From positions 146,492-210,491 of the forward strand of contig JANPJR010000030.1 in NCBI GenBank assembly GCA_031425615.1: a DNA stretch of 64,000 nt. Direction: 5' to 3'. Shown piece after piece: positions 1 to 64,000 of the stretch. The notes beneath the pieces are model-generated. The model saw only the letters and a list, made by a program, of their open reading frames with translations. It was not told where the DNA came from and made no database searches. Each line of letters begins with the position of its first letter. Position 1 is the stretch's first letter. The position numbers and the translations under genes were made by a program. Source of the stretch: Cytophagales bacterium (GTDB taxonomy: Bacteria > Bacteroidota > Bacteroidia > Cytophagales > Microscillaceae).

Positions 1-986
1 AAGTTTATTTGTGCAATACCATTGTTCAACGCAAGCCAAACCGTGTGGTCTTGTGCATAATATATGTAGCGAATATTTTGGTCTGCAACCCCTGTTTTTT
101 TGTCTATTTTTTCTTGAATAATACCATTTTTATCCAATATTACCACGCCTCCTGTGCGTGTGCCTATGGCAAAATGTTGGTGTGCGAGTACATTTCCGCC
201 ATAGAGTTGGTTTTTTTGGAGAAAATCAGAGGCTTGTGTTTCCCATTTTCTGAGGGTAAAATTTTTGACATCATACAAAAAAAGCCCTTGTCTTCTTGCC
301 CCAATCAATATTTTATCTTTTTCAAAAGGAATAATAAAATAAATTTTATCGCCTTTGAATGTTTCGCCTTCTGGTATAGGGAAGATTTTCCCTTTTGAGA
401 AAGCCATCAAGCCATTTTTTTCGGTGTGCATATACAACGTATTATACACTTGGAAACTCAAAAAAAATGTGTTATTGGAAGGTGCCTGCCATACTTTTGG
501 TGCATTTTTTTCATTAAAATCAAAAAAGAATAAAAAAGTATCTGTTTGAAAAAACATACCTTCATCTGTGCCTTGCACGCTCCATACCTCTTCAAAATCT
601 TGGTTAATTTTGGGTAATTTATTTTTTAAAGAAAAATACTGCAATTCATTTTTTTCATTTGCCCCAAGATAGCCAAGTTCATTAGAGCCTCCTACATAAA
701 TGCGGTTGTCTTTGCCCACATACAAAGCACGCACAGGCGAAAAATTGCTTGTAGGAATTAATCGCCAATGCTGGCTATCAAATTCTAAAACGCCCTTGTC
801 ATTAGCAAAATACAAAAAACCACGTGTATCTTGCACTACTTCCCAATTTTGGGGAGAGGCTTGATAATCACGTGGAAAATAATTTTTGATTAAAGGAAAA
901 CCTACATTTTGGGAAAATACGCTTGTAAAGGCATTTATCCAAAATAAAAAAAAATATCCAAGTAGAATTTTTTTATAGATTTTCAT
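1..986 (-). CDS. Sensor protein, N-terminal part (signal peptide plus two-component-regulator beta-propeller Reg_prop repeats). The 3' end lies beyond the window start.
   Basis: Minus-strand translation from the ATG near 986 gives MKIYKKILLGYFFFIL..., then repeats such as VQDTRGFLYFANDKGVLEFD, IYVGGSNELGYL and VWLALNNGIAQIN, which are typical of Reg_prop/Y_Y_Y sensor ectodomains. Not in the ORF track because it runs off the edge. Confidence 0.55.
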   Translation of the reverse strand, partial: MKIYKKILLGYFFLFWINAFTSVFSQNVGFPLIKNYFPRDYQASPQNWEVVQDTRGFLYFANDKGVLEFDSQHWRLIPTSNFSPVRALYVGKDNRIYVGGSNELGYLGANEKNELQYFSLKNKLPKINQDFEEVWSVQGTDEGMFFQTDTFLFFFDFNEKNAPKVWQAPSNNTFFLSFQVYNTLYMHTEKNGLMAFSKGKIFPIPEGETFKGDKIYFIIPFEKDKILIGARRQGLFLYDVKNFTLRKWETQASDFLQKNQLYGGNVLAHQHFAIGTRTGGVVILDKNGIIQEKIDKKTGVADQNIRYIYYAQDHTVWLALNNGIAQIN

Positions 987-995
987 ATATTTTAA

Positions 996-1016
996 AAGCC
1001 ACTAACCCCAAAGGGG
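996..1016 (+). repeat. REP-like hairpin element (GCCACTAACCCCAAAGGGG)
   Basis: Member of a dispersed family built around a CCCC-AAA-GGGG hairpin core. Lies between the sensor gene start and the lipoprotein gene stop. Confidence 0.6.
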
Positions 1017-1052
1017 AATGATAGCCTTAAATCTTATTTTTTATTGATATGA

Positions 1053-1073
1053 TGCCTTTGGGGCTGAGGCATT
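1053..1073 (-). repeat. REP-like element, inverted copy (TGCCTTTGGGGCTGAGGCA). Likely the terminator of the downstream lipoprotein gene.
   Basis: Inverted partner of the 996-1016 copy. Hairpin ATGCC-N-GGCAT immediately 3' of the CDS ending at 1074. Confidence 0.5.
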
Positions 1074-1613
1074 TTATTTCTTCTCCTCTTTTTTCACTTC
1101 TACTGTTACCACATCAAGGAAAGTTTTGTGTTTGTCTTCAAAATCTCTGTGTTTTTGTTGGTTTTTTTTGTGAATTTCCAAAAGGTTTTTGTGGTGTTCT
1201 GCCATTGTTTCATGTGCTTTTTCAAAATCTTTATCTATGAGTTTGCCTTCTGCATGATTTTTTACAAGCGAAGTGTGTTCTTGTAAGAGTTTATCGTGTC
1301 CTTTGATGAGGTCAGCGTGTTCTTTCAACACTTTATTTTGGGCAATTATAGCCTCGTCATGCATTTTGATTTCGTTAGATTGTTGGTCTTTTACGCCTGC
1401 CTTTTTCGTTTGAAATTCTTTATCCCACTGTACATATTCTTGGTACATTACATCATGTTCTTGTAGAATAATTTGGTGTTCTTTGATAAATTTTTGGTGT
1501 TCTATTTCCAATTTTTTATTAAGTTCCATATTGTTGGCGACACCACTTCCGCAACTTGCTGTGATGGCTACAAAAAGTAGAAATAAAAGGGATTTGATGG
1601 TAGTTTTAAGCAT
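1074..1613 (-). CDS. Histidine-rich coiled-coil lipoprotein with repeated KEH/EHxxL motifs. Paralog of 57779-58285.
   Basis: Signal peptide plus lipobox (ITASC). Low-complexity K/E/H-rich helical repeats (EHQKFIKEHQIILQEHD..., LKEHADLIKGHDKLLQEHTSL). Composition and motifs match the second copy at 57779. Confidence 0.7.
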   Translation of the reverse strand: MLKTTIKSLLFLLFVAITASCGSGVANNMELNKKLEIEHQKFIKEHQIILQEHDVMYQEYVQWDKEFQTKKAGVKDQQSNEIKMHDEAIIAQNKVLKEHADLIKGHDKLLQEHTSLVKNHAEGKLIDKDFEKAHETMAEHHKNLLEIHKKNQQKHRDFEDKHKTFLDVVTVEVKKEEKK

Positions 1614-1634
1614 AGAAAATGCGTTTTTAGGATT

Positions 1635-1675
1635 ATTATTGTTAATTGTTAATTGTTAATTGTTAATTGTTATTT
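1635..1675 (+). repeat. Tandem 7-mer array (TAATTGT x5)
   Basis: ttgttaattgttaattgttaattgttaattgtta, seen directly just upstream of the lipoprotein start. Confidence 0.8.
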
Positions 1676-1752
1676 GAAAAAGTGTAAAAATAGGTTATAA
1701 TTTTATTTAATTTTCAATTTTACTTAATTTTTTGCACTAATTTTTTATTTTT

Positions 1753-1950
1753 GGTACTCTGACAATTTTAGTGGAGTTTCAAAGCTTCAAAAAAGCGGAA
1801 AAATATGCAATATTTTTAGCAAAATAAATTCCACTTTATAAAATTTTATATTGTAATAAAAATATTTTTAAAATAATATTTCGTAAAACATTTAAGGTTT
1901 TAAAAACCTTGAATGTTTTTCCAGATTCCCACTAAAATTGTCTGAGTACC
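1753..1950. mobile_element. 152-bp segment flanked by 23-bp inverted repeats (GGTACTCTGACAATTTTAGTGGA / TCCCACTAAAATTGTCTGAGTACC). Candidate invertible promoter switch or MITE.
   Basis: IR-L is 1753-1775 and IR-R is 1928-1950 (21 of 23 bp complementary). The spacer holds an internal 13-bp imperfect hairpin (aacatttaaggtt...aaccttgaatgtt) and AT-rich promoter-like sequence. Located about 140 bp upstream of the lipoprotein gene start at 1613. Confidence 0.5.
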
Positions 1951-2107
1951 TTATTTTTTCCATTTTAAAACAAAAATAAGCTGAAGTATAAGCAAATATT
2001 AAGTTTATCAAATATGATAAATGATAGCCAATATGTCTGTACAATTTTATTTATGTGATTTTATCAAAATTTTGTTGTATTTTTGTTAAAAAATAATGTA
2101 ACTATTT

Positions 2108-2130
2108 AGCCCCCTAACCCCCAAAGGGGG
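2108..2130 (+). repeat. REP-like hairpin element (TAGCCCCCTAACCCCCAAAGGGGG)
   Basis: Family consensus. CCCCC-AAA-GGGGG hairpin. Confidence 0.6.
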
Positions 2131-2378
2131 AATTAACAACAATAAAGCGTTTTTTGTAACACAGACTTTTAGTCTGTGCGTTCTAAACAATATTTTTAAA
2201 TGTAAGCTAAACAGATACAAAATAAATACTAAAATGCAAATGTTTAACCGCAAAATAAAGCAAAATTCTTTGCAAAACACATATAAAAACAATAAACTTG
2301 TTTTGATTTTATGTGTAAAATAAACAAAAAACACCAGATTTTAACATTTTCAAGTAAATTCATAAGGATAGACGACTT

Positions 2379-2403
2379 AAAACAGCGAAACTGACAACGT
2401 AGG
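2379..2403 (+). repeat. AACTGACAAC motif (intergenic word family)
   Basis: aaacagcgaaactgacaacgtagg, upstream of the 2444 gene. Confidence 0.4.
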
Positions 2404-2443
2404 TTTTTATAAGCCATAATGTATCCTCTATCATTAAAAACCT

Positions 2444-3727
2444 ATGCTTAATCGTACCATAGCTCCCGCAAGCAAATCGCTTACACAAATTCACATACCA
2501 CAAATGCAAACTGTGGCATTGAAAAATAACCATACATTACATTTTTTTGAAGTAAAAACCACTGAAGTATTGCGTTTAGAGCTTTTTTGGAACGCAGGCA
2601 CTATGTATGAAAGTATGCCAAATGTGGCAAATTTTACCTCAAAAATGCTAACCGAAGGCACATCAAAACATACTGCACAAGAAATTATTAGCCAAATAGA
2701 CCAATATGGGGCTTTTGTGGAAACTAATACAGGCTTAGAACGCATCAATCTTACCATTTACACACTCACAAGGCATTTTGAAAAATTATTAAATTGGGTA
2801 AATGTAATGATACATGACAGCGTTTTTCCCGAAAATGAATGGGGAAATTTACGACAAATATCACGACAAAGTCTGCGTATCAACCAGCAAAAAAATAGCC
2901 ACCAAGTAGGAAATCTATTCAAAAAATATATGTTTGGCGAAAATAACCCTTTTGGTACTTATCTTACTGAAACCAATTTGAATAATATTCAACACACACA
3001 TTTGCAAAGCTTTTTTCAGGAAAAAATTAAAAATAAACCAATAGAAGCTATTTTAGTAGGAAATTTTGGAGAAAGTAATAATTCAAATAATGCCCTAAAA
3101 ATTGCCCAAAATTTCTTAGAAAATATCCAAACTACCACCCAAAATATACGCCCTAATCTTATATTTAAAACCCCAAAACCACAACGCATCAATGAACCAA
3201 AAGCAGACAGTTTGCAATCATCATTGCGTATGGGACAACTGTTTTTTTCAAAAAACCATGCAGATTATAGCGCTTTGATGGTGCTAAACGAAGTTTTTGG
3301 AGGATATTTTGGGGCAAGACTCATGAAAAATATTAGGGAAGAAAAAGGATATACGTATGGGATTTATTCGCAATTTGTTGCCCTACGTGATACAGGATAT
3401 TGGGCGGTAAGTGCTGATGTAAAAAAAGAGTTTTTGGAAGATACTTTTTTAGAAATTGACAAAGAAGCCCAAAAACTCACACAAGATTTACTTTCTGAAC
3501 AAGAATTGGAAACCGTAAAAAATTATATGCTTGGGGCTTTTGCAGGTTCGCTCAATACACCTTTTGATGTGGCAGAAACCTTCAAAGCAATCCATTTTTT
3601 GGGTTTAGGCTATGATTTTTATACAAAATATTTGGATACTATTCGCCACATTACTGCACAAGAAATACGTGAAACCGCCCAAAAATACTTACACACAGAA
3701 AATTGGGTAAAAATCAGCGTTGGGTAA
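2444..3727 (+). CDS. M16 (pitrilysin/insulinase) family peptidase-like protein. No obvious HxxEH, so possibly the non-catalytic subunit.
   Basis: 427 aa. Domain order and motifs resemble the M16 N- and C-domains (LTEGT..., GYxxxTNxxxExxxL, LxxxFGGxxxSRL-like 'FGGYFGARLMKNIREEKGYTYG'). Confidence 0.65.
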   Translation: MLNRTIAPASKSLTQIHIPQMQTVALKNNHTLHFFEVKTTEVLRLELFWNAGTMYESMPNVANFTSKMLTEGTSKHTAQEIISQIDQYGAFVETNTGLERINLTIYTLTRHFEKLLNWVNVMIHDSVFPENEWGNLRQISRQSLRINQQKNSHQVGNLFKKYMFGENNPFGTYLTETNLNNIQHTHLQSFFQEKIKNKPIEAILVGNFGESNNSNNALKIAQNFLENIQTTTQNIRPNLIFKTPKPQRINEPKADSLQSSLRMGQLFFSKNHADYSALMVLNEVFGGYFGARLMKNIREEKGYTYGIYSQFVALRDTGYWAVSADVKKEFLEDTFLEIDKEAQKLTQDLLSEQELETVKNYMLGAFAGSLNTPFDVAETFKAIHFLGLGYDFYTKYLDTIRHITAQEIRETAQKYLHTENWVKISVG

Positions 3728-3931
3728 AAAATTATTTTAAATCTTTGTTTATTTTTATAAAAACAAAGAAAATTCTTCTTTTGGGAAAATATTTTCACTT
3801 TTGGATTTTTCTTTAATTTTAATATGTATAAAATATTGATAATCAATATTTTAATAATTGGCATAAAATTTGATTATATTATATATGTGAGATTAAAACT
3901 TAATGCATAGCTAGTTGAAGAAAAACTAAAA

Positions 3932-3966
3932 AAACCTTTCCTTATTAGGGAAAGGCTTTTTTTTGT
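3932..3966. terminator. Bidirectional rho-independent terminator (cctttcc-ttatta-ggaaagg plus T-run)
   Basis: Stem-loop followed by T8. Sits between the convergent genes 2444-3727 (+) and 4052-4945 (-). Confidence 0.7.
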
Positions 3967-4025
3967 CTTTTATTTTAGTAAATTATTGTTAATGCTGATA
4001 TTGTGCATTTGGGAACTGGCAATTC

Positions 4026-4047
4026 AAAAAACTGACAACTGACAACC
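4026..4047 (+). repeat. AACTGACAACTGACAAC tandem motif
   Basis: aaaaaactgacaactgacaacc, abutting the stop of the minus-strand LytTR gene. Confidence 0.6.
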
Positions 4048-4051
4048 TATG

Positions 4052-4891
4052 TTATTTTCCTAACCATTCTTTAAAAACATTACTTTTTTCCCTGCTTATC
4101 AAAATATCCTCTTGTGTTTTGGGCGTGGGCAATAATTCTATTTTTAATTTCCCATTAAAATATGTAACAATTTGCTTGATAGCGTCTATTTGTGCAATAA
4201 ATTGGCGATTGAGGCGAAAAAAATTTGCGGGATTTAATTGGTTTTCTAAGTCATCTAATGAATAATCCACAAAATACCTTTTGTTTTCGTGTGTTACCAA
4301 AAAAACTAATTTTTCTTCTGCCTGAAAATATGCAATTTCTGTATTTTGGATAGAGGTCAATTTTTCGCCAATTTTTACCAAAAATCGGTTTTTATATTCT
4401 TTTTTTTCTACTTGCATTTGCTTGATTATTTCACGCAATGTAGCCATTTCTGGGGTATGGTTGAATTTTTTGGTTGATTTTTCATTGATTTTTTCAGTTT
4501 GATTATCTTTCAAAAAAAATAATTTTTGAATACTTTTTTGTAATTCGTCTTTGTTGATTGGTTTGAGCAAATACCCTATGCTATTGACCTGAAACGCTTT
4601 GAGGGCATATTCATCATAGGCAGTTGTAAAAATAATTGGAAAAGGTATATCCATCGCCTCAAAAATCTCAAAACTGACACCATCAGCAAGCTGAATATCC
4701 ATCATAATCAAGTCAATTTTTGTGTTATTTGCTTCATTATTTTGTGCATTAACATATTGTGGTATGCGGTCAATGGCATCAGCCACGCTATCAATGCGGT
4801 CAATGATGTGGGCATTTGGTATAATCTCTTGTAGCATTTTTTCCAATCTACGCACCGCAGGTGCTTCATCTTCTACAATAATAATATTCAT
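4052..4891 (-). CDS. LytTR-family two-component response regulator (REC plus LytTR DNA-binding domain)
   Basis: MNIIIVEDEAPAVRRLEKML... is a receiver domain with D/D/K residues. The C-terminal LytTR fold gives the FLVKIGEKL...YFQAEEKLVFL...RYFVDYSLDDLE pattern. Start placed at the internal ATG (MNIIIVEDE). The ORF track extends to 4945. The receiver carries an N/Q-rich insertion. Confidence 0.85.
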   Translation of the reverse strand: MNIIIVEDEAPAVRRLEKMLQEIIPNAHIIDRIDSVADAIDRIPQYVNAQNNEANNTKIDLIMMDIQLADGVSFEIFEAMDIPFPIIFTTAYDEYALKAFQVNSIGYLLKPINKDELQKSIQKLFFLKDNQTEKINEKSTKKFNHTPEMATLREIIKQMQVEKKEYKNRFLVKIGEKLTSIQNTEIAYFQAEEKLVFLVTHENKRYFVDYSLDDLENQLNPANFFRLNRQFIAQIDAIKQIVTYFNGKLKIELLPTPKTQEDILISREKSNVFKEWLGK

Positions 4892-5518
4892 GGTTGTTGT
4901 TTTGTTTATTAAAAAAAATAACAAAAATATGTTTGAAATTACCACAAAAATTATAAACTAAAAAATTATGCTAAAATTAACTTAGCAAAAAATTTCCTTT
5001 CCTATTTCCAAAAAAAACCAGTTGCCCACAAATAGAAATTCTAGAGATTTCCCCAAAAATGAAAATTGGTTTTCCCATTTTGGTTTTATTATCCCGCTAA
5101 AACCTACAAACATAAAAAAACCTCCCGATTCCAACATGCAACTCATTTTTAATCTGCTTACTACTACACAAAAGTATGATTTTTTCACTAAGAAATCAAC
5201 AAGCTAATTTTTTTAGCTATAAAAAAACCAATCACATTTTGAAATGAGAGAAATGATAATTTTACACAAATGATATTTTATTTATTTCCTGTTTCTTTGG
5301 GTGAATCAAAACCTATATGGAAAGAGGAAAAAGAAGCTTGGCAATCAAAGGAAAATAGACGAATAGAAATTGAGGTTTTTGAGTAGTATGAGCGTTTTTT
5401 TTTGCTATTACTTATTTACTATTACCCAAAACATCCTTTTTTTACATATTTATTGCTTTAAAAAAATAAAAAAACGTATTTTTGCATTTTTTTAACTTTC
5501 TAAATTGCCACAAAAAAC

Positions 5519-6040
5519 ATGATACTTTCAGGAAAAGAAATCGCAAAACGATTGGACAAAGACATTGTCATTACACCTTATAGCCCTGCACAACTCAACC
5601 CAAATAGCTATAATTTGCGTTTGCACAAAGATTTGTTGGTATATGATACGGAATGTTTGGACATGAAAACGCCTAATGCCACCAAAAAATTAGAAATTCC
5701 TGAAACAGGTTTGCGACTTTCGCCTTCTACTTTGTATCTTGGACGCACCGTAGAATATACCGAAACCCACAAATGCGTGCCAATGCTTGAAGGGCGTAGC
5801 TCTGTAGGGCGTTTGGGCTTGTTTATTCATGTAACTGCGGGTTTTGGTGATGTCGGTTTTTGTGGATATTGGACGTTAGAAATTTTTTGTGTCCAACCCA
5901 TTATTATTTATCCTAACACCGAAATTTGCCAAATTTATTACCATGATATTTTGGGCGAATATGACACCTATAAAAGCAACAAATACCAACACAATTCGGA
6001 AGTGCAACCCAGCATGATGTATAAAGATTGGGAAGTATAA
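5519..6040 (+). CDS. dcd: dCTP deaminase
   Basis: MILSGKEI...GRSSVGRLGLFIHVTAGFGDVGFCGYWTLEI is the canonical Dcd motif set. Confidence 0.93.
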   Translation: MILSGKEIAKRLDKDIVITPYSPAQLNPNSYNLRLHKDLLVYDTECLDMKTPNATKKLEIPETGLRLSPSTLYLGRTVEYTETHKCVPMLEGRSSVGRLGLFIHVTAGFGDVGFCGYWTLEIFCVQPIIIYPNTEICQIYYHDILGEYDTYKSNKYQHNSEVQPSMMYKDWEV

Positions 6041-6062
6041 ATATCTGTTTCCAAACAAAAAA

Positions 6063-6094
6063 GCCACAATGATACAATTTCATTGTGGTTTTTT
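6063..6094 (+). terminator. Rho-independent terminator hairpin (gccacaatg-atacaattt-cattgtgg plus T-run)
   Basis: Seen directly. A near-identical copy sits at 7747-7780. Confidence 0.75.
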
Positions 6095-6124
6095 TCCAAA
6101 AAAATTTTTTAGCTATTTTCTTAT

Positions 6125-6185
6125 ATAATGGAACGATTGTTCCATTATAATTGTATGAAATATAATGGAACGATTGTTCCACTAT
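6125..6185. promoter_or_regulatory. Two copies of the 16-bp palindrome TGGAACGATTGTTCCA, 36 bp apart, each embedded in ATAATGGAACGATTGTTCCAyTAT. Candidate TetR-type operator pair.
   Basis: Palindromes at about 6129-6144 and 6165-6180, 40 to 95 bp upstream of the SDR start at 6221. A TetR regulator is the next gene downstream. Confidence 0.55.
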
Positions 6186-6220
6186 ATTTATTTTTTTACC
6201 AAAATACAATTTTAATCAAA

Positions 6221-6982
6221 ATGAGTAAATTACAAAATAAACTCGCAGTAATTACAGGTGGTAATAGTGGCATAGGGCTTGCTACTGCAAAGCTTTTTAT
6301 CCAAGAAGGTGCAAAAGTTATCATCACAGGCAGAAATCAAAAAAATGTTGATGAAGCTATAAAATTATTGGGTGACAATGCAGTAGGAATTTTGGCAGAT
6401 ACCGCTAATATTGCCCACACAGACAGTTTAGTAAAACAAATTAGTGAAAAATTTGGAAAAATTGATGTACTTTTTGTAAATGCTGGCATTGCCAAATTTG
6501 CACCTATTGACCAAACAACTGAAGCATTTTTTGATGAAACCATCAACATCAACCTCAAAGGTGCGTTTTTCACAAGCCAAAAATTTGTACCTATTTTGAA
6601 AGATGGTGCATCTATTATTTTTAATACAACCATTGCCTATCATGTAGGAATGCCCAATGCGAGTGTATATGCTGCGAGCAAAGCAGGTTTGTTGGCTTTT
6701 GCTAAGGTATTGGCTACCGAAGTATCTACAAGAGGTATTAGGGTAAATTCGGTAAGCCCAGGCCCTATTGCTACACCAATTTATAGCAAACTTGGTTTTC
6801 CGCAAGAAGCTATTGATGCTATGGGGTCTGCGCTTTCTGCAAAAACGCTTTTAGGACGTTTTGGAGAAGCAGAAGAAATCGCAAAAGTAGCTTTGTTTTT
6901 GGCAAGCAATGACAGTTCTTATATCACAGGGGCAGAAATCATAGCTGATGGCGGATTACTTTTAAATCCAACAGACAGGTAG
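6221..6982 (+). CDS. SDR-family NAD(P)-dependent oxidoreductase
   Basis: MSKLQNKLAVITGGNSGIGLATAK gives the TGxxxGIG Rossmann motif. YAASK is the catalytic YxxxK. Start moved to the in-frame ATG at 6221 (the track ORF starts at 6128 inside the operator region). Confidence 0.9.
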   Translation: MSKLQNKLAVITGGNSGIGLATAKLFIQEGAKVIITGRNQKNVDEAIKLLGDNAVGILADTANIAHTDSLVKQISEKFGKIDVLFVNAGIAKFAPIDQTTEAFFDETININLKGAFFTSQKFVPILKDGASIIFNTTIAYHVGMPNASVYAASKAGLLAFAKVLATEVSTRGIRVNSVSPGPIATPIYSKLGFPQEAIDAMGSALSAKTLLGRFGEAEEIAKVALFLASNDSSYITGAEIIADGGLLLNPTDR

Positions 6983-7107
6983 ATTTTTAGAGATTTTTTC
7001 CAAAAACTAAATACCTTTGCTTTCCGTTTTTGAAAGTGAAGGTATTTTTTTGTATTTTCAATTTTTCGCTTGATTTTCGTTTTTTAAAAACCAATTCCAA
7101 AATAATT

Positions 7108-7686
7108 ATGGCACGCACAAAAAGATTTGAAGAATGTGAAATATTGGAAAAAGCAATTTCACTTTTTTGGACAAAAGGCTATCATGCTACTTCTATTGAT
7201 GATTTGACCAAATACTTGGGCATTAGTAGGTCAAGTTTGTATGATACTTTTGGCGGAAAAAAAGAACTTTTTATGATTTCTTTGCAAAATTATATCCAAA
7301 AATCGCATCAACAAGTATTTTCAATTGTAAAAGATACAATTTCAGGCATTGAAAAAATACAAGTTTTAGTTAAAAACGTAATTGAAAGTTTTGCTGATGG
7401 AAAAGAACGAAAAGGCTGTTTTATGGTAAATGTTGCCAGCGAATTAGCAAATCAAGATGATGAAATATATGAATTTACACAAAAAAACTTAGAAGCTGTA
7501 AAAGAAATATTTAAGAAAATAATTACACAAGGACAAATAGATGGCACTATTTCCACAAAAAATAATGCTGATAATTTGGCATATTTTTTATTTAATATGT
7601 ATAATGGACTGCAAGTATCAGGCAAAATGGGTGCTTCGCAAGAAACGCTCTGGTCTATGTGGTATGTAGCAGAAACGTGTTTTTAA
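7108..7686 (+). CDS. TetR/AcrR-family transcriptional regulator
   Basis: MARTKRFEECEILEKAISLFWTKGYHATSIDDLTKYLGISRSSLYDTFGGKKELF is the TetR N-terminal HTH. Start placed at the in-frame ATG at 7108. Confidence 0.9.
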   Translation: MARTKRFEECEILEKAISLFWTKGYHATSIDDLTKYLGISRSSLYDTFGGKKELFMISLQNYIQKSHQQVFSIVKDTISGIEKIQVLVKNVIESFADGKERKGCFMVNVASELANQDDEIYEFTQKNLEAVKEIFKKIITQGQIDGTISTKNNADNLAYFLFNMYNGLQVSGKMGASQETLWSMWYVAETCF

Positions 7687-7746
7687 AAAATTTGATTTAG
7701 TTTATGTTTTATATTTTTTCAATTTTCAAATAAAAAAGCCAAAAAA

Positions 7747-7780
7747 GCCACAATGATACAATTTCATTGTGGCTTTTTTA
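7747..7780 (+). terminator. Rho-independent terminator, duplicate of 6063-6094 (gccacaatgatacaatttcattgtggc plus T-run)
   Basis: Identical 27-nt hairpin sequence, seen directly. Confidence 0.75.
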
Positions 7781-7887
7781 TTTTTAGTATAAAAAAATTG
7801 GGTAATTTTACTTTTTTTTAGGTTTTTTAAATTTTTTGGATAAATTTACTTTTTTTTTAGATTTTCAAAATTTTAATAATATATTAC

Positions 7888-8162
7888 CTTACTACTATAC
7901 ATCTTTTTAGAATTTTAAAAAAGTGCTTTTAAACGATTTAAACACAATATTTTTAATAACATTTTCGAAAAATTGGGTCTGCACCGTAGTTTATGGAGGT
8001 CTGCCCCTGTTTTTTTGAAAAATTACAAACTGAAAACAGCGTTAAACACCATATTTGTTTTAGTTTTTCAAAAAAACGTATTATTTTTTAGTAAAAACTA
8101 TTTAAAAAAGCCTTTTTCCTGCGTTTTGAGTATTTTTTTTTTTAAATCTGTATAGTAGTAAG
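7888..8162. mobile_element. MITE-like non-autonomous element, copy A (~275 bp). Perfect 14-bp TIRs CTTACTACTATACA / TGTATAGTAGTAAG with a 9-bp TSD ATATATTAC.
   Basis: TIRs at 7888-7901 and 8149-8162. The direct repeat atatattac flanks both ends (7879-7887 and 8163-8171). About 90% identical to copy B at 25626-25898. The only ORF inside is a spurious 60-aa frame. Confidence 0.75.
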
Positions 8163-8205
8163 ATATATTACATAAAAAACCACTAAAACTTAAATACACA
8201 CTGTT

Positions 8206-10137
8206 ATGATTTTACAACTCGACATTCAACGCATTATTGCACAAGCTACACATACATTTAAGCGATTTCCGTTGGTGATGTTGTCTGCAATTTTGGCCAC
8301 TGTTTTTTCTATGATTTTGATAGACTTAGACCAAAGTTCGAGCAAGATAGATGCAAATTTGGTAATTAACTTAGGCAAATGGATAAGCGTATTTTACTTA
8401 GGCTTATCTTTGTGTTTTGCATTTGCGTTATTTTGTGAAAAAAATCAACTCTCACCCATACAATCTGCTATCATGCAGGGCGGAAGCGTAATAATATTAT
8501 TGGGTACGAGATTTCTTATTTTGGACAACCCTAATTATGCTACATCTATACCCCAATTTATATTTTTAAGTGTTTTTGCACATTTAGCGGTATCTTTTGC
8601 TTCTTATTTGAATGATGGAGAAGAAAATGGTTTTTGGTATTTCAACCAATTTTTATTTTTCAGGTTTTGTCTTTCCGTGTTATATTCTGTTGTATTATTT
8701 GTGGGTATTGCTGGAGCTTTGGGTGCGATACAGGTTCTTTTTGGGTCAGATATTACCCCAAAAATTTATTTTAAAATATGGGTATTCATAGCAACATTGT
8801 TTAATACTTGGTTTTTTTTGGCTGGTGTCCCTGACGATTACAAAGCCTTAGACGCTTACACCGAATACCCACAACAACTCAAGGTTTTTACACAATTTGT
8901 GTTAATTCCCTTGATAACATTGTATTTAGGTATTTTGTATTTGTATGAGGTAAAATTGGCAATAGATTGGCATTTGCCAAAAGGTTTGGTATCTTATTTG
9001 GTGCTTGCTTTTTCTATAGGCGGAATTTTTTCTTTGCTTTTGATACACCCAATTAGAGAAAAAAATGGCAATCAATGGGTAAAAATATATGCCAAAACGT
9101 TTTATATTGCTATTCTACCACTTATTGCTTTGCTTTTTGTTAGCATTGGTTTGCGTGTGGTGCAATATGGCATTACTGAGAATCGCTACATTATTTTGAT
9201 GCTTGCTTTTTGGCTTTTGGGTACAAGTGCCAATGGATTGGTCAATAAAAACCAATACATTAAATCCATTCCCATATCACTGAGTGTGATAGTACTTTTT
9301 ATGGGTTTCATGCCTTTTATCAATGCTTTTGATGTGGCAAGATGGGAACAAAATCGTATTTTGCACCAACTTTTAACCAAAAATAATATCTGGAATAATG
9401 GAACACTTACTCCAAAAACTACAAAAGACTACGAACAAATTACATCTATATTGGAATATCTCAATAATAGAGGGAAAATAAAAGATATAGAAAAATATTT
9501 GGGAAAAAATAAAACAGAACTGTTGGTTTTTGAAAAAGACGAACCCGAAAATATAGAAAAGAAAAATGAAATGGCAAAAGATTTACAAAAATTAAACTAT
9601 GAACGCCTCAAAAAGCTAAAAGCAAGTTTTGCCATCAACACCAATCCAAACAAACAAGACAATGGCAAATATGCTAATGTGGAAAACTATGAAAACCCTA
9701 CAAATAAAGATTTTGTAGCAGTAGAAGGCTTTAAATCAATGTATATAGGTAATTTTTATAACTATATCCAATATGACGAAGATGATAAAGTCAAAAAAAT
9801 AGAAGAAACCAAAATTACAATGTCAGGCATGGATACACAGCTCGATATTCGTTTTCACCCATTGACACATGAATTAAACATGATTTTTAAACAAAACCTA
9901 AAAAAAGATATACCACAAACCGCAAGCATTACCTTTAATATCATGCCCCTGGTGGAAAAAATCTATAAAAAATCAAAAGAAAATAACATCTCACAAGAAG
10001 ATTTTTATCAAGATTTTGCCAATGAATCCAAAAGACTACAAGGCAGACTTGTGGTCAAAAGTCTTGGTGTTGTGCCTATCAAAGACACCAAAAGTTTTGG
10101 TATTCAATCACTTTATTTTTATATTTTGTTGAAATAA
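8206..10137 (+). CDS. Polytopic inner-membrane protein with a C-terminal K/N-rich soluble domain (DUF4153-like architecture). Function unknown.
   Basis: 643 aa. About 10 to 12 hydrophobic helices in the first ~400 aa, then a charged low-complexity tail. Confidence 0.65.
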   Translation: MILQLDIQRIIAQATHTFKRFPLVMLSAILATVFSMILIDLDQSSSKIDANLVINLGKWISVFYLGLSLCFAFALFCEKNQLSPIQSAIMQGGSVIILLGTRFLILDNPNYATSIPQFIFLSVFAHLAVSFASYLNDGEENGFWYFNQFLFFRFCLSVLYSVVLFVGIAGALGAIQVLFGSDITPKIYFKIWVFIATLFNTWFFLAGVPDDYKALDAYTEYPQQLKVFTQFVLIPLITLYLGILYLYEVKLAIDWHLPKGLVSYLVLAFSIGGIFSLLLIHPIREKNGNQWVKIYAKTFYIAILPLIALLFVSIGLRVVQYGITENRYIILMLAFWLLGTSANGLVNKNQYIKSIPISLSVIVLFMGFMPFINAFDVARWEQNRILHQLLTKNNIWNNGTLTPKTTKDYEQITSILEYLNNRGKIKDIEKYLGKNKTELLVFEKDEPENIEKKNEMAKDLQKLNYERLKKLKASFAINTNPNKQDNGKYANVENYENPTNKDFVAVEGFKSMYIGNFYNYIQYDEDDKVKKIEETKITMSGMDTQLDIRFHPLTHELNMIFKQNLKKDIPQTASITFNIMPLVEKIYKKSKENNISQEDFYQDFANESKRLQGRLVVKSLGVVPIKDTKSFGIQSLYFYILLK

Positions 10138-10336
10138 AAAGATAAAGCAGGCATAAAAAACAAGACTAAAAAAATAAAGGTTTAAAGTTTTTTTTTGCAA
10201 AAATGTAAAATATTCTTTTTTTTTTGTGAAAAAACTAAAAAAAGAATATTTTTTTCAAATAGTTTTTGAAATGTAAAAAAAAGCTCTTAATTTAGTGCCA
10301 TATTTAATACGTTTTCGTTATCTTATTTTTTTTTAA

Positions 10337-10714
10337 ATGAATATTTACGTTTCTAACATTTCTTTTTCTGCACAAGAAGAAGATTTGGAAAATAGCTTCT
10401 CTGAATTTGGCGAAGTTACATCTGTTAAAGTTATCATGGACAAAACCACTGGTAAATCAAAAGGTTTTGGTTTTATTGAAATGGCAGATGAAGAAGGTGC
10501 AAACAAAGCTATCGAGGCTTTGAATGGACAAAATTTTATGGGCAGACCTTTGGTCGTGAAAATTGCTTACCCAAAAGAGGAAACTCCTCGCAATAACAAC
10601 TTTGGAAACAAAACCTTCAACAACAACAGAAGTGGAGGTGGCGGAAACAATTATAATGGTGGAAACAATTATAACGGTGGCTACAAAAAAAGAAATGATG
10701 ACTACGATAACTAA
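10337..10714 (+). CDS. RNA-binding protein (RRM domain) with a Gly/Asn-rich C-terminal tail
   Basis: RNP-2 (IYVSNISF) and RNP-1 (KGFGFIEM) motifs, then GGGGNNYNGGNNYNGG. Confidence 0.9.
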   Translation: MNIYVSNISFSAQEEDLENSFSEFGEVTSVKVIMDKTTGKSKGFGFIEMADEEGANKAIEALNGQNFMGRPLVVKIAYPKEETPRNNNFGNKTFNNNRSGGGGNNYNGGNNYNGGYKKRNDDYDN

Positions 10715-10825
10715 GTCAACACTTAGAAGAAAATATTAACATTTCCATTTTCTTTGTTATTCATTTTCTTTATTATTATAGATTAGAATTATTTTTCTTT
10801 TGTTAAAAAAAACAGCTGATAAAAA

Positions 10826-10856
10826 GCAACTTGTCCAAAAGATAAGTTGCTTTTTT
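10826..10856. terminator. Rho-independent terminator (gcaactt-gtccaaaagat-aagttgc plus T6)
   Basis: Between the convergent RRM (+) and yidD (-) genes. Confidence 0.65.
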
Positions 10857-10861
10857 GATTT

Positions 10862-11107
10862 TTATGGCACAGGGTCATGTCCGCCTTTACAATATGGATT
10901 GCATCGTCCAATACGCTTGACACCCAACCATATTCCTTTCAATGCCCCATGTTTTTGTATGGCTTCTACCATATATTGCGAACAACTTGGCGTAAATCTG
11001 CAAGCACGTGGCAAATAAGGCGAAATAGCTAATTGATAAAAACGCACAGGCAAAATAAATATCATTTTGAAAAATGTATTTATGCCCTTTTTTATTTCAA
11101 ATTTCAT
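10862..11107 (-). CDS. yidD: Membrane protein insertion efficiency factor YidD
   Basis: [54 protein letters not shown] is the canonical YidD. The true start may be the internal Met (MIFILP). Confidence 0.88.
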
Positions 11108-11179
11108 CTTAAAAATGCAAAATATAATTTGGTGTAAATTAAAAAAATGAATTAACCAATTACTGAAAAAGTTATTTTC

Positions 11180-11212
11180 TGAACCTTAAACCTTTGAACC
11201 TTTTAAACTTTC
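11180..11212 (+). repeat. TTGAACCTT-family 9-mer tandem array, overlapping the dtd C-terminus
   Basis: tgaaccttaaacctttgaaccttttaaacttt. Its reverse complement encodes ...ESLKGSKV* of dtd. Confidence 0.7.
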
Positions 11213-11644
11213 CAATATAATTGTAACAGGTCCGTCATTGCACAAAGTTACTTGCATATCTGCCCCAAATTCACCTGTTGGAATAGGTTTTTGAAGAAGA
11301 TTTTGCAAAGTTATCACAAAATTATCATACAAAATTTTTGCTTTACCGGGTTTTGCGGATTTGATAAAAGATGGGCGATTGCCTTTTTGGGTATCTGCAT
11401 AAAGCGTAAATTGACTTATGACCAATATTTCACCTTGAATGTCCTGCACAGAAAGATTCATTTTACCATTTTCATCTGAAAAAATACGCATCTGCACAAT
11501 TTTTTTAGTCAAATATTGTATATCTTTCTCCTCGTCATCCTCCCCTACGCCCAACAATACCAATAAACCTTTTTTTATCTCGCCTTTTACATTGCCTTCT
11601 ATGCTTACTTGTGCATGGCTCACACGTTGAATAAGTGCTATCAT
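11186..11644 (-). CDS. dtd: D-aminoacyl-tRNA deacylase
   Basis: MIALIQRVSHAQVSIEG...GLLVLLGV...ISQFTLYADTQKGNRPSF...NDGPVTI are canonical Dtd motifs. Confidence 0.92.
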   Translation of the reverse strand: MIALIQRVSHAQVSIEGNVKGEIKKGLLVLLGVGEDDEEKDIQYLTKKIVQMRIFSDENGKMNLSVQDIQGEILVISQFTLYADTQKGNRPSFIKSAKPGKAKILYDNFVITLQNLLQKPIPTGEFGADMQVTLCNDGPVTIILESLKGSKV

Positions 11645-11777
11645 GATATTGTTGTTGTATCAATTTATTCAGTTTTTTGTTATCTGTTTATTTTTTGTTA
11701 CCTGTTTATCTATCTAAAACTCAATGGATTTTTTTAGCTCTTTGAATTTAACCTAAAAAAAAACAAAAATTATCCTT

Positions 11778-11828
11778 TTTGAACCTTGAACTTTTTGAAC
11801 CTTGAACTTTTAAACCTTGAACTTTCTA
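11778..11828 (+). repeat. TTGAACCTT-family tandem array (5-6 units) immediately 3' of the OmpA-family gene
   Basis: tttgaaccttgaactttttgaaccttgaacttttaaaccttgaactttc. Confidence 0.8.
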
Positions 11829-13172
11829 ATCTTTCACAACTTTTATCTCTACTCTGCGATTTTTGTGGCGATTTTCTTCTGTATCGTTTGGTGCTATTGG
11901 TTTGCTTTGTCCAAAACCTGTTGAACTGATGCGTGCTTTTTTGATAAACCCATGTTCCACAATATATTGTGCGATAGCTTGCGAGCGGTCTTTGGAAAGT
12001 TGGAGGTTAAAATTAGCATCACCAACATTGTCAGTATGCCCTGAGATTTCAATATGATAATTTGGGTGGTCTTGCAAAAATTGGCTTATCATATTCAATT
12101 CGGGAAAACTATTTTTACCAATAACTGCCTTTCCTGTTTCAAATTCAATATTGGGCAAAATCAAAATAGCCCCCAAATTACTGGGTTGCAACACAAAATT
12201 TTGTTCTACAATTTTTTGATTTGGCTTCAATTCCACCAAAATACGTTGGCTAAAAAAACCTTGTGCTTTTGCCTCCAAATAAAATTTGTTGGTATATTGC
12301 ATACGACTAAACTCATATTGTCCTTTTTCTTTTTTGTCTTTATTTTCCCTTTCAGTCAATTCAAAAGCCCTATAATTAACATCTGTAAGCACATAATCAA
12401 TGCGTGAGGCAAGCGGTTGAGCATCTATTCCACTAATAACTTTACCTTTAATTTGCACAAATTCTTCTTCGTCTGGCGAGTCGTCATCAAGCGGAATTAC
12501 TTGGATATCATCTATGTAATAATACGCCCCTTCATAGCCTCCTTTTTGCCTGCGAACTGCTTTTGTGCGTTCTATTGGAAAAAAATTGCCTACAAAAAGG
12601 TAGCTAAAATTTTCAGTTGGAATAACAGTTTTTTCTAATGTTGTCCAATTATTATAATCTGTCAAAGGATTTGCAAATTTAGCGTGTGCCATTTGTGCGT
12701 GATAGCTGTCTTTGGTGTCATTTGAAAATAACATACCCAAATTATCACAAGCAAAATTAGAATATTCTTCTGCCAAACTTGCTTTTAGGCTTATTTTATA
12801 TTTGTGCCCTTTGCGTACAGGCGAAGTAAGGCGTATAGCTATGATTTCTAACGGTGATTTGACATGATACGCCAAAATACCAGCATAATTCTTGCCTTCG
12901 GAAGGCATTTGATACCCAAAAAAATTATTTGGTGTTTGGATTTTATTGCTTTGGGCATCAGCACTAAATAAATCAGGCGTAAAATAATTTTTTTCCCAAC
13001 CTTCTGCATCTTCTATATCACCATATTCCACAGGAGGCATTTTAAGGATTTCAAAACCTCCATTTGGTACAAGATTTTTGGCAGAAATTGGATTTTTATT
13101 GGTTTCTTGTGCAAAATTTTCTTTGGAAAAAATTAAAAAAACCAATGTAAAAAAAATAAAATAGAAACGCAT
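11826..13172 (-). CDS. OmpA-family protein (N-terminal secreted domain plus C-terminal OmpA peptidoglycan-binding domain)
   Basis: Signal peptide. The C-terminus ISGHTDNVGDANFNLQLSKDRSQAIAQYIVEHG...NRRVEI is the OmpA_C motif set. Confidence 0.85.
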   Translation of the reverse strand: MRFYFIFFTLVFLIFSKENFAQETNKNPISAKNLVPNGGFEILKMPPVEYGDIEDAEGWEKNYFTPDLFSADAQSNKIQTPNNFFGYQMPSEGKNYAGILAYHVKSPLEIIAIRLTSPVRKGHKYKISLKASLAEEYSNFACDNLGMLFSNDTKDSYHAQMAHAKFANPLTDYNNWTTLEKTVIPTENFSYLFVGNFFPIERTKAVRRQKGGYEGAYYYIDDIQVIPLDDDSPDEEEFVQIKGKVISGIDAQPLASRIDYVLTDVNYRAFELTERENKDKKEKGQYEFSRMQYTNKFYLEAKAQGFFSQRILVELKPNQKIVEQNFVLQPSNLGAILILPNIEFETGKAVIGKNSFPELNMISQFLQDHPNYHIEISGHTDNVGDANFNLQLSKDRSQAIAQYIVEHGFIKKARISSTGFGQSKPIAPNDTEENRHKNRRVEIKVVKD

Positions 13173-13245
13173 GTTTTAAGGAATTATTTTTGTGGTTAGA
13201 ACTTCTTATTACATTACGAAAATTTTGCCAAAAAGATTTTTTTTA

Positions 13246-13294
13246 GAAAAAACTAAAAAAACTGACGACTAAAAAAACTAACGACTGAAAAACT
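13246..13294 (+). repeat. AACTGACGACT / AACTAACGACTGAAAAACT tandem motif array
   Basis: aaaaactaaaaaaactgacgactaaaaaaactaacgactgaaaaactt, abutting the stop of the minus-strand gene. Confidence 0.6.
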
Positions 13295-13611
13295 TAAATA
13301 TCTTTATTTTTTTTGGAAAACATACTGCCAATGCGTGCAAATGTTCTTTTTTCAAAAGCCCAAAAAAAGGCAAATTGACCAAAAATAAAACCGTAAAACA
13401 ATAATAATATTTGGTACAAAGGCAACATTATCAACAAATACAATAATGTGTCTACAAAGCCACCACCATTGTTGAAACCTAATAAACTAAAAAGTGGTGT
13501 TTTAAGAAATAATACACTAAAACCTGTGCAAGCAAATACAATCAACACCAAAACCACTTGTGTAAGGCTTTTGAGTTGCCAACGTGCTTGTAATTTTTCT
13601 ATAAATGACAT
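13294..13611 (-). CDS. Small hypothetical membrane protein (2-3 TM)
   Basis: 105 aa with hydrophobic helices. No recognisable motif. Confidence 0.45.
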   Translation of the reverse strand: MSFIEKLQARWQLKSLTQVVLVLIVFACTGFSVLFLKTPLFSLLGFNNGGGFVDTLLYLLIMLPLYQILLLFYGFIFGQFAFFWAFEKRTFARIGSMFSKKNKDI

Positions 13612-13694
13612 TTTTTATAAGGGAATTTTTTATAATTTTACCACAAAATTAACCCAAAATTTTTAATATTGCAAAATCTTAAATTTCGCTCATC

Positions 13695-16502
13695 ATGAAC
13701 TTTCAAAGCCTCTCTAAAATTTTGCCCAAAAGTAAAGTTTTAATTGCCCAAAATCCAAAAGTTGACTTAAAAAATCTCTCTACTGATAGCAGAGAAGGTT
13801 GTTTTTTAGAAAATACGTTGTTTTTTGCACTCGTAGGCGAAAGACGCAATGGACACGATTTTATACAAGAAGTTATCCAAAAAGGTGGAAGAAATTTTGT
13901 GATTTCTGAAAATATTGATATTGAAGAGTTACTGAAAAATGTATCACAAAACCAACCAGAAAACCATAAAAATATCGCTTTAAATATCATCAAAGTACAA
14001 AATACCTTATACGCTTTGCAACGCATAGCACAAACCCATAGAGAAAATTTTGAATATCCAGTTATTGCTATTACAGGAAGCAATGGTAAAACAATAATCA
14101 AAGAATGGCTCTCAGAAATACTGCAAAACTTGGGTTTAAGTGTGGTAAAAAGCCCAAAAAGTTACAACTCACAAATAGGTGTGCCACTTTCAGTATGGCA
14201 AATGTCAAATATGCACAATATTGGTGTATTTGAAGCAGGTATTTCTCAAGTAAATGAAATGCAAAATTTGGAAAAAATATTACAACCTAATTTTTGTATT
14301 TTTAGCAATATAGGCGAAGCACACAAAAATGGATTTCCTTCACACATAGAAAAAATTAAACAAAAACTTTTTTTAGCTAAAAATACCCAAAAATTGATTT
14401 TTAATTTGAAATATACCCAATTAAACGAAGTTGTTGATATTTTGGAAAAAGAAAGTTTTTTTGAAAATCCAATGTTTCAAAAAATTATTTGGGGTGAAAG
14501 TGAAATTATAGACCAGTTTTTAGAAAAAAATAATCCTAATTTTGAAGAAAAAATACAATATAACTCAGATTTAAACTCAAAATATTACAAGGTTTCTTAC
14601 AAGCCTAATAATACCCATAAAAAATCGGGAATTCTTATACATTGTGTCAATCCAATACATACCAACTTATCGCCTACATATTTGTTTGCTGTGCCTTTCA
14701 AAGATGAAGCGAGTTTGGAAAATATTGCCCATATATTGGTTTTTTTATTGGATTTTTTATTGGAAAATATTGATAAGGCATACCAACAAAATCAACAAAA
14801 TGGAAACCAAGAAAAATCAACAGTTTATTATGAAAAATCCCAAAATGTGAGGAAAAATATAGAAAATAGCATTGAAAATCTCCAACCTGTACAAATGCGA
14901 TTGCAACGCAAAGCTGGCGTAAATTACTGTACATTGATTGATGACACCTATAATAATGATTTGGAAGGCTTAAAAATTGCTTTAGATTTTACAGCAACAC
15001 AACACAATGATACTTACAAACGCAAAATTTTGGTGTTGTCTGCCCCAGCAAATCAACAAGTTTCGGTTGAAATTTATAGCGATTTGTTGGCTACTTATTT
15101 ATGGCAATATGTGATAGATGTATTTGTAGGAATTGGTGATTTTTTTACAGAAAACCGAGATTTTATGTTAAAAATTATAGAAAATAAAAACCCAAACCAT
15201 GAAAATGCAAACCATATAAATTCAAATCATTCAAAATTAAAAAAAATCATTTTTTTAAATAATACAACTGATTTTTTTACAAAATTTACCCAAAAAGATT
15301 TTTTTCAGGATATTATTTTGATAAAAGGTGCAAGAAAATATCAATTTGAACAAATCATAAATTTCCTACAAGAAAAAACGCACCGCACAACCTTAGAAAT
15401 AAACCTAAATGCCCTCACACACAACCTTAATTTTTATAAAAGTCTTATAAAACCTTACACAAAAATAATGGTAATGGTAAAGGCTTTTGCATACGGGACA
15501 GGACGCACAGAAGTTGCACAACTTCTACAACACAATGGGGTGGATTATTTGGCAGTTGCTTATACAGATGAAGCGGTTGCACTACGCAAAGAAGGCATCA
15601 CAATTCCGATTATGGTAATGAATCCCACAGAGGAAGATTTTCCAAAAATAATTACATACAATATTGAGCCTGAAATATATAGTTTTGAGTTGTTGGAAAA
15701 ATGGTTTTTTTATTGCAAAAATACACAAAAAACTGATTTTGCTATACACCTAAAACTTGATACAGGCATGAAACGTTTGGGTTTTGAAAGTGATGAAATT
15801 AATCTTTTATGTGATTTTTTAAGAAAAAATTTACCAAAAAATGCACTAATCAAAAGTATTTTTACGCATTTAGCAGGGGCTGATGACGCATTTCATAATG
15901 ATTTCTCTTTAAAACAAATTGATGTTTTTTTAAAAAATGCTAAAATTATTACAAATCCTTCAAATAAAATAAACAGAAATATGCCAAAACCATTTTTGCA
16001 TCTGGTTAATTCTGCTGGAATTGTGCGTTTTCCTGAGGCACATTTTGATATGGTGCGTTTGGGTATTGGTTTGTATGGTATAGAAACAAATGAGATTTTT
16101 GCAGACAAATTGCAAGCAATTACAACACTCAAAACACATATTTCACAAATCAAAAAACTCAAAAAAGGCGAATCTGTAGGATATAGTCGCACACACATTG
16201 CCCAAGAAAATACGCAAATTGCTACGATTGCGATTGGTTATGCTGATGGTTTGAATAGACTTTTGAGCAATGAAAATGGCGAAGTTTGGATAAAAAATAA
16301 ATTATGTAAGATTGTAGGGCGTATTTGTATGGATATGTGTATGGTGGATATTGGCAACCTTGTGGTGGAAGTAGGCGAAGAAGTAGAAATTTTTGGTAAA
16401 AATATTTCTGTGCAAAGTATTGCCAAAAAAATAAATACCATTCCTTATGAAATCCTAACATCAATAGGCGAAAGGGTAAAGCGGGTTTTTTTTACAGAGT
16501 AG
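13695..16502 (+). CDS. murF: Bifunctional UDP-N-acetylmuramoyl-tripeptide--D-alanyl-D-alanine ligase (MurF) / alanine racemase (Alr) fusion
   Basis: N-terminal MurF domain (AITGSNGKTIIKEWL P-loop). C-terminal Alr (KAFAYGTG PLP-lysine region, ...VMVKAFAYGTGRTEVAQ..., GYADG). Long N/Q/K-rich low-complexity insertions between and within the domains. Confidence 0.9.
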   Translation: MNFQSLSKILPKSKVLIAQNPKVDLKNLSTDSREGCFLENTLFFALVGERRNGHDFIQEVIQKGGRNFVISENIDIEELLKNVSQNQPENHKNIALNIIKVQNTLYALQRIAQTHRENFEYPVIAITGSNGKTIIKEWLSEILQNLGLSVVKSPKSYNSQIGVPLSVWQMSNMHNIGVFEAGISQVNEMQNLEKILQPNFCIFSNIGEAHKNGFPSHIEKIKQKLFLAKNTQKLIFNLKYTQLNEVVDILEKESFFENPMFQKIIWGESEIIDQFLEKNNPNFEEKIQYNSDLNSKYYKVSYKPNNTHKKSGILIHCVNPIHTNLSPTYLFAVPFKDEASLENIAHILVFLLDFLLENIDKAYQQNQQNGNQEKSTVYYEKSQNVRKNIENSIENLQPVQMRLQRKAGVNYCTLIDDTYNNDLEGLKIALDFTATQHNDTYKRKILVLSAPANQQVSVEIYSDLLATYLWQYVIDVFVGIGDFFTENRDFMLKIIENKNPNHENANHINSNHSKLKKIIFLNNTTDFFTKFTQKDFFQDIILIKGARKYQFEQIINFLQEKTHRTTLEINLNALTHNLNFYKSLIKPYTKIMVMVKAFAYGTGRTEVAQLLQHNGVDYLAVAYTDEAVALRKEGITIPIMVMNPTEEDFPKIITYNIEPEIYSFELLEKWFFYCKNTQKTDFAIHLKLDTGMKRLGFESDEINLLCDFLRKNLPKNALIKSIFTHLAGADDAFHNDFSLKQIDVFLKNAKIITNPSNKINRNMPKPFLHLVNSAGIVRFPEAHFDMVRLGIGLYGIETNEIFADKLQAITTLKTHISQIKKLKKGESVGYSRTHIAQENTQIATIAIGYADGLNRLLSNENGEVWIKNKLCKIVGRICMDMCMVDIGNLVVEVGEEVEIFGKNISVQSIAKKINTIPYEILTSIGERVKRVFFTE

Positions 16503-16554
16503 CGTTCTAACCTCATAAAGGGAGTTAATAAAAAAACAATTAAATACTATTTGC

Positions 16555-16577
16555 TCCTCTTTGGGGGCTGGGGCTTT
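16555..16577 (-). repeat. REP-like element, inverted copy (CCTCTTTGGGGGCTGGGGCT), with a degenerate partner at about 16508-16524
   Basis: Between convergent murF/alr (+) and the ABC ATPase gene (-). Overlaps the ABC gene stop. Confidence 0.55.
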
Positions 16578-18258
16578 AATCCTCCAAAACTGCCCCAAGC
16601 AGTCTTTGGGTATATTCATGCATTGGATTTGCATAGATGGCGTTTTTTTCGCCATATTCCACCAAAATACCATTTTCTAAAATGGCGATTTTATCTGCCA
16701 AAAATTTTATTACTGCTAAATCATGCGAAATAAAAAGCATCGTCAAAGACAATTCTTTTTGCAAATCTTTCAAAAGATTTAAAATTTGGGCTTGAATAGA
16801 CACATCAAGCGAAGCAGTGCTTTCATCAGCCACCAAAATCTTAGGCGAAAAAGCCAATGCCCTTGCAATATTCAACCTTTGGCGTTGCCCCCCAGAAAGT
16901 TGGTGCGGAAATCTGTCTTGATAACTCGCAGGTAATTGCACAAGATTCAGCAATTCATGAAGGCGTGCTTGAACTTGATTTTTTTGCAAAATTGGGTGTA
17001 TATAAAAAGGCTCTGCAAGTATTTCGCCTATTTTCATTTTGGGATTGAGCGAAGCAAAAGCATCTTGAAATACCATTTGTACGCTTTGGGTATAATATTT
17101 GGCTTCGGTTGTGTTAAATTTTTGGATATTTTTATTTTCAAATAAAATTTCGCCTTTTGTGGGTTTTTCCAATCGCAAAATCAATCGTCCAATCGTACTT
17201 TTACCACTGCCAGATTCGCCTACAAGCCCCAATGTTTCACCAGCCAAAAGACTTACATTGATATTTGTAAGTATGTTTTTTATAGTATTATTGTATTTAA
17301 AATCAAGGTTTTGGATTTTTAGGATTTCATTTTTTACTTCTTGTTCTTTGAGTTTGTTACTTTTTATTTCTTTAATTCTTGGTAAAAAAACTTTTTGATT
17401 TTCATTTTCCCAAAAATCCTCTACTGTGGGAAGTGGTTGATTATCAGGTGTTTTGAGGGTAGGTTTGCACGCCAAAAGTCCTTTAGTGTAGGCATGTTGT
17501 GGATTTTTTAAAATGTTTTCGGTGGTATTTTCTTCCAATTTTTCGCCACGATACATCACCAAAACCCTTTGTGCAATATAATTAACTACGCTCCAATCAT
17601 GCGAAACAAATAAAAGACTTGTTTGAAATTCTTTTTGCAATTTTTTTAATAAATCCAAAATTTCCTTTTGTACTGTAACATCTAAAGCAGTTGTTGGTTC
17701 ATCAGCAATCAACAATTTTGGGTTGCCTGCGAGTGCAATGGCTATCACAAAACGCTGTTTTTGCCCGCCAGAAAGTTGATGTGGATAGCTTTGATATTTT
17801 TTTTCAACCTCTGTCATTTGCATTTTTTCCAATAATTGAAGGGTATATTTTTTGGCTTCTTTTTGGCTAAAATGTGGGTGATGTAAGCGTACAGCTTCTT
17901 CTACTTGATAACCACACGTAAAAACAGGATTAAGGGCAGACATTGGTTCTTGGAAAATCATGCCTATTTCTTTGCCTCTGAGCAGTTTTTTTTGTTTTTC
18001 GGGCAAATTTAATAAATCTACTTTGCCAAATTGCGTAGAAGAAAACCAAATATTTCCTGACACTTCACACGCAGGCAAAAGCCCCAAAATAGCCAATGCA
18101 GTCAAGGATTTTCCCGAACCTGATTCGCCCACAATACCCAAACTTTCGCCTTCTGAAAGTGTATAATTGATGTTTTGCAGTGTAAAGGGTTTAGTTTTAG
18201 GATTGGTTTCTTCCTTTTTTTTTTTGAATTGCAAGGAAAAATTTTCAAGCGAAAGCAT
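16576..18258 (-). CDS. ABC transporter ATP-binding protein with two tandem ATPase domains (peptide/nickel-type YejF/GsiA-like)
   Basis: Two Walker A sites (GESGSGKS twice). Two signature motifs (LSGGQKQR, LSGGQRQR). Walker B/D-loops present. Confidence 0.9.
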   Translation of the reverse strand: MLSLENFSLQFKKKKEETNPKTKPFTLQNINYTLSEGESLGIVGESGSGKSLTALAILGLLPACEVSGNIWFSSTQFGKVDLLNLPEKQKKLLRGKEIGMIFQEPMSALNPVFTCGYQVEEAVRLHHPHFSQKEAKKYTLQLLEKMQMTEVEKKYQSYPHQLSGGQKQRFVIAIALAGNPKLLIADEPTTALDVTVQKEILDLLKKLQKEFQTSLLFVSHDWSVVNYIAQRVLVMYRGEKLEENTTENILKNPQHAYTKGLLACKPTLKTPDNQPLPTVEDFWENENQKVFLPRIKEIKSNKLKEQEVKNEILKIQNLDFKYNNTIKNILTNINVSLLAGETLGLVGESGSGKSTIGRLILRLEKPTKGEILFENKNIQKFNTTEAKYYTQSVQMVFQDAFASLNPKMKIGEILAEPFYIHPILQKNQVQARLHELLNLVQLPASYQDRFPHQLSGGQRQRLNIARALAFSPKILVADESTASLDVSIQAQILNLLKDLQKELSLTMLFISHDLAVIKFLADKIAILENGILVEYGEKNAIYANPMHEYTQRLLGAVLED

Positions 18259-18265
18259 AAAAAGA

Positions 18266-18290
18266 TTATGAATTATGAATTATGGATTTT
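18266..18290 (+). repeat. ATTATGAATTATGGATT tandem motif
   Basis: gattatgaattatgaattatggatt, just upstream of the ABC gene start. Confidence 0.6.
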
Positions 18291-18336
18291 TTTGTTCTTT
18301 TAATTTTACAAAAAAAGATGAGTAACTACACATTTA

Positions 18337-19098
18337 TCACTGAAATTTAACTACAAATTTTTTATTTATTAACATACTTTCAGGACAACCTCCACGCATT
18401 ATATATGTAGCACTATTAATTGCAATAGTAATTTTATCACATGGGCGTAGATTATATTTTTTCAAATCAATTTTACCATCTCCTACGGAAATGTCATATT
18501 TACCTTTCTTACAATCTAAAGAAATTTGAAAACTTAAAATTCCAATTCCACCACAAACCTGCCTAAAATTAGGGTCTGTGCTTACACTTCTAATAAAAAG
18601 ACTATCCACCACAGGTATTGGTTTTGTCAAATCAAGTATTTTATTTTTTGGATTATTTGCCACTAAATGTATACCTAAAATATTGTTGAAATCAATTTCA
18701 TATACATTGAATTTTTGTTCTTTGATAATGTTGTTTTTGTATTTTACGACCAATACCAATTCTTTAATGTTTTTTTTTGGAATTATTGCTATTGAATTTT
18801 TTTTATCAATTTTTAATAAACTTGCATTTTCTGAAACAACTTCAATATTTATATTTTTGTCAAAAGTTTCTATGCTATCTCCTTTTGCATTGATAAACCC
18901 ATAATATAATACATTTGTATTTCTTGTGTATAAAATAGATGTAAATCCACCATACCATTTATTTTTAAAATAAAATTGGTTGTTTTGTTCTTGTGATAAA
19001 ATATTATTTTTTGAGGAAAATAAAAAAATGCAGAGAATTGAGAGAAAATAATATTTCATAATAAAGTTTTTATGATAATGCAATATCAAAGTTTGCAA
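18337..19098 (-). CDS. Hypothetical secreted protein (signal peptide, N/K-rich)
   Basis: 253-aa ORF. The likely true start is the internal MKYYFLSILCIFLFSS signal peptide. No recognisable catalytic motif. Confidence 0.55.
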   Translation of the reverse strand: MQTLILHYHKNFIMKYYFLSILCIFLFSSKNNILSQEQNNQFYFKNKWYGGFTSILYTRNTNVLYYGFINAKGDSIETFDKNINIEVVSENASLLKIDKKNSIAIIPKKNIKELVLVVKYKNNIIKEQKFNVYEIDFNNILGIHLVANNPKNKILDLTKPIPVVDSLFIRSVSTDPNFRQVCGGIGILSFQISLDCKKGKYDISVGDGKIDLKKYNLRPCDKITIAINSATYIMRGGCPESMLINKKFVVKFQ

Positions 19099-19288
19099 AT
19101 TTGAGTAATTTTTATGTGTAATACGATGATTTTTGTGAAAAAGGTTTTAGGAATTGACAATAAAGTATAGATTTTGGCTTTTTTCACCTTTATATCAAAA
19201 AAAATAAACCTTTTATTCTGTGTAAAATTCTTGTATTTTTGCAAAAAAAATTAAAAACCAAACCAAAGAATAAAAATCTAAAATTTTT

Positions 19289-20404
19289 ATGGCAAAAGTT
19301 GCATTGATTACAGGCGTTACAGGACAAGATGGTGCATATCTTGCCCAATTTTTATTGGACAAAGGTTATATGGTGCATGGCATCAAACGTAGAAGTTCAT
19401 TGTTTAATACTGACCGCATTGACAATCTTTATCAAGACCCACACGAAACAAATATTAGATTCAAACTGCATTATGGCGATTTGACAGATTCTACCAATCT
19501 TATTCGTATCATACAAGAAGTTCAACCTGATGAAATCTATAATCTTGGGGCAATGTCGCATGTAAGGGTAAGTTTTGACACGCCTGAATACACTGCTAAT
19601 GCTGATGGGATAGGTACTTTGCGTATTTTGGAGGCAATTAGAATTTTAGGGTTGGAGAAAAAAACCAAATTTTACCAAGCCTCTACATCTGAATTATACG
19701 GTCTTGTGCAAGCAGTTCCACAAAGCGAAACTACGCCTTTTTATCCACGTTCGCCTTATGCAGTTGCCAAATTATATGCCTATTGGATTACGGTCAATTA
19801 CCGTGAAGCGTATGGTATGTTTGCATGCAATGGCATATTATTCAACCACGAAAGCCCATTGAGAGGTGAAACATTTGTAACCCGAAAAATCACCAGAGCA
19901 GTTTCGCGTATTGCATTGGGTATGCAAGAAAAACTTTTTTTGGGTAATCTTGATGCCAAAAGGGATTGGGGGCATGCCAAAGATTATGTGGTGGCACAAT
20001 GGCTTATGTTGCAACAAGAAAAACCAGAGGATTTTGTCATAGCAACAGGCGTAACTACAACCGTAAGGGATTTTGTGGTGCTTGCTTTCAAAGAAATAGG
20101 CATTACATTGCGTTTTGAGGGCGAAGGCATTACAGAAAAAGGTTTTGTGGATAAGTGTGACAATCCGAAATTCCAACTCCCTATAAATAAAGAAGTATTA
20201 GGCATTGATGAACGATATTTCCGCCCTACCGAAGTAGAATTACTATTAGGCGACCCTACAAAGGCAAATACTGTGTTGGGCTGGAAACCTGAACATAATT
20301 TACAATCTTTGGTAAAAGATATGATGCAAAGTGATTTAGGCTTGTTTGAAAGGGACAAATACCTTAGTGAAGGCGGACATCAAACATTTAATTATCACGA
20401 ATAA
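19289..20404 (+). CDS. gmd: GDP-mannose 4,6-dehydratase
   Basis: [27 protein letters not shown]...[10 protein letters not shown]...[18 protein letters not shown] are canonical Gmd motifs. Confidence 0.95.
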
Positions 20405-20425
20405 TAGCCCCTAAACCCAAAGGGG
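20405..20425 (+). repeat. REP-like element (TAGCCCCTAAACCCAAAGGGG). Probable gmd terminator.
   Basis: Immediately 3' of the gmd stop. Forms an inverted pair with 20563-20586. Confidence 0.6.
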
Positions 20426-20562
20426 AAAAAATACAAAAAAGTATTTGGATTAAAGTCTGTTTTTTGGGGAGATAAAGACAAAAAATTATAAAAAAAACAT
20501 TTTTATAATTTAAATAAATACAAAAATAATACATAATTTAAATAAAAATCCTAAAAAATAAT

Positions 20563-20586
20563 TCCCTCTTTGGGGTCAGGGGCTTA
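20563..20586 (-). repeat. REP-like element, inverted copy (TCCCTCTTTGGGGTCAGGGGCTT), abutting the fcl start codon
   Basis: Reverse complement matches the family consensus. Ends at the fcl ATG. Confidence 0.6.
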
Positions 20587-21512
20587 TGCAAAAAACATCA
20601 AAAATATACATCGCAGGGCATCGTGGCATGGTGGGTTCTGCTATTTTGAGGACATTACAAAAAGAAGGTTTTTCTAATTTTGTGTTGAAAGTATCTTCTG
20701 AATTGGATTTGAGAAATCAACAACAAGTAGCAGATTTTTTTGAACAAGAAAAACCTGAATATGTATTCCTCGCTGCTGCCAAAGTAGGCGGAATATTGGC
20801 TAATAATACATTCAGAGCAGATTTTTTGCATGAAAATCTGTGTATCCAAAACAATGTCATACACCAAAGCTATGTGCATAGTGTAAAAAAACTACTGTTC
20901 TTGGGTTCGTCTTGCATTTATCCAAAACTTGCACCACAACCCTTAAAAGAAGAATATTTGCTTTCAGGTTTTTTAGAAAGTACCAATGAACCTTATGCCA
21001 TTGCCAAAATAGCAGGTATTAAAATGTGTGAAGCATACCGCAGTCAATATGGTTGTGATTTTATTTCGGTTATGCCTACCAATTTGTATGGCGAAAATGA
21101 TAACTATGACCTCCAAAAAGCCCACGTATTGCCCGCACTTATCCGCAAATTTGTGGAAGCAAAACAAGAAAATAAGCCTTTTGTGGAGGTTTGGGGTACA
21201 GGTTCGCCTATGCGTGAATTTCTCAATGCAGAAGATTTGGGCAATGCTTGTTATTTTTTGATGCAAAATTATAGTGAAAACGAATTTATAAATGTAGGTT
21301 ATGGCGAAGATATTACCATCAAAGATTTGGCTCTTTTGGTCAAAGAATTGGTTGGTTATCAAGGTGAACTACATTGGGATACCTCAAAACCTGATGGCAC
21401 ACCACGCAAACTAATGGATAATACAAAACTCCAAAATATGGGTTGGAAACCAAAAATTACGCTTAGAGAAGGGATAAAAGATATTTTGAAAAATAAATTT
21501 GGAATTTCTTAA
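20586..21512 (+). CDS. fcl: GDP-L-fucose synthase (GDP-4-keto-6-deoxymannose 3,5-epimerase/4-reductase)
   Basis: KIYIAGHRGMVGSAI...LFLGSSCIYPK...YAIAKIAGIKMCE are canonical Fcl/WcaG motifs. Pairs with gmd. Confidence 0.95.
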   Translation: MQKTSKIYIAGHRGMVGSAILRTLQKEGFSNFVLKVSSELDLRNQQQVADFFEQEKPEYVFLAAAKVGGILANNTFRADFLHENLCIQNNVIHQSYVHSVKKLLFLGSSCIYPKLAPQPLKEEYLLSGFLESTNEPYAIAKIAGIKMCEAYRSQYGCDFISVMPTNLYGENDNYDLQKAHVLPALIRKFVEAKQENKPFVEVWGTGSPMREFLNAEDLGNACYFLMQNYSENEFINVGYGEDITIKDLALLVKELVGYQGELHWDTSKPDGTPRKLMDNTKLQNMGWKPKITLREGIKDILKNKFGIS

Positions 21513-22222
21513 AAATCTTTACTGCCAAAAATAATCTCCACAGGATTAGGACAAAGATTTAAGTAAAAATCTTTGTCTTTTTCATAACATACACCCACAA
21601 AATCGCCTTTTTGCCCCTGCATATCTTTGATGACTTGTATGTGAAGATGTGTTGCCCAACCACCATTTTCGGAAGGCTCGCCCAATGTTGCAATTTGGCT
21701 TCCTTTTTCAAAAACCTTATTTTCTGTCAGATTTTCCAAACTCTCCTTGGACAAATGCCCATACAATACATAAAAAACGGTAGGATTTGAGGCAATTTCC
21801 TGCAATTCATATTGCACAATAATTGTTCCGCCATAATTCCCAAAACCTTCATTGTAGGCAAAACTATGCACTTTTCCAGCCAAAAAATTATAAATTGGCG
21901 TGCCAGCTTCCAGCCAAATATCTATGCCCAAATGGATATTACGGGCTTGGGTTTCTGCCCTAAAAATAGGACTTTGGGCATACCAAGCTCTTTTTTCACC
22001 ATAGCCACCCATGCCTACTTTCCCTTGACATGCTTCTTTTATATAATTTTCGCAAGTGACTAAATCTCGTAAATCAAGTGCCAATACCGCAGGATTTTGG
22101 GCAGAAAGGTCTATCATACAAAAACCTTTTTGGTAAATATCAGCAGAAAATAAAGGCGAAAATGTGTGTTTATGTGCGGAAAACATAGTTTTTTGAAAAT
22201 TTATATGAAAAATAATATTCAA
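21509..22222 (-). CDS. M23-family metallopeptidase-like protein
   Basis: HxGxD (NIHLGIDIW) and HxH (ATHLHIQV) motifs characteristic of LytM/M23. Confidence 0.65.
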   Translation of the reverse strand: MNIIFHINFQKTMFSAHKHTFSPLFSADIYQKGFCMIDLSAQNPAVLALDLRDLVTCENYIKEACQGKVGMGGYGEKRAWYAQSPIFRAETQARNIHLGIDIWLEAGTPIYNFLAGKVHSFAYNEGFGNYGGTIIVQYELQEIASNPTVFYVLYGHLSKESLENLTENKVFEKGSQIATLGEPSENGGWATHLHIQVIKDMQGQKGDFVGVCYEKDKDFYLNLCPNPVEIIFGSKDF

Positions 22223-22372
22223 AAATACGTGAATTTTTGAGATTTTTTTTCAAATATTTATCCTTCTGAAAAAATCATTATAAAATCTCCAAAACCTCAA
22301 AAATTTGTATAACGACTTTTTTTACTTAAATTCGCAAAATATTTATCAAAAAAATTATCAAAAATAAAAAAA

Positions 22373-23113
22373 ATGGTTATTTCTGTTGTAAATCACAAAG
22401 GCGGTGTGGGCAAAACAACCACTACACTCAATTTGGGCAAGGCATTGAGTTTAGAAGGAAAAAAAGTATTACTCATTGACCTTGACCCACAAGCAAATCT
22501 TTCGCAAGCGTCTGGCATTGAAAATCCACAAATAAGCATCTACAAAGCACTTTGCGATAATATAGAACTTCCTACTGTTAATTTGGGCGAAAACCTGGAT
22601 ATGGTACCTGCAGAAGTGGATTTGACAGAGGCAGAAGTACGCCTACAAGCTGATGTAAATGGGTATTTTCGTCTGAGAAGTTTGCTCAAAAATGTATTGC
22701 CTAAGTATGATTTTGTAATAATTGATTGTCCGCCAAGTTTGGGAATTTTAACCTTAAATGCCCTTATTGCTTCCCAAAAAGCCATTGTAATTGTGCAAGC
22801 AGAATATTTGGCGGTAAAAGGATTACAAACAATTTTTGATTTAATCACAAAACTTAGAGAGAATCTTAACCCAACAATTGAAATTTTGGGTATGCTCATC
22901 ACGCAACTTAATCACACCATTTTTCGCAAAGAAATTGCAGAAACCGTGCGAAATATCTACGAAGAAAAGGTTTTTGAAACCAATATCCGCCAAAATATTA
23001 CCTTAGCAGAAGCAACTTCCGCAGGAAAAGATGTTTTTTCTTTTGATAAACATTGTACTGGTGCTAAGGATTATAAAGCATTGGCTTTGGAGATTTTGGG
23101 GGCGTTGAAATAA
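22373..23113 (+). CDS. ParA/Soj-family ATPase (no adjacent parB)
   Basis: The deviant Walker A KGGVGKTT is diagnostic of ParA/MinD. Confidence 0.9.
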   Translation: MVISVVNHKGGVGKTTTTLNLGKALSLEGKKVLLIDLDPQANLSQASGIENPQISIYKALCDNIELPTVNLGENLDMVPAEVDLTEAEVRLQADVNGYFRLRSLLKNVLPKYDFVIIDCPPSLGILTLNALIASQKAIVIVQAEYLAVKGLQTIFDLITKLRENLNPTIEILGMLITQLNHTIFRKEIAETVRNIYEEKVFETNIRQNITLAEATSAGKDVFSFDKHCTGAKDYKALALEILGALK

Positions 23114-23114
23114 T

Positions 23115-23146
23115 TTAAGTTTTCAGTTATTAGTTTTCAGTTTTTT
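23115..23146 (-). repeat. AACTGAAAACT motif array, inverted orientation (agttttcagttattagttttcagtttttt)
   Basis: Immediately 3' of the parA stop. Confidence 0.55.
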
Positions 23147-23208
23147 GATACGTAGATAACACAGATTTTACGGATTAAAACACATTTTTAGACTTAAAAT
23201 TCTCATTT

Positions 23209-23242
23209 TAAACAATCCATAATTTACAATCCATAATATTTT
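23209..23242 (-). repeat. ATTATGGATT motif array, inverted (aaacaatccataatttacaatccataatatttt)
   Basis: Intergenic between parA and glnN. Confidence 0.55.
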
Positions 23243-23329
23243 TTCACTATTTTTTTGTTTTTTTTAATAATTTCTCTAATTTTGCCTTAAAATTTTAACT
23301 CGTTTTTCAAAAAAACATAAAAAAATCCT

Positions 23330-25522
23330 ATGGCAATCCTTAGATTTAAGGCAGTAGAGCAAGCACAAAATCGTGAGGCAGTAATCCCAGTATTACCTGC
23401 AAGCAAAATTTCCGATTATTTTGGTATGAATGTTTTTGGCGAAAAATCCATGCGTGAATACCTAAGTGCAGATACATTCAAAAAATTTTCTGCGATGCTT
23501 GAACAAGGCGGAAAAATAGAAAATGAACTCGCTGACGCAGTTGCAAACGCTATGCGTACTTGGGCTATGAACAAAGGTGTGACCCATTATACACATTGGT
23601 TCCAACCGCTTACAGGCTCAACTGCTGAAAAACATGATGCTTTTTATGACATTGATAGCAAAGGCAATGCACTTGAAAAATTTAAAGGAAGTGCATTAGC
23701 ACAACAAGAACCAGATGCGTCTTCTTTCCCCAATGGTGGTATTCGTGCTACTTTTGAGGCAAGGGGTTATACTGCTTGGGACATTACTTCGCCTGCATTT
23801 ATCATGGAAACACAAGCAGGCAAAACACTTTGTATTCCTACAATTTTTGTGTCTTACACAGGCGAAGCCTTAGACTACAAAACGCCACTTTTGAAAGCAA
23901 TTTCTGCAGTAGATAAAGCCTCTGTGGCAGTATGTGAATTGTTTGATAAAGATGTAAAAAAGGTAATTGCAACATTGGGACCTGAACAAGAATATTTTTT
24001 GGTGGATAAAGCCCTTTATTATGCAAGACCAGATTTACTTATGGCAGGCAAAACCGTTTTTGGACACGCTCCCGCAAAAGGACAACAATTAGAAGACCAT
24101 TATTTTGGCTCAATTCCTACAAGGGTAAAAGCATATATGGTGGATTTTGAAATTGAAGCCCAAAAATTAGGTATTCCTATTCGCACACGACACAATGAAG
24201 TTGCACCTGCACAATTTGAATGTGCCCCTACTTTTGAAGAATTAAATTTGGCAGTTGACCATAATATCCTGCTCATGGACGTAATGGAAAAAGTAGCTGA
24301 AAAACATAATTTTAAAATTCTTTTTCATGAAAAACCTTTCGCTGGCATCAATGGAAGTGGAAAACACAATAACTGGGCATTAAGCACTGATACAGGCAAA
24401 AACCTCCTCGCCCCAACTTCAAAACCCAAAGAAAATTTGCAATTTTTGACATTTTTTGTCAATACAATTAAAGCAGTTCATGCGTATTCTGATTTGCTTA
24501 GGGCAAGTATTGCATCTGCGGGCAACGACTATCGTCTTGGGGCAAATGAAGCACCACCAGCCATTATTTCGGTATTTGTAGGAGCAGAATTAAAAAGAGT
24601 TTTGGAAGAATTGGAGCAAAATGCAACGATTGCCTTAGAAAAAGGTGATAATTTGTATATGAAAATGGGCATCAATAAAGTGCCTGCGATTATTTTGGAC
24701 ACCACAGACCGCAACCGTACTTCGCCTTTTGCTTTCACAGGCAATAAATTTGAGTTTAGGGCAGTGGGAAGTTCTGCAAATTGTGCTGCACCTATGATTG
24801 TGTTGAATGCAATTGTCGCAAAACAATTAATTCAATTCCGCAAAGATGTGGACAAAGAAGCAGAAAGCCTTGAAAAAAGGGAATATGCTATCGTAAATGT
24901 GTTGAGAAGATATATTTCCGAAAGCAAAAGTATTCTTTTTGAAGGCGACAATTATTCTGACGAATGGGTGGTAGAAGCAGAGAAACGTGGGCTTCCAAAT
25001 GTAAAATCTTCGCCAAGAGCATTGCAAGCATATATTTCGGATAAATCTTTGCACCTTTTTGAAGAATTAGGCATCATGTCGCACAGAGAAGTAGAAGCAA
25101 GATATGAAATCAACCTTGAAAACTACATCAAAAAAGTACAAATTGAGGCACGTGTAATGAATGATTTGGCACTCAACCATGTAATCCCTTCTGCGATAAT
25201 GTACCAAAATAAACTTATCCAAAACGTAAGAGGGCTTAAAGAAATTGGTCTTGGCGAAAATACAAGCGTGAAAACGTTGATTGATGCTATCAGCAATATT
25301 TCAGAACACATCAGCATTATCCAAAGTCAAACCGAAGAAATGATAGAAGCGCGCAAAAATGCAAATGTGATTGAAAATGCCTTTGATAAAGCGATTGCTT
25401 ATGAGGAAAATGTCAAAAAATATTTTGATGTTATTCGTCACAGCGTTGATAAATTGGAACTTATCGTTGATGACGAAGATTGGACTTTGCCAAAATATCG
25501 TGAGTTATTAATGGTAAGATAA
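23330..25522 (+). CDS. glnN: Glutamine synthetase, type III
   Basis: 730 aa with the Bacteroidota GSIII signature (N-terminal MAILRFKAV..., ...FHEKPFAGINGSGKHNNWAL...). Confidence 0.95.
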   Translation: MAILRFKAVEQAQNREAVIPVLPASKISDYFGMNVFGEKSMREYLSADTFKKFSAMLEQGGKIENELADAVANAMRTWAMNKGVTHYTHWFQPLTGSTAEKHDAFYDIDSKGNALEKFKGSALAQQEPDASSFPNGGIRATFEARGYTAWDITSPAFIMETQAGKTLCIPTIFVSYTGEALDYKTPLLKAISAVDKASVAVCELFDKDVKKVIATLGPEQEYFLVDKALYYARPDLLMAGKTVFGHAPAKGQQLEDHYFGSIPTRVKAYMVDFEIEAQKLGIPIRTRHNEVAPAQFECAPTFEELNLAVDHNILLMDVMEKVAEKHNFKILFHEKPFAGINGSGKHNNWALSTDTGKNLLAPTSKPKENLQFLTFFVNTIKAVHAYSDLLRASIASAGNDYRLGANEAPPAIISVFVGAELKRVLEELEQNATIALEKGDNLYMKMGINKVPAIILDTTDRNRTSPFAFTGNKFEFRAVGSSANCAAPMIVLNAIVAKQLIQFRKDVDKEAESLEKREYAIVNVLRRYISESKSILFEGDNYSDEWVVEAEKRGLPNVKSSPRALQAYISDKSLHLFEELGIMSHREVEARYEINLENYIKKVQIEARVMNDLALNHVIPSAIMYQNKLIQNVRGLKEIGLGENTSVKTLIDAISNISEHISIIQSQTEEMIEARKNANVIENAFDKAIAYEENVKKYFDVIRHSVDKLELIVDDEDWTLPKYRELLMVR

Positions 25523-25525
25523 TAC

Positions 25526-25558
25526 AAGTTTTCAGTTTGTTCAGTTTTCAGTTTTTTT
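25526..25558 (-). repeat. AACTGAAAACT motif array, inverted (caagttttcagtttgttcagttttcagttttttt)
   Basis: Immediately 3' of the glnN stop, followed by a terminator hairpin. Confidence 0.55.
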
Positions 25559-25562
25559 AGTA

Positions 25563-25600
25563 AAAGCGTAAAAAAGTTTATTTTTTTACGCTTTTAATTT
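25563..25600 (+). terminator. Rho-independent terminator (agcgtaaaaaa...ttttttacgct plus T-run)
   Basis: Seen directly, downstream of glnN. Confidence 0.7.
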
Positions 25601-25625
25601 TTTTAAAGAAATAACTAAAAAATTC

Positions 25626-25898
25626 CTTACTATTATACATCTTTTTAGAATTAAAAAAAAGTGCTTTGGAACGATTTAAACACAATATTTTTAATGCCAT
25701 TTTTCAAAAATTGGATCTGTACTGTATTTTACGGAAGTCTGACCATGATTTTTTGAAAAATTACAAACTGAAAAAAGCGTTAAACACCATATTTGTTTTA
25801 GTTTTTCAAAAAAAACGTATTATTTTTTAGTAAAAACTATTTAAAAAAGCCTTTTCCTGCGTTTTGAATATGTTTTTTTAAATTTGTATAGTAGTGAG
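25626..25898. mobile_element. MITE-like element, copy B (~273 bp). TIRs CTTACTATTATACA / TGTATAGTAGTGAG. 9-bp TSD AAAAAATTC.
   Basis: About 90% identity to copy A over the full length. The direct repeat aaaaaattc flanks both ends (25617-25625 and 25899-25907). Confidence 0.75.
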
Positions 25899-25931
25899 AA
25901 AAAATTCCTAATTTTTTCATTTCTAATTCTT

Positions 25932-26510
25932 TTAGATTTCTTCTGCTACCACCGTTTGCACTTCTGGAATCATGCGTTTTAGGAGGTTTTCAATGCCCAT
26001 TTTAAGGGTTTGACTTGCAGAAGGACAACCACTACATGAGCCTTGCAAACGTACTGTAACAGTGCCATTATCAAAGGCATGAAAATTGATAGCACCGCCA
26101 TCTTGTTCTACCGCAGGGCGTACATATTCGTCCAAAATTTTGCGAATACGCAAGTTTATTTCAGGTTCTGAATCGCTTATTTGGCTTTCGTGGAGTAATG
26201 CAGATGCAAAAAGTGGTTTATTTGCTTCCAAATATTCTTTGAGAAATGATTTGAGTTCAGGCGCAACTTCATACCAATCCGCATCTTCAGATTTGGTAAG
26301 TGTAATAAAATTATTCATTACAAAAACCCTTTTGATAAAAGGGAAATCAAAAAAAGCATTTGCTAAAGGTGATTCTAAGGCACTTTCTTTGTTTGGAAAG
26401 TCAAACGTAACACCTTCAGGCACAAGAATATAATTTGCCACAAATTTCAAAGATTGTGGATTTGGGCTTGCTTCTGTGTAGAGTGTTACGAATTTTGGTT
26501 TGTTATTCAT
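25932..26510 (-). CDS. NifU/Nfu-family Fe-S cluster scaffold protein (Nfu N-domain plus NifU C-domain, CxxC)
   Basis: GGAINFHAFDNGTVTVRLQGSCSGCPSASQTLKMGIENLL is the NifU_C CxxC motif. Confidence 0.88.
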   Translation of the reverse strand: MNNKPKFVTLYTEASPNPQSLKFVANYILVPEGVTFDFPNKESALESPLANAFFDFPFIKRVFVMNNFITLTKSEDADWYEVAPELKSFLKEYLEANKPLFASALLHESQISDSEPEINLRIRKILDEYVRPAVEQDGGAINFHAFDNGTVTVRLQGSCSGCPSASQTLKMGIENLLKRMIPEVQTVVAEEI

Positions 26511-26610
26511 GGGTTTTTTCTGATTTTTTATTTTAAATTTTAAAAAAAACCTTTTTTTTATATAATTTGTTCCAATGTAGGCTCTTTTTAGGTTTTTAAA
26601 ATAAAACTAA

Positions 26611-26650
26611 TTGTCAAACTAAAGACTGACAACTAAATAAACAGACAATT
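26611..26650 (+). repeat. GACTGACAACT motif flanked by ttgtca / gacaatt
   Basis: ttgtcaaactaaagactgacaactaaataaacagacaatt, abutting the stop of the gene at 26656. Confidence 0.5.
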
Positions 26651-26655
26651 TTTAA

Positions 26656-27540
26656 TTATTCCCCAATCAAAATCTTTTCTATTTTTTGTAAAGATTTATG
26701 TACTTCTTCCAAAGGTGTAAAGGTGTGATTTTCCAAAGAATATAAAGCAAATTTTTTCTTTTTGTGTGTTTTTTCAGTATTGCTTCTATCAAAATACACA
26801 AAAAACAATGAATTTTTATCTTCCAAAAGCCCATAATTTATTACTGTAATATTTTTGGTAACCGCTTTTAGATTTTTGCCCGAAACATCAGAAATATAGT
26901 AATCTGCATTGTCTTTTGCGGTCAATTTTCCGTCTTTATTAGTGTCTTCAAATACAATATTATACAGAAAAAATGAAAATTTTTTGAGATTTTCCTGCAA
27001 TTTTATGTATTTTTTGATTTGTGTAGAATCTGCGTTATATGACATTTCTATATTAAACCAACTTGCAGGACTTTTATAATCTAATATAAGGGCTTTGCGG
27101 TCAAGTAAAGGGGTAGCTTGTTGGTAATCTTTATCCAAAAATAGCAAATTAAAAAAGTTTTTTCTTTCATAGCTTTCGCCATAACCTTTACCCATACTTC
27201 TAATATTTCCTTTCTCATAACCACCTATTTCTTGGTAATCGTCTTCATTTTCAGTAGTGATTTCTCTTGGTTTATCCAATGTTTTGGGATAAACTTCAAT
27301 AATAAAATTATCAAAATAGTGCATTTTGATAGGGTTGCTATATAAAATGCTTTGCAATGCTTTTTGTTTTTCTTTTTCGGTTTCAGGATTTTTTTCTTTT
27401 ACGACATTATTTAAGATAATCTCATTTGTTTGTGTTGATGGTCTTTGAATATACCCTTTAATCAAATAACTACCTCCATACAATACTACACAACTTACAA
27501 TGAGTATAATGCTAAGATATAATACAGATTTTAACTTCAT
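26656..27540 (-). CDS. Hypothetical membrane-anchored protein
   Basis: N-terminal TM/signal anchor, 294 aa, K/E/N-rich. No recognisable motif. Confidence 0.55.
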   Translation of the reverse strand: MKLKSVLYLSIILIVSCVVLYGGSYLIKGYIQRPSTQTNEIILNNVVKEKNPETEKEKQKALQSILYSNPIKMHYFDNFIIEVYPKTLDKPREITTENEDDYQEIGGYEKGNIRSMGKGYGESYERKNFFNLLFLDKDYQQATPLLDRKALILDYKSPASWFNIEMSYNADSTQIKKYIKLQENLKKFSFFLYNIVFEDTNKDGKLTAKDNADYYISDVSGKNLKAVTKNITVINYGLLEDKNSLFFVYFDRSNTEKTHKKKKFALYSLENHTFTPLEEVHKSLQKIEKILIGE

Positions 27541-27605
27541 GTTTTTTAGTTTTTTTTTGAAAAGGGAAGAAAAAAATCACGTGGTTTTTTAGGATTTTTT
27601 GAAGC

Positions 27606-28160
27606 TTATTTGCTTTTTATCATTTCAGGCGTAATTTTTTCAAAAGTAAAAATTTCTTTACCTTTTTTCTGTGTTTGCCATTTTTTTGCACTTTCCTCTG
27701 AATCAGTTACTAAAAAATCATTCACATTCATTGGATTTTTTTCGTTTGTGCCTTTCACAAAAAAGGCTTTTTTTGCTTCTACGGTTTTATTTTCCCCAAA
27801 TACACTAAAAGTTACATATTCGCCAGTGCTGTACTCTTTTTCAGACAAAGAGGCAGAAAAATAACATTTTGGAGAACAAAAAAATGTTGTTTCTTTTTGT
27901 GGTGGTGCATATTTTACACGCCAATTTGTTTGGTCGGAAGGCATACCACAGCTCTTGCAATCTTTTACAAGCGTTTCTACATTGGTTTTTTCTGTTTTGT
28001 CGTGGCTGTGTCCATCATGATTATGTCCATCATGGTTGTGTGCGCTGTGGTCATGCCCTTTGTGGTCGTAGTCATCATGATTTTTGGTTTCTGATTGACA
28101 ACTTATTGCCAAAACACTTATCCAAATAAATGTTGCGGAGATTAAAAGAAAATTTTTCAT
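27606..28160 (-). CDS. Histidine-rich metal-binding lipoprotein with a TRASH/YHS-like C-x2-C...C-x3-C domain
   Basis: Lipobox (LAISC). His/Asp-rich tract HDDYDHKGHDHSAHNHDGHNHDGHSHD. CKSCGM-x23-CSPKC matches the TRASH/YHS metal-binding spacing. Start placed at MKNFLL (the ORF track begins at 28193). Confidence 0.65.
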   Translation of the reverse strand: MKNFLLISATFIWISVLAISCQSETKNHDDYDHKGHDHSAHNHDGHNHDGHSHDKTEKTNVETLVKDCKSCGMPSDQTNWRVKYAPPQKETTFFCSPKCYFSASLSEKEYSTGEYVTFSVFGENKTVEAKKAFFVKGTNEKNPMNVNDFLVTDSEESAKKWQTQKKGKEIFTFEKITPEMIKSK

Positions 28161-28176
28161 GAATTTTTTTTGATTA

Positions 28177-28200
28177 AAGCCCCCTAAACCCAAAGGGGGG
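28177..28200 (+). repeat. REP-like element (AAGCCCCCTAAACCCAAAGGGGGG)
   Basis: About 17 bp upstream of the lipoprotein start. Paired with the inverted copy at 28287-28310. Confidence 0.6.
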
Positions 28201-28286
28201 ATTTTAGTTAGAGATTTAAAATTTGGATTTAATTTTTGTGAATACTAAAATAAGTATTAAAATTCCTTTGGAATTAGGAGTATTAA

Positions 28287-28310
28287 TTCCCCTTTGGGGT
28301 CAGTGGGCTT
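28287..28310 (-). repeat. REP-like element, inverted copy (TTCCCCTTTGGGGTCAGTGGGCTT)
   Basis: Immediately 3' of the CBS-domain gene stop. Confidence 0.6.
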
Positions 28311-28311
28311 T

Positions 28312-28977
28312 TTAAATATAATATTTAAACAACATATCAAGTCTATCTTTTTCCAATGCTTGTTGTGCTTCATCATCTTGGTATTTGCCAATGATTTGAT
28401 AGTTGTGTCGTTCAAAAGTTTGGACAATGCGTGAAAGATTTGTCGTATTGATTTTGATGGTAACTTTTATTTGTTGTGTATTTACTTTGTCGTCAGTAAT
28501 GTGCATATTAAGAATTTTTGCATCATTTTCTTCTACATAGCGACTTATTTCGGTGAGCGAATAATCTCTTTTACGCATCAAAAACTCCAACACACCGCCA
28601 GGTTCTTGTATACTGCTTGATTCAGATATAACTTTGATAGCGTCATTGAGCGTAACCACGCCCAAAAAATGGTCTTGTTCGTCCAATACTGCCAAAACTT
28701 GGATATTTTGTTGTTTGGAAAGTTTCAATATTTCAAAAAAATATTGATGTGTGTGCACAAAAGTATCTTCATAAAGAATTTCTAATGTATCAACGCTTGC
28801 ATTTTCGTCGTTGCAATCATACAAAGCACTTTCCAATATAAGCCCTTTGTACTGCAAATCTGCTACAAGAGGCAATTGGCTTACACGAAATTCCTCCATC
28901 CATTGGATTGCTTTTTTTACCGTGTCGGTAGGTTTCAAAGGCGGAATAACCTGATTAATAAGTTCAATGGCTATCAT
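28312..28977 (-). CDS. CBS-domain pair protein
   Basis: Two CBS-like modules (..VSQLPLVAD.., ..LGVVTLNDAIKVI..). Confidence 0.75.
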   Translation of the reverse strand: MIAIELINQVIPPLKPTDTVKKAIQWMEEFRVSQLPLVADLQYKGLILESALYDCNDENASVDTLEILYEDTFVHTHQYFFEILKLSKQQNIQVLAVLDEQDHFLGVVTLNDAIKVISESSSIQEPGGVLEFLMRKRDYSLTEISRYVEENDAKILNMHITDDKVNTQQIKVTIKINTTNLSRIVQTFERHNYQIIGKYQDDEAQQALEKDRLDMLFKYYI

Positions 28978-29012
28978 AATGGTATGGAGAAAGAGGTGAA
29001 TGAAATTGATGC

Positions 29013-29059
29013 GAGTTGTCAGTATTTAAGTTATTAATTGTCAGTATTTAGATTATTAG
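29013..29059 (-). repeat. ACTGACAA motif array, inverted orientation
   Basis: gagttgtcagtatttaagttattaattgtcagtatttagattattag, upstream of the CBS gene start. Confidence 0.5.
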
Positions 29060-29108
29060 TTTTTGTAAATTTTGGTTTAACTTGTGTTTTGAACATATTT
29101 TTATTTTT

Positions 29109-29197
29109 AAAACTGAACCAACTGATTACTAAAAAAATTAATTACTGAACTAATTAATTACTGAACTAACTGATTACTGAAAAAACTGGCAACTTGT
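29109..29197 (+). repeat. (AATTA)CTGAAC(TAA) degenerate tandem array (~9 units)
   Basis: aaactgaaccaactgattactaaaaaaattaattactgaactaattaattactgaactaactgattactgaaaaaactggcaacttg. Confidence 0.7.
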
Positions 29198-29267
29198 ATT
29201 GTTGGATTAAAACCTTAAATTTTCATAATTTGTTACAAATTCATTACAAATTTGGTGTTTTTTTTTG

Positions 29268-30026
29268 CTAATTTCTTGTTAAGAAGTCTTGCACAAGTGC
29301 ATTAAATCTTTCAGAGTGTTCCATCATGGGTGCGTGGCAACATTTATCAATAAAATGCAATTCAGAATTTGGCAAAAGTCTATTAAATTCGTACCCAACA
29401 TGAGGAGGCGTAATCGTATCATTAAGTCCCCAAATAAGCAATGCAGGTATCTGAATTTGGTGTAATTGACTTGCGAGGTTGTGCCTTTGAGCAGATTTGG
29501 CTACTGCTACTATGCTTAGACATTTGGGTATGCTACGTGTGGTTTCAAAAACTTCATCTACAAGGTCTTTGCTGGCTACCGCAGGGTCATAAAATGTATA
29601 TTCTACCTTTTCTTTGATAAATTCGTATTTGCCACGTTTTGGATATGAGCCACCCATAGAATTTTCAAATAACCCTGAACTACCTGTCAAAACAATCCTT
29701 TTGACATTTTCGGGTTTGAGCAATGTATAAGCAAGCGCAAGATGACCGCCCAAAGAGTTGCCTAAAAGCGTAAGGTCTTTGAGTTGTTTCATTTCTACAA
29801 ATTTTGCAATAAATTCAGTAAGCGATTTAATGCCTGCTGTAAGTAGTGGCAATTCATAAATAGGTAATATTGGAATTACTACACGATATTTTTTAGAATA
29901 GTATTCCAAGACATCTTCCCAGTTGCTCAACGCCCCAAAAAGCCCATGCAAAAGCAAAAGTGTATCGCCTTCACCCTTTTCTATATATTTGAATCCTTTT
30001 TCTTGGATTAATTCTACTGTTGTCAT
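29268..30026 (-). CDS. Alpha/beta-fold hydrolase
   Basis: HGLFG oxyanion region. GNSLGG nucleophile elbow (GxSxG). A C-terminal His is present. Confidence 0.85.
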   Translation of the reverse strand: MTTVELIQEKGFKYIEKGEGDTLLLLHGLFGALSNWEDVLEYYSKKYRVVIPILPIYELPLLTAGIKSLTEFIAKFVEMKQLKDLTLLGNSLGGHLALAYTLLKPENVKRIVLTGSSGLFENSMGGSYPKRGKYEFIKEKVEYTFYDPAVASKDLVDEVFETTRSIPKCLSIVAVAKSAQRHNLASQLHQIQIPALLIWGLNDTITPPHVGYEFNRLLPNSELHFIDKCCHAPMMEHSERFNALVQDFLTRN

Positions 30027-30028
30027 AA

Positions 30029-30066
30029 AAAATTATGGGTTATAAATTATAGATTATAAACTATTA
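30029..30066 (+). repeat. ATTATGGGTTATAAATTATAGATTATAAA motif array
   Basis: Immediately upstream of the hydrolase start codon. Confidence 0.55.
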
Positions 30067-30300
30067 GAGGCTATCATACTCTGATAATTTTAGCATTACT
30101 AAACCTATAATGTTTTTTAAAACCTTATAAGTTTTGAAACACTTATTTTAAATAATATGTTAAATTATAATTTAATTTTAAAAAAAACACTTAAAGATTA
30201 AAAAATAAATAAATTTTATATTTTTTTGTAACAAAAATATTGAAATAAAAACCTCCAATAAAATTGTCAGCGTACCAAGTCTATTAAATCAGAATTTTTT

Positions 30301-30355
30301 TGAATTTTGAACCTTGAACCTTTTGAACCTTGAACCTTTTGAACTTTGAACCTTA
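30301..30355 (+). repeat. TTGAACCTT-family tandem array (6 units) immediately 3' of cvpA
   Basis: tgaattttgaaccttgaaccttttgaaccttgaaccttttgaactttgaacctta. Confidence 0.8.
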
Positions 30356-30871
30356 ATCTATAAAATCTCGTATCATTTTGGATAATTCGTCTTCATCTTT
30401 TACACCTGTGAGAATGTATGCTACTGTTTCTACTAATTTATACATAAAAGATTTTTTTTGTAACTCATTATGAAATTCACCAAGCCCAGTCATAAACCAA
30501 AATATAAAACTCAATACCACAATATTACGCAAAATACCAAAAAATGCGCCTAAATAGTTGTCCCATTGTCCAGGAAATTCATAATCTATTTCAGATTTTA
30601 GATATTGCCCTAATGTATGGACAAGTTGCACAGCGGTAAGCACTGACACCGCAAAAACAAGTTCAGGATAGATGGTTTGATTAAATTTGAACATGTGCGT
30701 TGACATTAGATTGAACAATACTGAACAAAGTTTGAAGCACACCAAAAATGACAACACAAAATGCAAAAGCTTGACAACTTCTTGCAAAATGCCTTCTCTA
30801 TACCCAATATATGCACCCCAACCAATCGTGGAGGCTATCAATAAATCCAATACAATGCCTGGTATGTTCAA
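30353..30871 (-). CDS. cvpA: CvpA-family membrane protein (colicin V production protein-like)
   Basis: Four-TM CvpA architecture. The start codon is apparently TTG and overlaps an inverted TTGAACCTT-family array. Confidence 0.8.
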   Translation of the reverse strand: MNIPGIVLDLLIASTIGWGAYIGYREGILQEVVKLLHFVLSFLVCFKLCSVLFNLMSTHMFKFNQTIYPELVFAVSVLTAVQLVHTLGQYLKSEIDYEFPGQWDNYLGAFFGILRNIVVLSFIFWFMTGLGEFHNELQKKSFMYKLVETVAYILTGVKDEDELSKMIRDFID

Positions 30872-30906
30872 AGTTTAAGGTTCAAAAAGTTTAAGGTTTA
30901 AAAAAA
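30866..30906 (-). repeat. TTGAACCTT-family array in inverted orientation (aaagtttaaggttcaaaaagtttaaggtttaaa), overlapping the cvpA start
   Basis: Seen directly. In cvpA orientation it reads TTTAAACCTTAAACTTTTTGAACCTTAAACTTTGAAC-AT. Confidence 0.7.
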
Positions 30907-31206
30907 TAATTTCCTACAATGGCAATTTTTATCAAAATCTTCATCAAATTCTTTTTTAATAATTTTATACGTTGATTTTTCAAAAACAACTTCCCAATAA
31001 GAAGGATGTAAAAAAATTGCATTGCTTACTTGTTTTTTTTTTCCTAATGAATCAGTTTTTGTCTTGTATCAAGTATTTGTTCTTGATTTAGTATTTTTTT
31101 TGCTATTTCGCCATCAATGGCATAGGGATTTTTAAAATTTGCTAAGGAATTTACCATATTTTCTATTTTTTTGAAAAATATATAAAATAAATGTATTTTT
31201 AAATTC

Positions 31207-31254
31207 AAAAGTTTAAGATTTAAAAACTTTGAACCTTAAACTTTGAACCTTAAA
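31207..31254. repeat. TTGAACCTT-family array with mixed orientation, abutting the GatB/YqeY gene stop
   Basis: aaagtttaagatttaaaaactttgaaccttaaactttgaaccttaaacgg. Confidence 0.7.
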
Positions 31255-31260
31255 CGGATA

Positions 31261-31713
31261 CTACACCAAAAGTGATTTTACAATTTGAGAGATAAGTTTT
31301 CCCTCAGTCAATCCTGCCAATTCTTTGGTTGCTACACCCATGACTTTGCCCATATCAGATGGAACAGATGCACCTATACGTGTGATAATTTCTTTGATTT
31401 TTTCGGTAACTTCTGCTTCAGAAAGTTGTTTTGGCAAAAACTCTTCGATTACTGCTACTTCTCCATTTTCTTTGTCAGCCAAATCTGCACGATTTTGTGC
31501 AGCAAATATTTCTGCAGATTCCTTGCGTTGTTTGAGTGCTTTGCTTAGGATTTGTGTTTCTTCGGTAGTTGATAATTCAGGGCTTGTGCGTCCTGGTTTG
31601 GTTTCTTCAAGCAAAATTTGAGATTTGATGGCTCTCAATGTCAAAAGGCGTGCTTGTTGGCGTGCTAAGGTTGCTTTTTTGATTTCGTCTTCTATAATGG
31701 TTTTGAGTGACAT
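31261..31713 (-). CDS. GatB/YqeY domain-containing protein
   Basis: MSLKTIIEDEIKKATLARQQARLLTLRAIKSQILL...KVMGVATKELAGLTEGKLISQIVKSLL is the conserved YqeY pattern. Confidence 0.9.
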   Translation of the reverse strand: MSLKTIIEDEIKKATLARQQARLLTLRAIKSQILLEETKPGRTSPELSTTEETQILSKALKQRKESAEIFAAQNRADLADKENGEVAVIEEFLPKQLSEAEVTEKIKEIITRIGASVPSDMGKVMGVATKELAGLTEGKLISQIVKSLLV

Positions 31714-31917
31714 GGTTTGATGTTTTTGGTTTAATATTTTTGTATAATTCTTTTTTCTAAGTGCAAAGATTATGCAAGATTAAAAATTAGAATATATTTA
31801 ATTTGCTTTTATTATTTTTGATTATAATCGTGATTGAATTTTCCAAAAGTTTAAAATTTTTGGGAGGTTAGCCTTAAACTAATATTTTGAATATAGACCA
31901 AATAAATATGAAAAAAT

Positions 31918-31948
31918 AAATCCATAATTACAAATCCATAATTTCATT
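31918..31948 (-). repeat. ATTATGGATT motif array, inverted (aaatccataattacaaatccataatttc) immediately 3' of ridA
   Basis: Seen directly. Confidence 0.55.
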
Positions 31949-32322
31949 TACCCTACTGCAATGCACGAAATTTCTACATTTACATTGCGTGGTAGTTGGC
32001 TTACTTCTATGGTTTCACGTGCAGGTGGATTTTGGGTAAAATATTCGCCATAAATGGCATTAACTTTGGCAAAATCACTCATATTTTTTAAAAAAATACT
32101 ACATTTTACCACATTATCCAATGTCATAGATGCCTGCTCTAAAATACCTTTGATATTTTGAAGTATTGTTTGTGTTTCGGTTTCTATGTCTTGTGTGTGT
32201 AGATTTCCCTCTGCATCAAGAGCGATTTGTCCTGATACATACACTGTATTGCCTGCTTGTACTGCTTGGCTGTATGCACCTATTGGTTTGGCAGTTTTTT
32301 CAGAAAAAATGATTTTTTTCAT
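31948..32322 (-). CDS. ridA: RidA/YjgF-family reactive-intermediate deaminase
   Basis: AKPIGAYSQAV...VYVSGQIALD...ARETIEVSQLPRNVNVEIS are canonical RidA motifs. Confidence 0.92.
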   Translation of the reverse strand: MKKIIFSEKTAKPIGAYSQAVQAGNTVYVSGQIALDAEGNLHTQDIETETQTILQNIKGILEQASMTLDNVVKCSIFLKNMSDFAKVNAIYGEYFTQNPPARETIEVSQLPRNVNVEISCIAVG

Positions 32323-32633
32323 GCTTTAAAAAAATAAGTTAAAAATTTTTGGTGTTTGTGTATTTGTATAAGTTTGTAAATTTGCGAATTTTTATGCAAT
32401 TTTTTTTTGTTTTCTATTTTTTTTATTTCTTTTGAAAAAAAACACTAAAAATTCGCAAAAAATAGGTTTAAAAAAGGATAAAATTAAAAAACTAATAACT
32501 TTAATCCAAAGGTATTTTGTTTTTTTTCAAAAAAAAATTATTTTTACCAAAGAAAACCAAAAAATACGAATTAAAAAATTAAAAATACGAAAAAACGATA
32601 CAAAAAAATAATACTTTCCTTCGCAACAAAAAT

Positions 32634-33716
32634 ATGGAACACAAAAGTTACAACCAAAAAAACTTACAAAAACCTTCATTTTTTCAAAAAATTCTTGGAC
32701 AAAAAATCAAAGACAACGCCATCATAGAAGTAAATAATTTGCTGGCAGAAAAGGATTTGAAACAAATTCAAATAGATGATATACACAAAATAGAACTTGC
32801 TTATGGTGTGAGTTTTGCTGTGGATTTTGAAAATGAATTGCAAGATTTTTATAAATCTTATCTCAAAAGTTGTTTGGAAGATAAATTCATTTCTGATAGC
32901 GAACTCCAAGACTTACGAGACCTCAAAAGAATTTTGGGCTTGAATGACCGACAAATAACCCTTATTCACAAAGAACTCGCTGGACAAATATACAAAAGCG
33001 AAGTGGAAAAAGTAATCCAAGATGGCGAATTGGACGAAGATGAGAGGCTTTTTATTGAAAAACTCCAAAATGACCTCAAACTCCCCAATGATATTGCCAA
33101 CACCATATACAAACAAAGTGGGCAAGAACTCATACAACAATTTATGCACAACGCAATAGCTGACGCACGCCTCACGCCAGAGGAAGAAAACCAAATGAAA
33201 GCTATTGCCAAAAACCTAAATGTGGATTTGATTGAGGACGAAAATACAAAATCTGACCTCGAAAAATATAAACTTTATTGGAGAATTGAAAACGAAGAAA
33301 TCACAGAAATTCCAAACGATTTGGGATTACCAAAAAATGAAAAATGCTACTTTGCCACAGATGCTGATTGGTACGAAAAATTATTGAAACCAAATAAAGC
33401 CAATAACAATGAACAATTACGCCTCAAAATCGCAAAAGGTATTTATTGGCGAAAAATGGGCGAAAACCAAAAAGACCTCGCAGATTGGACTGTAGTGGAT
33501 TCGGGCAGGTTGTACCTTACCAATAAGCGTATTATTTTTAAAGGAAAAACAAGTGAAAGAATTACCCTTTTGAACCGTATTTTGGATTTCCAGGTGTTTG
33601 ACAATGGCATAGACATAGACAAAGAAGGCGACAAAGACCCTTTTCTCAAAATTGAAAAAAGTGCGGATATTTTTGCCATGCTTTTGGGAAAAGCCATTAG
33701 TCAAATGAAAGGGTAA
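32634..33716 (+). CDS. Hypothetical protein (acidic helical N-domain plus C-terminal PH/GRAM-like beta domain)
   Basis: 360 aa. No catalytic motif. The C-terminus LYLTNKRIIFKGK... resembles bacterial PH-like folds. Confidence 0.55.
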   Translation: MEHKSYNQKNLQKPSFFQKILGQKIKDNAIIEVNNLLAEKDLKQIQIDDIHKIELAYGVSFAVDFENELQDFYKSYLKSCLEDKFISDSELQDLRDLKRILGLNDRQITLIHKELAGQIYKSEVEKVIQDGELDEDERLFIEKLQNDLKLPNDIANTIYKQSGQELIQQFMHNAIADARLTPEEENQMKAIAKNLNVDLIEDENTKSDLEKYKLYWRIENEEITEIPNDLGLPKNEKCYFATDADWYEKLLKPNKANNNEQLRLKIAKGIYWRKMGENQKDLADWTVVDSGRLYLTNKRIIFKGKTSERITLLNRILDFQVFDNGIDIDKEGDKDPFLKIEKSADIFAMLLGKAISQMKG

Positions 33717-33723
33717 TGATAAC

Positions 33724-34329
33724 TTAATCCTTTTTAATTATTTTTTTCTTTGTAGATGACGCTAATTTTAAGTCATCTATAACTTGTTGTAACGTTTCTT
33801 TTTGTAGGCTTTTGAGGGTAAAAGTTGAAAATGTAGAGACGTTATCAGGTATATGTTGCCAAATATTGTAGGTATTGATTGCAAATTGTTTGTCATTTTT
33901 TGTCCTCAAACTAAGGCTATAATAGTTGGTTGAAAAACTTTCATCTGCTTCGTTTCCATTGATTTCAAAATAATCATCAATCTGTAAAATATTGATATTG
34001 AAGGTATATTCTTTTAATTCACTAAAACCAGAAGCAGGTTTTGCCCATTCTTTGTAAATATAACAAGTTATCAAATCATCTTTTCGGAGATACATATATT
34101 TGTATCTTTGTTGGTTGTCATTAATAGCATTTTTTTCTATCAAATCAGACACCAAAAAACCTTTGATTGTTTTGGTTTTTTCATCTCTGAACGCGACAGT
34201 TTGTACTGTTTCGTAGTCCATTTTTTTGATTTTTGTTTGTTTATTTTCCGTTTTTTTGGTATTGTTGTCTTGTGCTTTTACACAAAAACACACCGCTAAA
34301 AAGAGCAAAATACTTGTTAATTTTTTCAT
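33724..34329 (-). CDS. Hypothetical secreted protein
   Basis: Signal peptide MKKLTSILLFLAVCFCVKAQ. 201 aa. Confidence 0.55.
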   Translation of the reverse strand: MKKLTSILLFLAVCFCVKAQDNNTKKTENKQTKIKKMDYETVQTVAFRDEKTKTIKGFLVSDLIEKNAINDNQQRYKYMYLRKDDLITCYIYKEWAKPASGFSELKEYTFNINILQIDDYFEINGNEADESFSTNYYSLSLRTKNDKQFAINTYNIWQHIPDNVSTFSTFTLKSLQKETLQQVIDDLKLASSTKKKIIKKD

Positions 34330-34435
34330 AGATTTTCTTGAAATATGTTACAAAGTTACCTAAGAAAAGTACAATTTTTATTTTTTTTAGATTTATAAGA
34401 TATTGTAATTGAAATAAGTGTATAAATTGAGATTC

Positions 34436-34471
34436 AACCTTTGCAAGGGTTAAAAAACCCTTGCAAAGGTT
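34436..34471. promoter_or_regulatory. Perfect 16-bp inverted repeat AACCTTTGCAAGGGTT-aaaa-AACCCTTGCAAAGGTT in a divergent promoter region. Candidate operator.
   Basis: Seen directly. Lies between divergent genes 33724-34329 (-) and 34860-36260 (+, the di-haem enzyme). Not followed by a T-run. Confidence 0.5.
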
Positions 34472-34818
34472 TCTGTTACGATTTCCTTATAAAAATACAT
34501 TTCAAAAAATATACATTTTCTTTGATTACGCTATAGTAAGTAAACGCCCATAAAATTAAGTAAATTATAACAGACAACTTCCATCAACTGTTGTAAATCT
34601 TTACATCTGTGGTAACAACGAGGTTATTTTGTTTGGGTACAACCACAATTTAATCCTTTTTCTATAAAAAATCAAATATATTTTCTACTGGCATAACTGG
34701 TTAGTTGTAGTTTTTTATTATGGAAGATTTGCAAATTTTTCACTATAAAAAATAAAATTTCCCATAAATTGTTATAAAGTAAAATCACTTTACACCTATT
34801 TTACATATAAAAAACTAC

Positions 34819-34858
34819 TGAACCTTTTGACTTTTGAACCTTAAACTTTTTGAATTTT
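34819..34858 (+). repeat. TTGAACCTT-family tandem array ending 1 bp before the di-haem enzyme ATG
   Basis: ctgaaccttttgacttttgaaccttaaactttttgaattttt. Confidence 0.75.
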
Positions 34859-34859
34859 T

Positions 34860-36260
34860 ATGAAAATCCTATTTTTAATTTCTGTTTTTTTGTTTTTGGT
34901 GGTAATTTCTTGTAAATATCAACAAGAAACCTCGCCAAATGTATATGAAGAAGGAGAAGAACTATCAGGAGGCGGGAATTTTACTACTTTTGATTTTTCA
35001 GAAAATGCTTTTGGTATTGAGGGCAAAAATTTAACACCACAACAAAGCAACGATTTTACCACAGGTAATTCTTCTTTTAGGTCAAATTGGGTTGTTGCTC
35101 CTTCTTCTGTACAAACTTTAGATGGATTGGGCGTATTGTTCAATGCAGTTTCTTGTGGAAGTTGTCATTTTAAAGATGGCAGGGCAAAACCGCCATTATC
35201 GCCCAATGAAAACCTAAATGGTTTGCTTTTTAGGCTTAGTATTGGCAATGATATACAAGGAAATCCAATTCCTGACCCAAATTATGGCACACAGTTACAA
35301 GATAAAGCTATTTTGGGTGTATTGCCCGAAGCAAAAGTAACGGTCAATTACCAAGAAATTACCCAAAATTATCCTGATGGCACGAGTTATACGCTACGCA
35401 AACCTATTTATACATTTTCACAACAAAATTATGGTAATTTTAGCCCAAATATGCTTTTTTCCCCTCGTATTGCCCAACAAATTTGCGGATTAGGTTTATT
35501 AGAAAATATCCCAGCACAAGATATTTTGGCTTTGGTTGATGAAAATGACACCAATAATGATAATATTTCAGGTAAAGCAAATATGGTGTGGGACGTGATA
35601 AACCAAAAAATAACATTAGGGCGTTTTGGCTGGAAAGCCAATGTAGCGACCCTCAAAGAACAAAATGCAGGGGCTTTTCATGGTGATATTGGCATCACAA
35701 GTAGCATTTTTCCACAAGAAAACATTACAGCAAACCAACAAAGCACGCTTGGAAACTTGCCAAATGGTGGTACGCCAGAAATAGACGATATTACACTTGA
35801 AAAAGTTTCTAATTATACCAAAATGCTATCTGTGCCTGCAAGGCGTGAGCCAAAAAATGAGGAAGTTTTGCAAGGAAAACAACTTTTTATGCAATTAAAT
35901 TGTAAATCCTGCCACAATCCAAGTTTTGTTACAGGAAACAATAGTCCAATATCTGCCCTCAATAACCAAAAAATATTCCCTTATACAGATTTATTATTGC
36001 ATGATTTGGGCGAAGATTTGGCAGACAATCGCACTGATTTTAAGGCAAATGGGCGTGAATGGCGTACGCCTCCACTTTGGGGAATAGGCATGTTGCAAAC
36101 GGTCAATAAACATACTTTTTTATTACATGATGGCAGGGCGAGAAATATAGAAGAAGCAATACTTTGGCATGGTGGAGAAGCAGAAAATCAAAAAAATGCG
36201 TTTAAAAATCTTTCAAAACAAGAAAGAAATGCAGTAATAAAGTTTTTAAATAGCTTGTAA
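34860..36260 (+). CDS. Di-haem c-type cytochrome oxidoreductase / putative peroxidase (DUF1111 family, the usual partner of imelysin)
   Basis: Lipoprotein signal. Two CxxCH haem motifs (CGSCH, CKSCH). ...GRFGWKAN... and ...TPPLWGIG... are DUF1111 hallmarks. Confidence 0.82.
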   Translation: MKILFLISVFLFLVVISCKYQQETSPNVYEEGEELSGGGNFTTFDFSENAFGIEGKNLTPQQSNDFTTGNSSFRSNWVVAPSSVQTLDGLGVLFNAVSCGSCHFKDGRAKPPLSPNENLNGLLFRLSIGNDIQGNPIPDPNYGTQLQDKAILGVLPEAKVTVNYQEITQNYPDGTSYTLRKPIYTFSQQNYGNFSPNMLFSPRIAQQICGLGLLENIPAQDILALVDENDTNNDNISGKANMVWDVINQKITLGRFGWKANVATLKEQNAGAFHGDIGITSSIFPQENITANQQSTLGNLPNGGTPEIDDITLEKVSNYTKMLSVPARREPKNEEVLQGKQLFMQLNCKSCHNPSFVTGNNSPISALNNQKIFPYTDLLLHDLGEDLADNRTDFKANGREWRTPPLWGIGMLQTVNKHTFLLHDGRARNIEEAILWHGGEAENQKNAFKNLSKQERNAVIKFLNSL

Positions 36261-36292
36261 ATTGTTTTAGCAATATTTTTATATTTTTTTAA

Positions 36293-36348
36293 ATAGCTTA
36301 CAAATTATTTTTTTTGTGAAAAATAATTTGTAAGCTATTTTTTTTCCC
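36293..36348 (+). terminator. Strong rho-independent terminator (18-bp stem agcttacaaattattttt / aaaaataatttgtaagct plus T8)
   Basis: Seen directly, downstream of the di-haem enzyme gene. Confidence 0.75.
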
Positions 36349-36527
36349 TAAAAAATGAGTAAAAACCTCTAAAAACCTTAAAAAATGCAATAAAAAGCCC
36401 TTTTTTGAAAAAAAACTTAAAATATTTATACTTTTTTTGTTTTTTTTTATAAAAATTTCGTTTTTTTGTTTTCCTTTGTTAAAGAAATTTTTTTTTACGT
36501 ATTTCTAACCCAAATTTTTTATTTATT

Positions 36528-36770
36528 ATGGCACGTTTTGACGAAGTTCGCAAGATTGTTCTCGATGCTGAAGACGATTTTGACAAATTCTACAACAAAA
36601 ATAACCAAGCTGCTGGCACAAGAGTTCGCTCTGCTATGCAAGCTATCAAAGACCTTGCACAAATTATCCGCAAAGAAGTGCAAGAAACTAAAAATGCAGA
36701 AACTGCTAAGAAAAAAGCAGAAACACCAAAAGCTGACGCTAAAAAAGATACTAAAAGCAAAAAGAAATAA
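36528..36770 (+). CDS. Histone H1-like lysine-rich DNA-binding protein
   Basis: 80 aa. N-terminal helical region, then a KKKAETPKADAKKDTKSKKK tail typical of bacterial H1-like nucleoid proteins. Chosen over two overlapping low-complexity frames. Confidence 0.6.
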   Translation: MARFDEVRKIVLDAEDDFDKFYNKNNQAAGTRVRSAMQAIKDLAQIIRKEVQETKNAETAKKKAETPKADAKKDTKSKKK

Positions 36771-37167
36771 TGATTTTTGATTTTTTGTCATCTTAAAATT
36801 GGTCTAAAAAAAAGAAAATAGATATTTTTTATCTTAATTTTTTCAACATTTTTTAATAGGAAAGGTATTTTGATAATATCTCTCCTATTTTTTTTAGTTT
36901 TTTTTCTATACATTTGCTTGAAAAATACTTCCTGAAATCACATTTTTTTATGTGCAAACTTCTATACTCAAGAAGTAATTTTATTGTTTTGTTACTCGTT
37001 TTTGCACAAAACCCATGATTTCCAACATCATTTTTACGCAATATTCTTGTATTTGTGTGTATATGGTTTTCTTTTTAGGGAATTTTTATACGTATAATTA
37101 ATTTTTTTTAAAATTTCTAAATGATAAGTTGATTTTCTACCAAATTAATCAAACCGCAAAAAAATAA

Positions 37168-37491
37168 ATGCTCCCAATTCAAATTACACCTTCAGCACAG
37201 GAAGTGATTTTACAGATAAAAACAAAAAAAAATATTACAAATGAATATGCTTTGAGAATAGGCATCAAAGGTGATGGTTGTGCAAAAGATACGCCTTTTA
37301 TGGGGTTTGATACACCAAGACCTACTGACAAGATTTTTGAAAATGTTTTTTTTAAAGAAAATACAACAGGAAATCAAACAGATATAAATATCATCATACA
37401 CCCAACCCAAATGATGTATTTATTTGGTTGGATATTAGATTATAAAAATGAAAATGACGAAAAGGGTTTTTATTTTTATAAAGAAAATTAA
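37168..37491 (+). CDS. Divergent HesB/IscA-family Fe-S cluster insertion protein-like
   Basis: ITPSAQEVILQI...ALRIGIKGDGCAKDTPFMGFD matches the A-type carrier pattern ITxxAxxxI...LRxxVxGGGCxG.... Confidence 0.45.
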   Translation: MLPIQITPSAQEVILQIKTKKNITNEYALRIGIKGDGCAKDTPFMGFDTPRPTDKIFENVFFKENTTGNQTDINIIIHPTQMMYLFGWILDYKNENDEKGFYFYKEN

Positions 37492-37530
37492 AATTTGGAT
37501 TATAGATTATGAATTATAGATTATTAAAAA
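37491..37530 (+). repeat. ATTATAGATTATGAATTATAGATTATT motif array immediately 3' of the HesB-like gene
   Basis: aaatttggattatagattatgaattatagattattaaaaa. Confidence 0.6.
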
Positions 37531-37633
37531 TTCACATTTTAGCTATTTTTTAAACTTTTTATTTAAAATATAATCTTTTTTGTATATTTGCACATTAAAA
37601 ATATTTAATCCAATCTCCAAAAATATCTAATAA

Positions 37634-37658
37634 CTCCCCCTTTGGGGGTTGGGGGGCT
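37634..37658 (-). repeat. REP-like element, inverted copy (TCCCCCTTTGGGGGTTGGGGGGCTT), about 5 bp upstream of the recG ATG
   Basis: Family consensus. The track's alternative start for recG lies inside it. Confidence 0.6.
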
Positions 37659-37663
37659 TTTTT

Positions 37664-39760
37664 ATGTCAACTTTTTGGGAAACCCGTATAGAATATTTGA
37701 AAGGTGTAGGCACGCAAAGGGCTGATTTATTGAATAAAGAACTAAAAATATTTGATTACAAAAATCTCATTCAATATTTCCCATTTCGCCACGAAGACCG
37801 CACCAAAATATACACGATTGCAGAACTCACACCTGATATGCCTTTTGTGCAACTCAAAGGTAAAGTTTTGCAAATAGAAACCATAGGCGAAGATGCCAAA
37901 AAACGCCTTGTAGGGCATTTTGTAGATATTGAAGGCAATACTATGCAACTGCTTTGGTTTCAAGGCGTAAGCTGGCAAATGAAAACATTAAAAGTTGAAA
38001 CCGAATATTTGGTTTTTGGTACGCCCCAATTTTTCAATGGGCGTTATTCCATTGTACATCCCGAATTAGAAATATTTGTATCTGCACAAGAACAAACAGG
38101 TTTTCTACAACCAATTTATAACCTTACCGAAAAATTAAAGAAAAAATTTATTACCAATAAGGTTATTGCAACCATCATGCGCAACCTTATCAATATCGCA
38201 TACAGCCAAGTAGATGAAAATTTACCTGAATGGATTATCCAAAAATACCGATTTATTTCACGCCAAAATGCCCTTTACCAAATACATTTTCCACAAAGCC
38301 CAGAATGGCTCAACCACGCCAAAAGACGACTAAAATTTGAAGAATTGTTTTTTATTCAATTAAGATTATTAAAACAAAATAAAACACAAAAAATCCAAAA
38401 TGCTGGGCTTGTATGTGAAAAATTGGATTTGATGACCGAATTTTACGAAAAACATCTTCCTTTTGCCCTCACAAATGCCCAAAAACGCGTCTGCAAAGAA
38501 GTGCATCAAGATATGACTTCGGGCAGGCAAATGAATAGACTTGTGCAAGGTGATGTAGGAAGTGGTAAAACAATGGTAGCGTTTATTTGTATGCTGATGG
38601 TTATCAGCAATGGCAGCCAGGCGTGTATGGTTGCCCCTACCGAAATTTTGGCAGAACAACATTACGAAGGATTAAAAGTATTTGCTGACCAACTTGGTAT
38701 CACGATTGACCTGCTTACAGGCTCTACACGCCAACGTGATAGACGTGTAATGAATGAAAGACTTATGAATGGTAACCTCAAAATCCTGATTGGCACACAC
38801 GCATTATTTGAGGACAAAGTGCAATTTGAAAACTTGGGGCTTTGTGTAATTGATGAACAACACCGTTTTGGGGTGCAACAACGTGCCAAACTTTGGCAAA
38901 AAAATCCTGTGCTTGCGCCACATATTCTTGTGATGACTGCTACACCTATTCCACGCACATTGGCTATGACGTTGTATGGCGACTTGGACGTGTCAGTGAT
39001 TGATGAAATGCCCGCAGGTCGTAAGCCTATTATTACCGCTCATCGTTACGAAAGTCATCGTTTGCGTGTTTTTGGGTTTATTAGGGAAGAATTGGAAAAA
39101 GGCAGGCAAGCCTATATCGTTTATCCCCTTATTGAAGAATCGGAAACGCTTTCTTACAAAAATATTACAGATGGGTATGAAGTAGTTACACGTGCATTCC
39201 CTGAATATCATGTGAGTATTGTGCATGGGCAAATGAGTAGTGTGGATAAGGATTTTGAAATGCAACGCTTTAAAAATATGGAAACACAAATTATGGTTGC
39301 AACTACTGTAATAGAAGTAGGCGTAAATGTGCCTAATGCGTCTGTTATGGTTATAGAAAATGCAGAAAAATTTGGGCTTTCACAACTTCATCAGTTACGT
39401 GGGCGTGTAGGGCGTGGAGCAGAGCAATCTTATTGTGTATTGATGACAGAAACCAAACTAAGTGCTGATGCACGTGTGCGATTGGAAACAATGGTGCGTA
39501 CAAACAATGGATTTGAGATAGCTGATGTGGATTTGAGCCTGAGAGGTCCTGGCGATATAGCAGGCACGCAACAGAGTGGTGTATTGGATTTGGTCATTGC
39601 AGATTTGGCAAAAGATGCTATTATTTTGCAAGAAGCACGCAAAACCGCAGAAGAAATCCTGAATAAAGATACATATTTGGAAAGCGAAGAGAATGCACCT
39701 ATCAAGCATTATATTACTTTTTATCAAAAACAAGCAAGTTTTTGGAGTAGGATTTCTTGA
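37664..39760 (+). CDS. recG: ATP-dependent DNA helicase RecG
   Basis: Wedge domain. Helicase motifs I (GDVGSGKT), II (DEQHRFG) and VI (QLHQLRGRVGRG). Start placed at ATG MSTFWE. Confidence 0.94.
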   Translation: MSTFWETRIEYLKGVGTQRADLLNKELKIFDYKNLIQYFPFRHEDRTKIYTIAELTPDMPFVQLKGKVLQIETIGEDAKKRLVGHFVDIEGNTMQLLWFQGVSWQMKTLKVETEYLVFGTPQFFNGRYSIVHPELEIFVSAQEQTGFLQPIYNLTEKLKKKFITNKVIATIMRNLINIAYSQVDENLPEWIIQKYRFISRQNALYQIHFPQSPEWLNHAKRRLKFEELFFIQLRLLKQNKTQKIQNAGLVCEKLDLMTEFYEKHLPFALTNAQKRVCKEVHQDMTSGRQMNRLVQGDVGSGKTMVAFICMLMVISNGSQACMVAPTEILAEQHYEGLKVFADQLGITIDLLTGSTRQRDRRVMNERLMNGNLKILIGTHALFEDKVQFENLGLCVIDEQHRFGVQQRAKLWQKNPVLAPHILVMTATPIPRTLAMTLYGDLDVSVIDEMPAGRKPIITAHRYESHRLRVFGFIREELEKGRQAYIVYPLIEESETLSYKNITDGYEVVTRAFPEYHVSIVHGQMSSVDKDFEMQRFKNMETQIMVATTVIEVGVNVPNASVMVIENAEKFGLSQLHQLRGRVGRGAEQSYCVLMTETKLSADARVRLETMVRTNNGFEIADVDLSLRGPGDIAGTQQSGVLDLVIADLAKDAIILQEARKTAEEILNKDTYLESEENAPIKHYITFYQKQASFWSRIS

Positions 39761-39775
39761 TTTGAGCCCACCAAG

Positions 39776-39798
39776 TAGCCCCCTACCCCCCAAAGGGG
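39776..39798 (+). repeat. REP-like element (TAGCCCCCTACCCCCCAAAGGGG). Probable recG terminator.
   Basis: 16 bp after the recG stop. Confidence 0.6.
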
Positions 39799-39811
39799 AA
39801 CTAAAGGCATT

Positions 39812-39848
39812 AAACTGAAAAAACTGACTACTGAATTGACTAAAAACT
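39812..39848 (+). repeat. ACTGAAAAAACTGACTACTGAATTGACT motif array
   Basis: Abuts the stop of exbB/tolQ (-). Confidence 0.5.
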
Positions 39849-40488
39849 ATTTTGTTTCTTGCAACAAATCCATAAAATCCATTACTGTATATTCCATATT
39901 ATAAATGACTTTTTGCACCCTTGTAACCAAATAATTATACGCCAAATTGACCAAAATACCAATGATTAAGCCTGCAACAGTTGTAATTAACGCAGTATAA
40001 ATCCCGCTTGAAAGGATTTGTGGGTCTACTGCACCTTTCAACCTGGCAATTGTCATAAAAGCATCAACCATACCAATCACTGTGCCCAAAAAACCCACCA
40101 TAGGCGATGCTCCACCTATTGTGGCAAGCATAGCAAGGTTTCTTTCGAGGCGGTATACTTCTATTTTGCCCACATATTCTATGGAAGTTTCTATATTTTT
40201 GAGCGGACTGCCTATGCGTGTAAGCCCTTTGGCAACCATGCGAGCAATGGGCGAATTTTCTTGTTCGCACACAAGTTTTGCACCTTGTAGGTCTTCCGCC
40301 AATACCAATTTTTTGACTGTTTCCATCAAATCATCAGGATTGCGGGTTGCCAATCCTATGACATATACCCTTTCCAAAAATATGTACAAACCCACTACAA
40401 ATAGCAAAGCAAGCGGTATCATGGTAACACCGCCTTTGCTGGCAAGTTCTAAAATAGAAATGGTATTTTCAGTTTGTAAGAAAATCAT
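39847..40488 (-). CDS. MotA/TolQ/ExbB proton-channel family protein (no adjacent ExbD/TolR/TonB)
   Basis: Three TM helices with the conserved ...LATIGGASPMVGFLGTVIGMV... segment. Confidence 0.82.
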   Translation of the reverse strand: MIFLQTENTISILELASKGGVTMIPLALLFVVGLYIFLERVYVIGLATRNPDDLMETVKKLVLAEDLQGAKLVCEQENSPIARMVAKGLTRIGSPLKNIETSIEYVGKIEVYRLERNLAMLATIGGASPMVGFLGTVIGMVDAFMTIARLKGAVDPQILSSGIYTALITTVAGLIIGILVNLAYNYLVTRVQKVIYNMEYTVMDFMDLLQETK

Positions 40489-40537
40489 TTTTTTATAAGC
40501 CCTCTATCCCCAAATAAGGAATAAACAAATTTAATTT

Positions 40538-40960
40538 TTAATTTTTGTTTTTAAATGTAAAACCTTTTGGGGCTTTTGGTTCTTCAAAATCGTATCCATT
40601 AAAATATAATGTAACAACTTTTTTACTATTTTTATATGTGATTTTCCACACATCAAGCAGACCTTTGCCCATAAAAGCGGTTGGGCTATTGGTATCAAAA
40701 GAGCAACAACTGCCTTCCCTTTTTGTGGTAAATTCTTCGCCTTTGGCATCAACCAACGCACCCAAAAAAACATATTGATTTCGCACAGTGCCTACTTTTA
40801 TAGGATTTTTTTCGTCAAAACCATATTTTTTGCTTTTAGATTTGTCTTTCAATTTCATAGGTGGATTTTCTTGGCTAAACGCAACATTTTGCATAGCAAA
40901 AAACAACGCACAAAATAAAAAAATGAAAGTAGAAATTGGTTTTTTTAATGTATTGTTCAT
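40538..40960 (-). CDS. Hypothetical secreted protein
   Basis: Signal peptide. 140 aa. No motif. Confidence 0.5.
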   Translation of the reverse strand: MNNTLKKPISTFIFLFCALFFAMQNVAFSQENPPMKLKDKSKSKKYGFDEKNPIKVGTVRNQYVFLGALVDAKGEEFTTKREGSCCSFDTNSPTAFMGKGLLDVWKITYKNSKKVVTLYFNGYDFEEPKAPKGFTFKNKN

Positions 40961-41040
40961 AAATTTAAAAAAATGAATTAAAATTAAAATAAATGTTGTT
41001 ATTACGTATTTTGATGAACGTTTATGGTATTAGAGATTTT

Positions 41041-42069
41041 TTATTCTTTATCCTCTGTTTCCTCTTTGGGGGTTAAGGGGCTTTCTTTGGGGTTTAGAGG
41101 GCGGTCTTTAATAAGTTGTTCAAAAGAGTCCAAATACTGCCTAAGTTCTGCAATAGCATCAAGGCTTTGTTCTTCTAAAGAAGTACGCAAGCAATTTTTG
41201 ATACTTTTGGCAAGACCTTTTAACTGTTTTTCGTTGGGAATAAATGGCGTTTGGAGAATGGTTTTTTCGTTTTTTCGTTCATTTCTTTCAAGCATGGTCA
41301 TATCAAAACGTTGTTCTCTGCGAATAACCTCCTCAACTTCTTTAATTCTTTTGCCCAATTCGCCCATATCTTTGATATAATCTTTTCTGCCTTCATCTTC
41401 CAACCAATCTATGATTTTAGTGCGTGAAATAGGCAATTCGCCTTGTAGAATATGCCAGCGAAATGTCTCATCTTCGCCTGTAAGTTTATTAAGCCCTAAG
41501 AAATATTTTTCATCTCGTTGAATTGTTTTTACAGATACTTTGTGCATTGTAGCAAGATATTCAAGTGGTGTAAGTTTCTTTTCTTTTGGATTTTCGGTAT
41601 TATTTGTATTATGTTGATTGGTGCCTACTTGATTTTTTTCTCTTGCATATTGCATACCTCTGAGGTAAGATTTTGTTTCTTCTGTAATATTTCTTTTGCC
41701 AAATTGATTGCTCAACATCCAATCTTTTGCTTGGTTGATATTACCAAATTGCAAAATTACAAAATTAAAATCAAGTTCATGTTTGGTACAAATACCAAAA
41801 CGATTATGTCCATCAATTAATACATAATTATCACCTTCTTGCCAAAGCACAAGAGGGTCTCTACAACCTTCTTTTAAAATATTTTCCTCTAATTTTTCAT
41901 GTTCAATATGTGTAAGTGGCGGTATAAGGCTACGCAATTCTTCATTAATTTGTATATGTTTTTTGATATATTCATGAGATGCTTGGGCTTGTTTTTGCAA
42001 TTCTGCTTTTTGCCTTTCGCCTACGCTTATCAAACCACTCAAATTGGTAAAGGTGTCTTTTTTTCCCAT
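41041..42069 (-). CDS. ParB/Sulfiredoxin-superfamily N-terminal domain protein (ParB-like nuclease domain plus an uncharacterised helical C-domain)
   Basis: ...DPLVLWQEGDNYVLIDGHNRF... matches the ParB N-domain/Srx core. The C-terminal ~20 aa (PLNPKESPLTPKEETEDKE) are encoded by two tandem REP-like elements. Confidence 0.65.
   Translation of the reverse strand: MGKKDTFTNLSGLISVGERQKAELQKQAQASHEYIKKHIQINEELRSLIPPLTHIEHEKLEENILKEGCRDPLVLWQEGDNYVLIDGHNRFGICTKHELDFNFVILQFGNINQAKDWMLSNQFGKRNITEETKSYLRGMQYAREKNQVGTNQHNTNNTENPKEKKLTPLEYLATMHKVSVKTIQRDEKYFLGLNKLTGEDETFRWHILQGELPISRTKIIDWLEDEGRKDYIKDMGELGKRIKEVEEVIRREQRFDMTMLERNERKNEKTILQTPFIPNEKQLKGLAKSIKNCLRTSLEEQSLDAIAELRQYLDSFEQLIKDRPLNPKESPLTPKEETEDKE
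41061..41104 (-). repeat. Two tandem REP-like elements inside the 3' end of the ParB-like CDS (CCTCTTTGGGGGTTAAGGGGCTT plus TCTTTGGGGTTTAGAGGGCGG)
   Basis: Seen directly. Family consensus in inverted orientation. Confidence 0.6.
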
Positions 42070-42094
42070 AAAAAATTAATTAAAAGGTAGAAAT

Positions 42095-42127
42095 GGTAAA
42101 TTATGGATTAGAGATTATAGATTAAAA
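42095..42127 (+). repeat. ATTATGGATTAGAGATTATAGATT motif array upstream of the ParB-like gene start
   Basis: ggtaaattatggattagagattatagattaaaa. Confidence 0.55.
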
Positions 42128-42438
42128 CAGTAAAAAACGATTTTACATTTTTTTTACAAAAGCCTAAAATATATATTTCCATAATAAAAGACTTTTAAAA
42201 ATCTTTTATTATGGAAAAGATAAATTACCTTTATATAAAATTAAAGATAAAGTTAAAAAAAATAACAAATTATTTTAAATTTTAAATAAATTATTATATT
42301 TTTTTTACAAAAATACAAAAAAATAAAGAAAATAAAAAAAAATAGCAAAAAATAAAATTTATAAAATGCTTAATCGCTAATTTTCCATTCCTAATGAATA
42401 AAAATAAATTGGGCAAGCAAGAAAAGTGTCAGACAATC

Positions 42439-43641
42439 TTAATTTTTTGCCCCAATACTGCTGCCTGCATCAGCCAATTTATCACTCAAATTACGTAGAG
42501 CAGTTACCGCATCTAATATTTTTTGTGAATTGTTGAGAATAGCTTGGTCAAAAGGTGCTGGAATAAGATTTATTTTTGCTTCTGCGTCATTGAAAGCATT
42601 TACAACTGCATCATGTTTAGATTTGTTGGTATTTTCTGCAATTTGGGCAATGCTTGTGCCTGTGATATTTGTGCCATCAACTTTTTTGTATGTACCAAAA
42701 TACACATTTTTGATGCCCAAAAAATTCATTTTGATATCATCATTGGTATTATCGCTAAAACAAGAATGTTCATTTTCTTGGTCTTGTGTATCTACTGCTA
42801 CAAACATTCTTTCACCTGCCAATTCACCTTTTGAAAGTGTGCCTATGCCTGTAAAAATTTTACCCAAAGTGTTATTTATCTCGCTATTATTTACAAAATT
42901 TTCGCTATAAGTTGCCCCTTTTTTCCAACCATTGCTCACTTCTGCAAGGTGTTCTACAAGCAAATCGGTTGCTACTTTTAGATAAGTGCGTCTGCGAGAT
43001 TGGTTTTGGGCTGTGCCACCATTCACAAAATCTGTAAAAGGACGTGTCCCAGCAGAAGTCGTACTCAAATCTTGTCCCCAAAGCAAAAATTCAACTGCAT
43101 GATAACCCGTAGAAATAGACGTTTCAGATATGCTTTCATTTGCTTGCAAAATTACCTCTTTACTAATTGTTGGAAATCCACTTACATCATTGATAATACC
43201 CACATTTGCATTGCCTTGCACATAATCTATAAAATTTTCATCAATAGGCCACGCATTGATATAGCCTTCTACACCATCTACGCCATCAATCACACCACCA
43301 TAAAACCTAAACGCTTCACTCTGAGAATAAGGCGAGCGAGCAGATTTCCAAGCATTTTTGCAATTTTCCAAACCTTGTGCAGTAGGATTATTCACAAAAT
43401 CATTTACTTTTTGTTGCAACGATACCGCAGTATTGTAGGCATCTTCATAATTTGCCAAAACAATATTTGCATAATTTTCAATGCTTTGTTTTTTGAGGTC
43501 ATCAATAGATGGCGAATTATCTTTATTTTTACAAGATGTTAAAAAAAAAGACCCTAAAAAAAATAAAGCAAAGATGAGTACAATAGTATATTTGTATAAT
43601 AAATGGGAAAAAAAATGTGGCATAGAAATAGTTGTTTTCAT
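42439..43641 (-). CDS. Imelysin-family lipoprotein (iron-regulated protein A-like)
   Basis: Lipobox. TGYHAVEFLLWGQDL is the conserved imelysin GxHxxE motif. Confidence 0.82.
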   Translation of the reverse strand: MKTTISMPHFFSHLLYKYTIVLIFALFFLGSFFLTSCKNKDNSPSIDDLKKQSIENYANIVLANYEDAYNTAVSLQQKVNDFVNNPTAQGLENCKNAWKSARSPYSQSEAFRFYGGVIDGVDGVEGYINAWPIDENFIDYVQGNANVGIINDVSGFPTISKEVILQANESISETSISTGYHAVEFLLWGQDLSTTSAGTRPFTDFVNGGTAQNQSRRRTYLKVATDLLVEHLAEVSNGWKKGATYSENFVNNSEINNTLGKIFTGIGTLSKGELAGERMFVAVDTQDQENEHSCFSDNTNDDIKMNFLGIKNVYFGTYKKVDGTNITGTSIAQIAENTNKSKHDAVVNAFNDAEAKINLIPAPFDQAILNNSQKILDAVTALRNLSDKLADAGSSIGAKN

Positions 43642-43847
43642 AAATTCTTTGTGTTTATTTAGACTAATTAAAAATAATTTTTCGCAAAACTAAATATTAA
43701 AAATTAAAAACCAAATTTTATGATGATATTTGATGTTATTTATTTAGAATGGTTAAAAATAATAAACAACGCTTTTCAATAAAAAAATTAATTAATATTA
43801 ATATGTTGAAACAACTTTTTATCATACTGACTTTTTTCTTTGTCATA

Positions 43848-44402
43848 TTACCCCCAACTGTAAATGGGCAAATACGCATTTTTAATATCATAAAGTCCAT
43901 AAGCATTGGTTTTTTTTGTCATAATTGGTTGAGGAGTCAGTTTTGAACTTTCATAGTTCCACGAAATTTCATTGATGTCTTCTTTGGGTGGGCTTTTATA
44001 TTTATTTCCGCCCAATGCTGCAAAAAACCATTCTCTGTATGTTGGAAGTCTATATTTTTTTTTTGCAAGTTGATTGAGTTTTGGTAAAAACTTCTCTGTG
44101 ATGTCATTATAACTTACAGACTCTACTGGGCATTGTGGGCAATTTTGGTATTGTGAAGGGTTTTCATTTGTCAAAGCATACCAAAGTTCTTGAGTAACTT
44201 CGCCTTGTGCCACATAATAATTACATTTAGGAATTTTTATCATTTTAAAATTTATTCCTTTTATATTTTCTATAAATGAAGAATCACTTTGGTTTATTTC
44301 TTGTGCTGTTATTTGATAAGCAAATAAAAAAAAACAAGTAACAAAATAAAATTTGGTTGATTTCATTTTTAAATTTATTTTAAAATTGTAGATATTTAGC
44401 AA
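43848..44402 (-). CDS. Small secreted FGE-sulfatase (SUMF1/EgtB/GldJ-type) domain protein
   Basis: Signal peptide. ...YRLPTYREWFFAALGG... matches the FGE-domain RLPTEAEWEYAARGG motif. Only 184 aa. Confidence 0.65.
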   Translation of the reverse strand: MLNIYNFKINLKMKSTKFYFVTCFFLFAYQITAQEINQSDSSFIENIKGINFKMIKIPKCNYYVAQGEVTQELWYALTNENPSQYQNCPQCPVESVSYNDITEKFLPKLNQLAKKKYRLPTYREWFFAALGGNKYKSPPKEDINEISWNYESSKLTPQPIMTKKTNAYGLYDIKNAYLPIYSWG

Positions 44403-44447
44403 AAAATAATTTGTATTAAAATTTTAAATTAAAAATTCCTCAACTTT

Positions 44448-45236
44448 TCAATAAAAAAAATCTGTTTGAATTTCATATTTATCATAAAATTGTGACAAGA
44501 GATTTTTAAAATTTTTGGGAATAGCGTGTTTGCCTATAAAAAACGAATCGTATGGGATTTCCTTATAAAATGCTTCTGCGATACCTCCTGCGATACACGC
44601 TTGCGTATCAGCATCCCCCCCCAACGAAATAGCCAATCGCACACTGCTGAGCCAATCTTTACTATCTAAAAACGCAATAATTGCCTCTGGCACAGATGTT
44701 TGACAATGCGCACTAAACGTATAATTTGGGCGAATTTCCTCAATCGTTCTATACATATCATACCCAAAAGCTGTTCTAAGATATTCTCTTATTTCTGCTT
44801 TGGATTTGCCTTTTCGTGCCAAAAAAACGGTTGATGCCACAGCTTCAGCACCTTTTATACCTTCTGGGTGATTGTGGGTTACTTCTGCACTTGCTTTAGC
44901 CTCTGCAAGCACTTCATAAAGGGTTTCAAAAGCATACCCAATCGCCAACACACGCATGGCAGAGCCATTGCCAAAACTATTGTAAGGCGATAAATCATGG
45001 CTATCAATCCAAGCCCTAAAACCTCTACCATAACCCCTATTGGGATAATTTTGCCCATATAGTTTGTAGGTTTCAGCATAAGGCAAGCCATTCAACAATA
45101 CATCAATCGTAGCCATATTCATGACTGTATCATCTGTAAATGTTGATGTTTTTTCAAAAAGTGGAAAATACATGGTTTTTTTGCCTGCATTTTCATAAAT
45201 AGAACCTATTACATCACCCAAAATACCACCCCACAT
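44448..45236 (-). CDS. ADP-ribosylglycohydrolase-family protein
   Basis: GDVIGSIYE...TDDTVM...SLGGDADTQACIAGGIAEA are the ARH binuclear-metal motifs. Confidence 0.85.
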   Translation of the reverse strand: MWGGILGDVIGSIYENAGKKTMYFPLFEKTSTFTDDTVMNMATIDVLLNGLPYAETYKLYGQNYPNRGYGRGFRAWIDSHDLSPYNSFGNGSAMRVLAIGYAFETLYEVLAEAKASAEVTHNHPEGIKGAEAVASTVFLARKGKSKAEIREYLRTAFGYDMYRTIEEIRPNYTFSAHCQTSVPEAIIAFLDSKDWLSSVRLAISLGGDADTQACIAGGIAEAFYKEIPYDSFFIGKHAIPKNFKNLLSQFYDKYEIQTDFFY

Positions 45237-45265
45237 AAATTTTAATTAGGAATTTGAAAATTAAA

Positions 45266-45286
45266 GTCCCCTAACCCCCAAAGGGA
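45266..45286 (+). repeat. REP-like element (AGTCCCCTAACCCCCAAAGGG)
   Basis: Between the gpmI stop and the ARH start. Confidence 0.55.
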
Positions 45287-45338
45287 ACTTGAACATGGTT
45301 TTTTTAATGATTGGGGGAGAATAAAAAACTATAATTGC

Positions 45339-45375
45339 CCTTGAACCTTTTAAACCTTAAACCTTTTGAACTAAA
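45339..45375 (+). repeat. TTGAACCTT-family tandem array overlapping the gpmI C-terminus
   Basis: ccttgaaccttttaaaccttaaaccttttgaactaaaat. Its reverse complement encodes ...LVQKV* of gpmI. Confidence 0.75.
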
Positions 45376-46889
45376 ATATTTCCTGTCATCATTTTAGGAA
45401 TTTCTATGCCCATAAGTGTTAAAATAGTAGGTGCAAGGTCGCCAAGTTTGCCACTTTTGAGTGTATAATTTTTATGGTCAGAAACCAAAATAAAAGGCAC
45501 AAGATTGGTGGTGTGGGCAGTATGAGGCGAGCCATCTGGGTTCATCATAATATCCGAATTACCATGGTCAGCTATCACAATAGATGTGTAACCGTTTGCT
45601 AAGGCAGTATTTACCACTTCTTGCGTACAAAAATCAACCGTTTCGCAGGCTTTAACTGCTGCTGCAAATACGCCTGTATGTCCCACCATGTCTGCATTAG
45701 CAAAATTAAGACAAACAAAATCCACTTCTTTTTTTTGCAATTCGGGAACAATAGCATTTTTGATGTCTAATGCACTCATTTCGGGTTGTAGATCGTATGT
45801 AGCAACTTTTGGCGAAGGGCACAAAAGCCTACTTTCGCCCTCAAAAGGCAATTCTCTGCCTCCTGAAAAGAAAAATGTAACGTGTGGATATTTTTCTGTT
45901 TCTGCTATTCTGATTTGTTTTTTGCCTGCTTTTGCCAATACATCTCCAAGTGTATTTTCCAAATTATCTTTTTCAAAAAGCACTTTTACATTTGTAAATT
46001 TCTCATCATAAATCGTCATTGTGAGATAATGTAAAGGTAGTTTTTGCATATTAAATTCTGCAAAATCTTCTTGTGTGAGTGCTTGCGTGAGTTGGCGACC
46101 TCTGTCATTTCTAAAATTAAAAAACAATACCACATCATCATTTTGAATCGTAGCAAGCGGTTTGCCCAAATTGTCTACTGCCAAAATTGGTTTAATAAAT
46201 TCATCTGTGATACCTTCTGCATAGGCATTTTTCAAACTTTCTATGATATTTTGTGTGGGCATTCCTACACCTTTCACGAGCAAATCATACGCCAATTTTA
46301 CCCTTTCCCAACGTTTATCCCTGTCCATCGCATAATAACGCCCAATCACCGAAGCGATTTTTGTGCCTGTGTGTTGGATATGTGTTTGTACATCTATCAG
46401 ATATTGCACACCACCATTGGGCGAAGTATCACGCCCATCAGTAAACGCATGGATAAAAGTTTGGTTGTCCAAACCTTCATTTTTAACAATATCACAAAGC
46501 CCTTTCAGGTGTTCAATATGTGAATGTACGCCTCCATCAGATACCAAACCAATAAAATGGATTTTTTTATGGTTATTTTTGGCATACGCCAATGCTTCTT
46601 TTAGATGTGGATTTTGGGCTAATTCATCTGTTTTTACTGCTTGATTGATGCGTACCAAATCTTGATATACTACTCTGCCTGCACCTATGTTGGTATGCCC
46701 CACTTCCGAATTGCCCATTTGACCTTCGGGCAATCCTACTGCAAGCCCTGATGCTTCTAAAGTACTGTGTGGATAGTTTTTGAAAAGACTATCCATAAAA
46801 GGCGTTTCGGCGTGTGCTATGGCAGATACTTTGTCGTCTGTACCCAAACCCCAGCCATCTAAAATCAAGAGAATTACTTTTTGTTGCAT
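45357..46889 (-). CDS. gpmI: 2,3-bisphosphoglycerate-independent phosphoglycerate mutase
   Basis: MQQKVILLILDGWG...SEVGHTNIGAGR...ADHGN are canonical iPGM motifs. Confidence 0.95.
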   Translation of the reverse strand: MQQKVILLILDGWGLGTDDKVSAIAHAETPFMDSLFKNYPHSTLEASGLAVGLPEGQMGNSEVGHTNIGAGRVVYQDLVRINQAVKTDELAQNPHLKEALAYAKNNHKKIHFIGLVSDGGVHSHIEHLKGLCDIVKNEGLDNQTFIHAFTDGRDTSPNGGVQYLIDVQTHIQHTGTKIASVIGRYYAMDRDKRWERVKLAYDLLVKGVGMPTQNIIESLKNAYAEGITDEFIKPILAVDNLGKPLATIQNDDVVLFFNFRNDRGRQLTQALTQEDFAEFNMQKLPLHYLTMTIYDEKFTNVKVLFEKDNLENTLGDVLAKAGKKQIRIAETEKYPHVTFFFSGGRELPFEGESRLLCPSPKVATYDLQPEMSALDIKNAIVPELQKKEVDFVCLNFANADMVGHTGVFAAAVKACETVDFCTQEVVNTALANGYTSIVIADHGNSDIMMNPDGSPHTAHTTNLVPFILVSDHKNYTLKSGKLGDLAPTILTLMGIEIPKMMTGNILVQKV

Positions 46890-47075
46890 GATGATAATGT
46901 GTATTTTGTTAATTGTTTTTTTCCTCTAAAAAAAACAATTTTATAAGACACAAAATTAGATAAAAATAATGTAAAAAATAGTAAAATAAATGATTTGTCA
47001 TCCCGCAGAAATATAGCCATGATTTCGACAGCCAGATTCTTACAGAATGACAAAAAAGATAATGACAAAAAAATA

Positions 47076-47111
47076 AAAACTGACGACTCAAAAACTGACA
47101 ACTGACAACTT
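47076..47111 (+). repeat. AACTGACGACT / AACTGACAACTGACAACT tandem array abutting the TPR gene stop
   Basis: aaaaactgacgactcaaaaactgacaactgacaactt. Confidence 0.65.
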
Positions 47112-47114
47112 ATT

Positions 47115-48314
47115 TTATTTTTTATTAAAAGTAGCTGCTTTGTTCCAATCTTCTTCTGCGCCTATGGCATCTCCCATGCGTTGTTTTACCAAACCACGAC
47201 TTATATAAGCCAGGGCATAATCTTTTTGGAGTTCAATGGTTTTATTAAAATCTGCTAAGGCTTCCGCAAATTTTTCCATGCCCATGTACAAATTTCCACG
47301 ATTATAATACGCATTTGTATTATTTTTATCTAAAACAATTGCTTTGTCCAAATCTTTTTGTGCTTCAGGGTATTTTTTTTGGTTGGTATAAATAATGCCA
47401 CGTTGCAAATACGCCAAACTATAATTATTGTCAAGTTCAAGGGCTTTATTGAGTTCTATGAGGGCTTCTTTTTGTTTTTTTAATTCTGCAAAAGTTGCTC
47501 CTTTATAATAATAAGGTGCTGGATTTTTACTATCCAATTTAATTACTTTATCAAAATCCACCATCGCATCAAGTCCTTTCCCTGCATTAAAAATGATAAT
47601 ACCACGTTGCAAAAACGCCTCTTTATAATTAGGATTTAATTCAATGGCTTTTTTCAAATCTGCCATTGCTTCTGGGATTTGTTTTTGGGTATTGTACCAC
47701 AAAGCACGATAAAAATAAGCGGTGTGGTCTTGTGGTGCGAGTATAATTGCTTTGTCAAAATCCTGTTTCGCTCCTTGAATGTCTTTCAGATTTTCTTTAA
47801 GAATTGCCCTATTCAAAAGCGTTTTTGCATCTTTTGGTTTTAATCGTAATACACTTTCAAAATCCATCAAAGCCCCTTCCATATCTTTTGCTTGATATTT
47901 GAGCAATGCAAGCTGAAAAAATGCTTTGTGGTCTTGTGGTGAGGCTTTGGTGGCTTTGGTAAAGTCATTGTAAGCTTGTTCTTGGTTTTTGAGTTCCAAA
48001 TACGCCAAACCTCTGTAAAAATAACCTTTTCCATCTTGTGGTTTCAATTCTAATAGCATATTATAATCTTGGATTGCACCTTGCAAATCACCCAAACTTG
48101 CTTTGGTAAGTCCTCTGCCACCGTAGGCATTTGGGTTAAATTTGTCCAATTTTATGCCTGCATCAAAATCCGCCAATGCTTCTTTAAATTTTTTACCTTG
48201 CAATTTTAAACTTGCTGATTTGAAATATTGTGTGGCATCTTGGGCGTTTATGTGTGCGGTTGAAATCCATACACATAACAATAAAAAAGATAAGAAATTT
48301 GATTTTAAAAGCAT
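47115..48314 (-). CDS. Tetratricopeptide-repeat (TPR) protein, secreted
   Basis: Signal peptide plus about 10 TPR units (AxxxYxxALxxxP pattern repeated). Confidence 0.85.
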   Translation of the reverse strand: MLLKSNFLSFLLLCVWISTAHINAQDATQYFKSASLKLQGKKFKEALADFDAGIKLDKFNPNAYGGRGLTKASLGDLQGAIQDYNMLLELKPQDGKGYFYRGLAYLELKNQEQAYNDFTKATKASPQDHKAFFQLALLKYQAKDMEGALMDFESVLRLKPKDAKTLLNRAILKENLKDIQGAKQDFDKAIILAPQDHTAYFYRALWYNTQKQIPEAMADLKKAIELNPNYKEAFLQRGIIIFNAGKGLDAMVDFDKVIKLDSKNPAPYYYKGATFAELKKQKEALIELNKALELDNNYSLAYLQRGIIYTNQKKYPEAQKDLDKAIVLDKNNTNAYYNRGNLYMGMEKFAEALADFNKTIELQKDYALAYISRGLVKQRMGDAIGAEEDWNKAATFNKK

Positions 48315-48414
48315 ATTTTTAAATTTTTTAGCAAATATTTTTTTTTAAGATTTTTAGTTTTAATATAAGTTGTATGTTATTTTTTTTTGAAAAAAATTTA
48401 AAGCTCAAAACACA

Positions 48415-48443
48415 ACTTAAAAACTGATAACTGACAACTTGCA
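48415..48443 (+). repeat. AACTGATAACTGACAACT motif
   Basis: aacttaaaaactgataactgacaacttgc. Confidence 0.55.
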
Positions 48444-48581
48444 ATAGTTTTAATTTTTTACGAAATAACTAAAAAAAAAGTCATGTATTTTTGGCATATT
48501 CTGAGATATTTTTTACAATTTTACGTAAAAAAACCTACCTTAACATTCTATTTTAATTATTTTTAACGATTAAAAAAAATT

Positions 48582-50147
48582 ATGAAAAAAAACCCTAAAA
48601 AAAATCCAATGAAACACAACACTGCGTCATCATTTTTTGCGTGTCCTTTCACGCTTTATTTTATATTTTTTCTTGCGATTTATGTGATGCCAACCCAAAA
48701 ATTATTTGCCCAAAAACAAGCAAATATTTGGTATTTTGGGGAAAATGCAGGTTTTGATTTTAACCAAAATAAGCCACTTACTGATGGGAAAATATTTACA
48801 GATGAGGGTTGTGTTGTTATTTCAGACAAACAAGGCAACTTGCTTTTTTATACTGATGGCAAAAAAGCCTATAACCGCAGGCACGAACTTATGGCAGATA
48901 GCCTCAAAGGTGATAATTCCTCCACACAATCAGGCATTGTAATTCCTTTTCCAAAACAACCTAATATTTTTATTCTTTTTACGGTTGGGGTCTTAGACCG
49001 TGATGGGGGTTTGAGTTATTCCTTGGTGGATATGACGGGCAATAATGGTTTGGGTATTATCCCAAAAGACAAAAAAAATATAAATCTTGTTAAAACAGTT
49101 ACCGAAAAATTAACTTCTGTCAAACACCGCAACGGAAAAGATACATGGGTATTGGTGCATGGCTGGGGAACTGATGAATTTATGGCATTTTTGGTTACAG
49201 AAAACGGTGTTTCAACTACCCCAATCATAAGTAATGTTGGGTCAGCACACAAAGGCGAAACGTTAAATTCGCAAGGGTATATGAAACTAAATGCTGATGG
49301 CACAAACTTAGCCTTAGCATTGGAAGGCGACCACCAAGTAGAAATTTTTGATTTTGATAGCGCAACAGGCAAAGTTACAAATCCTATCAATATCCAACTT
49401 AGCAAAGATGAATATCCTTATGGCATTGAATTTTCGCCCAATGGCTCACTCTTGTATGTTACAGGGGCAGGCACAGGAAGCGTTTTTCAAATAAATTTGC
49501 AAGCAAGTTCGGTAGATGAAATCAAAAATTCAGTAAAAAAAGTAGGTCAAACCGAAGATAAAGGTTGGATTGGGGCATTGCAACTTGCGAGTGATGGTAA
49601 GATTTATTTTCCAATATACCGCAAATCTTTTTTGGGTGTAATCCAAAAACCGAATGAATTGGGCGAAAATTGTGGTCATCAAAATGAGGCAGTTGCATTG
49701 GGGGGTAAATTAGCACGTTTGGGTTTGCCTTCATTTATACAAAGTGATTTGGAACAAAAAATCGTTAATCAAGTAGTTTATTTTAATGAACAAAAGGTAG
49801 AATTTAATAAATTTTTAATCCTAAAAAATGTAAATTTTGAATTTTCAAAGGCTAATTTATTGCCTATTTCGTTTATTGAACTCAATAAAGCCCTTAATAT
49901 CCTCAAACAAAACCCCACCTATAAAATTACGCTTTCAGGACACACAGATAACGTAGGCAACAAAAGTAGCAATTTAATCTTGTCAGATAAAAGAGCAAAT
50001 GCAGTGAGTGCATTTTTTCAAAAAAATGGGATTCAAAAAGACCGCATTACGACACAAGGTTTTGGGAGTGGCTCGCCTTTAGTAAATAATGATAATGATG
50101 CAAATAGACTTTTGAATAGGCGTGTGGAAATGATGTTGGTTAAATAA
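48582..50147 (+). CDS. OmpA-family outer-membrane protein with an N-terminal beta-propeller-like domain
   Basis: Signal peptide. C-terminal OmpA_C (LSGHTDNVGNKSSNLILSDKRANAVSAFF...NRRVEM). Confidence 0.8.
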   Translation: MKKNPKKNPMKHNTASSFFACPFTLYFIFFLAIYVMPTQKLFAQKQANIWYFGENAGFDFNQNKPLTDGKIFTDEGCVVISDKQGNLLFYTDGKKAYNRRHELMADSLKGDNSSTQSGIVIPFPKQPNIFILFTVGVLDRDGGLSYSLVDMTGNNGLGIIPKDKKNINLVKTVTEKLTSVKHRNGKDTWVLVHGWGTDEFMAFLVTENGVSTTPIISNVGSAHKGETLNSQGYMKLNADGTNLALALEGDHQVEIFDFDSATGKVTNPINIQLSKDEYPYGIEFSPNGSLLYVTGAGTGSVFQINLQASSVDEIKNSVKKVGQTEDKGWIGALQLASDGKIYFPIYRKSFLGVIQKPNELGENCGHQNEAVALGGKLARLGLPSFIQSDLEQKIVNQVVYFNEQKVEFNKFLILKNVNFEFSKANLLPISFIELNKALNILKQNPTYKITLSGHTDNVGNKSSNLILSDKRANAVSAFFQKNGIQKDRITTQGFGSGSPLVNNDNDANRLLNRRVEMMLVK

Positions 50148-50195
50148 TTTTTTGTTGCTAAAAAAATTCAATTTTATAAAAAAAACTAAATTACA

Positions 50196-50528
50196 ATGTT
50201 TAAAAAAATCATAAAATTTTTATTAAGTTTCTTTGGTCAAAAAGACAATACACAACTAAGTGAAGCCATCAAAGGTGGTGCCTTTTTGGTAGATGTTCGC
50301 ACACCTGTTGAGTTTGCGGGAGGTAGTGCCAAGGGTGCTACTAATATTCCTTTGGATAAAATAATAACTCAACTATCAAAATTTAAAAACAAAAAAAGTA
50401 TCGTAGTTTTTTGCAGAAGTGGTGGCAGAAGTAGCCAAGCAAAAAGTATATTAACACAAAATGGTTTTGAACCTGTAATAAATGGTGGAACTTGGCAAAA
50501 CGTAGCACAAATAATTGAGGGGAAATAG
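50196..50528 (+). CDS. Rhodanese-like domain protein (single-domain sulfurtransferase)
   Basis: FLVDVRTPVEF...VVFCRSGGRSSQA contains the active-site Cys loop CRSGGRS. Confidence 0.9.
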   Translation: MFKKIIKFLLSFFGQKDNTQLSEAIKGGAFLVDVRTPVEFAGGSAKGATNIPLDKIITQLSKFKNKKSIVVFCRSGGRSSQAKSILTQNGFEPVINGGTWQNVAQIIEGK

Positions 50529-50634
50529 TGTTGTAAAGTAAATATATAATTGTAATAAGTGGATTTTTTCAGAAAATCAGGTCAAACCTCCGTAAACTAT
50601 TGGTGGATACCAATTTTCTGAAAAAATACTAATT

Positions 50635-52338
50635 TTATTTATTATCAATCATACCAAGACCACTTTTTCGGATAATTTTCTTTTCAATCAAATCCTTAGA
50701 GAGCGAATCAAGCATACCATTGATAAAATTTTTGCTTTTTTGGGTGCTATATTCTTTGGCAACTTCTACATATTCATTGATAGAAACTTTGACAGGTATG
50801 CTATACGCAAATACAAATTCTGCGATTGCCATTTTGAGGATAACCCTATCAATTTTTGCAAAGCGTGAGATATGCCAATTTTGAGATTTTTCTTGGAGAT
50901 ATGTTTCATATTCCGTTTCGTTTTTAAGCGTATTTACATACAAATCACGCATAAAATCCTTATCATCTGACCAATTACGTGAGATATGAAATAGCTCAAA
51001 ATCTGTGTCCAACTCATTTTGAATGGCTCTAAGCGTTTTCATTACCATACTTTCTATAGCAAGTACGTCTTCGTCCCAATGCAAAAGTTGCGAAGTCCCC
51101 CACGCATACATTTGTGAGTTGATATTGTCGTGATGTGTTTGCAATAATACATGTAGGCTATCATTCCATTCAATATCCAAGATATCAAGCATTTTGGCAA
51201 TGCCTGCATTGATGGCGTTGAGGTTGCGTGGGTGAAACCCTACATCATGCAAATAACTTGTACTCAAATATTCTGAAAAACCATCTACGATAGCTTTTAG
51301 TGAATATTCTGCTACATTTTCAGGGCGTTCTTCTTTGATAAGTTCGCCTTTTTGCAAAGCCCTTTCACGTCTTTGCATACTTTTTTCAGCGTCTTTGCGA
51401 ATAGGTGCGTGTTTTTGTTTGAGGTGTTGAATGAGGATTTTCGCTAATTTTTCTTCTTCTATTGCATTATCATGTGAATATAAATTAGACAAAAAACTTT
51501 TTGCTACGTTATTTACTGCATTTTCCACCAATCGCAATACACCTTCCAAACCATTTTTATCAATAATTCGCCTTACAAAACTATATGTAATACTACAATC
51601 TTTGATGCTATAATAATATACTGATTTTTTACCAAAAATAATATCTGAAAAAATATACAACATTATTTCTTTGTCTTCTTCAAAAGATGTAGTTGTTTTA
51701 TTGTTGTAAGCAATATATTTTTCGTTTGTTTTGATTTGGGTAACATACCATTCCCTGAGATAATCCATTTCTTTGTCCCACGAGATATTTTTGCGTGAAA
51801 TTGCTTGTTGGATTTTGGGGTGTTTGCTAATAACAAAACTGATTTCGTTTTTTTCCATTTTAAAATCGCCCAATACATCATATTTACGTATGTGTGATTC
51901 TTGGACGATTGTTTTTTCATTTTTCACCAATTCACTCAACGTAGTTGTAAGCAACAAAAATTTGATATAAATGTCGTGTATTTTTTCTGTGTTTTGAATA
52001 AGTTGGAGAAGATTTGTTTCTCTATTGATGCGAACTGCCTCGTTGTAGTATTGAATTGCCTTGATAACTGCATTGCGTGTTTTGGAGGAAATTCCTGTAA
52101 GGGCTAAAAAGTCGTTTTCTTTGAGATAATAGTCCAAAAAATATTTATGGGCTTCTTTGCGTTGCTCATCCAGCGTTTCGTCATCAATATAAGCCTTTTC
52201 TGTCCAATCAGGAGTCAATATTTTGGTGATTTGTTGTTGAGCACGTTCAAATTCTGTATCACGTGTATTTTCAAAAGCATATAACGCTTGCATTGCTTTT
52301 ACACGAAGATGATGACGATTTAGCATATCAAAGAGCAT
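50635..52338 (-). CDS. nusB: Transcription antitermination factor NusB homolog carrying a ~400-aa internal insertion
   Basis: N-terminus MLNRHHLRVKAMQALYAFE (the NusB start signature) and C-terminus IDRVILKMAIAEFVF...PVKVSINEYVEVAKEYS...NFINGMLD (the NusB C-terminal signature), separated by a long unique region. Start placed at the internal ATG (track ORF is 52425). Confidence 0.7.
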   Translation of the reverse strand: MLFDMLNRHHLRVKAMQALYAFENTRDTEFERAQQQITKILTPDWTEKAYIDDETLDEQRKEAHKYFLDYYLKENDFLALTGISSKTRNAVIKAIQYYNEAVRINRETNLLQLIQNTEKIHDIYIKFLLLTTTLSELVKNEKTIVQESHIRKYDVLGDFKMEKNEISFVISKHPKIQQAISRKNISWDKEMDYLREWYVTQIKTNEKYIAYNNKTTTSFEEDKEIMLYIFSDIIFGKKSVYYYSIKDCSITYSFVRRIIDKNGLEGVLRLVENAVNNVAKSFLSNLYSHDNAIEEEKLAKILIQHLKQKHAPIRKDAEKSMQRRERALQKGELIKEERPENVAEYSLKAIVDGFSEYLSTSYLHDVGFHPRNLNAINAGIAKMLDILDIEWNDSLHVLLQTHHDNINSQMYAWGTSQLLHWDEDVLAIESMVMKTLRAIQNELDTDFELFHISRNWSDDKDFMRDLYVNTLKNETEYETYLQEKSQNWHISRFAKIDRVILKMAIAEFVFAYSIPVKVSINEYVEVAKEYSTQKSKNFINGMLDSLSKDLIEKKIIRKSGLGMIDNK

Positions 52339-52522
52339 TAGCCTTTTCAAAAGAAGGCTTTTTTTAGAATTAAAAAATGAAAAAGAGATAAATAAAAATA
52401 TGCTTCTTATTGTGATAAAAAGCATATTTCTGCAAAAATAGTGATTTTTAAGAAAAAATCCAAATATAACCTAAAATCAAAAGAGGGAATTAGTACAAAG
52501 AGCAAAAAAGTAGCAAATTTTT

Positions 52523-52835
52523 CTCACTACTATACAAATTTAAAAAAAAACTTGTTCAAAATGCAGAAAAAGGTTTTTTCTAAATGTTTTTTATTGAAAA
52601 AATAATACATTTCTTTCTTACTACTATACAAATTTAAAAAAAATACATTCAAAATACATAAAACAGGCTTTTTTTAAGGATTTTACCTAAAAAAATATTT
52701 TTTTCTTTGAGAAATTAAAAAAAAATGCGTTTATGGTTGTGGTTGGTTGGTAAATTTTTAAAAATGTTATAAAAAAACCTTTTCAAACGATTTAAAACAC
52801 TTTTTTTAGACTGTGAAAATGTATAACAGTAAGAG
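52523..52835. mobile_element. Degenerate or rearranged MITE-like element, copy C. Two direct copies of the left TIR (CTCACTACTATACA at 52523, CTTACTACTATACA at 52607) and a degenerate right TIR (TGTATAACAGTAAG, about 52820).
   Basis: Shares the TIR motif and internal segments (aaacgatttaaaacac, ccgtaaaat) with copies A and B, but is diverged. Confidence 0.5.
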
Positions 52836-52912
52836 AAAGACATTACATTTCTTGCAAAAATCCGTAAAATCCTGTTGTATTTTTTTAAAAGGGTAATATT
52901 TAAAAAATATTC

Positions 52913-53713
52913 TTATTCCTCATTTTTTTCTTGTGTGTTAGTTTTTTCTTTTTGTTCTATTTTTTTCTTTTGTTCTATTTTTTGCTTAGGCTTTTCTAAG
53001 TCTTCTTTTATAACTGTTTGTATAATACTTGTAAATACTACTGAAAGTGTAAGCATTATCACCAAAAAAATATTGACACCCCAATAATATACTGCATTAA
53101 TTTGTTTTTTTGTCTGTTGTTGCAAAGAAACCATAAGATAAACTACATGTCCTAAGACAAAAAGCATAGAATAAAAATTGACATTTGATAGATTTTTCAT
53201 GCCTAAAATATTTGATGCTAAATAATCAGCCATAAAAACCAACAAAAAAAGCATATTATACTCCAACGAAAACCAACCATCTATCCTGCGGGATTTGAGC
53301 GTAGCATCACCAAATAATCCAACCCACAAGCGTCCAATACCCAAAAAAACCAAAAAGCCTAAAAAATAAAAAAATATAGATAATATTTTGGCAGTATTGG
53401 TCTCACTTTCAGTCACAGTGCTCGTTACAGTTTCACTTACAACAAGCGAAAGTATAATTAAAATGGTATTTTTGGTAAAATTAATATCATTGAGAAACCC
53501 GCTTTTATCTGCTTTTTTTAAGTCGTCTGTTTCTGACATATTGCTAACTTCGTCCAAAATATGTTTTTTTGGCAAAGGAAACGCATAACAAGGACTTATA
53601 ATAATGGTAAAAAGCGTCTTAAATGTCCCTTTGAACATCGCCCATATTTTTTTTAAATTTTCATCAAAAAATGAATCAACTAATTCTTTGATATAAGACC
53701 AAATCACTTGCAT
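52913..53713 (-). CDS. Hypothetical multi-TM membrane protein with a K/E-rich C-terminal tail
   Basis: 266 aa with about 5 hydrophobic segments. C-terminal KQKIEQKKKIEQKEK repeats. Confidence 0.5.
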   Translation of the reverse strand: MQVIWSYIKELVDSFFDENLKKIWAMFKGTFKTLFTIIISPCYAFPLPKKHILDEVSNMSETDDLKKADKSGFLNDINFTKNTILIILSLVVSETVTSTVTESETNTAKILSIFFYFLGFLVFLGIGRLWVGLFGDATLKSRRIDGWFSLEYNMLFLLVFMADYLASNILGMKNLSNVNFYSMLFVLGHVVYLMVSLQQQTKKQINAVYYWGVNIFLVIMLTLSVVFTSIIQTVIKEDLEKPKQKIEQKKKIEQKEKTNTQEKNEE

Positions 53714-53832
53714 AAATAATATATTTTTGGTTAGGGTAATAAATAGGTCTTAATGGATAAATTTTAAGAGAACGCATAGACTAAGAGCTTGTGTTACACA
53801 AATACACAAAAAAGCTTTCATTGTTATCAATT

Positions 53833-53850
53833 CTCCTTTTGGGGGTTAAG
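53833..53850 (-). repeat. REP-like element, partial inverted copy (CTCCTTTTGGGGGTTAAG)
   Basis: About 20 bp 3' of the amidohydrolase gene stop. Confidence 0.45.
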
Positions 53851-53868
53851 TAATTACAAAATTCCTTA

Positions 53869-55203
53869 TTATTTTTGGTATTTCTTTTTATATCTTTGGT
53901 AAAGTTCTTTGTGTTTGTCGTTAAGGTCTAATTTTTTACCTCTTACAAAAGCATGTGTAACATTGTTTGTACGCATATCCAAAATATCGCCTTTTGACAC
54001 CACCAATGTAGCGTGTTTGCCTACTTCAAGCGTTCCAACTTTATCTGCAATACCCAAAATTTTGGCAGTATTGGCGGTTACAGTCATTAATGCATCTTCT
54101 TTGCTCAATCCATAAGCTGAGGCAGTACCTGCCAAAAAAGGCAAATTGCGTGTCCCCATTGGCTCTACATCATTCTCGTCATACGCCAATCCCACCAAAA
54201 TACCTGCTTGTTTGAGCAAATAAGGCAGTTTGTAAGGAAGCCAAACATCTTCCTCTGGGCGATAGGGCAATCTATGCAAACGTCCAAGTATAATCGGAAT
54301 ATTATTTGTTTTCAAAAATTCTGCAATTTGCAAAGCATCTTCACCACCTACAATCACAATTTTTTTTACTTCATGTTTTTTGGCAAATTGCACACTTTCA
54401 ATAATATCTTTGGAATAACTTGCATTGATAAACAAGGTTTTTGAGCCATCAAATAAACCACGCATCGCCTCCATTTTGAGGTTTTTGGGTGTATTTTCTT
54501 TATTTAAAAAATAAATTTTTGCATCAGTAAAAAATTTATCCAATGAAGAAATTATTTCCTGATATTTTTCATTTTTTTCTGCCCTACCTGATGGCGAAAA
54601 AAAACCGCCTCTTTGATACATAGACACCCAATTGAGGTGCAAACCCATATCTGCTTTGTGTTGAGCATCTTCCCAATTCCAACCTTCCAATTCCATTACG
54701 GAAGAAGTACCTGAAATAAGTCCACCTTTTGGCGTGCTTTGCACCAATAAAATACCATTGCTACGCAATGTAGGTGATATTTCGGAATCAGTATTAAAAG
54801 CCACAAGCGACCTTGCATTTGGGTTAAACAAACCTGTTTCTGCATAATCGTGTGTAGGGCGTAAACTTGCTACTTCAGTAATGCCCAACGCAGTTGCAGG
54901 CAAAATCAAAGATGGATAAATATGTTGCCCTTGTAGGTCTATTTCTTCTGCATTCGCAGGGTTTATGGTGTTACCAATTTCGGTAATAATACCATTTTCA
55001 AAGCGAATAGACGCATTATTTAATACTTCTCCTGTTGCTTTGTGGATAATTGCATTTTTCAAAACAATGGCTTTGATTTGTGCAGGAGCAGGAATTGGTT
55101 GTTGAGCTTGTACAAAAAAACACAAACCAAAAAACGCAATAAATAATAAACCAAATGATAATTGGGTTGTTTTCAACATATTTTTTGTAAAAATTATATT
55201 CAT
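53869..55203 (-). CDS. Amidohydrolase-family protein (secreted)
   Basis: Signal peptide. The amidohydrolase fold pattern (..HIYPSLI..., metal-binding His/Asp near the C-terminus ...HATLVVSKGDILD...). Confidence 0.8.
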   Translation of the reverse strand: MNIIFTKNMLKTTQLSFGLLFIAFFGLCFFVQAQQPIPAPAQIKAIVLKNAIIHKATGEVLNNASIRFENGIITEIGNTINPANAEEIDLQGQHIYPSLILPATALGITEVASLRPTHDYAETGLFNPNARSLVAFNTDSEISPTLRSNGILLVQSTPKGGLISGTSSVMELEGWNWEDAQHKADMGLHLNWVSMYQRGGFFSPSGRAEKNEKYQEIISSLDKFFTDAKIYFLNKENTPKNLKMEAMRGLFDGSKTLFINASYSKDIIESVQFAKKHEVKKIVIVGGEDALQIAEFLKTNNIPIILGRLHRLPYRPEEDVWLPYKLPYLLKQAGILVGLAYDENDVEPMGTRNLPFLAGTASAYGLSKEDALMTVTANTAKILGIADKVGTLEVGKHATLVVSKGDILDMRTNNVTHAFVRGKKLDLNDKHKELYQRYKKKYQK

Positions 55204-55239
55204 AAACTACACTTTAATAAAAGTTTGTTGTTTTTTTTT

Positions 55240-56064
55240 TCAATTTTTTAATGAATGGATTTGTTCTTTCTTTGGTTGTTGGGCTACTACATCTAATTCT
55301 TGTTTAATAATTTGTTCAAGGTTTTTAGCCAAATCTTCCAATACTATACTTTTGGGTTCAACAGGAGGCAATAATATCAATTCACATTTAATTCCAAAAG
55401 GAATAGGAAATAATCCAAAACGCACAATTTGCCAAGAATTGCGTATCACAACAGGCAATATAAGTGCAGAAGGCATATTTTGCACAAGTTGTTGTACGCC
55501 TGATTCTTTAAACACACGCAAATTACCATCTTTTGCCCTTGAACCTTCTGGAAATATTACCGCAGACCTTGTATATTGCTCACAATATTTACCCAAATCT
55601 GCAATCGCTTTCAGCGATTGTATTTTGTCTTTTCGGTCAATCAACGCATTTCCACCATATTTTAAGTGGTAAGATATGCTTGGAATATTTTTAGCCAATT
55701 CTTTTTTCGCTACAAATTTTGGCTCATTTTTTCGTAAAGTCCACAAAATAAAAGGGATATCAAACATACTTTGGTGATTGCTCACAATAATAAGGGGGCG
55801 TGTATTTGTCAGTTGTATTCCCATTTTATTGGTAACTTTCAGCGAAAGCCCAGTTATTCTTAATAATGTAATTAATACCCATTGCAAATCATGTATTACC
55901 CTAAGATGTGCATAATATCCACCAGCATTGAGGGCTATCATTTGAAAAAGATGATAAAAAACTAATGCTAATATAAAAAACGGAATAAAAATTAGCGTTG
56001 TTATCCAAGATAAAATTTTTTTCATGTGAAATTTTAAGTTAAAAAAATTACCCCAATTTTGCAT
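55240..56064 (-). CDS. 1-acyl-sn-glycerol-3-phosphate acyltransferase (PlsC/LPLAT family)
   Basis: The HxxxxD acyltransferase motif (SNHQSMFD) and FPEGSR motif III. Confidence 0.85.
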   Translation of the reverse strand: MQNWGNFFNLKFHMKKILSWITTLIFIPFFILALVFYHLFQMIALNAGGYYAHLRVIHDLQWVLITLLRITGLSLKVTNKMGIQLTNTRPLIIVSNHQSMFDIPFILWTLRKNEPKFVAKKELAKNIPSISYHLKYGGNALIDRKDKIQSLKAIADLGKYCEQYTRSAVIFPEGSRAKDGNLRVFKESGVQQLVQNMPSALILPVVIRNSWQIVRFGLFPIPFGIKCELILLPPVEPKSIVLEDLAKNLEQIIKQELDVVAQQPKKEQIHSLKN

Positions 56065-56088
56065 TTTTCAGCATGTTGGGGCTGTTTT

Positions 56089-57045
56089 CTATTGTTTTCT
56101 TGCGATAGCTTTAAGTGCTTTTTCTACGATATTTTCAGCAGTAAGACCATATTTTGTCATGAGTTCGCTTGGCACACCACTTTCCCCAAAAGAATCATTT
56201 ACACCCACCATTTCAAGTGGTGCAGGCAATTGTGTAGCCAATACTTGTGCAATACTTTCACCCAATCCGCCAGCAAGTTGATGTTCTTCTGCACTTACTG
56301 CACATTTAGTTTTTTTGACAGATGCAATAATTGCCTCTTTATCAAGCGGTTTTATGGTGTGGATATTGATAATTTCAGCAGAAATACCTTTTTGCTCCAA
56401 TATTTCGCAGGCTTTGAGTGCTTCCCAAACGAGATGCCCTGTGGCAAAAATACTTACATCAGTCCCTTCATTTAATAAGAGTGCTTTTCCAATAATGAAA
56501 GGCAAATTATCAGGGATAAAAATAGGGAGTTTTGGACGACCAAAACGCAGATAAACTGCTCCTTGATAATCAGCGATGGCTATCGTAGCGTGTTTAGTTT
56601 GGTTATAATCACATGGATTGATAACAGTCATATTTGGCAACATTTTCATCATGCCCATATCCTCCAAAATCTGGTGCGTTGCTCCATCTTCGCCCAATGT
56701 GAGTCCAGCGTGAGAAGCGCATATTTTTACATTTTTGTTGGAATATGCAATAGATTGGCGAATTTGGTCATAAACCCTACCTGTGGAAAAATTGGCAAAA
56801 GTGCCTGTAAAAGGAATTTTCCCCCCAATAGCAAGCCCAGATGCAATGCCCATCATATTTGCTTCTGCAATGCCAACCTGAAAAAATCTCTCAGGAAATT
56901 CTTTTGCAAAAGCGTCCATTTTTAATGAACCCGTCAAATCTGCACAAAGTGCTACCACATTTGGATTTTTCTTTGCAATCTCCAACAAACCAACCCCAAA
57001 ACCCGACCTTGTGTCTTGATTGCCTAAAATTTCGTATTTTTTCAT
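56089..57045 (-). CDS. Transketolase, C-terminal subunit (pyrimidine-binding plus C-terminal domains). No adjacent N-terminal subunit.
   Basis: [26 protein letters not shown]...[15 protein letters not shown]...[16 protein letters not shown] is the canonical split-Tkt C-subunit. Confidence 0.92.
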
Positions 57046-57778
57046 GGAATATTTATCCTTTTTTCAAATAATGCGTATATACAAATAATGTTTTAACAGA
57101 GTTTTATTTTTTATTTGTCTAAATTTTTATACAATTTATATCATATCTTTTGATACAAATTTATATGTCTTTTTATTTTAATATTTTTTTGGCAAATATA
57201 AGGTTATAATTCTATTTTTGAAAGTTTTGTGAAATTTTATGTTTTAAGATATTTTATTTCCAAATATAACTAAAAAAATTGACTTTAAAACTGTTTTCAA
57301 AACTGACTTTTTGACAGTATTTTATTTTCTATTTTTAAACTTTTAAACTTCTTTTACTGAATTAATGGCAATAACCATTTATTTATTTGCAAAAAACCGA
57401 AATATATGGCAATAAACAATATAATATTTTGTCAAACTATTGTCTATAAGGATATTAAATCACTAAAAATAAATTAAAGGAAATATTAAAATATTTTTAC
57501 GTATCAAAATAAAAAAAATATGACAAAACACAATGAATATAGGTTACTTTTATGTAAATTTTTATCATAAATGGTAGTTTTATTTTTCGTGTAAATAAAA
57601 AAAGGTTATATTTGCATGTATTTTTTTCTTACTTTAATAAAAAAAACGTAAATTCCCTTAAAAAACTTACAATAAAATTCAAAATGGCTACATTTTTGAA
57701 TAATCCTTTTTAAATAATTTTTTAACAATTAAAAAACAATCCGAATTTTTTACATAAAACATCTTTTTATTTTTACCT

Positions 57779-58285
57779 ATGAAAAAAATTGTATTTTCTA
57801 TCATCGCATTACTTGCATTCTGTATGGTTGCTTGCAATGCTACTTCTGACAACAGCAAAGAACTTGCAAAACTTCAAGAAGAACATGACACTTGGCACAA
57901 AGAACATGACGTTTGGACAAAAGAACATGAAGAAATGGAAGCGTCTTACAAAAAAACTGACGAAGCTTTCCGCAAACTTGTAAAAGATACCAACAGCGAA
58001 GCATACAAAGAATATGCTGAAATTGCAAAAGAACACGATGCAAATTCAGAATTTCACAGTGGTATGATGCAAAATCATAGCAATTTGCTTGATGAACACA
58101 CAAAAGCAGTGGAAGAATACAAAAAAACAACTGACGAAAAAGCAAAAAAAGAATTTGAAGAAAGACACAAAAAAATGCTTGACGAACACAAAAAAGGTGG
58201 AGAAGAGCATAATAAAATGAAACAAAAACAGATGGATTTTGACAAAAAACAAAAAGCTATTCTTGCTAAAGTAGAGAAAAAATAA
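57779..58285 (+). CDS. Histidine-rich coiled-coil lipoprotein, paralog of 1074-1613
   Basis: Lipobox (MVAC). KEHD / EHxxW / DEHTK repeats. Composition and length match the first copy. A 730-bp AT-rich leader region lies upstream. Confidence 0.7.
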   Translation: MKKIVFSIIALLAFCMVACNATSDNSKELAKLQEEHDTWHKEHDVWTKEHEEMEASYKKTDEAFRKLVKDTNSEAYKEYAEIAKEHDANSEFHSGMMQNHSNLLDEHTKAVEEYKKTTDEKAKKEFEERHKKMLDEHKKGGEEHNKMKQKQMDFDKKQKAILAKVEKK

Positions 58286-58294
58286 TTTCTTATT

Positions 58295-58315
58295 TAGCCC
58301 CCTAAACCCAAAGGG
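58295..58315 (+). repeat. REP-like element (TAGCCCCCTAAACCCAAAGGG). Probable terminator.
   Basis: 9 bp after the lipoprotein stop. Confidence 0.6.
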
Positions 58316-58448
58316 AAACAAGCTATTTATGTTAAGTTTTTATAAAAATTGTGGCGTAAAATGTACCTCAAAATTAACTTTTCATAATATGGATAAATAG
58401 ATACACCTTTTTCTAATTAGTTTTTTCAAAAAACCTCATAAAAAAACC

Positions 58449-58474
58449 TCATAGCAATATGAGGTTTTTTTTGT
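58449..58474. terminator. Bidirectional terminator hairpin (cctcata-gcaa-tatgagg plus T8)
   Basis: Seen directly, between convergent genes 57779-58285 (+) and infC (-). Confidence 0.65.
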
Positions 58475-58510
58475 TTGATGATATTATAAATGTAAAATCA
58501 TTTTATAAAA

Positions 58511-58533
58511 TTGATAACTGAAAAAACTGAGCG
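58511..58533 (+). repeat. GATAACTGAAAAAACTGA motif
   Basis: ttgataactgaaaaaactgagcg, abutting the infC stop. Confidence 0.5.
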
Positions 58534-58534
58534 T

Positions 58535-59290
58535 TTAGATTTTGTTTATATCAAAATCTTCTGAATTTTCAGAGATTTTTTTCTTTTTCTTTTTAGGATA
58601 TTTTTCGTTTTCTGCTTCCATTTCGTTTTCTTCTTCTGATGCTTTACCTGTTTCCTTTTCTACTTGTTTTTCTATTTTTTGTTTTTCTGCTTTTTCTTTT
58701 TCACGTTCATCTTTTTCTTTTTTGCTAAGGGCAGATGCTTTTGGATTGATATAGATAAACATACGTTTTCCTTCAAGTAGAGGCATTTGTTCTACTTTTC
58801 CTACTTCTTCCAGTTGTTGGGCAAAGCTAAGGAGTAGTTTTTCGCCACGTTCTTTGTACACGATAGCACGCCCTACAAACTGCACATAAGCACGTACTTT
58901 TGCACCTTCTTGCAAGAAATTTTTTGCATGATTGAGTTTAAACTCAAAATCATGTTCGTCTGTATTAGGACCAAAACGAATTTCTTTTACAACAGCTTTT
59001 TGGGCGTTTGCTTTACTTTCTTTGGTTTTTCTCTTTTGTTCATATTTGAACTTAGAGTAATCAATAATTTTGCAAACAGGTGGCTCTGCCTTTGGGGAGA
59101 TTTCCACCAAATCAAGTTGTTGTTCTTTGGCAAACGTAATAGCTTGTTGCACTGTATAAACGCCTTGCGTTACATTTTCGCCTACAAGTCGCACTTCTGG
59201 GACTTTGATGTGTTGGTTGATGCGATAGGGTTCTTCTTGTCGCCCTCTGTTATCGCGTCTGTTGTTGTTTCTTTGGTTGTTGTTATTCAA
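58535..59290 (-). CDS. infC: Translation initiation factor IF-3 with an N-rich N-terminal and a K/E-rich C-terminal extension
   Basis: Core ...[53 protein letters not shown]... plus the C-domain [31 protein letters not shown] is canonical IF-3. The start codon is uncertain (IF-3 often uses AUU/AUA). Confidence 0.88.
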
Positions 59291-59672
59291 GCGATTTTAA
59301 GAAAAATAAAAAATATGACAATTATAAATGAATATTGCGTATTAAAATATTTGCTGACAAATACTTTGCACATTTACTTTTAGACGCAAAAATAAGATTA
59401 AAAAATATAATTTATGCAATTTTTTTTGTATAATTTTTTTGTTTTTTTTCAAAAAAAATTAATTACAACTTTTATGCTGACTAACTTGCATAAATTTACA
59501 TGTAGATTTAGTTATTTTTGTAACTTATTTTGTAACTACTTTTATGGTTATTTTTGTGTTTGAACTTTGTAGGTGTATGTTGTTGTTTATTTTAAAGTTA
59601 TCTGTTTTTTAGTAGTCAGTTCTTTAAGTAAAACAACCAAAATACACCAAATAAAATTTGTAAAAAAACTGA

Positions 59673-59722
59673 ATACTGAAAAAACCTTATAACTTAAAAA
59701 CTGATAACTTGGATTAAATATA
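59673..59722 (+). repeat. ACTGAATACTGAAAAAAC...AACTGATAACT motif array upstream of mnmA
   Basis: aaaaaactgaatactgaaaaaaccttataacttaaaaactgataacttgg. Confidence 0.55.
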
Positions 59723-60858
59723 TGAGCAAAAAAGGACGTGTATTAGTGGCAATGAGTGGTGGAATAGACAGTTCTCTCGCTGCAGTATTGCTACATGAAC
59801 AAGGATATGAAGTGGTGGGTATGACCATGAAAACGTGGGACTATGCTTCTTCTGGTGGTACAAAAAAAGAAACTGGGTGTTGTAGTTTGGATTCTATCAA
59901 TGATGCAAGACATGTGGCAGTGCAACTTGGGTTTCCGCATTATATTTTAGATATTAGAAATGAATTTGGTGATTATGTGATTGACCATTTTACCAATGAA
60001 TATATCGCAGGACGCACCCCAAACCCTTGTGTGTTGTGTAATACACACATAAAATGGGACGCATTGTTGCAAAGAGCAGACAAATTACATTGCGATTTTA
60101 TTGCAACAGGACATTATGCACAAGTGCGTTATGAAAATGGAAGATATATCATTTCAAAAGGTTTGGACGAAAACAAAGACCAATCTTATGCACTTTGGGG
60201 CGTGTCGCAACAAAGCCTTAGCAGGACAATTTTTCCATTGGGAAAACTCCACAAAACCGAAATATATGAAATGGCTACGCAAAAGGGTTTTATGGAACTC
60301 GTAAATAAACCTGAATCCTATGAAATATGTTTTGTGCCTGACAATGATTATAGAGGTTTTCTCAAAAAACGTGTGCCTACCTTAGAAGAATCTGTAAAAG
60401 GTGGCGAATTTGTGTTGGAAGATGGTACGGTGGTTGGTACGCATGAAGGCTATCCTTTTTATACGATAGGACAACGCAAAGGCTTGGGTATTGCCTTGGG
60501 GTATCCTGTGTTTGTAACAGGCATTGACCGCAAAAATAACAGAGTTGTGCTTGGACACAAACATCATTTGGCAAAAAATGCTATGCGTGTGCATCAATTA
60601 AACCTTTCCAAATATGAAAATGTATTTAATCCTTTGGAAACTATTACCAAAGTACGTTACAATGATGATGGCACACCCGCAAAACTTTGGCAAAAAGATG
60701 ACGAAATTATTGTGCATTTTCACGAACCTGTTTTTGCTATTGCACCAGGACAAGCCTCTGTTTTTTATGAAGGCAATGATGTAATTGGTGGTGGCTGGAT
60801 TACGGAAAGTTTTGATGTGGAGAATTCAGTCATCAGCAATTCAGCAGTCAATTATTAG
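59722..60858 (+). CDS. mnmA: tRNA-specific 2-thiouridylase MnmA
   Basis: VLVAMSGGIDSS PP-loop. CCSLDSINDAR. Catalytic Cys residues (NPCVLCN). Confidence 0.95.
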   Translation: MSKKGRVLVAMSGGIDSSLAAVLLHEQGYEVVGMTMKTWDYASSGGTKKETGCCSLDSINDARHVAVQLGFPHYILDIRNEFGDYVIDHFTNEYIAGRTPNPCVLCNTHIKWDALLQRADKLHCDFIATGHYAQVRYENGRYIISKGLDENKDQSYALWGVSQQSLSRTIFPLGKLHKTEIYEMATQKGFMELVNKPESYEICFVPDNDYRGFLKKRVPTLEESVKGGEFVLEDGTVVGTHEGYPFYTIGQRKGLGIALGYPVFVTGIDRKNNRVVLGHKHHLAKNAMRVHQLNLSKYENVFNPLETITKVRYNDDGTPAKLWQKDDEIIVHFHEPVFAIAPGQASVFYEGNDVIGGGWITESFDVENSVISNSAVNY

Positions 60859-60949
60859 TTTTTTAGAAAAAAACTTTAAATTTTATGTTTTTTTTAAGCA
60901 AAAAAATAATTTATTGTTATTGTTTTTACTATACGAATTTACGAAAACC

Positions 60950-60981
60950 AACAACTAAAAAACTGACAACTGATAACTTGC
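60950..60981 (+). repeat. AACTGACAACTGATAACT motif array
   Basis: acaactaaaaaactgacaactgataacttgc. Confidence 0.6.
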
Positions 60982-61610
60982 TTTATTTTTATTAAAAATT
61001 GTATTTTTTTAAGAAACTAAAAAAGAGCGTTTTTTTATACTAATATAAAAAAACACTCTTTTTTTAATTTTTTCAAAATTTTCTTCTGAAATTTTAATTT
61101 TTGCCTATTGTCATTTGTTTGTACAAGTATCTCCAAAAAACACGGTTTTTTGACTATTTTTTGCCCCTAAATCTCCAAAATGGACTTTAAATATGATATT
61201 TTTTTGTATTTGTTCCTTATTTAAAATTTGGGCAATTTTTTATTTTTTGATGCGATTACGCATTACGTTTCAAGTGGGAAGCCTGTGCTACAAATAGACC
61301 TGCAATAAATACCAACAAAATAGCGACTAACATAATAAATTTTTGAGTTTTGAATAAGGTTTGTCATAAACTCTATGCAAAGATACGCATGTTCTAATAG
61401 GTTGTTGCATTTCAGTAGAAAATTTCACAAAAACTTAACATGAATTTTCAAAAAATTGTATTATTCCGATATAAAGTATTATTTGAAAATGAAAAAATGA
61501 TTTTGATAAAATTAAAAAATTAGGTTTTTTACAAAAACTAAAAAAATTAAAATAACCAATTTCTTTATTTTTTGGATATTTTTGCAAAAGTTAAAAAAAT
61601 CTTGATTTTA

Positions 61611-61690
61611 ATTTATTCTTAATTTATTCCCATAATCCTTAATTCCCAATTTTAATTTATTCCTAATTCTTAATTCCTAATTTAAAAAGA
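61611..61690 (+). repeat. TAATTCC(T/C) / TAATTTATTCC degenerate tandem array upstream of the peroxiredoxin gene
   Basis: taatttattcccataatccttaattcccaattttaatttattcctaattcttaattcctaattt. Confidence 0.6.
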
Positions 61691-62265
61691 TGAGTTTAAT
61701 CCTAAAAAAAGCCCCACATTTTTCAGCACCTGCATTGATAGAAGGTCAAATCTTTCAAGATTTTTCATTGGAACAATATTTAGACAGCAAATATGTTGTA
61801 TTGTTTTTTTATCCAAAAGATTTCTCGGGTGTGTGTCCAACTGAATTTTGGGCATTTCAAGAGCGTTTAAAAGATTTTTCAGACAGAGATGCGGTTGTGA
61901 TTGGTTGTTCTACCGACAGTGACGAATGTCATAAAGCATGGCTAAATACGCCAAGAGCCAATAATGGCATTGAAGGCATTACATTTCCTTTGGTGGCTGA
62001 TATGGCTAAAACAATTGCTATCAACTATGGCGTTTTGGGTGGTGATTATACCTACGACGACGAAGGAAAAACAACCTTTGAAGGCTCGCCTATTTGTTTG
62101 CGTGGCACTTTTATTATTGATAAAAAAGGCGTTGTTATGTATGAAAGCATGAATTTTTATACGATTGCACGCGATATTGACGCAGTTTTGAGGGAATTGG
62201 ACGCAATCCAAAATTTTCAAATTAATGGCAATCTTTGCCTTGCAAACTGGAAAAAAAGTAAATAA
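61690..62265 (+). CDS. Peroxiredoxin (AhpC/TSA family, Prx)
   Basis: VVLFFYPKDFSGVCPTEF has the peroxidatic Cys in the thioredoxin fold. Confidence 0.92.
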   Translation: MSLILKKAPHFSAPALIEGQIFQDFSLEQYLDSKYVVLFFYPKDFSGVCPTEFWAFQERLKDFSDRDAVVIGCSTDSDECHKAWLNTPRANNGIEGITFPLVADMAKTIAINYGVLGGDYTYDDEGKTTFEGSPICLRGTFIIDKKGVVMYESMNFYTIARDIDAVLRELDAIQNFQINGNLCLANWKKSK

Positions 62266-62280
62266 CAGTTGTCAATAGCC

Positions 62281-62375
62281 AGTTTTTTCAGTAGTCACTA
62301 AAAACACTTAACTGAAAAAACTGAGTACTGAAAAAACTAAATTAACCAATTACTGAAAAAACTAAATTAACTAAA
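62281..62375 (+). repeat. ACTGAAAAAACTGAGTACTGAAAAAACTAAATTAAC degenerate tandem array
   Basis: Seen directly between the peroxiredoxin and fahA genes. Confidence 0.6.
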
Positions 62376-62381
62376 AAAACT

Positions 62382-63638
62382 ATGTTTAAAAGTTGGCTAC
62401 ACATTGCCCCAAATTCTGATTTTTCAATTTATAATTTGCCTTATGGTATTTTTTCTACCCAAAAACTTTCCAAACGCATAGGAATCGCATTGGGTGATTA
62501 TGTGATAGATGTGTATAAATTGTTAGAATTAGGATTTTTGAAAGGATTTTCCTTAGATAAGAATATTTTTCTGAATGATTTTATCAATGATTTTATGGCA
62601 TTGGGAAAAGAAATTACAAATCCTTTTCGTGAAAAAATCCAAAAATTATTTTTAGAAAATAATTCTGCAGAAAGTTTAGATTTCCAAGCAAAACAACATG
62701 AATTTTTGCACCTCCAACAAGATGTTACATTACATTTGCCTATTAAAATAGGCGATTATACTGATTTTTATTCCAGTAGAGAACACGCTACAAATGTAGG
62801 TACAATGTTTCGTGACCCAAATAATGCCCTACTACCAAATTGGTTGCATTTACCTGTAGCGTATCATGGGCGTTCTTCGTCTATTGTATTGTCAGGCACA
62901 GATATTTATCGCCCAAAAGGACAAACAAAAGCCCAAGACGCAGAAAAGCCAACATTTAATCCTACAGGGTTGATGGATTTTGAGTTAGAAATGGCATTTG
63001 TTATAGGCAAAAGTAATGAATTGGGCGAAAATATCAGCGTAGAAAATGCAGAAAATCATATTTTTGGTATGCTTATTTTCAATGATTGGTCTGCAAGGGA
63101 TATTCAAACATGGGAATATCAACCTTTGGGTCCCTTTTTGGCAAAAAACTTTGCATCTGCACTTTCGCCTTGGGTGGTTACATTGGAGGCGTTGGCACAT
63201 TTTAGAACTACTTCGCCAACACCCGAAAAACCGCTTTTGCCTTATTTGCAATCAACAGGCGAAAAAACTTTTGATATTCAATTAGAAGTATTTATTAAAC
63301 CAAAAAATTCGGAAGAAAATTTGGTTTGCATTTCCAATTTTAAGGATTTGTATTGGAATATAAGCCAACAACTTGCACATCATACGGTAAATGGTTGCAA
63401 TATGCAAATAGGCGACCTCTGTGCCTCAGGCACGATAAGCGGAAAAGCAGAAAATTCGTATGGTTCTATGCTTGAACTCACTTGGCGAGGCACTAAACCT
63501 CTCAAAATGAGCAATGGCGAAGAACGCAAATTTATCCATGACCACGACACTGTTATAATGCGTGCTTTTGCACAAAAAGGCGATATACGTGTAGGTTTTG
63601 GCGAAGTATTAAATAAGGTTTTGCCTGCAAAATTGTAA
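62382..63638 (+). CDS. fahA: Fumarylacetoacetase
   Basis: 418 aa. The N-terminal SH3-like segment (NLPYGIFS) plus the FAH fold motifs (...MAFVIGK...IFGMLIFNDWSARDIQ...). Confidence 0.92.
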   Translation: MFKSWLHIAPNSDFSIYNLPYGIFSTQKLSKRIGIALGDYVIDVYKLLELGFLKGFSLDKNIFLNDFINDFMALGKEITNPFREKIQKLFLENNSAESLDFQAKQHEFLHLQQDVTLHLPIKIGDYTDFYSSREHATNVGTMFRDPNNALLPNWLHLPVAYHGRSSSIVLSGTDIYRPKGQTKAQDAEKPTFNPTGLMDFELEMAFVIGKSNELGENISVENAENHIFGMLIFNDWSARDIQTWEYQPLGPFLAKNFASALSPWVVTLEALAHFRTTSPTPEKPLLPYLQSTGEKTFDIQLEVFIKPKNSEENLVCISNFKDLYWNISQQLAHHTVNGCNMQIGDLCASGTISGKAENSYGSMLELTWRGTKPLKMSNGEERKFIHDHDTVIMRAFAQKGDIRVGFGEVLNKVLPAKL

Positions 63639-63682
63639 AAAAATTGTACCTGTTTAGATTGGTTATAAATGATATATAGGTG

Positions 63683-63706
63683 TAGGGCTTGCTCCTGCCC
63701 TTTTTG
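63683..63706 (+). terminator. Terminator-like hairpin (agggc-ttgctcct-gccct plus T5)
   Basis: Seen directly, about 45 bp after fahA. Confidence 0.5.
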
Positions 63707-64000
63707 GTTGATTTTTAGTTAGTTTTCCCAACGATTGGGCAAGTCCTTCACCTACGTTTTTCTGAAACGATTATTATTTGTAGATTTTACACCTAAATAG
63801 TGGTATTTTTTTATTTTTTGGGAATTTACACAAAACACCAAAAATATAGGACAAGGGCTTGCCCATTCCGAGCCAAGAACACCGAAAATTTGCGGATTTT
63901 TGTTTGTCAATGATAAGGTAACGCTTGTGTAGGCTTATAAACTGACATAAGACAGAGATTTGATTTCCCTCATTAAAAAAATAATCTGTACCCATTTAAA

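Follow-up and report, generated by a model that had tools for sequence, protein, structure and literature searches.

The Correia elements of Neisseria have 26-bp terminal inverted repeats (TIRs) and a TA duplication, and they can bring promoters, terminators and protein-binding sites near genes. The repeat family described here is likewise small, TIR-bounded and intergenic, and in both kinds of element long subtypes stand beside short ones that have lost internal sequence, much as copies A and B compare with copy C1 below; in contrast to the Correia elements, its TIRs measure 14 bp and its target-site duplication 9 bp. Miniature inverted-repeat transposable elements (MITEs) are non-coding deletion or assembly derivatives of an insertion sequence of which just the transposase-binding ends are kept. 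In Porphyromonas gingivalis, the MITEs BrickBuilt and MITE239/PgRS are present in about 10-20 copies and their TIRs are related to a resident IS family (PMC4596501). They share with our element a short, AT-rich, strictly intergenic and non-autonomous sequence with a modular interior, and a host in the Bacteroidota (PMC4596501). The two differ in that the P. gingivalis TIRs (GAGACCTTTGCA) are ISPg/IS5-like with short or variable duplications and the interior is a minisatellite (PMC4596501), whereas the ends of our element are IS50-like with a fixed 9-bp duplication and its interior is a hairpin module, and there is no sequence similarity between them.

For the ends themselves, the relevant comparison is with Tn5, whose outside end is CTGACTCTTATACACAAGT and whose mosaic end is CTGTCTCTTATACACATCT (PMC2566895). 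In a survey of the IS4 family (PMC2266710), the IS50 subgroup has the end consensus CW------Y---CA-A--W- and direct repeats of 8-9 bp, the IS10 subgroup an end consensus starting CT with a direct repeat of 9 bp, and the ISPepr1 subgroup the end consensus YT-AA-YTT---A with direct repeats of 7-8 bp; the survey reports members of the IS10 and IS50 subgroups from proteobacteria. Our element starts 5'-CT as Tn5/IS50 ends do, and the TATACA at positions 9-14 of its TIR is common to the outside and mosaic ends of Tn5. In contrast, the Tn5 end spans 19 bp and the inverted repeat of the element only 14 bp, Tn5/IS50 encodes a transposase whereas the element is 217-275 bp long without a transposase gene, and its host is an uncultured Cytophagales bacterium as opposed to the proteobacterial hosts reported for the IS10 and IS50 subgroups (PMC2266710).

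The window, by which we mean the whole stretch of 64,000 nucleotides that was analysed, is ordinary chromosomal DNA of this Cytophagales bacterium. Two of the copies in it are long, and their features, together with the gene beside copy B, are as follows.

7888-8162, plus strand: MITE copy A, 275 bp, full-length type, from sequence reads and motif searches
7888-7901 and 8149-8162: TIRs of copy A, CTTACTACTATACA and TGTATAGTAGTAAG, 14/14 complementary (exact reverse complement)
7879-7887: left target-site duplication of copy A, ATATATTAC, directly abutting the TIR
8163-8171: right target-site duplication of copy A, ATATATTAC, 9/9 identical to the left one and directly abutting the TIR
25626-25898, plus strand: MITE copy B, 273 bp, 91.5% identity to copy A
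25626-25639 and 25885-25898: TIRs of copy B, CTTACTATTATACA and TGTATAGTAGTGAG, one mismatch each against the copy A motif
25617-25625: left target-site duplication of copy B, AAAAAATTC
25899-25907: right target-site duplication of copy B, AAAAAATTC, 9/9 identical to the left one
25932-26510, minus strand: NifU-like gene

In the alignment of copies A and B, 249 columns match, 23 mismatch and 4 contain a gap, which corresponds to 91.5% identity without gaps and 90.2% across all columns. The reads and the alignment thus agree with the initial annotation, which had placed two copies of about 275 bp and about 90% identity at these coordinates and had noted a distinct 9-bp direct repeat around each; both repeats, ATATATTAC for A and AAAAAATTC for B, are perfect (9/9). 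Its description of the TIRs as perfect over 14 bp applies to copy A and has to be relaxed for copy B, which carries one mismatch per end, so that complementarity between the two TIRs is 14/14 in A and 12/14 in B, as it also is in C1. In the 40 nt beyond the duplications, A and B are identical at 20/40 positions on one side and 11/40 on the other, which is about the level expected for DNA so AT-rich. Since the flanks are at chance-level identity, the homology stops exactly at the TIRs, and this excludes a segmental duplication that took the flanks along, the very outcome that had been named in advance as fatal to the interpretation. The central reading of a non-autonomous MITE with independent insertions therefore stands, carried by the TIRs, by two different perfect 9-bp duplications and by homology that stops at the TIRs. 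Only these two copies show clean duplications.

A third locus lies on the minus strand, and a solitary end lies near the start of the window.

52617-52833, minus strand: copy C1, a complete 217-bp short variant
52820-52833, minus strand: left TIR of C1, two mismatches
52617-52630, minus strand: right TIR of C1, no mismatch
52523-52616, minus strand: copy C2, a 94-bp right-end fragment that directly abuts the right tip of C1
52523-52536, minus strand: TIR of C2, one mismatch
5157-5170, plus strand: orphan TIR-like 14-mer CTTACTACTACACA, one mismatch, 0.00 expected by chance

The end regions of C1 are homologous to those of A and B, but its centre differs (ACCAACCAACCACAACC...) and is without the hairpin module. 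Global alignment of C1 against A gave z of about 14. An nhmmer model of A, B and C1 returned C1 with E = 2.8e-45, C1 itself being a member of that model, and a model of A and B matched the right half of C1 with E = 7e-11. C2 corresponds to the last third of a full-length-type copy, covering model positions of about 184-276 (nhmmer E = 2.5e-10) and, in local alignment, positions 183-273 of copy B. The third, degenerate copy originally reported at 52523-52835 is thus present as a locus, although it is a composite of C1 and C2 on the minus strand, and the count of two TIR motifs given for it was too low, as three TIR-like motifs are found, at 52523, 52617 and 52820. The family is accordingly made up of at least two subtypes with common ends and different centres. 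A search for a 9-bp duplication abutting either C1 or C1 and C2 together found none. The 10-mer TACATTTCTT sits 1 nt beyond one tip of C1 and 10 nt beyond the other, a coincidence with a chance of about 0.3%, and its displaced offset leaves the history of the locus ambiguous. We also considered the DNA past the left tip of C1 as the missing left half of C2, and the similarity was not significant. We infer that C1 landed in or beside an older copy (C2) and that adjacent DNA was lost afterwards.

The orphan end lies in the 573 bp that separate a LytTR response-regulator gene from the dCTP deaminase gene, with neither a partner end nor a transposase-like ORF remnant beside it. The segment 5157-5396 was rejected as a fourth copy, as it had no internal similarity to A or C1 (z 0.4-2.4). 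Finally, a stretch on the minus strand at 60927-61032, including TAAATTCGTATAGTA, matched the right third of the MITE weakly (nhmmer E = 0.012), and about this interval may represent a highly degenerate right-end remnant. The same stretch overlaps one CTGACAAC repeat.

To set these motifs against chance, shuffled sequences were used. The TIR 14-mer occurs 7 times in the window with at most one mismatch (0.00 expected) and 8 times with at most two (0.36 expected), and the paired-TIR pattern occurs at three loci (0.00 expected). Related Bacteroidota DNA amounting to 1.3 Mb contained only 7 matches to the TIR with at most two mismatches, all of them unpaired. Identity of flanks at 9/9 positions with a spacing of 275 bp was reached at 3e-5 of random window positions. 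The motif and duplication features are far beyond what chance can account for, and we conclude that the repeat is a real family of MITEs, as had been observed at the outset.

All copies of the element are intergenic. Copy A lies between the terminator of a TetR gene (7741-7779) and the start of a DUF4153 gene (8206), copy B between the convergent glutamine synthetase III (GSIII) gene, which ends at 25522, and the NifU-like gene, and the C locus between a NusB-domain gene and a gene whose product has no known function. The terminator of the GSIII gene occupies 25561-25596, and copy B lies 20 nt beyond it. The NusB-domain gene is a 596-aa ORF (50635-52425, minus strand) whose sole Pfam match is the NusB domain at residues 481-576; we take it to be much longer than a typical NusB, most of it an unexplained N-terminal extension. 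The GSIII encoded in the window has 94% protein identity to that of MAG WN_Cytophagales_8 and 78% to those of two other MAGs. In this nearest relative, with 86% DNA identity in the GSIII gene, the neighbouring genes differ and synteny is lost, and the comparison of 80 GSIII loci yielded no empty site.

The element had been called non-coding, and the ORF analysis bears this out. The longest internal ORFs are of 60 and 54 aa, and their frames and sequences differ between A and B, so that only ORFs of at most 60 aa, unconserved between the copies, are present. A 31-aa GTG-initiated ORF is kept in A (7923-8018) and B (25661-25756), where it spans the hairpin module, and it looks non-coding because 10 of its 31 residues differ between the two. 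Screening against Rfam 15 covariance models at the gathering score gave no match in the window, and the element itself returned only chance-level hairpin matches (E of at least 1); with no Rfam match, a known RNA family was rejected as its identity. No Pfam transposase domain was detected among the 54 ORFs of at least 90 aa in the window (0/54), in line with the earlier remark that the window holds no cognate transposase.

Evidence for copies elsewhere comes from assemblies and protein records. Run SRR20217183 supplies two independent Logan contigs that agree with the window at 100% identity and that both break off within a copy: L001 ends at 8102, in copy A, and L083, which covers C1 at 100% identity, ends at 52625, in the TIR of C1. 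Contig ends inside copies are expected of a multi-copy repeat in short-read assembly. Searching 5.8 billion proteins with the spurious 60-aa ORF of copy A yielded one relative, P0001 (51 aa), which lies on a 372-kb NCBI contig and has 78% identity to the translation of A and 72-80% to that of B. The window does not encode P0001, which therefore marks at least one more full-length copy outside it, and the dispersed copies now comprise three loci and the orphan end within 64 kb, as well as the P0001 copy elsewhere. The exact 22-nt right-end pattern had 0 matches in 185,579 species genomes and JGI metagenomes, collections from which the source genome and its close relatives are absent. A gapped two-TIR pattern had 0 matches in viral contigs, and its sole metagenome match (L082) was rejected, being a perfect palindrome of 370 bp that is unrelated to the element and shows no similarity to its interior. 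No match to copy A was found by blastn in the PLSDB plasmids. Exact-protein look-ups of the flanking genes returned only two Logan contigs of one sample (SRR20217183), and those of the GSIII, NifU and NusB-domain proteins found none on record.

The element is very probably a MITE moved by a DDE transposase. Such an enzyme, encoded elsewhere in the genome or since lost, would bind the 14-bp-plus TIRs (CTTACTACTATACA...), pair both ends and excise the element; the 3'-OH ends would then be joined to target DNA over a 9-bp stagger, and repair of the stagger would give rise to the 9-bp direct repeats. IS4-family IS50-like transposases work by cut-and-paste through hairpin intermediates, and mobilisation of the MITE family in trans by a DDE transposase of this kind is the explanation that we consider probable.

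The evidence for this assignment lies in the ends. Counted from the tip and in the same register, 11/14 positions of the element TIR agree with the outside end of Tn5. Window 14-mers as similar to the Tn5 outside end make up about 7e-5 of the total, and most or all of them are the element ends themselves. The IS50 consensus (PMC2266710) is matched at 7/7 positions by all four right ends and by the orphan end, and at 5-6/7 by the left ends, which deviate from it at position 16 and, in C1, also at position 19. By way of background, 1.2e-3 of window 20-mers match the consensus in full. The 9-bp duplication of A and B falls within the 8-9 bp given there for the IS50 subgroup (PMC2266710). The ISPepr1 subgroup was rejected, with 4-5/8 of the consensus positions and a duplication of 9 bp, not 7-8 bp, and the consensus patterns for ISPepr1, IS231, ISH8, IS4Sa, IS4, IS701, ISH3 and IS1634 were not satisfied. 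An IS4-family enzyme had been among the initial suggestions, and with the Tn5 and IS50 values above (11/14, and 7/7 for the right ends) it is the best-fitting candidate.

Neither an autonomous element nor a transposase was found in the window, in the 1.3 Mb of relatives' DNA or in the DNA pattern scans. A tblastn search with a Tn5 transposase sequence gave nothing in the window and the 1.3 Mb of loci, and there was no autonomous copy in the window or loci with the IS50-subgroup trait of a DDE and YREK transposase in a 1350-1550-bp element. As no partner transposase was found, the link to IS50 is drawn from about 20 nt of end sequence and the length of the duplication, and on these grounds we lean towards an IS4-family, IS50-like identity for the transposase.

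The MITE might instead have been moved by another DDE family (the IS10 subgroup, IS1, IS256, IS903-type IS5, ISAs1 or IS982) or by an undescribed one. A 9-bp duplication is not unique to IS50; the direct repeat of IS10 is likewise 9 bp long, and its two-base consensus, "CT", is satisfied trivially by the element ends; and the window and loci offer no transposase to settle the family. On the other hand, the ends of IS1, IS256, IS903-type IS5 and ISAs1 generally start with GG, GA or CAGG, not CT. The fit of the ends to the specific consensus of IS50 (7/7) and to the outside end of Tn5 (11/14), and the failure of the ISPepr1, IS231, IS4, IS701 and ISH3 patterns, also speak against this alternative, which we regard as unlikely.

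The interior of the long copies holds a hairpin module that also occurs by itself.

7960-8035, plus strand: central hairpin module of copy A, from its fold and from an nhmmer match (E = 3e-20) to a five-sequence model partly built from this module, and hence a match by construction
25697-25773: hairpin module of copy B
50557-50627, minus strand: stand-alone hairpin module, folding at -21.5 kcal/mol (z -3.9)
6529-6598 and 2932-3003 of L002, another uncultured Bacteroidota MAG: two intergenic hairpin modules

The module comprises about 70 nt in which AT-rich complementary arms enclose GGGTCTGCACC, a conserved 12-nt stretch and GGTCTGCCCC, and two GGTCTGNCC-like direct repeats flank the conserved stretch. 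The stand-alone copy sits between convergent genes and starts 8 nt after the NusB-domain gene stops. No module was present in the other 79 loci fetched by the GSIII query, and the stand-alone modules had no match to an Rfam family. The hairpin module alone is shared with the 50557-50627 region; a similarity between the region preceding the hairpin and the 3' end of the NusB-domain coding sequence was rejected as not significant, since 153/500 and 13/500 shuffles reach it. Judging from position and fold, the stand-alone module could be a lineage-specific terminator or protein-binding motif, and it is possible to speculate that the full-length element may deliver a terminator-like or protein-binding hairpin.

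The repeat might then be seen primarily as a dispersed intergenic cassette with a function of its own (a small RNA gene, a terminator or a hairpin that binds protein), spread by recombination or by a REP/BIME-like, non-DDE route through a RAYT or IS200/IS605-type enzyme, with inverted ends that are incidental. The module does occur alone, at 50557-50627 and twice in L002, and the intergenic position of every element copy would suit such a cassette. However, the copy-specific 9-bp duplications that abut the TIRs are not made by REP or IS200/605-type mobility, and there is no Rfam match. Moreover, C1 keeps both ends and lacks the hairpin module, which means that it is the ends, not the hairpin, by which the family is defined. 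We therefore consider this explanation very improbable, and a REP/BIME-type or IS200/IS605-derived palindromic element as such was rejected, contradicted by the clear TIRs and the 9-bp duplications. An immobile origin, through segmental duplication or as a chance repeat in AT-rich DNA, might draw on a genome of about 32% G+C whose low-complexity intergenic DNA has many short repeats, but it is effectively refuted by the 91.5% identity of A and B over 275 bp with sharp TIR boundaries and unrelated flanks, and by motif and duplication statistics far past chance.

Returning to a MITE mobilised by an IS50-like transposase, we note a sequence in its right ends that bears on possible cargo. In B, C1 and C2, TAAATTTG lies 10 nt from the tip, and copy A has TAAATCTG. 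The Bacteroidetes -7 promoter motif is TAnnTTTG, which TAAATTTG fits, and the right end points towards the start of a downstream gene at both the A and the C locus. We read the -7-like box and the hairpin as hints of possible regulatory side-effects, not as findings. A bolder version would make the element more than selfish DNA, a modular carrier that spreads the lineage-conserved hairpin, as a bidirectional terminator or protein-binding site, together with an outward-facing -7 box, that rewires the expression of its neighbours and that is driven by an undescribed Cytophagales lineage of IS50-like transposases; as a whole, we think it quite improbable.

Copy B had also been said to contain half of a TetR operator. 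The sequence TGGAACGATT is indeed present once in copy B and at 6129 and 6166, where it is the left half of the palindrome TGGAACGATTGTTCCA. Copy A, however, reads TTAAACGATT at the corresponding place, and since the half-site amounts to two substitutions private to B and the other half of the palindrome is absent, it is probably a coincidence and was rejected as a functional site. The palindromes themselves, ATAATGGAACGATTGTTCCAyTAT, occur twice, at 6127-6150 and 6163-6186, 37 bp apart, at the start of a short-chain dehydrogenase (SDR) gene that is followed by a TetR-family gene (7030-7686), and a TetR operator pair is a plausible reading of the two. A 40-nt terminator-like hairpin, AAAAAAGCCACAATGATACAATTTCATTGTGGyTTTTTT, also occurs twice (6056-6095 and 7740-7779, 98% identity), bracketing the SDR-TetR gene pair; it could be a repeated terminator cassette or the trace of acquisition of a two-gene module. 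Other repeats in the window comprise arrays of TTGAACCTTGAAC (11161-11849, 30282-30362, 31211, 34816 and 45332), the AAAACTGACAACTGACAAC repeat (4027, 47090, 48419 and 60958) and the GC-rich, palindrome-like AGCCCCCTAACCCCCAAAGGGGGAA repeat (2107, 28177, 39776 and 45264). These three families are short, dispersed and intergenic, and none is related to the MITE.

Altogether, the element is a further example of a well-known kind and not a new kind; the understanding of MITEs is unchanged and the biological interest is modest. For annotation, it explains assembly breaks of this genome, as with the two contigs that stop within copies. It is also a sign that transposition took place recently in this uncultured Cytophagales lineage, and the insertions by the starts of the DUF4153 and NusB-domain genes could affect expression. 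The reading further predicts that an IS50-like transposase is present, or was until recently, in the source genome; if true, this would extend the hosts of Tn5-like elements to a member of the Cytophagales.

Follow-up and report, generated by a model that had tools for sequence, protein, structure and literature searches.

Heptamer direct repeats of the TAACTGA type occupy intergenic regions in Beggiatoaceae, cyanobacteria and a few Bacteroidetes, including Flexibacter litoralis (MacGregor 2015, PMC4679880). The 7-nt units are arranged in tandem, in sets of 2-6 at many intergenic sites, and copies in the 'forward' orientation are positioned a few nt at most from start codons. These systems combine several heptamer families, strains differ by insertions and deletions in 7-nt steps, and the function has been left without explanation (PMC4679880). 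Intergenic heptamer repeats just upstream of start codons have also been described in bioRxiv 10.1101/2022.06.06.494920. The reverse type, positioned after stop codons, receives only passing mention in the literature.

Other described systems resemble these repeats in one respect or another. Short tandemly repeated repetitive (STRR) heptamers are found in heterocystous cyanobacteria, and 'long simple sequence repeats' (LSSR) with units of 5-11 nt were reportedly surveyed by Mrazek in 2007. The REP/BIME elements of enterobacteria are short repeats, dispersed at positions right behind stop codons and in the gaps between co-directional genes. They frequently occur in inverted pairs and can affect the upstream mRNA and its translation; the REP unit is an imperfect palindrome of ~35 nt that is mobilised by the RAYT transposase. 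The omega repressor of pSM19035 is a ribbon-helix-helix protein whose sites are contiguous 7-bp heptads, direct or inverted, and active only as arrays.

Here we present an analysis of tandem arrays in 64 kb of a Cytophagales genome (64,000 nucleotides, referred to as the window). The TTGAACC arrays of this window fall into a class of intergenic heptamer repeats already known from bacteria (STRR, LSSR, TAACTGA), and the loci are copies of a dispersed, fast-evolving heptanucleotide microsatellite; the genome has at least four families of this kind. The characteristics of the class are all present: tandem 7-nt units, dispersed intergenic sites with several unit families within the 64-kb window, copy number and presence that vary among close relatives, and 'forward' copies directly upstream of starts (arrays D and F in the window, and 15 of the 18 start-proximal arrays outside it).

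Tandem intergenic heptamers, start-side 'forward' copies and mixed families are common to the window and the TAACTGA systems, and the window even has an AACTGA-type family of its own. The unit differs, being TTGAACC with 0-2 extra T, and the window copies are mostly of the reverse type, flush with stops, some of them supplying codons and one a TTG start. A stop/start polarity rule, outward-pointing inverted pairs and a wide distribution over phyla and phages are not in PMC4679880. The STRR and LSSR share with the window the dominance of non-coding heptanucleotide arrays, mostly intergenic, with expansion by slippage and no established function; however those surveys read the repeats as phenomena of composition and expansion, and we did not find ORF-boundary polarity reported there.

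Heptamer arrays in the window

Scoring the window for TTRAAYY(T0-2) units with a threshold of at least three units recovered eight arrays, whereas 200 dinucleotide-preserving shuffles gave 0.005 on average and never more than 1. An earlier, sequence-only reading had listed seven loci with named neighbours. Arrays are present at all seven, and Pfam matches confirm the gene names (Tyr_Deacylase for dtd, OmpA, Colicin_V for cvpA, YqeY, iPGM for gpmI and the di-haem oxidoreductase (DHOR) family). The same reading took the unit to be a 9-mer. The unit is instead the heptamer TTGAACC followed by 0-2 extra T, with variants TTAAACC and TTGAACT, repeated 3-6 times head-to-tail per array, and the supposed 9-mers overlap each other by 2 nt. 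The TRF periods are accordingly 8, 14 or 16, the last being 7+9. Single 9-mers are scarcely enriched (46 seen vs 35 expected), the non-randomness residing in their clustering. All eight arrays are intergenic or overlap first or last codons only, and at least three further heptamer families, AACTGA, AATTCCT and TATAATC, are found in the window.

Array A (11180..11211, + strand, TGAACCTTAAACCTTTGAACCTTTTAAACTTT) covers the end of dtd, with the last ~8 codons plus the TAA stop at 11186-11188, where the mRNA, transcribed as the - strand, reads RGTTYAA. Array B (11777..11825, +), composed of six units of alternately 7 and 9 nt, immediately follows the OmpA-family gene's TAG stop (11826-11828), and 130 nt separate it from the dtd start downstream. 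Array C (30298..30359, +), with (TTTTGAACCTTGAACC)x3, exceeds the others in length and regularity, and it adjoins and overlaps the TAA stop of cvpA (30353-30355). Directly upstream of the same gene, array D (30870..30903) is TTGAACC-type on the - strand; the TTG start and Asn codon of cvpA (30866-30871) come from its final unit, TTGAAC, as anticipated by the earlier description of an inverted copy overlapping this start at 30866.

The array listed at 31207 exists, although it is really one part of an inverted pair. Its two members are array E' (31201..31225, -), which reads TTTTAAATCTTAAACTTTTGAATTT on the - strand, and array E (31228..31251, +), which reads GGTTCAAAGTTTAAGGTTCAAAG in the mRNA and is complementary to both E' and D. 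Array E lies 9 nt past the yqeY TAG stop (31261-31263), and E' holds the TTG of an unconfirmed 54-aa ORF (31044-31208) without a Pfam match. In a divergent intergenic region, the TTGAACC-type array F (34819..34859, +) reaches the ATG (34860) of the DHOR gene, in agreement with the sequence-only reading. At the end of gpmI, array G (45341..45372, +) overlaps the final 5 codons (LVQKV) together with the TAA stop (45357-45359). Beyond it, at 45286-45267, is a C/G hairpin resembling a terminator.

Placement and polarity at ORF boundaries

When oriented as TTGAACY, all eight arrays have a 3' end that overlaps an ORF boundary or comes within 11 nt of one, which bears out the earlier observation that arrays sit at gene termini. 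The 5' end is separated from the other neighbour by 37 nt or more in 8/8 and by 72 nt or more in 7/8 (range 37-504 nt). Post-stop arrays account for five of the seven window loci (dtd, ompA-like, cvpA, yqeY and gpmI, all minus-strand genes); a sixth had been counted there, but the array at 30870 adjoins the cvpA start. On the start side, D and F adjoin starts and E' overlaps the TTG of the unconfirmed ORF. Both - strand arrays thereby keep the rule, 30870-30903 reading toward the cvpA start and 31201-31225 overlapping the ORF's TTG. Since TTGAACY arrays end at ORF boundaries, starts are preceded by UUGAACY in the mRNA and stops are followed by RGUUCAA. The AACTGA, AATTCCT and TATAATC families of the window follow the same polarity rule.

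The strand tally, with TTGAACC on the + strand in 6/8 window arrays, had been taken as an orientation shared along the chromosome and as reminiscent of architecture motifs. While the tally stands, it is a by-product of the neighbouring genes: array orientation tracks the neighbouring ORF rather than the chromosome. A motif of chromosome architecture or replication orientation, of the KOPS/Chi kind, would draw on this tally, yet we regard it as barely credible. The adjacent ORF boundary fully predicts orientation in 8/8 arrays of the 64 kb, both - strand arrays included, and the strand of other families changes with that of the gene, the AACTGA family being reversed after the + strand genes at 23114 and 25527. 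The arrays are moreover in tandem and outside genes rather than dispersed as single copies, inverted pairs are common, and the 64-kb window has no clear GC-skew switch.

Phase variation was also considered. Contingency loci are likewise slippage-prone, have unit lengths that are not a multiple of 3 and lie near gene ends, but theirs are in the 5' coding regions or promoter spacers of surface and virulence genes. The window arrays are post-stop or in leaders (dtd, gpmI, yqeY, cvpA, OmpA-family, DHOR), mostly post-stop and at housekeeping genes, and by their placement they fall outside this class.

TTGAACY arrays are found in many bacterial phyla and in phage contigs; in the other phyla the unit is a strict heptamer. 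Across 120 bacterial loci from many phyla, counting arrays at most 25 nt from a boundary, 54 arrays obey the polarity and 5 oppose it, with gene calls that derive from a crude ORF picker and uncertain start positions; many of the 'starts' called in a first-pass count were TTG codons inside arrays. The 54 comprise 39 with the complement directly post-stop and 15 with TTGAACY directly pre-start, the opposite orientations numbering 2 and 3. Polarity is weaker in phage contigs, where 24 and 13 arrays fit the rule vs 15 and 6 that do not, and the bias holds post-stop only (24 vs 15). Non-TTGAAC heptamer arrays abutting stops have more G than C on the mRNA strand in 24 cases and more C than G in 1. 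Such a composition rule fails for the polarity of TTGAACT, in which C equals G.

The AT-rich TTGAACY heptamer also occurs in genomes whose GC content reaches 68-69%, and (TTGAACT)5 is present in 9 phage contigs vs 1 and 1 for two base-matched permutations. Together these hint at a sequence-specific partner, which a generic model does not supply. The arrays might be multimeric binding sites of a putative factor marking or regulating ORF boundaries. One candidate would be a single-strand RNA or DNA binder with a ~7-nt footprint, such as a cold-shock domain protein, ribosomal protein S1 or an RRM protein; another would be a ribbon-helix-helix protein polymerising on 7-bp heptads in the manner of the omega repressor. 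Omega heptads share the 7-bp periodicity and the direct or inverted contiguous units, but they are few plasmid operators upstream of promoters with a known protein, whereas the arrays involve hundreds of likely ORF-end sites, several unrelated units and, in the window, a spacing of 7-9.

Strict polarity and the sharing of one heptamer across phyla and phages are in line with binding sites, and isolated arrays, being unstructured, would be accessible. S1, Csp and CsrA have been suggested for the TAACTGA repeats (PMC4679880), and an RRM protein gene is present in the window, which is circumstantial. We nonetheless consider binding sites doubtful. At least four unrelated heptamer families share the placement rule and relatives swap families at one site, which favours a generic property over one recognition sequence; a rigid multimer would not easily accommodate the 7/8/9 spacing seen in the window, and no candidate protein has been linked to the arrays.

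Coding use and turnover between relatives

The array-encoded C-termini that the sequence-only reading described at dtd and gpmI (LKGSKV-stop and LVQKV-stop) are real, and the cvpA TTG start is array-derived likewise. In an alignment, Dtd homologues are conserved to ...NDGPVTIILES and then continue for 2-4 variable residues, and the array-encoded tail of the window is not homologous to the tails of relatives. The gpmI tail, including its stop, is located inside array G. In the polarity count, arrays within ORFs have RGTTCAA on the sense strand in 19/19.

Arrays are not conserved features of orthologous sites. Comparison of orthologous gene ends in relatives shows arrays that differ, are replaced or are absent, with varying unit numbers, and this runs against the sequence-only reading. 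At these boundaries, relatives with 87% YqeY identity have arrays of another family, a hairpin element or no element at all, and the window, L277 and L278/L281 differ at every boundary compared. The position following the cvpA stop is taken by (GGTTCAA)n in the window, (ATTAGGA)n in L277 and a C/G hairpin element in L278. The arrays between yqeY and cvpA are found in L278 and not in L277, and cvpA opens with TTG AAC and an array in the former and with ATG AAT and no array in the latter. Near-identical phage contigs differ in unit number, and Logan contigs from the same sample match the window sequence exactly. The window's C/G hairpin element, which trades places with arrays in relatives, is closer to REP than the arrays are.

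The differing or absent arrays of relatives and the varying unit numbers therefore amount to slippage-driven microsatellite behaviour. The earlier dismissal of simple slippage was right in that the placement is too regular for unconstrained slippage; the turnover is nevertheless that of slippage-driven microsatellites. Arrays gain and lose units, are swapped quickly between relatives and survive only in untranslated ORF margins, and their polarity is fixed, the TTGAACY strand reading toward the ORF.

This behaviour could also come from non-functional, expansion-prone microsatellites or selfish repeats, other positions and orientations being purged by selection with no positive function, an explanation that we think rather unlikely. 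Fast turnover at orthologous sites with repeat types replacing one another, variable unit numbers and unrelated housekeeping genes as neighbours are all compatible with it. Period 7 is the commonest among other tandem arrays, with 53 non-TTGAACY arrays vs at most 16 at any other period of 5-11, in a census limited to loci fetched for their TTGAACY arrays. A general expansion tendency of 5-11 nt repeats, as relayed from Mrazek 2007 in PMC4679880, points the same way, as do the visible composition filters (24 vs 1, above) and the strand symmetry of the stems described below. Such filters would give orientation but not flushness (8/8 within 11 nt, the other flank at 37-504 nt). Repeated array gain at one site is left unaccounted for, and so is one AT-rich heptamer in distant high-GC phyla, at 9:1:1 over permutations.

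RNA structure, inverted pairs and translation

Isolated arrays fold no better than shuffles, four at 0 kcal/mol (B and C among the arrays with this minimum free energy) and two at -0.4 to -0.5, and their local contexts are not more structured than shuffles either; F is unstructured as RNA. None of A, B, C and G appears in the terminator scan list of the window, and a GC hairpin with a following U tract, as in intrinsic terminators, was not found there (0 to -0.4 kcal/mol). Among the arrays, the sole hairpin-forming combination is the AU-rich E/E' pair (-14.6 kcal/mol, z -3.8). A predicted long-range E:D stem closes the entire yqeY-cvpA spacer (-82 kcal/mol, z -4.3), and the equivalent predicted stop-to-start stem in L278, with unrelated internal sequence, has a z of -12.8. 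Since A, B, C, G and F are orphans without a nearby partner, a stem model covers only part of the family. The stability of paired stems is the same on the sense and antisense strands (9 vs 9); such strand-symmetric stems give no sign of RNA-level selection, and a DNA palindrome fits equally well.

An inverted partner lies 5' of the array in 52 of 127 arrays and 3' in 2. Pairs take the reverse-then-forward order in 26 vs 3 cases in bacteria and 15 vs 0 in phage contigs, and flush pairs are mostly between co-directional genes (8/10 and 7/8). Post-stop position and inverted pairing are shared with REP/BIME, but the window arrays consist of non-palindromic 7-nt tandem units without structure of their own. 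A REP/BIME-like class was rejected, the unit not being self-complementary.

Inverted pairing also raises the possibility that a small mobile element or cassette inserts between ORFs and that the arrays are its terminal inverted repeats or its footprints. The yqeY-cvpA spacer measures 13 nt in L277, 246 nt in L278 and ~390 nt in the window; inverted arrays bound both filled sites around differing internal sequence, L027 has 110-nt inverted arms containing arrays, and the partners in 52/127 would fit as well. We judge such an element highly improbable: these sites lack target-site duplications and retain nothing of the 13-nt empty site, their cargo shows no conservation, they have no linked transposase, the window arrays are mostly single and in direct orientation around genes, and the unit-number variation is typical of slippage.

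The explanation that we favour, and to which we give an even chance, is a dispersed heptamer microsatellite at ORF margins whose polarity is putatively imposed by selection at the level of translation or the transcript, with translation-level selection as our best guess. Pre-start TTGAACY forms the mRNA leader and its last TTG can serve as the start, while the post-stop complement RGTTCAA can be read as last codons and stop. Translation and the transcript would then set the polarity: a repeat poor in G and free of structure may be tolerated, or useful, as a leader lacking a Shine-Dalgarno sequence, and a ribosome-free trailer would tolerate only the C-poor complement. Where post-stop and pre-start arrays face each other, as between yqeY and cvpA, they would form a long stem joining the upstream stop to the downstream start, and downstream initiation would depend on ribosomes unwinding this stem while terminating upstream.

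Heptamer arrays and their polarity in the window

The tandem arrays that a sequence-only reading had placed at seven loci are present in the window. Sequence reading and a pattern scan locate TTRAAYY units with 0 to 2 extra T on the plus strand at 11180-11211 (array A), 11777-11825 (B), 30298-30359 (C), 31228-31251 (E), 34819-34859 (F) and 45341-45372 (G), and on the minus strand at 30870-30903 (D) and 31201-31225 (E'). Eight arrays thus have at least three units, compared with a mean of 0.005 in 200 dinucleotide-preserving shuffles. The unit is not the 9-mer initially described: those 9-mers overlap by two bases and Tandem Repeats Finder returns periods of 8, 14 and 16 (7+9), so that the repeat has a heptameric core, TTGAACC, to which a variable number of T is added. 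The gene names proposed from sequence are borne out by Pfam. Six of the loci had been assigned to gene 3' ends; this holds for five, and the array at 30870 adjoins the cvpA start instead. Two arrays in inverted orientation make up the locus near 31207, and the array at 34819 reaches the start codon (ATG) of the gene for the di-haem enzyme (DHOR). An Rfam search of the window matched no family. Some 0.5 kb away from arrays A and B, the plus strand (10337-10714) encodes an RNA-binding protein of the RRM type whose tail is rich in Gly and Asn.

With each array oriented as TTGAACY (TTGAACC or TTGAACT), we placed its two ends relative to the genes of the window, using a simple map. The 3' end of TTGAACY lies at most 11 nt from, or overlaps, an ORF boundary in all eight arrays; 72 nt or more separate the 5' end from the other neighbour in seven of them (37 nt for 31201-31225). 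An ORF on the array's own strand meets the array with its start (cvpA, DHOR), one on the opposite strand with its stop (dtd, ompA-like, cvpA, yqeY, gpmI). At the mRNA level, UUGAACY directly precedes starts and the complement RGUUCAA directly follows stops. Each array points to its nearest ORF: starts are preceded by one strand, and stops are followed by the complementary one. A single chromosomal orientation of nearly all copies regardless of gene strand had been proposed, together with a resemblance to architecture motifs or protein-binding site arrays. The plus strand does carry more arrays, because the region holds a run of minus-strand genes; orientation tracks the ORF boundary in all eight arrays and not the chromosome, and we consider the architectural role extremely improbable.

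Arrays can also be read as coding sequence, as had been suggested for dtd and gpmI, and in both genes the tail is indeed array sequence. Conservation among Dtd homologues extends to NDGPVTIILES, after which 2-4 variable residues follow; the tail in the window, LKGSKV*, is array-encoded. The final five codons and the stop of gpmI likewise are array sequence, and the last unit of the upstream array supplies TTG AAC to cvpA, where a close relative has ATG AAT. For annotation, this means that the C-terminal codons of a protein can be overwritten by an array (Dtd, GpmI) and an ATG start swapped for TTG (CvpA). Arrays also break short-read assemblies: contig L001 stops inside one. The Logan contigs of the source sample are identical to the window, and one of them terminates within an array.

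At least three further tandem families of the heptamer type (7-9 nt) occur in the window. AACTGA(C/A) arrays are forward before starts at 59664 and 62310, point at minus-gene stops at 13252 and 47046 (and, by inspection, 4030), and run in reverse behind the stops of plus-strand genes at 23114 and 25527. For AATTCCT, a forward array precedes a start (61615) and another array points at a stop (25904). Three TATAATC arrays (18265, 30030, 42100) precede the starts of minus-strand genes in forward orientation, and the complementary GATTATA comes after the stop of a plus-strand gene at 37498. A single ATTGTTA array lies at 1638 and a further heptamer-type array at 29112. Most of these arrays are flush with ORF boundaries and share the polarity of forward before start and reverse after stop.

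Polarity across phyla, phages and repeat families

A bacterial scan with one genome per species returned at least 120 TTGAACY loci, all counts being lower bounds. The matches listed come from Bacteroidota, Acidobacteriota, Desulfobacterota, Verrucomicrobiota, Nitrospirota, Planctomycetota, Cyanobacteria, Chloroflexota, Proteobacteria, Patescibacteria and others, and they include genomes of 65-69% GC in which the AT-rich unit stands out. ORFs in the fetched loci were called with our own greedy caller (ATG/GTG starts only, duplicates removed); these calls are crude, many first-pass "starts" being TTG within arrays, and stops are more reliable than starts. Among the matches listed, bacterial arrays at most 25 nt from a boundary comprise 39 with the complement after a stop and 15 with TTGAACY before a start, versus 2 and 3 in the respective opposite orientations (54 vs 5 in total; rough binomial estimate ~1e-11). 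Where arrays lie inside ORFs, the sense strand is the stop-free RGTTCAA in 19 of 19 matches listed. The polarity rule is valid for several repeat families and, for TTGAACY, across many phyla. Two bacterial loci have larger composite structures: in an Acidobacteriota MAG (L069, 2316-2780) arrays are embedded in tandem units of ~100 bp, and in a Desulfobacterales MAG (L027, 1076-1679) they lie within 110-nt inverted arms, 90% complementary, that flank a 384-nt segment between apparently divergent genes.

Phage contigs show the post-stop bias as well but more weakly (24 vs 15 among matches listed), and unit number varies between near-identical contigs. Counts from the first phage-contig scan are lower bounds. 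Its reversed-sequence control gave 35 loci, and because this control heptamer (YCAAGTT) partly coincides with a related TTGAAAC family, two base-matched permutations were added: (TTGAACT)5 occurs in 9 phage contigs, versus 1 and 1 for the permutations. A sequence-specific factor that binds the unit is an explanation we regard as doubtful. In one phage lineage (L130, L148, L192, L209, L229, L238) every intergenic region carries an array within a fixed composite, in the order stop, 10-16 nt, (RGTTCAA)3-4, CG, TTGAAC, (ATAGAAC)2-4, GATATAAAAAAGGAGG, start; the composite includes a promoter-like TTGAAC-N16-TATAAA and a Shine-Dalgarno site directly after the array.

Other tandem arrays in these loci, which were fetched for their TTGAACY arrays, have period 7 in 53 cases and each other period from 5 to 11 in at most 16 (among matches listed). 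Among the matches listed, the mRNA strand of non-TTGAAC heptamer arrays abutting a stop has more G than C 24 times and more C than G once, and it is purine-rich in 27 of 31; arrays before starts have a G-poor mRNA strand in 21 cases versus 12. All families of the window fit the description "G-poor before starts, C-poor after stops". The 24:1 excess after stops is a strong compositional rule and may reflect avoidance of Rho loading sites. As a full explanation Rho avoidance was rejected: it fits this rule, but AGUUCAA retains UC and TTGAACT has equal C and G, so composition alone leaves the polarity of TTGAACT unexplained. For these reasons we keep Rho avoidance only within the idea of filters acting on repeats. 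That non-functional expansion plus such filters accounts for the arrays, with nothing more, seems to us possible, if somewhat unlikely.

Three other candidates were rejected. TTGAACY contains TGA in all frames and its complement is stop-free, which would suit a three-frame stop barrier; this fails as a general rule, since in the other stop-abutting families the ORF-pointing strand has stop triplets more rarely (11 of 31 matches listed) than the other strand (20 of 31). Purine loading alone fits the other families but fails for TTGAACY leaders. For sigma-70-type promoters, a scan of the window gave no excess of promoter-like sites (78 vs 88 expected), and inspection revealed no -10 element at the proper distance from TTGAAC units; the exception is one phage family with TTGAAC-N16-TATAAA beside its arrays.

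Turnover and inverted pairs

Searches with YqeY and Dtd assign the organism to Cytophagales, with best named matches in Spirosomataceae and Microscillaceae at 63-66% identity, and gave two closer genomes, represented by L277 (a Logan assembly) and L278/L281 (GCA_013297825.1). For CvpA, an exact-protein look-up gave no match and a metagenome scan found no relatives. At the orthologous gene ends compared, array presence and type differ. The cvpA stop is followed by (GGTTCAA)n in the window, (ATTAGGA)n in L277 and two C/G hairpin elements in L278. The yqeY-cvpA spacer is 13 nt in L277 (ATG AAT), 246 nt with flanking arrays in L278 (TTG AAC) and ~390 nt in the window, with internal sequence unlike that of L278. 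In L281 the Dtd tail, PKAP*, is read from a hairpin element and not from an array as in the window. Behind the yidD stop, L281 has an array and the window an ordinary terminator hairpin; and a forward TTGAACC array before a Tic110-like gene is present in L278 and absent in the window. Because orthologous boundaries and unit numbers differ, the arrays are short-lived and prone to slippage, and other repeats can take their place. Despite this turnover, sites directly at ORF ends are re-occupied repeatedly. An alternative origin, as the ends of mobile elements, is in our view very unlikely. A degeneracy gradient, as of polar growth, was rejected: forward-like units are about as common on one flank as on the other (164 vs 148 among matches listed).

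The hairpin element, C4-5/G4-5 and often CCCCCTAACCCCCAAAGGGGG, is a second dispersed repeat. It occurs in the window at 1006, 2119, 28180-28199, 28289, 37637, 39788, 41061-41080 and 45267-45286, and in relatives at L278 6200-6290 and L281 7495-7525, flush after stops at sites where the window has TTGAACC arrays. Its palindromic core matches at 5 sites on both strands each (10 matches vs 0.33 expected). About 300 nt of the yqeY-cvpA spacer (30904-31200, minus strand) hold two small ORFs, of 37 aa (ATG 31156) and ~43 aa (ATG near 31019); a 54-aa TTG-start version had no Pfam match. Elsewhere in the window, a 94-nt intergenic unit is duplicated in tandem at ~80% identity (52505-52695).

About half to two-thirds of the arrays listed, of either class, are in inverted pairs. 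At least two reverse units lie within 150 nt 5' of the array in 52 of 127 bacterial arrays listed, versus 2 on the 3' side, and the order reverse-then-forward is commoner than the opposite among matches listed, both in bacteria (26:3) and in phage contigs (15:0). Where both flanking genes are close they are co-directional in 8 of 10 bacterial and 7 of 8 phage-contig pairs listed, giving the layout [stop]-(RGTTCAA)n-loop-(TTGAACY)n-[start].

For the window, a local stem is predicted between the array after yqeY and 31201-31225 (-14.6 kcal/mol, z -3.8), and a long-range stem between the array after yqeY and the one before cvpA (-82 kcal/mol, z -4.3); the latter would close the entire spacer and cover the TTG start. 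L278 has a similar predicted stop-to-start stem around unrelated internal sequence (z -12.8). Isolated arrays are essentially structureless (four at 0 kcal/mol, two at -0.4 to -0.5), and the local contexts of orphan arrays, with no inverted partner nearby, have no more structure than shuffles. Selection on the paired stems specifically as RNA was rejected: sense and antisense folding energies tie at 9:9, and since the stems are equally stable on both strands, they lack its wobble-pair signature.

A known repeat class and a possible basis for its polarity

Heptamer repeats of intergenic regions have been on record since 1990; to our knowledge, no function for them is agreed upon to date. The window arrays are a member of this known class of intergenic heptanucleotide tandem repeats, with slippage dynamics and strict nearest-ORF polarity. 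The class includes MacGregor's TAACTGA repeats (PMC4679880), Nostoc TTTTGAA heptamers (bioRxiv 10.1101/2022.06.06.494920) and, as summarised in the former paper, cyanobacterial STRR sequences and Mrazek's long simple sequence repeats.

We infer, as a proposition about evenly poised, that selection acts at the transcript and translation level. In the leader, a G-poor, structure-free repeat would be tolerated or useful. In the ribosome-free trailer only the C-poor complement would be tolerated, possibly because Rho loading is avoided. Facing pairs would form stems by which a stop is brought close to the start that follows it, and could couple translation. In a bolder reading, which we think unlikely, TTGAACY would be a cis-element common to many bacterial phyla and their phages, marking ORF boundaries for a conserved machine, either the ribosome or a single-strand binding protein of high abundance, with UUGAACY as a Shine-Dalgarno-independent landing site before starts and the post-stop complement pairing with it into stems that join stop to next start. 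If true, translation would be coupled even where a spacer has been inserted.

Both the class of repeats and the "forward before start" pattern have been published before, and a reverse set after a stop has a single mention, in Flexibacter litoralis (PMC4679880). Our literature searches found no description of the TTGAACY family, of a general stop/start polarity rule or of outward-pointing pairs, and nothing relevant on TTGAACC, TTGAACT, GGTTCAA or AGTTCAA as a bacterial repeat. We consider the finding moderately interesting because it turns the old heptamer puzzle into testable predictions on leaders, trailers, stop-to-start stems and the access of Rho and ribosomes.
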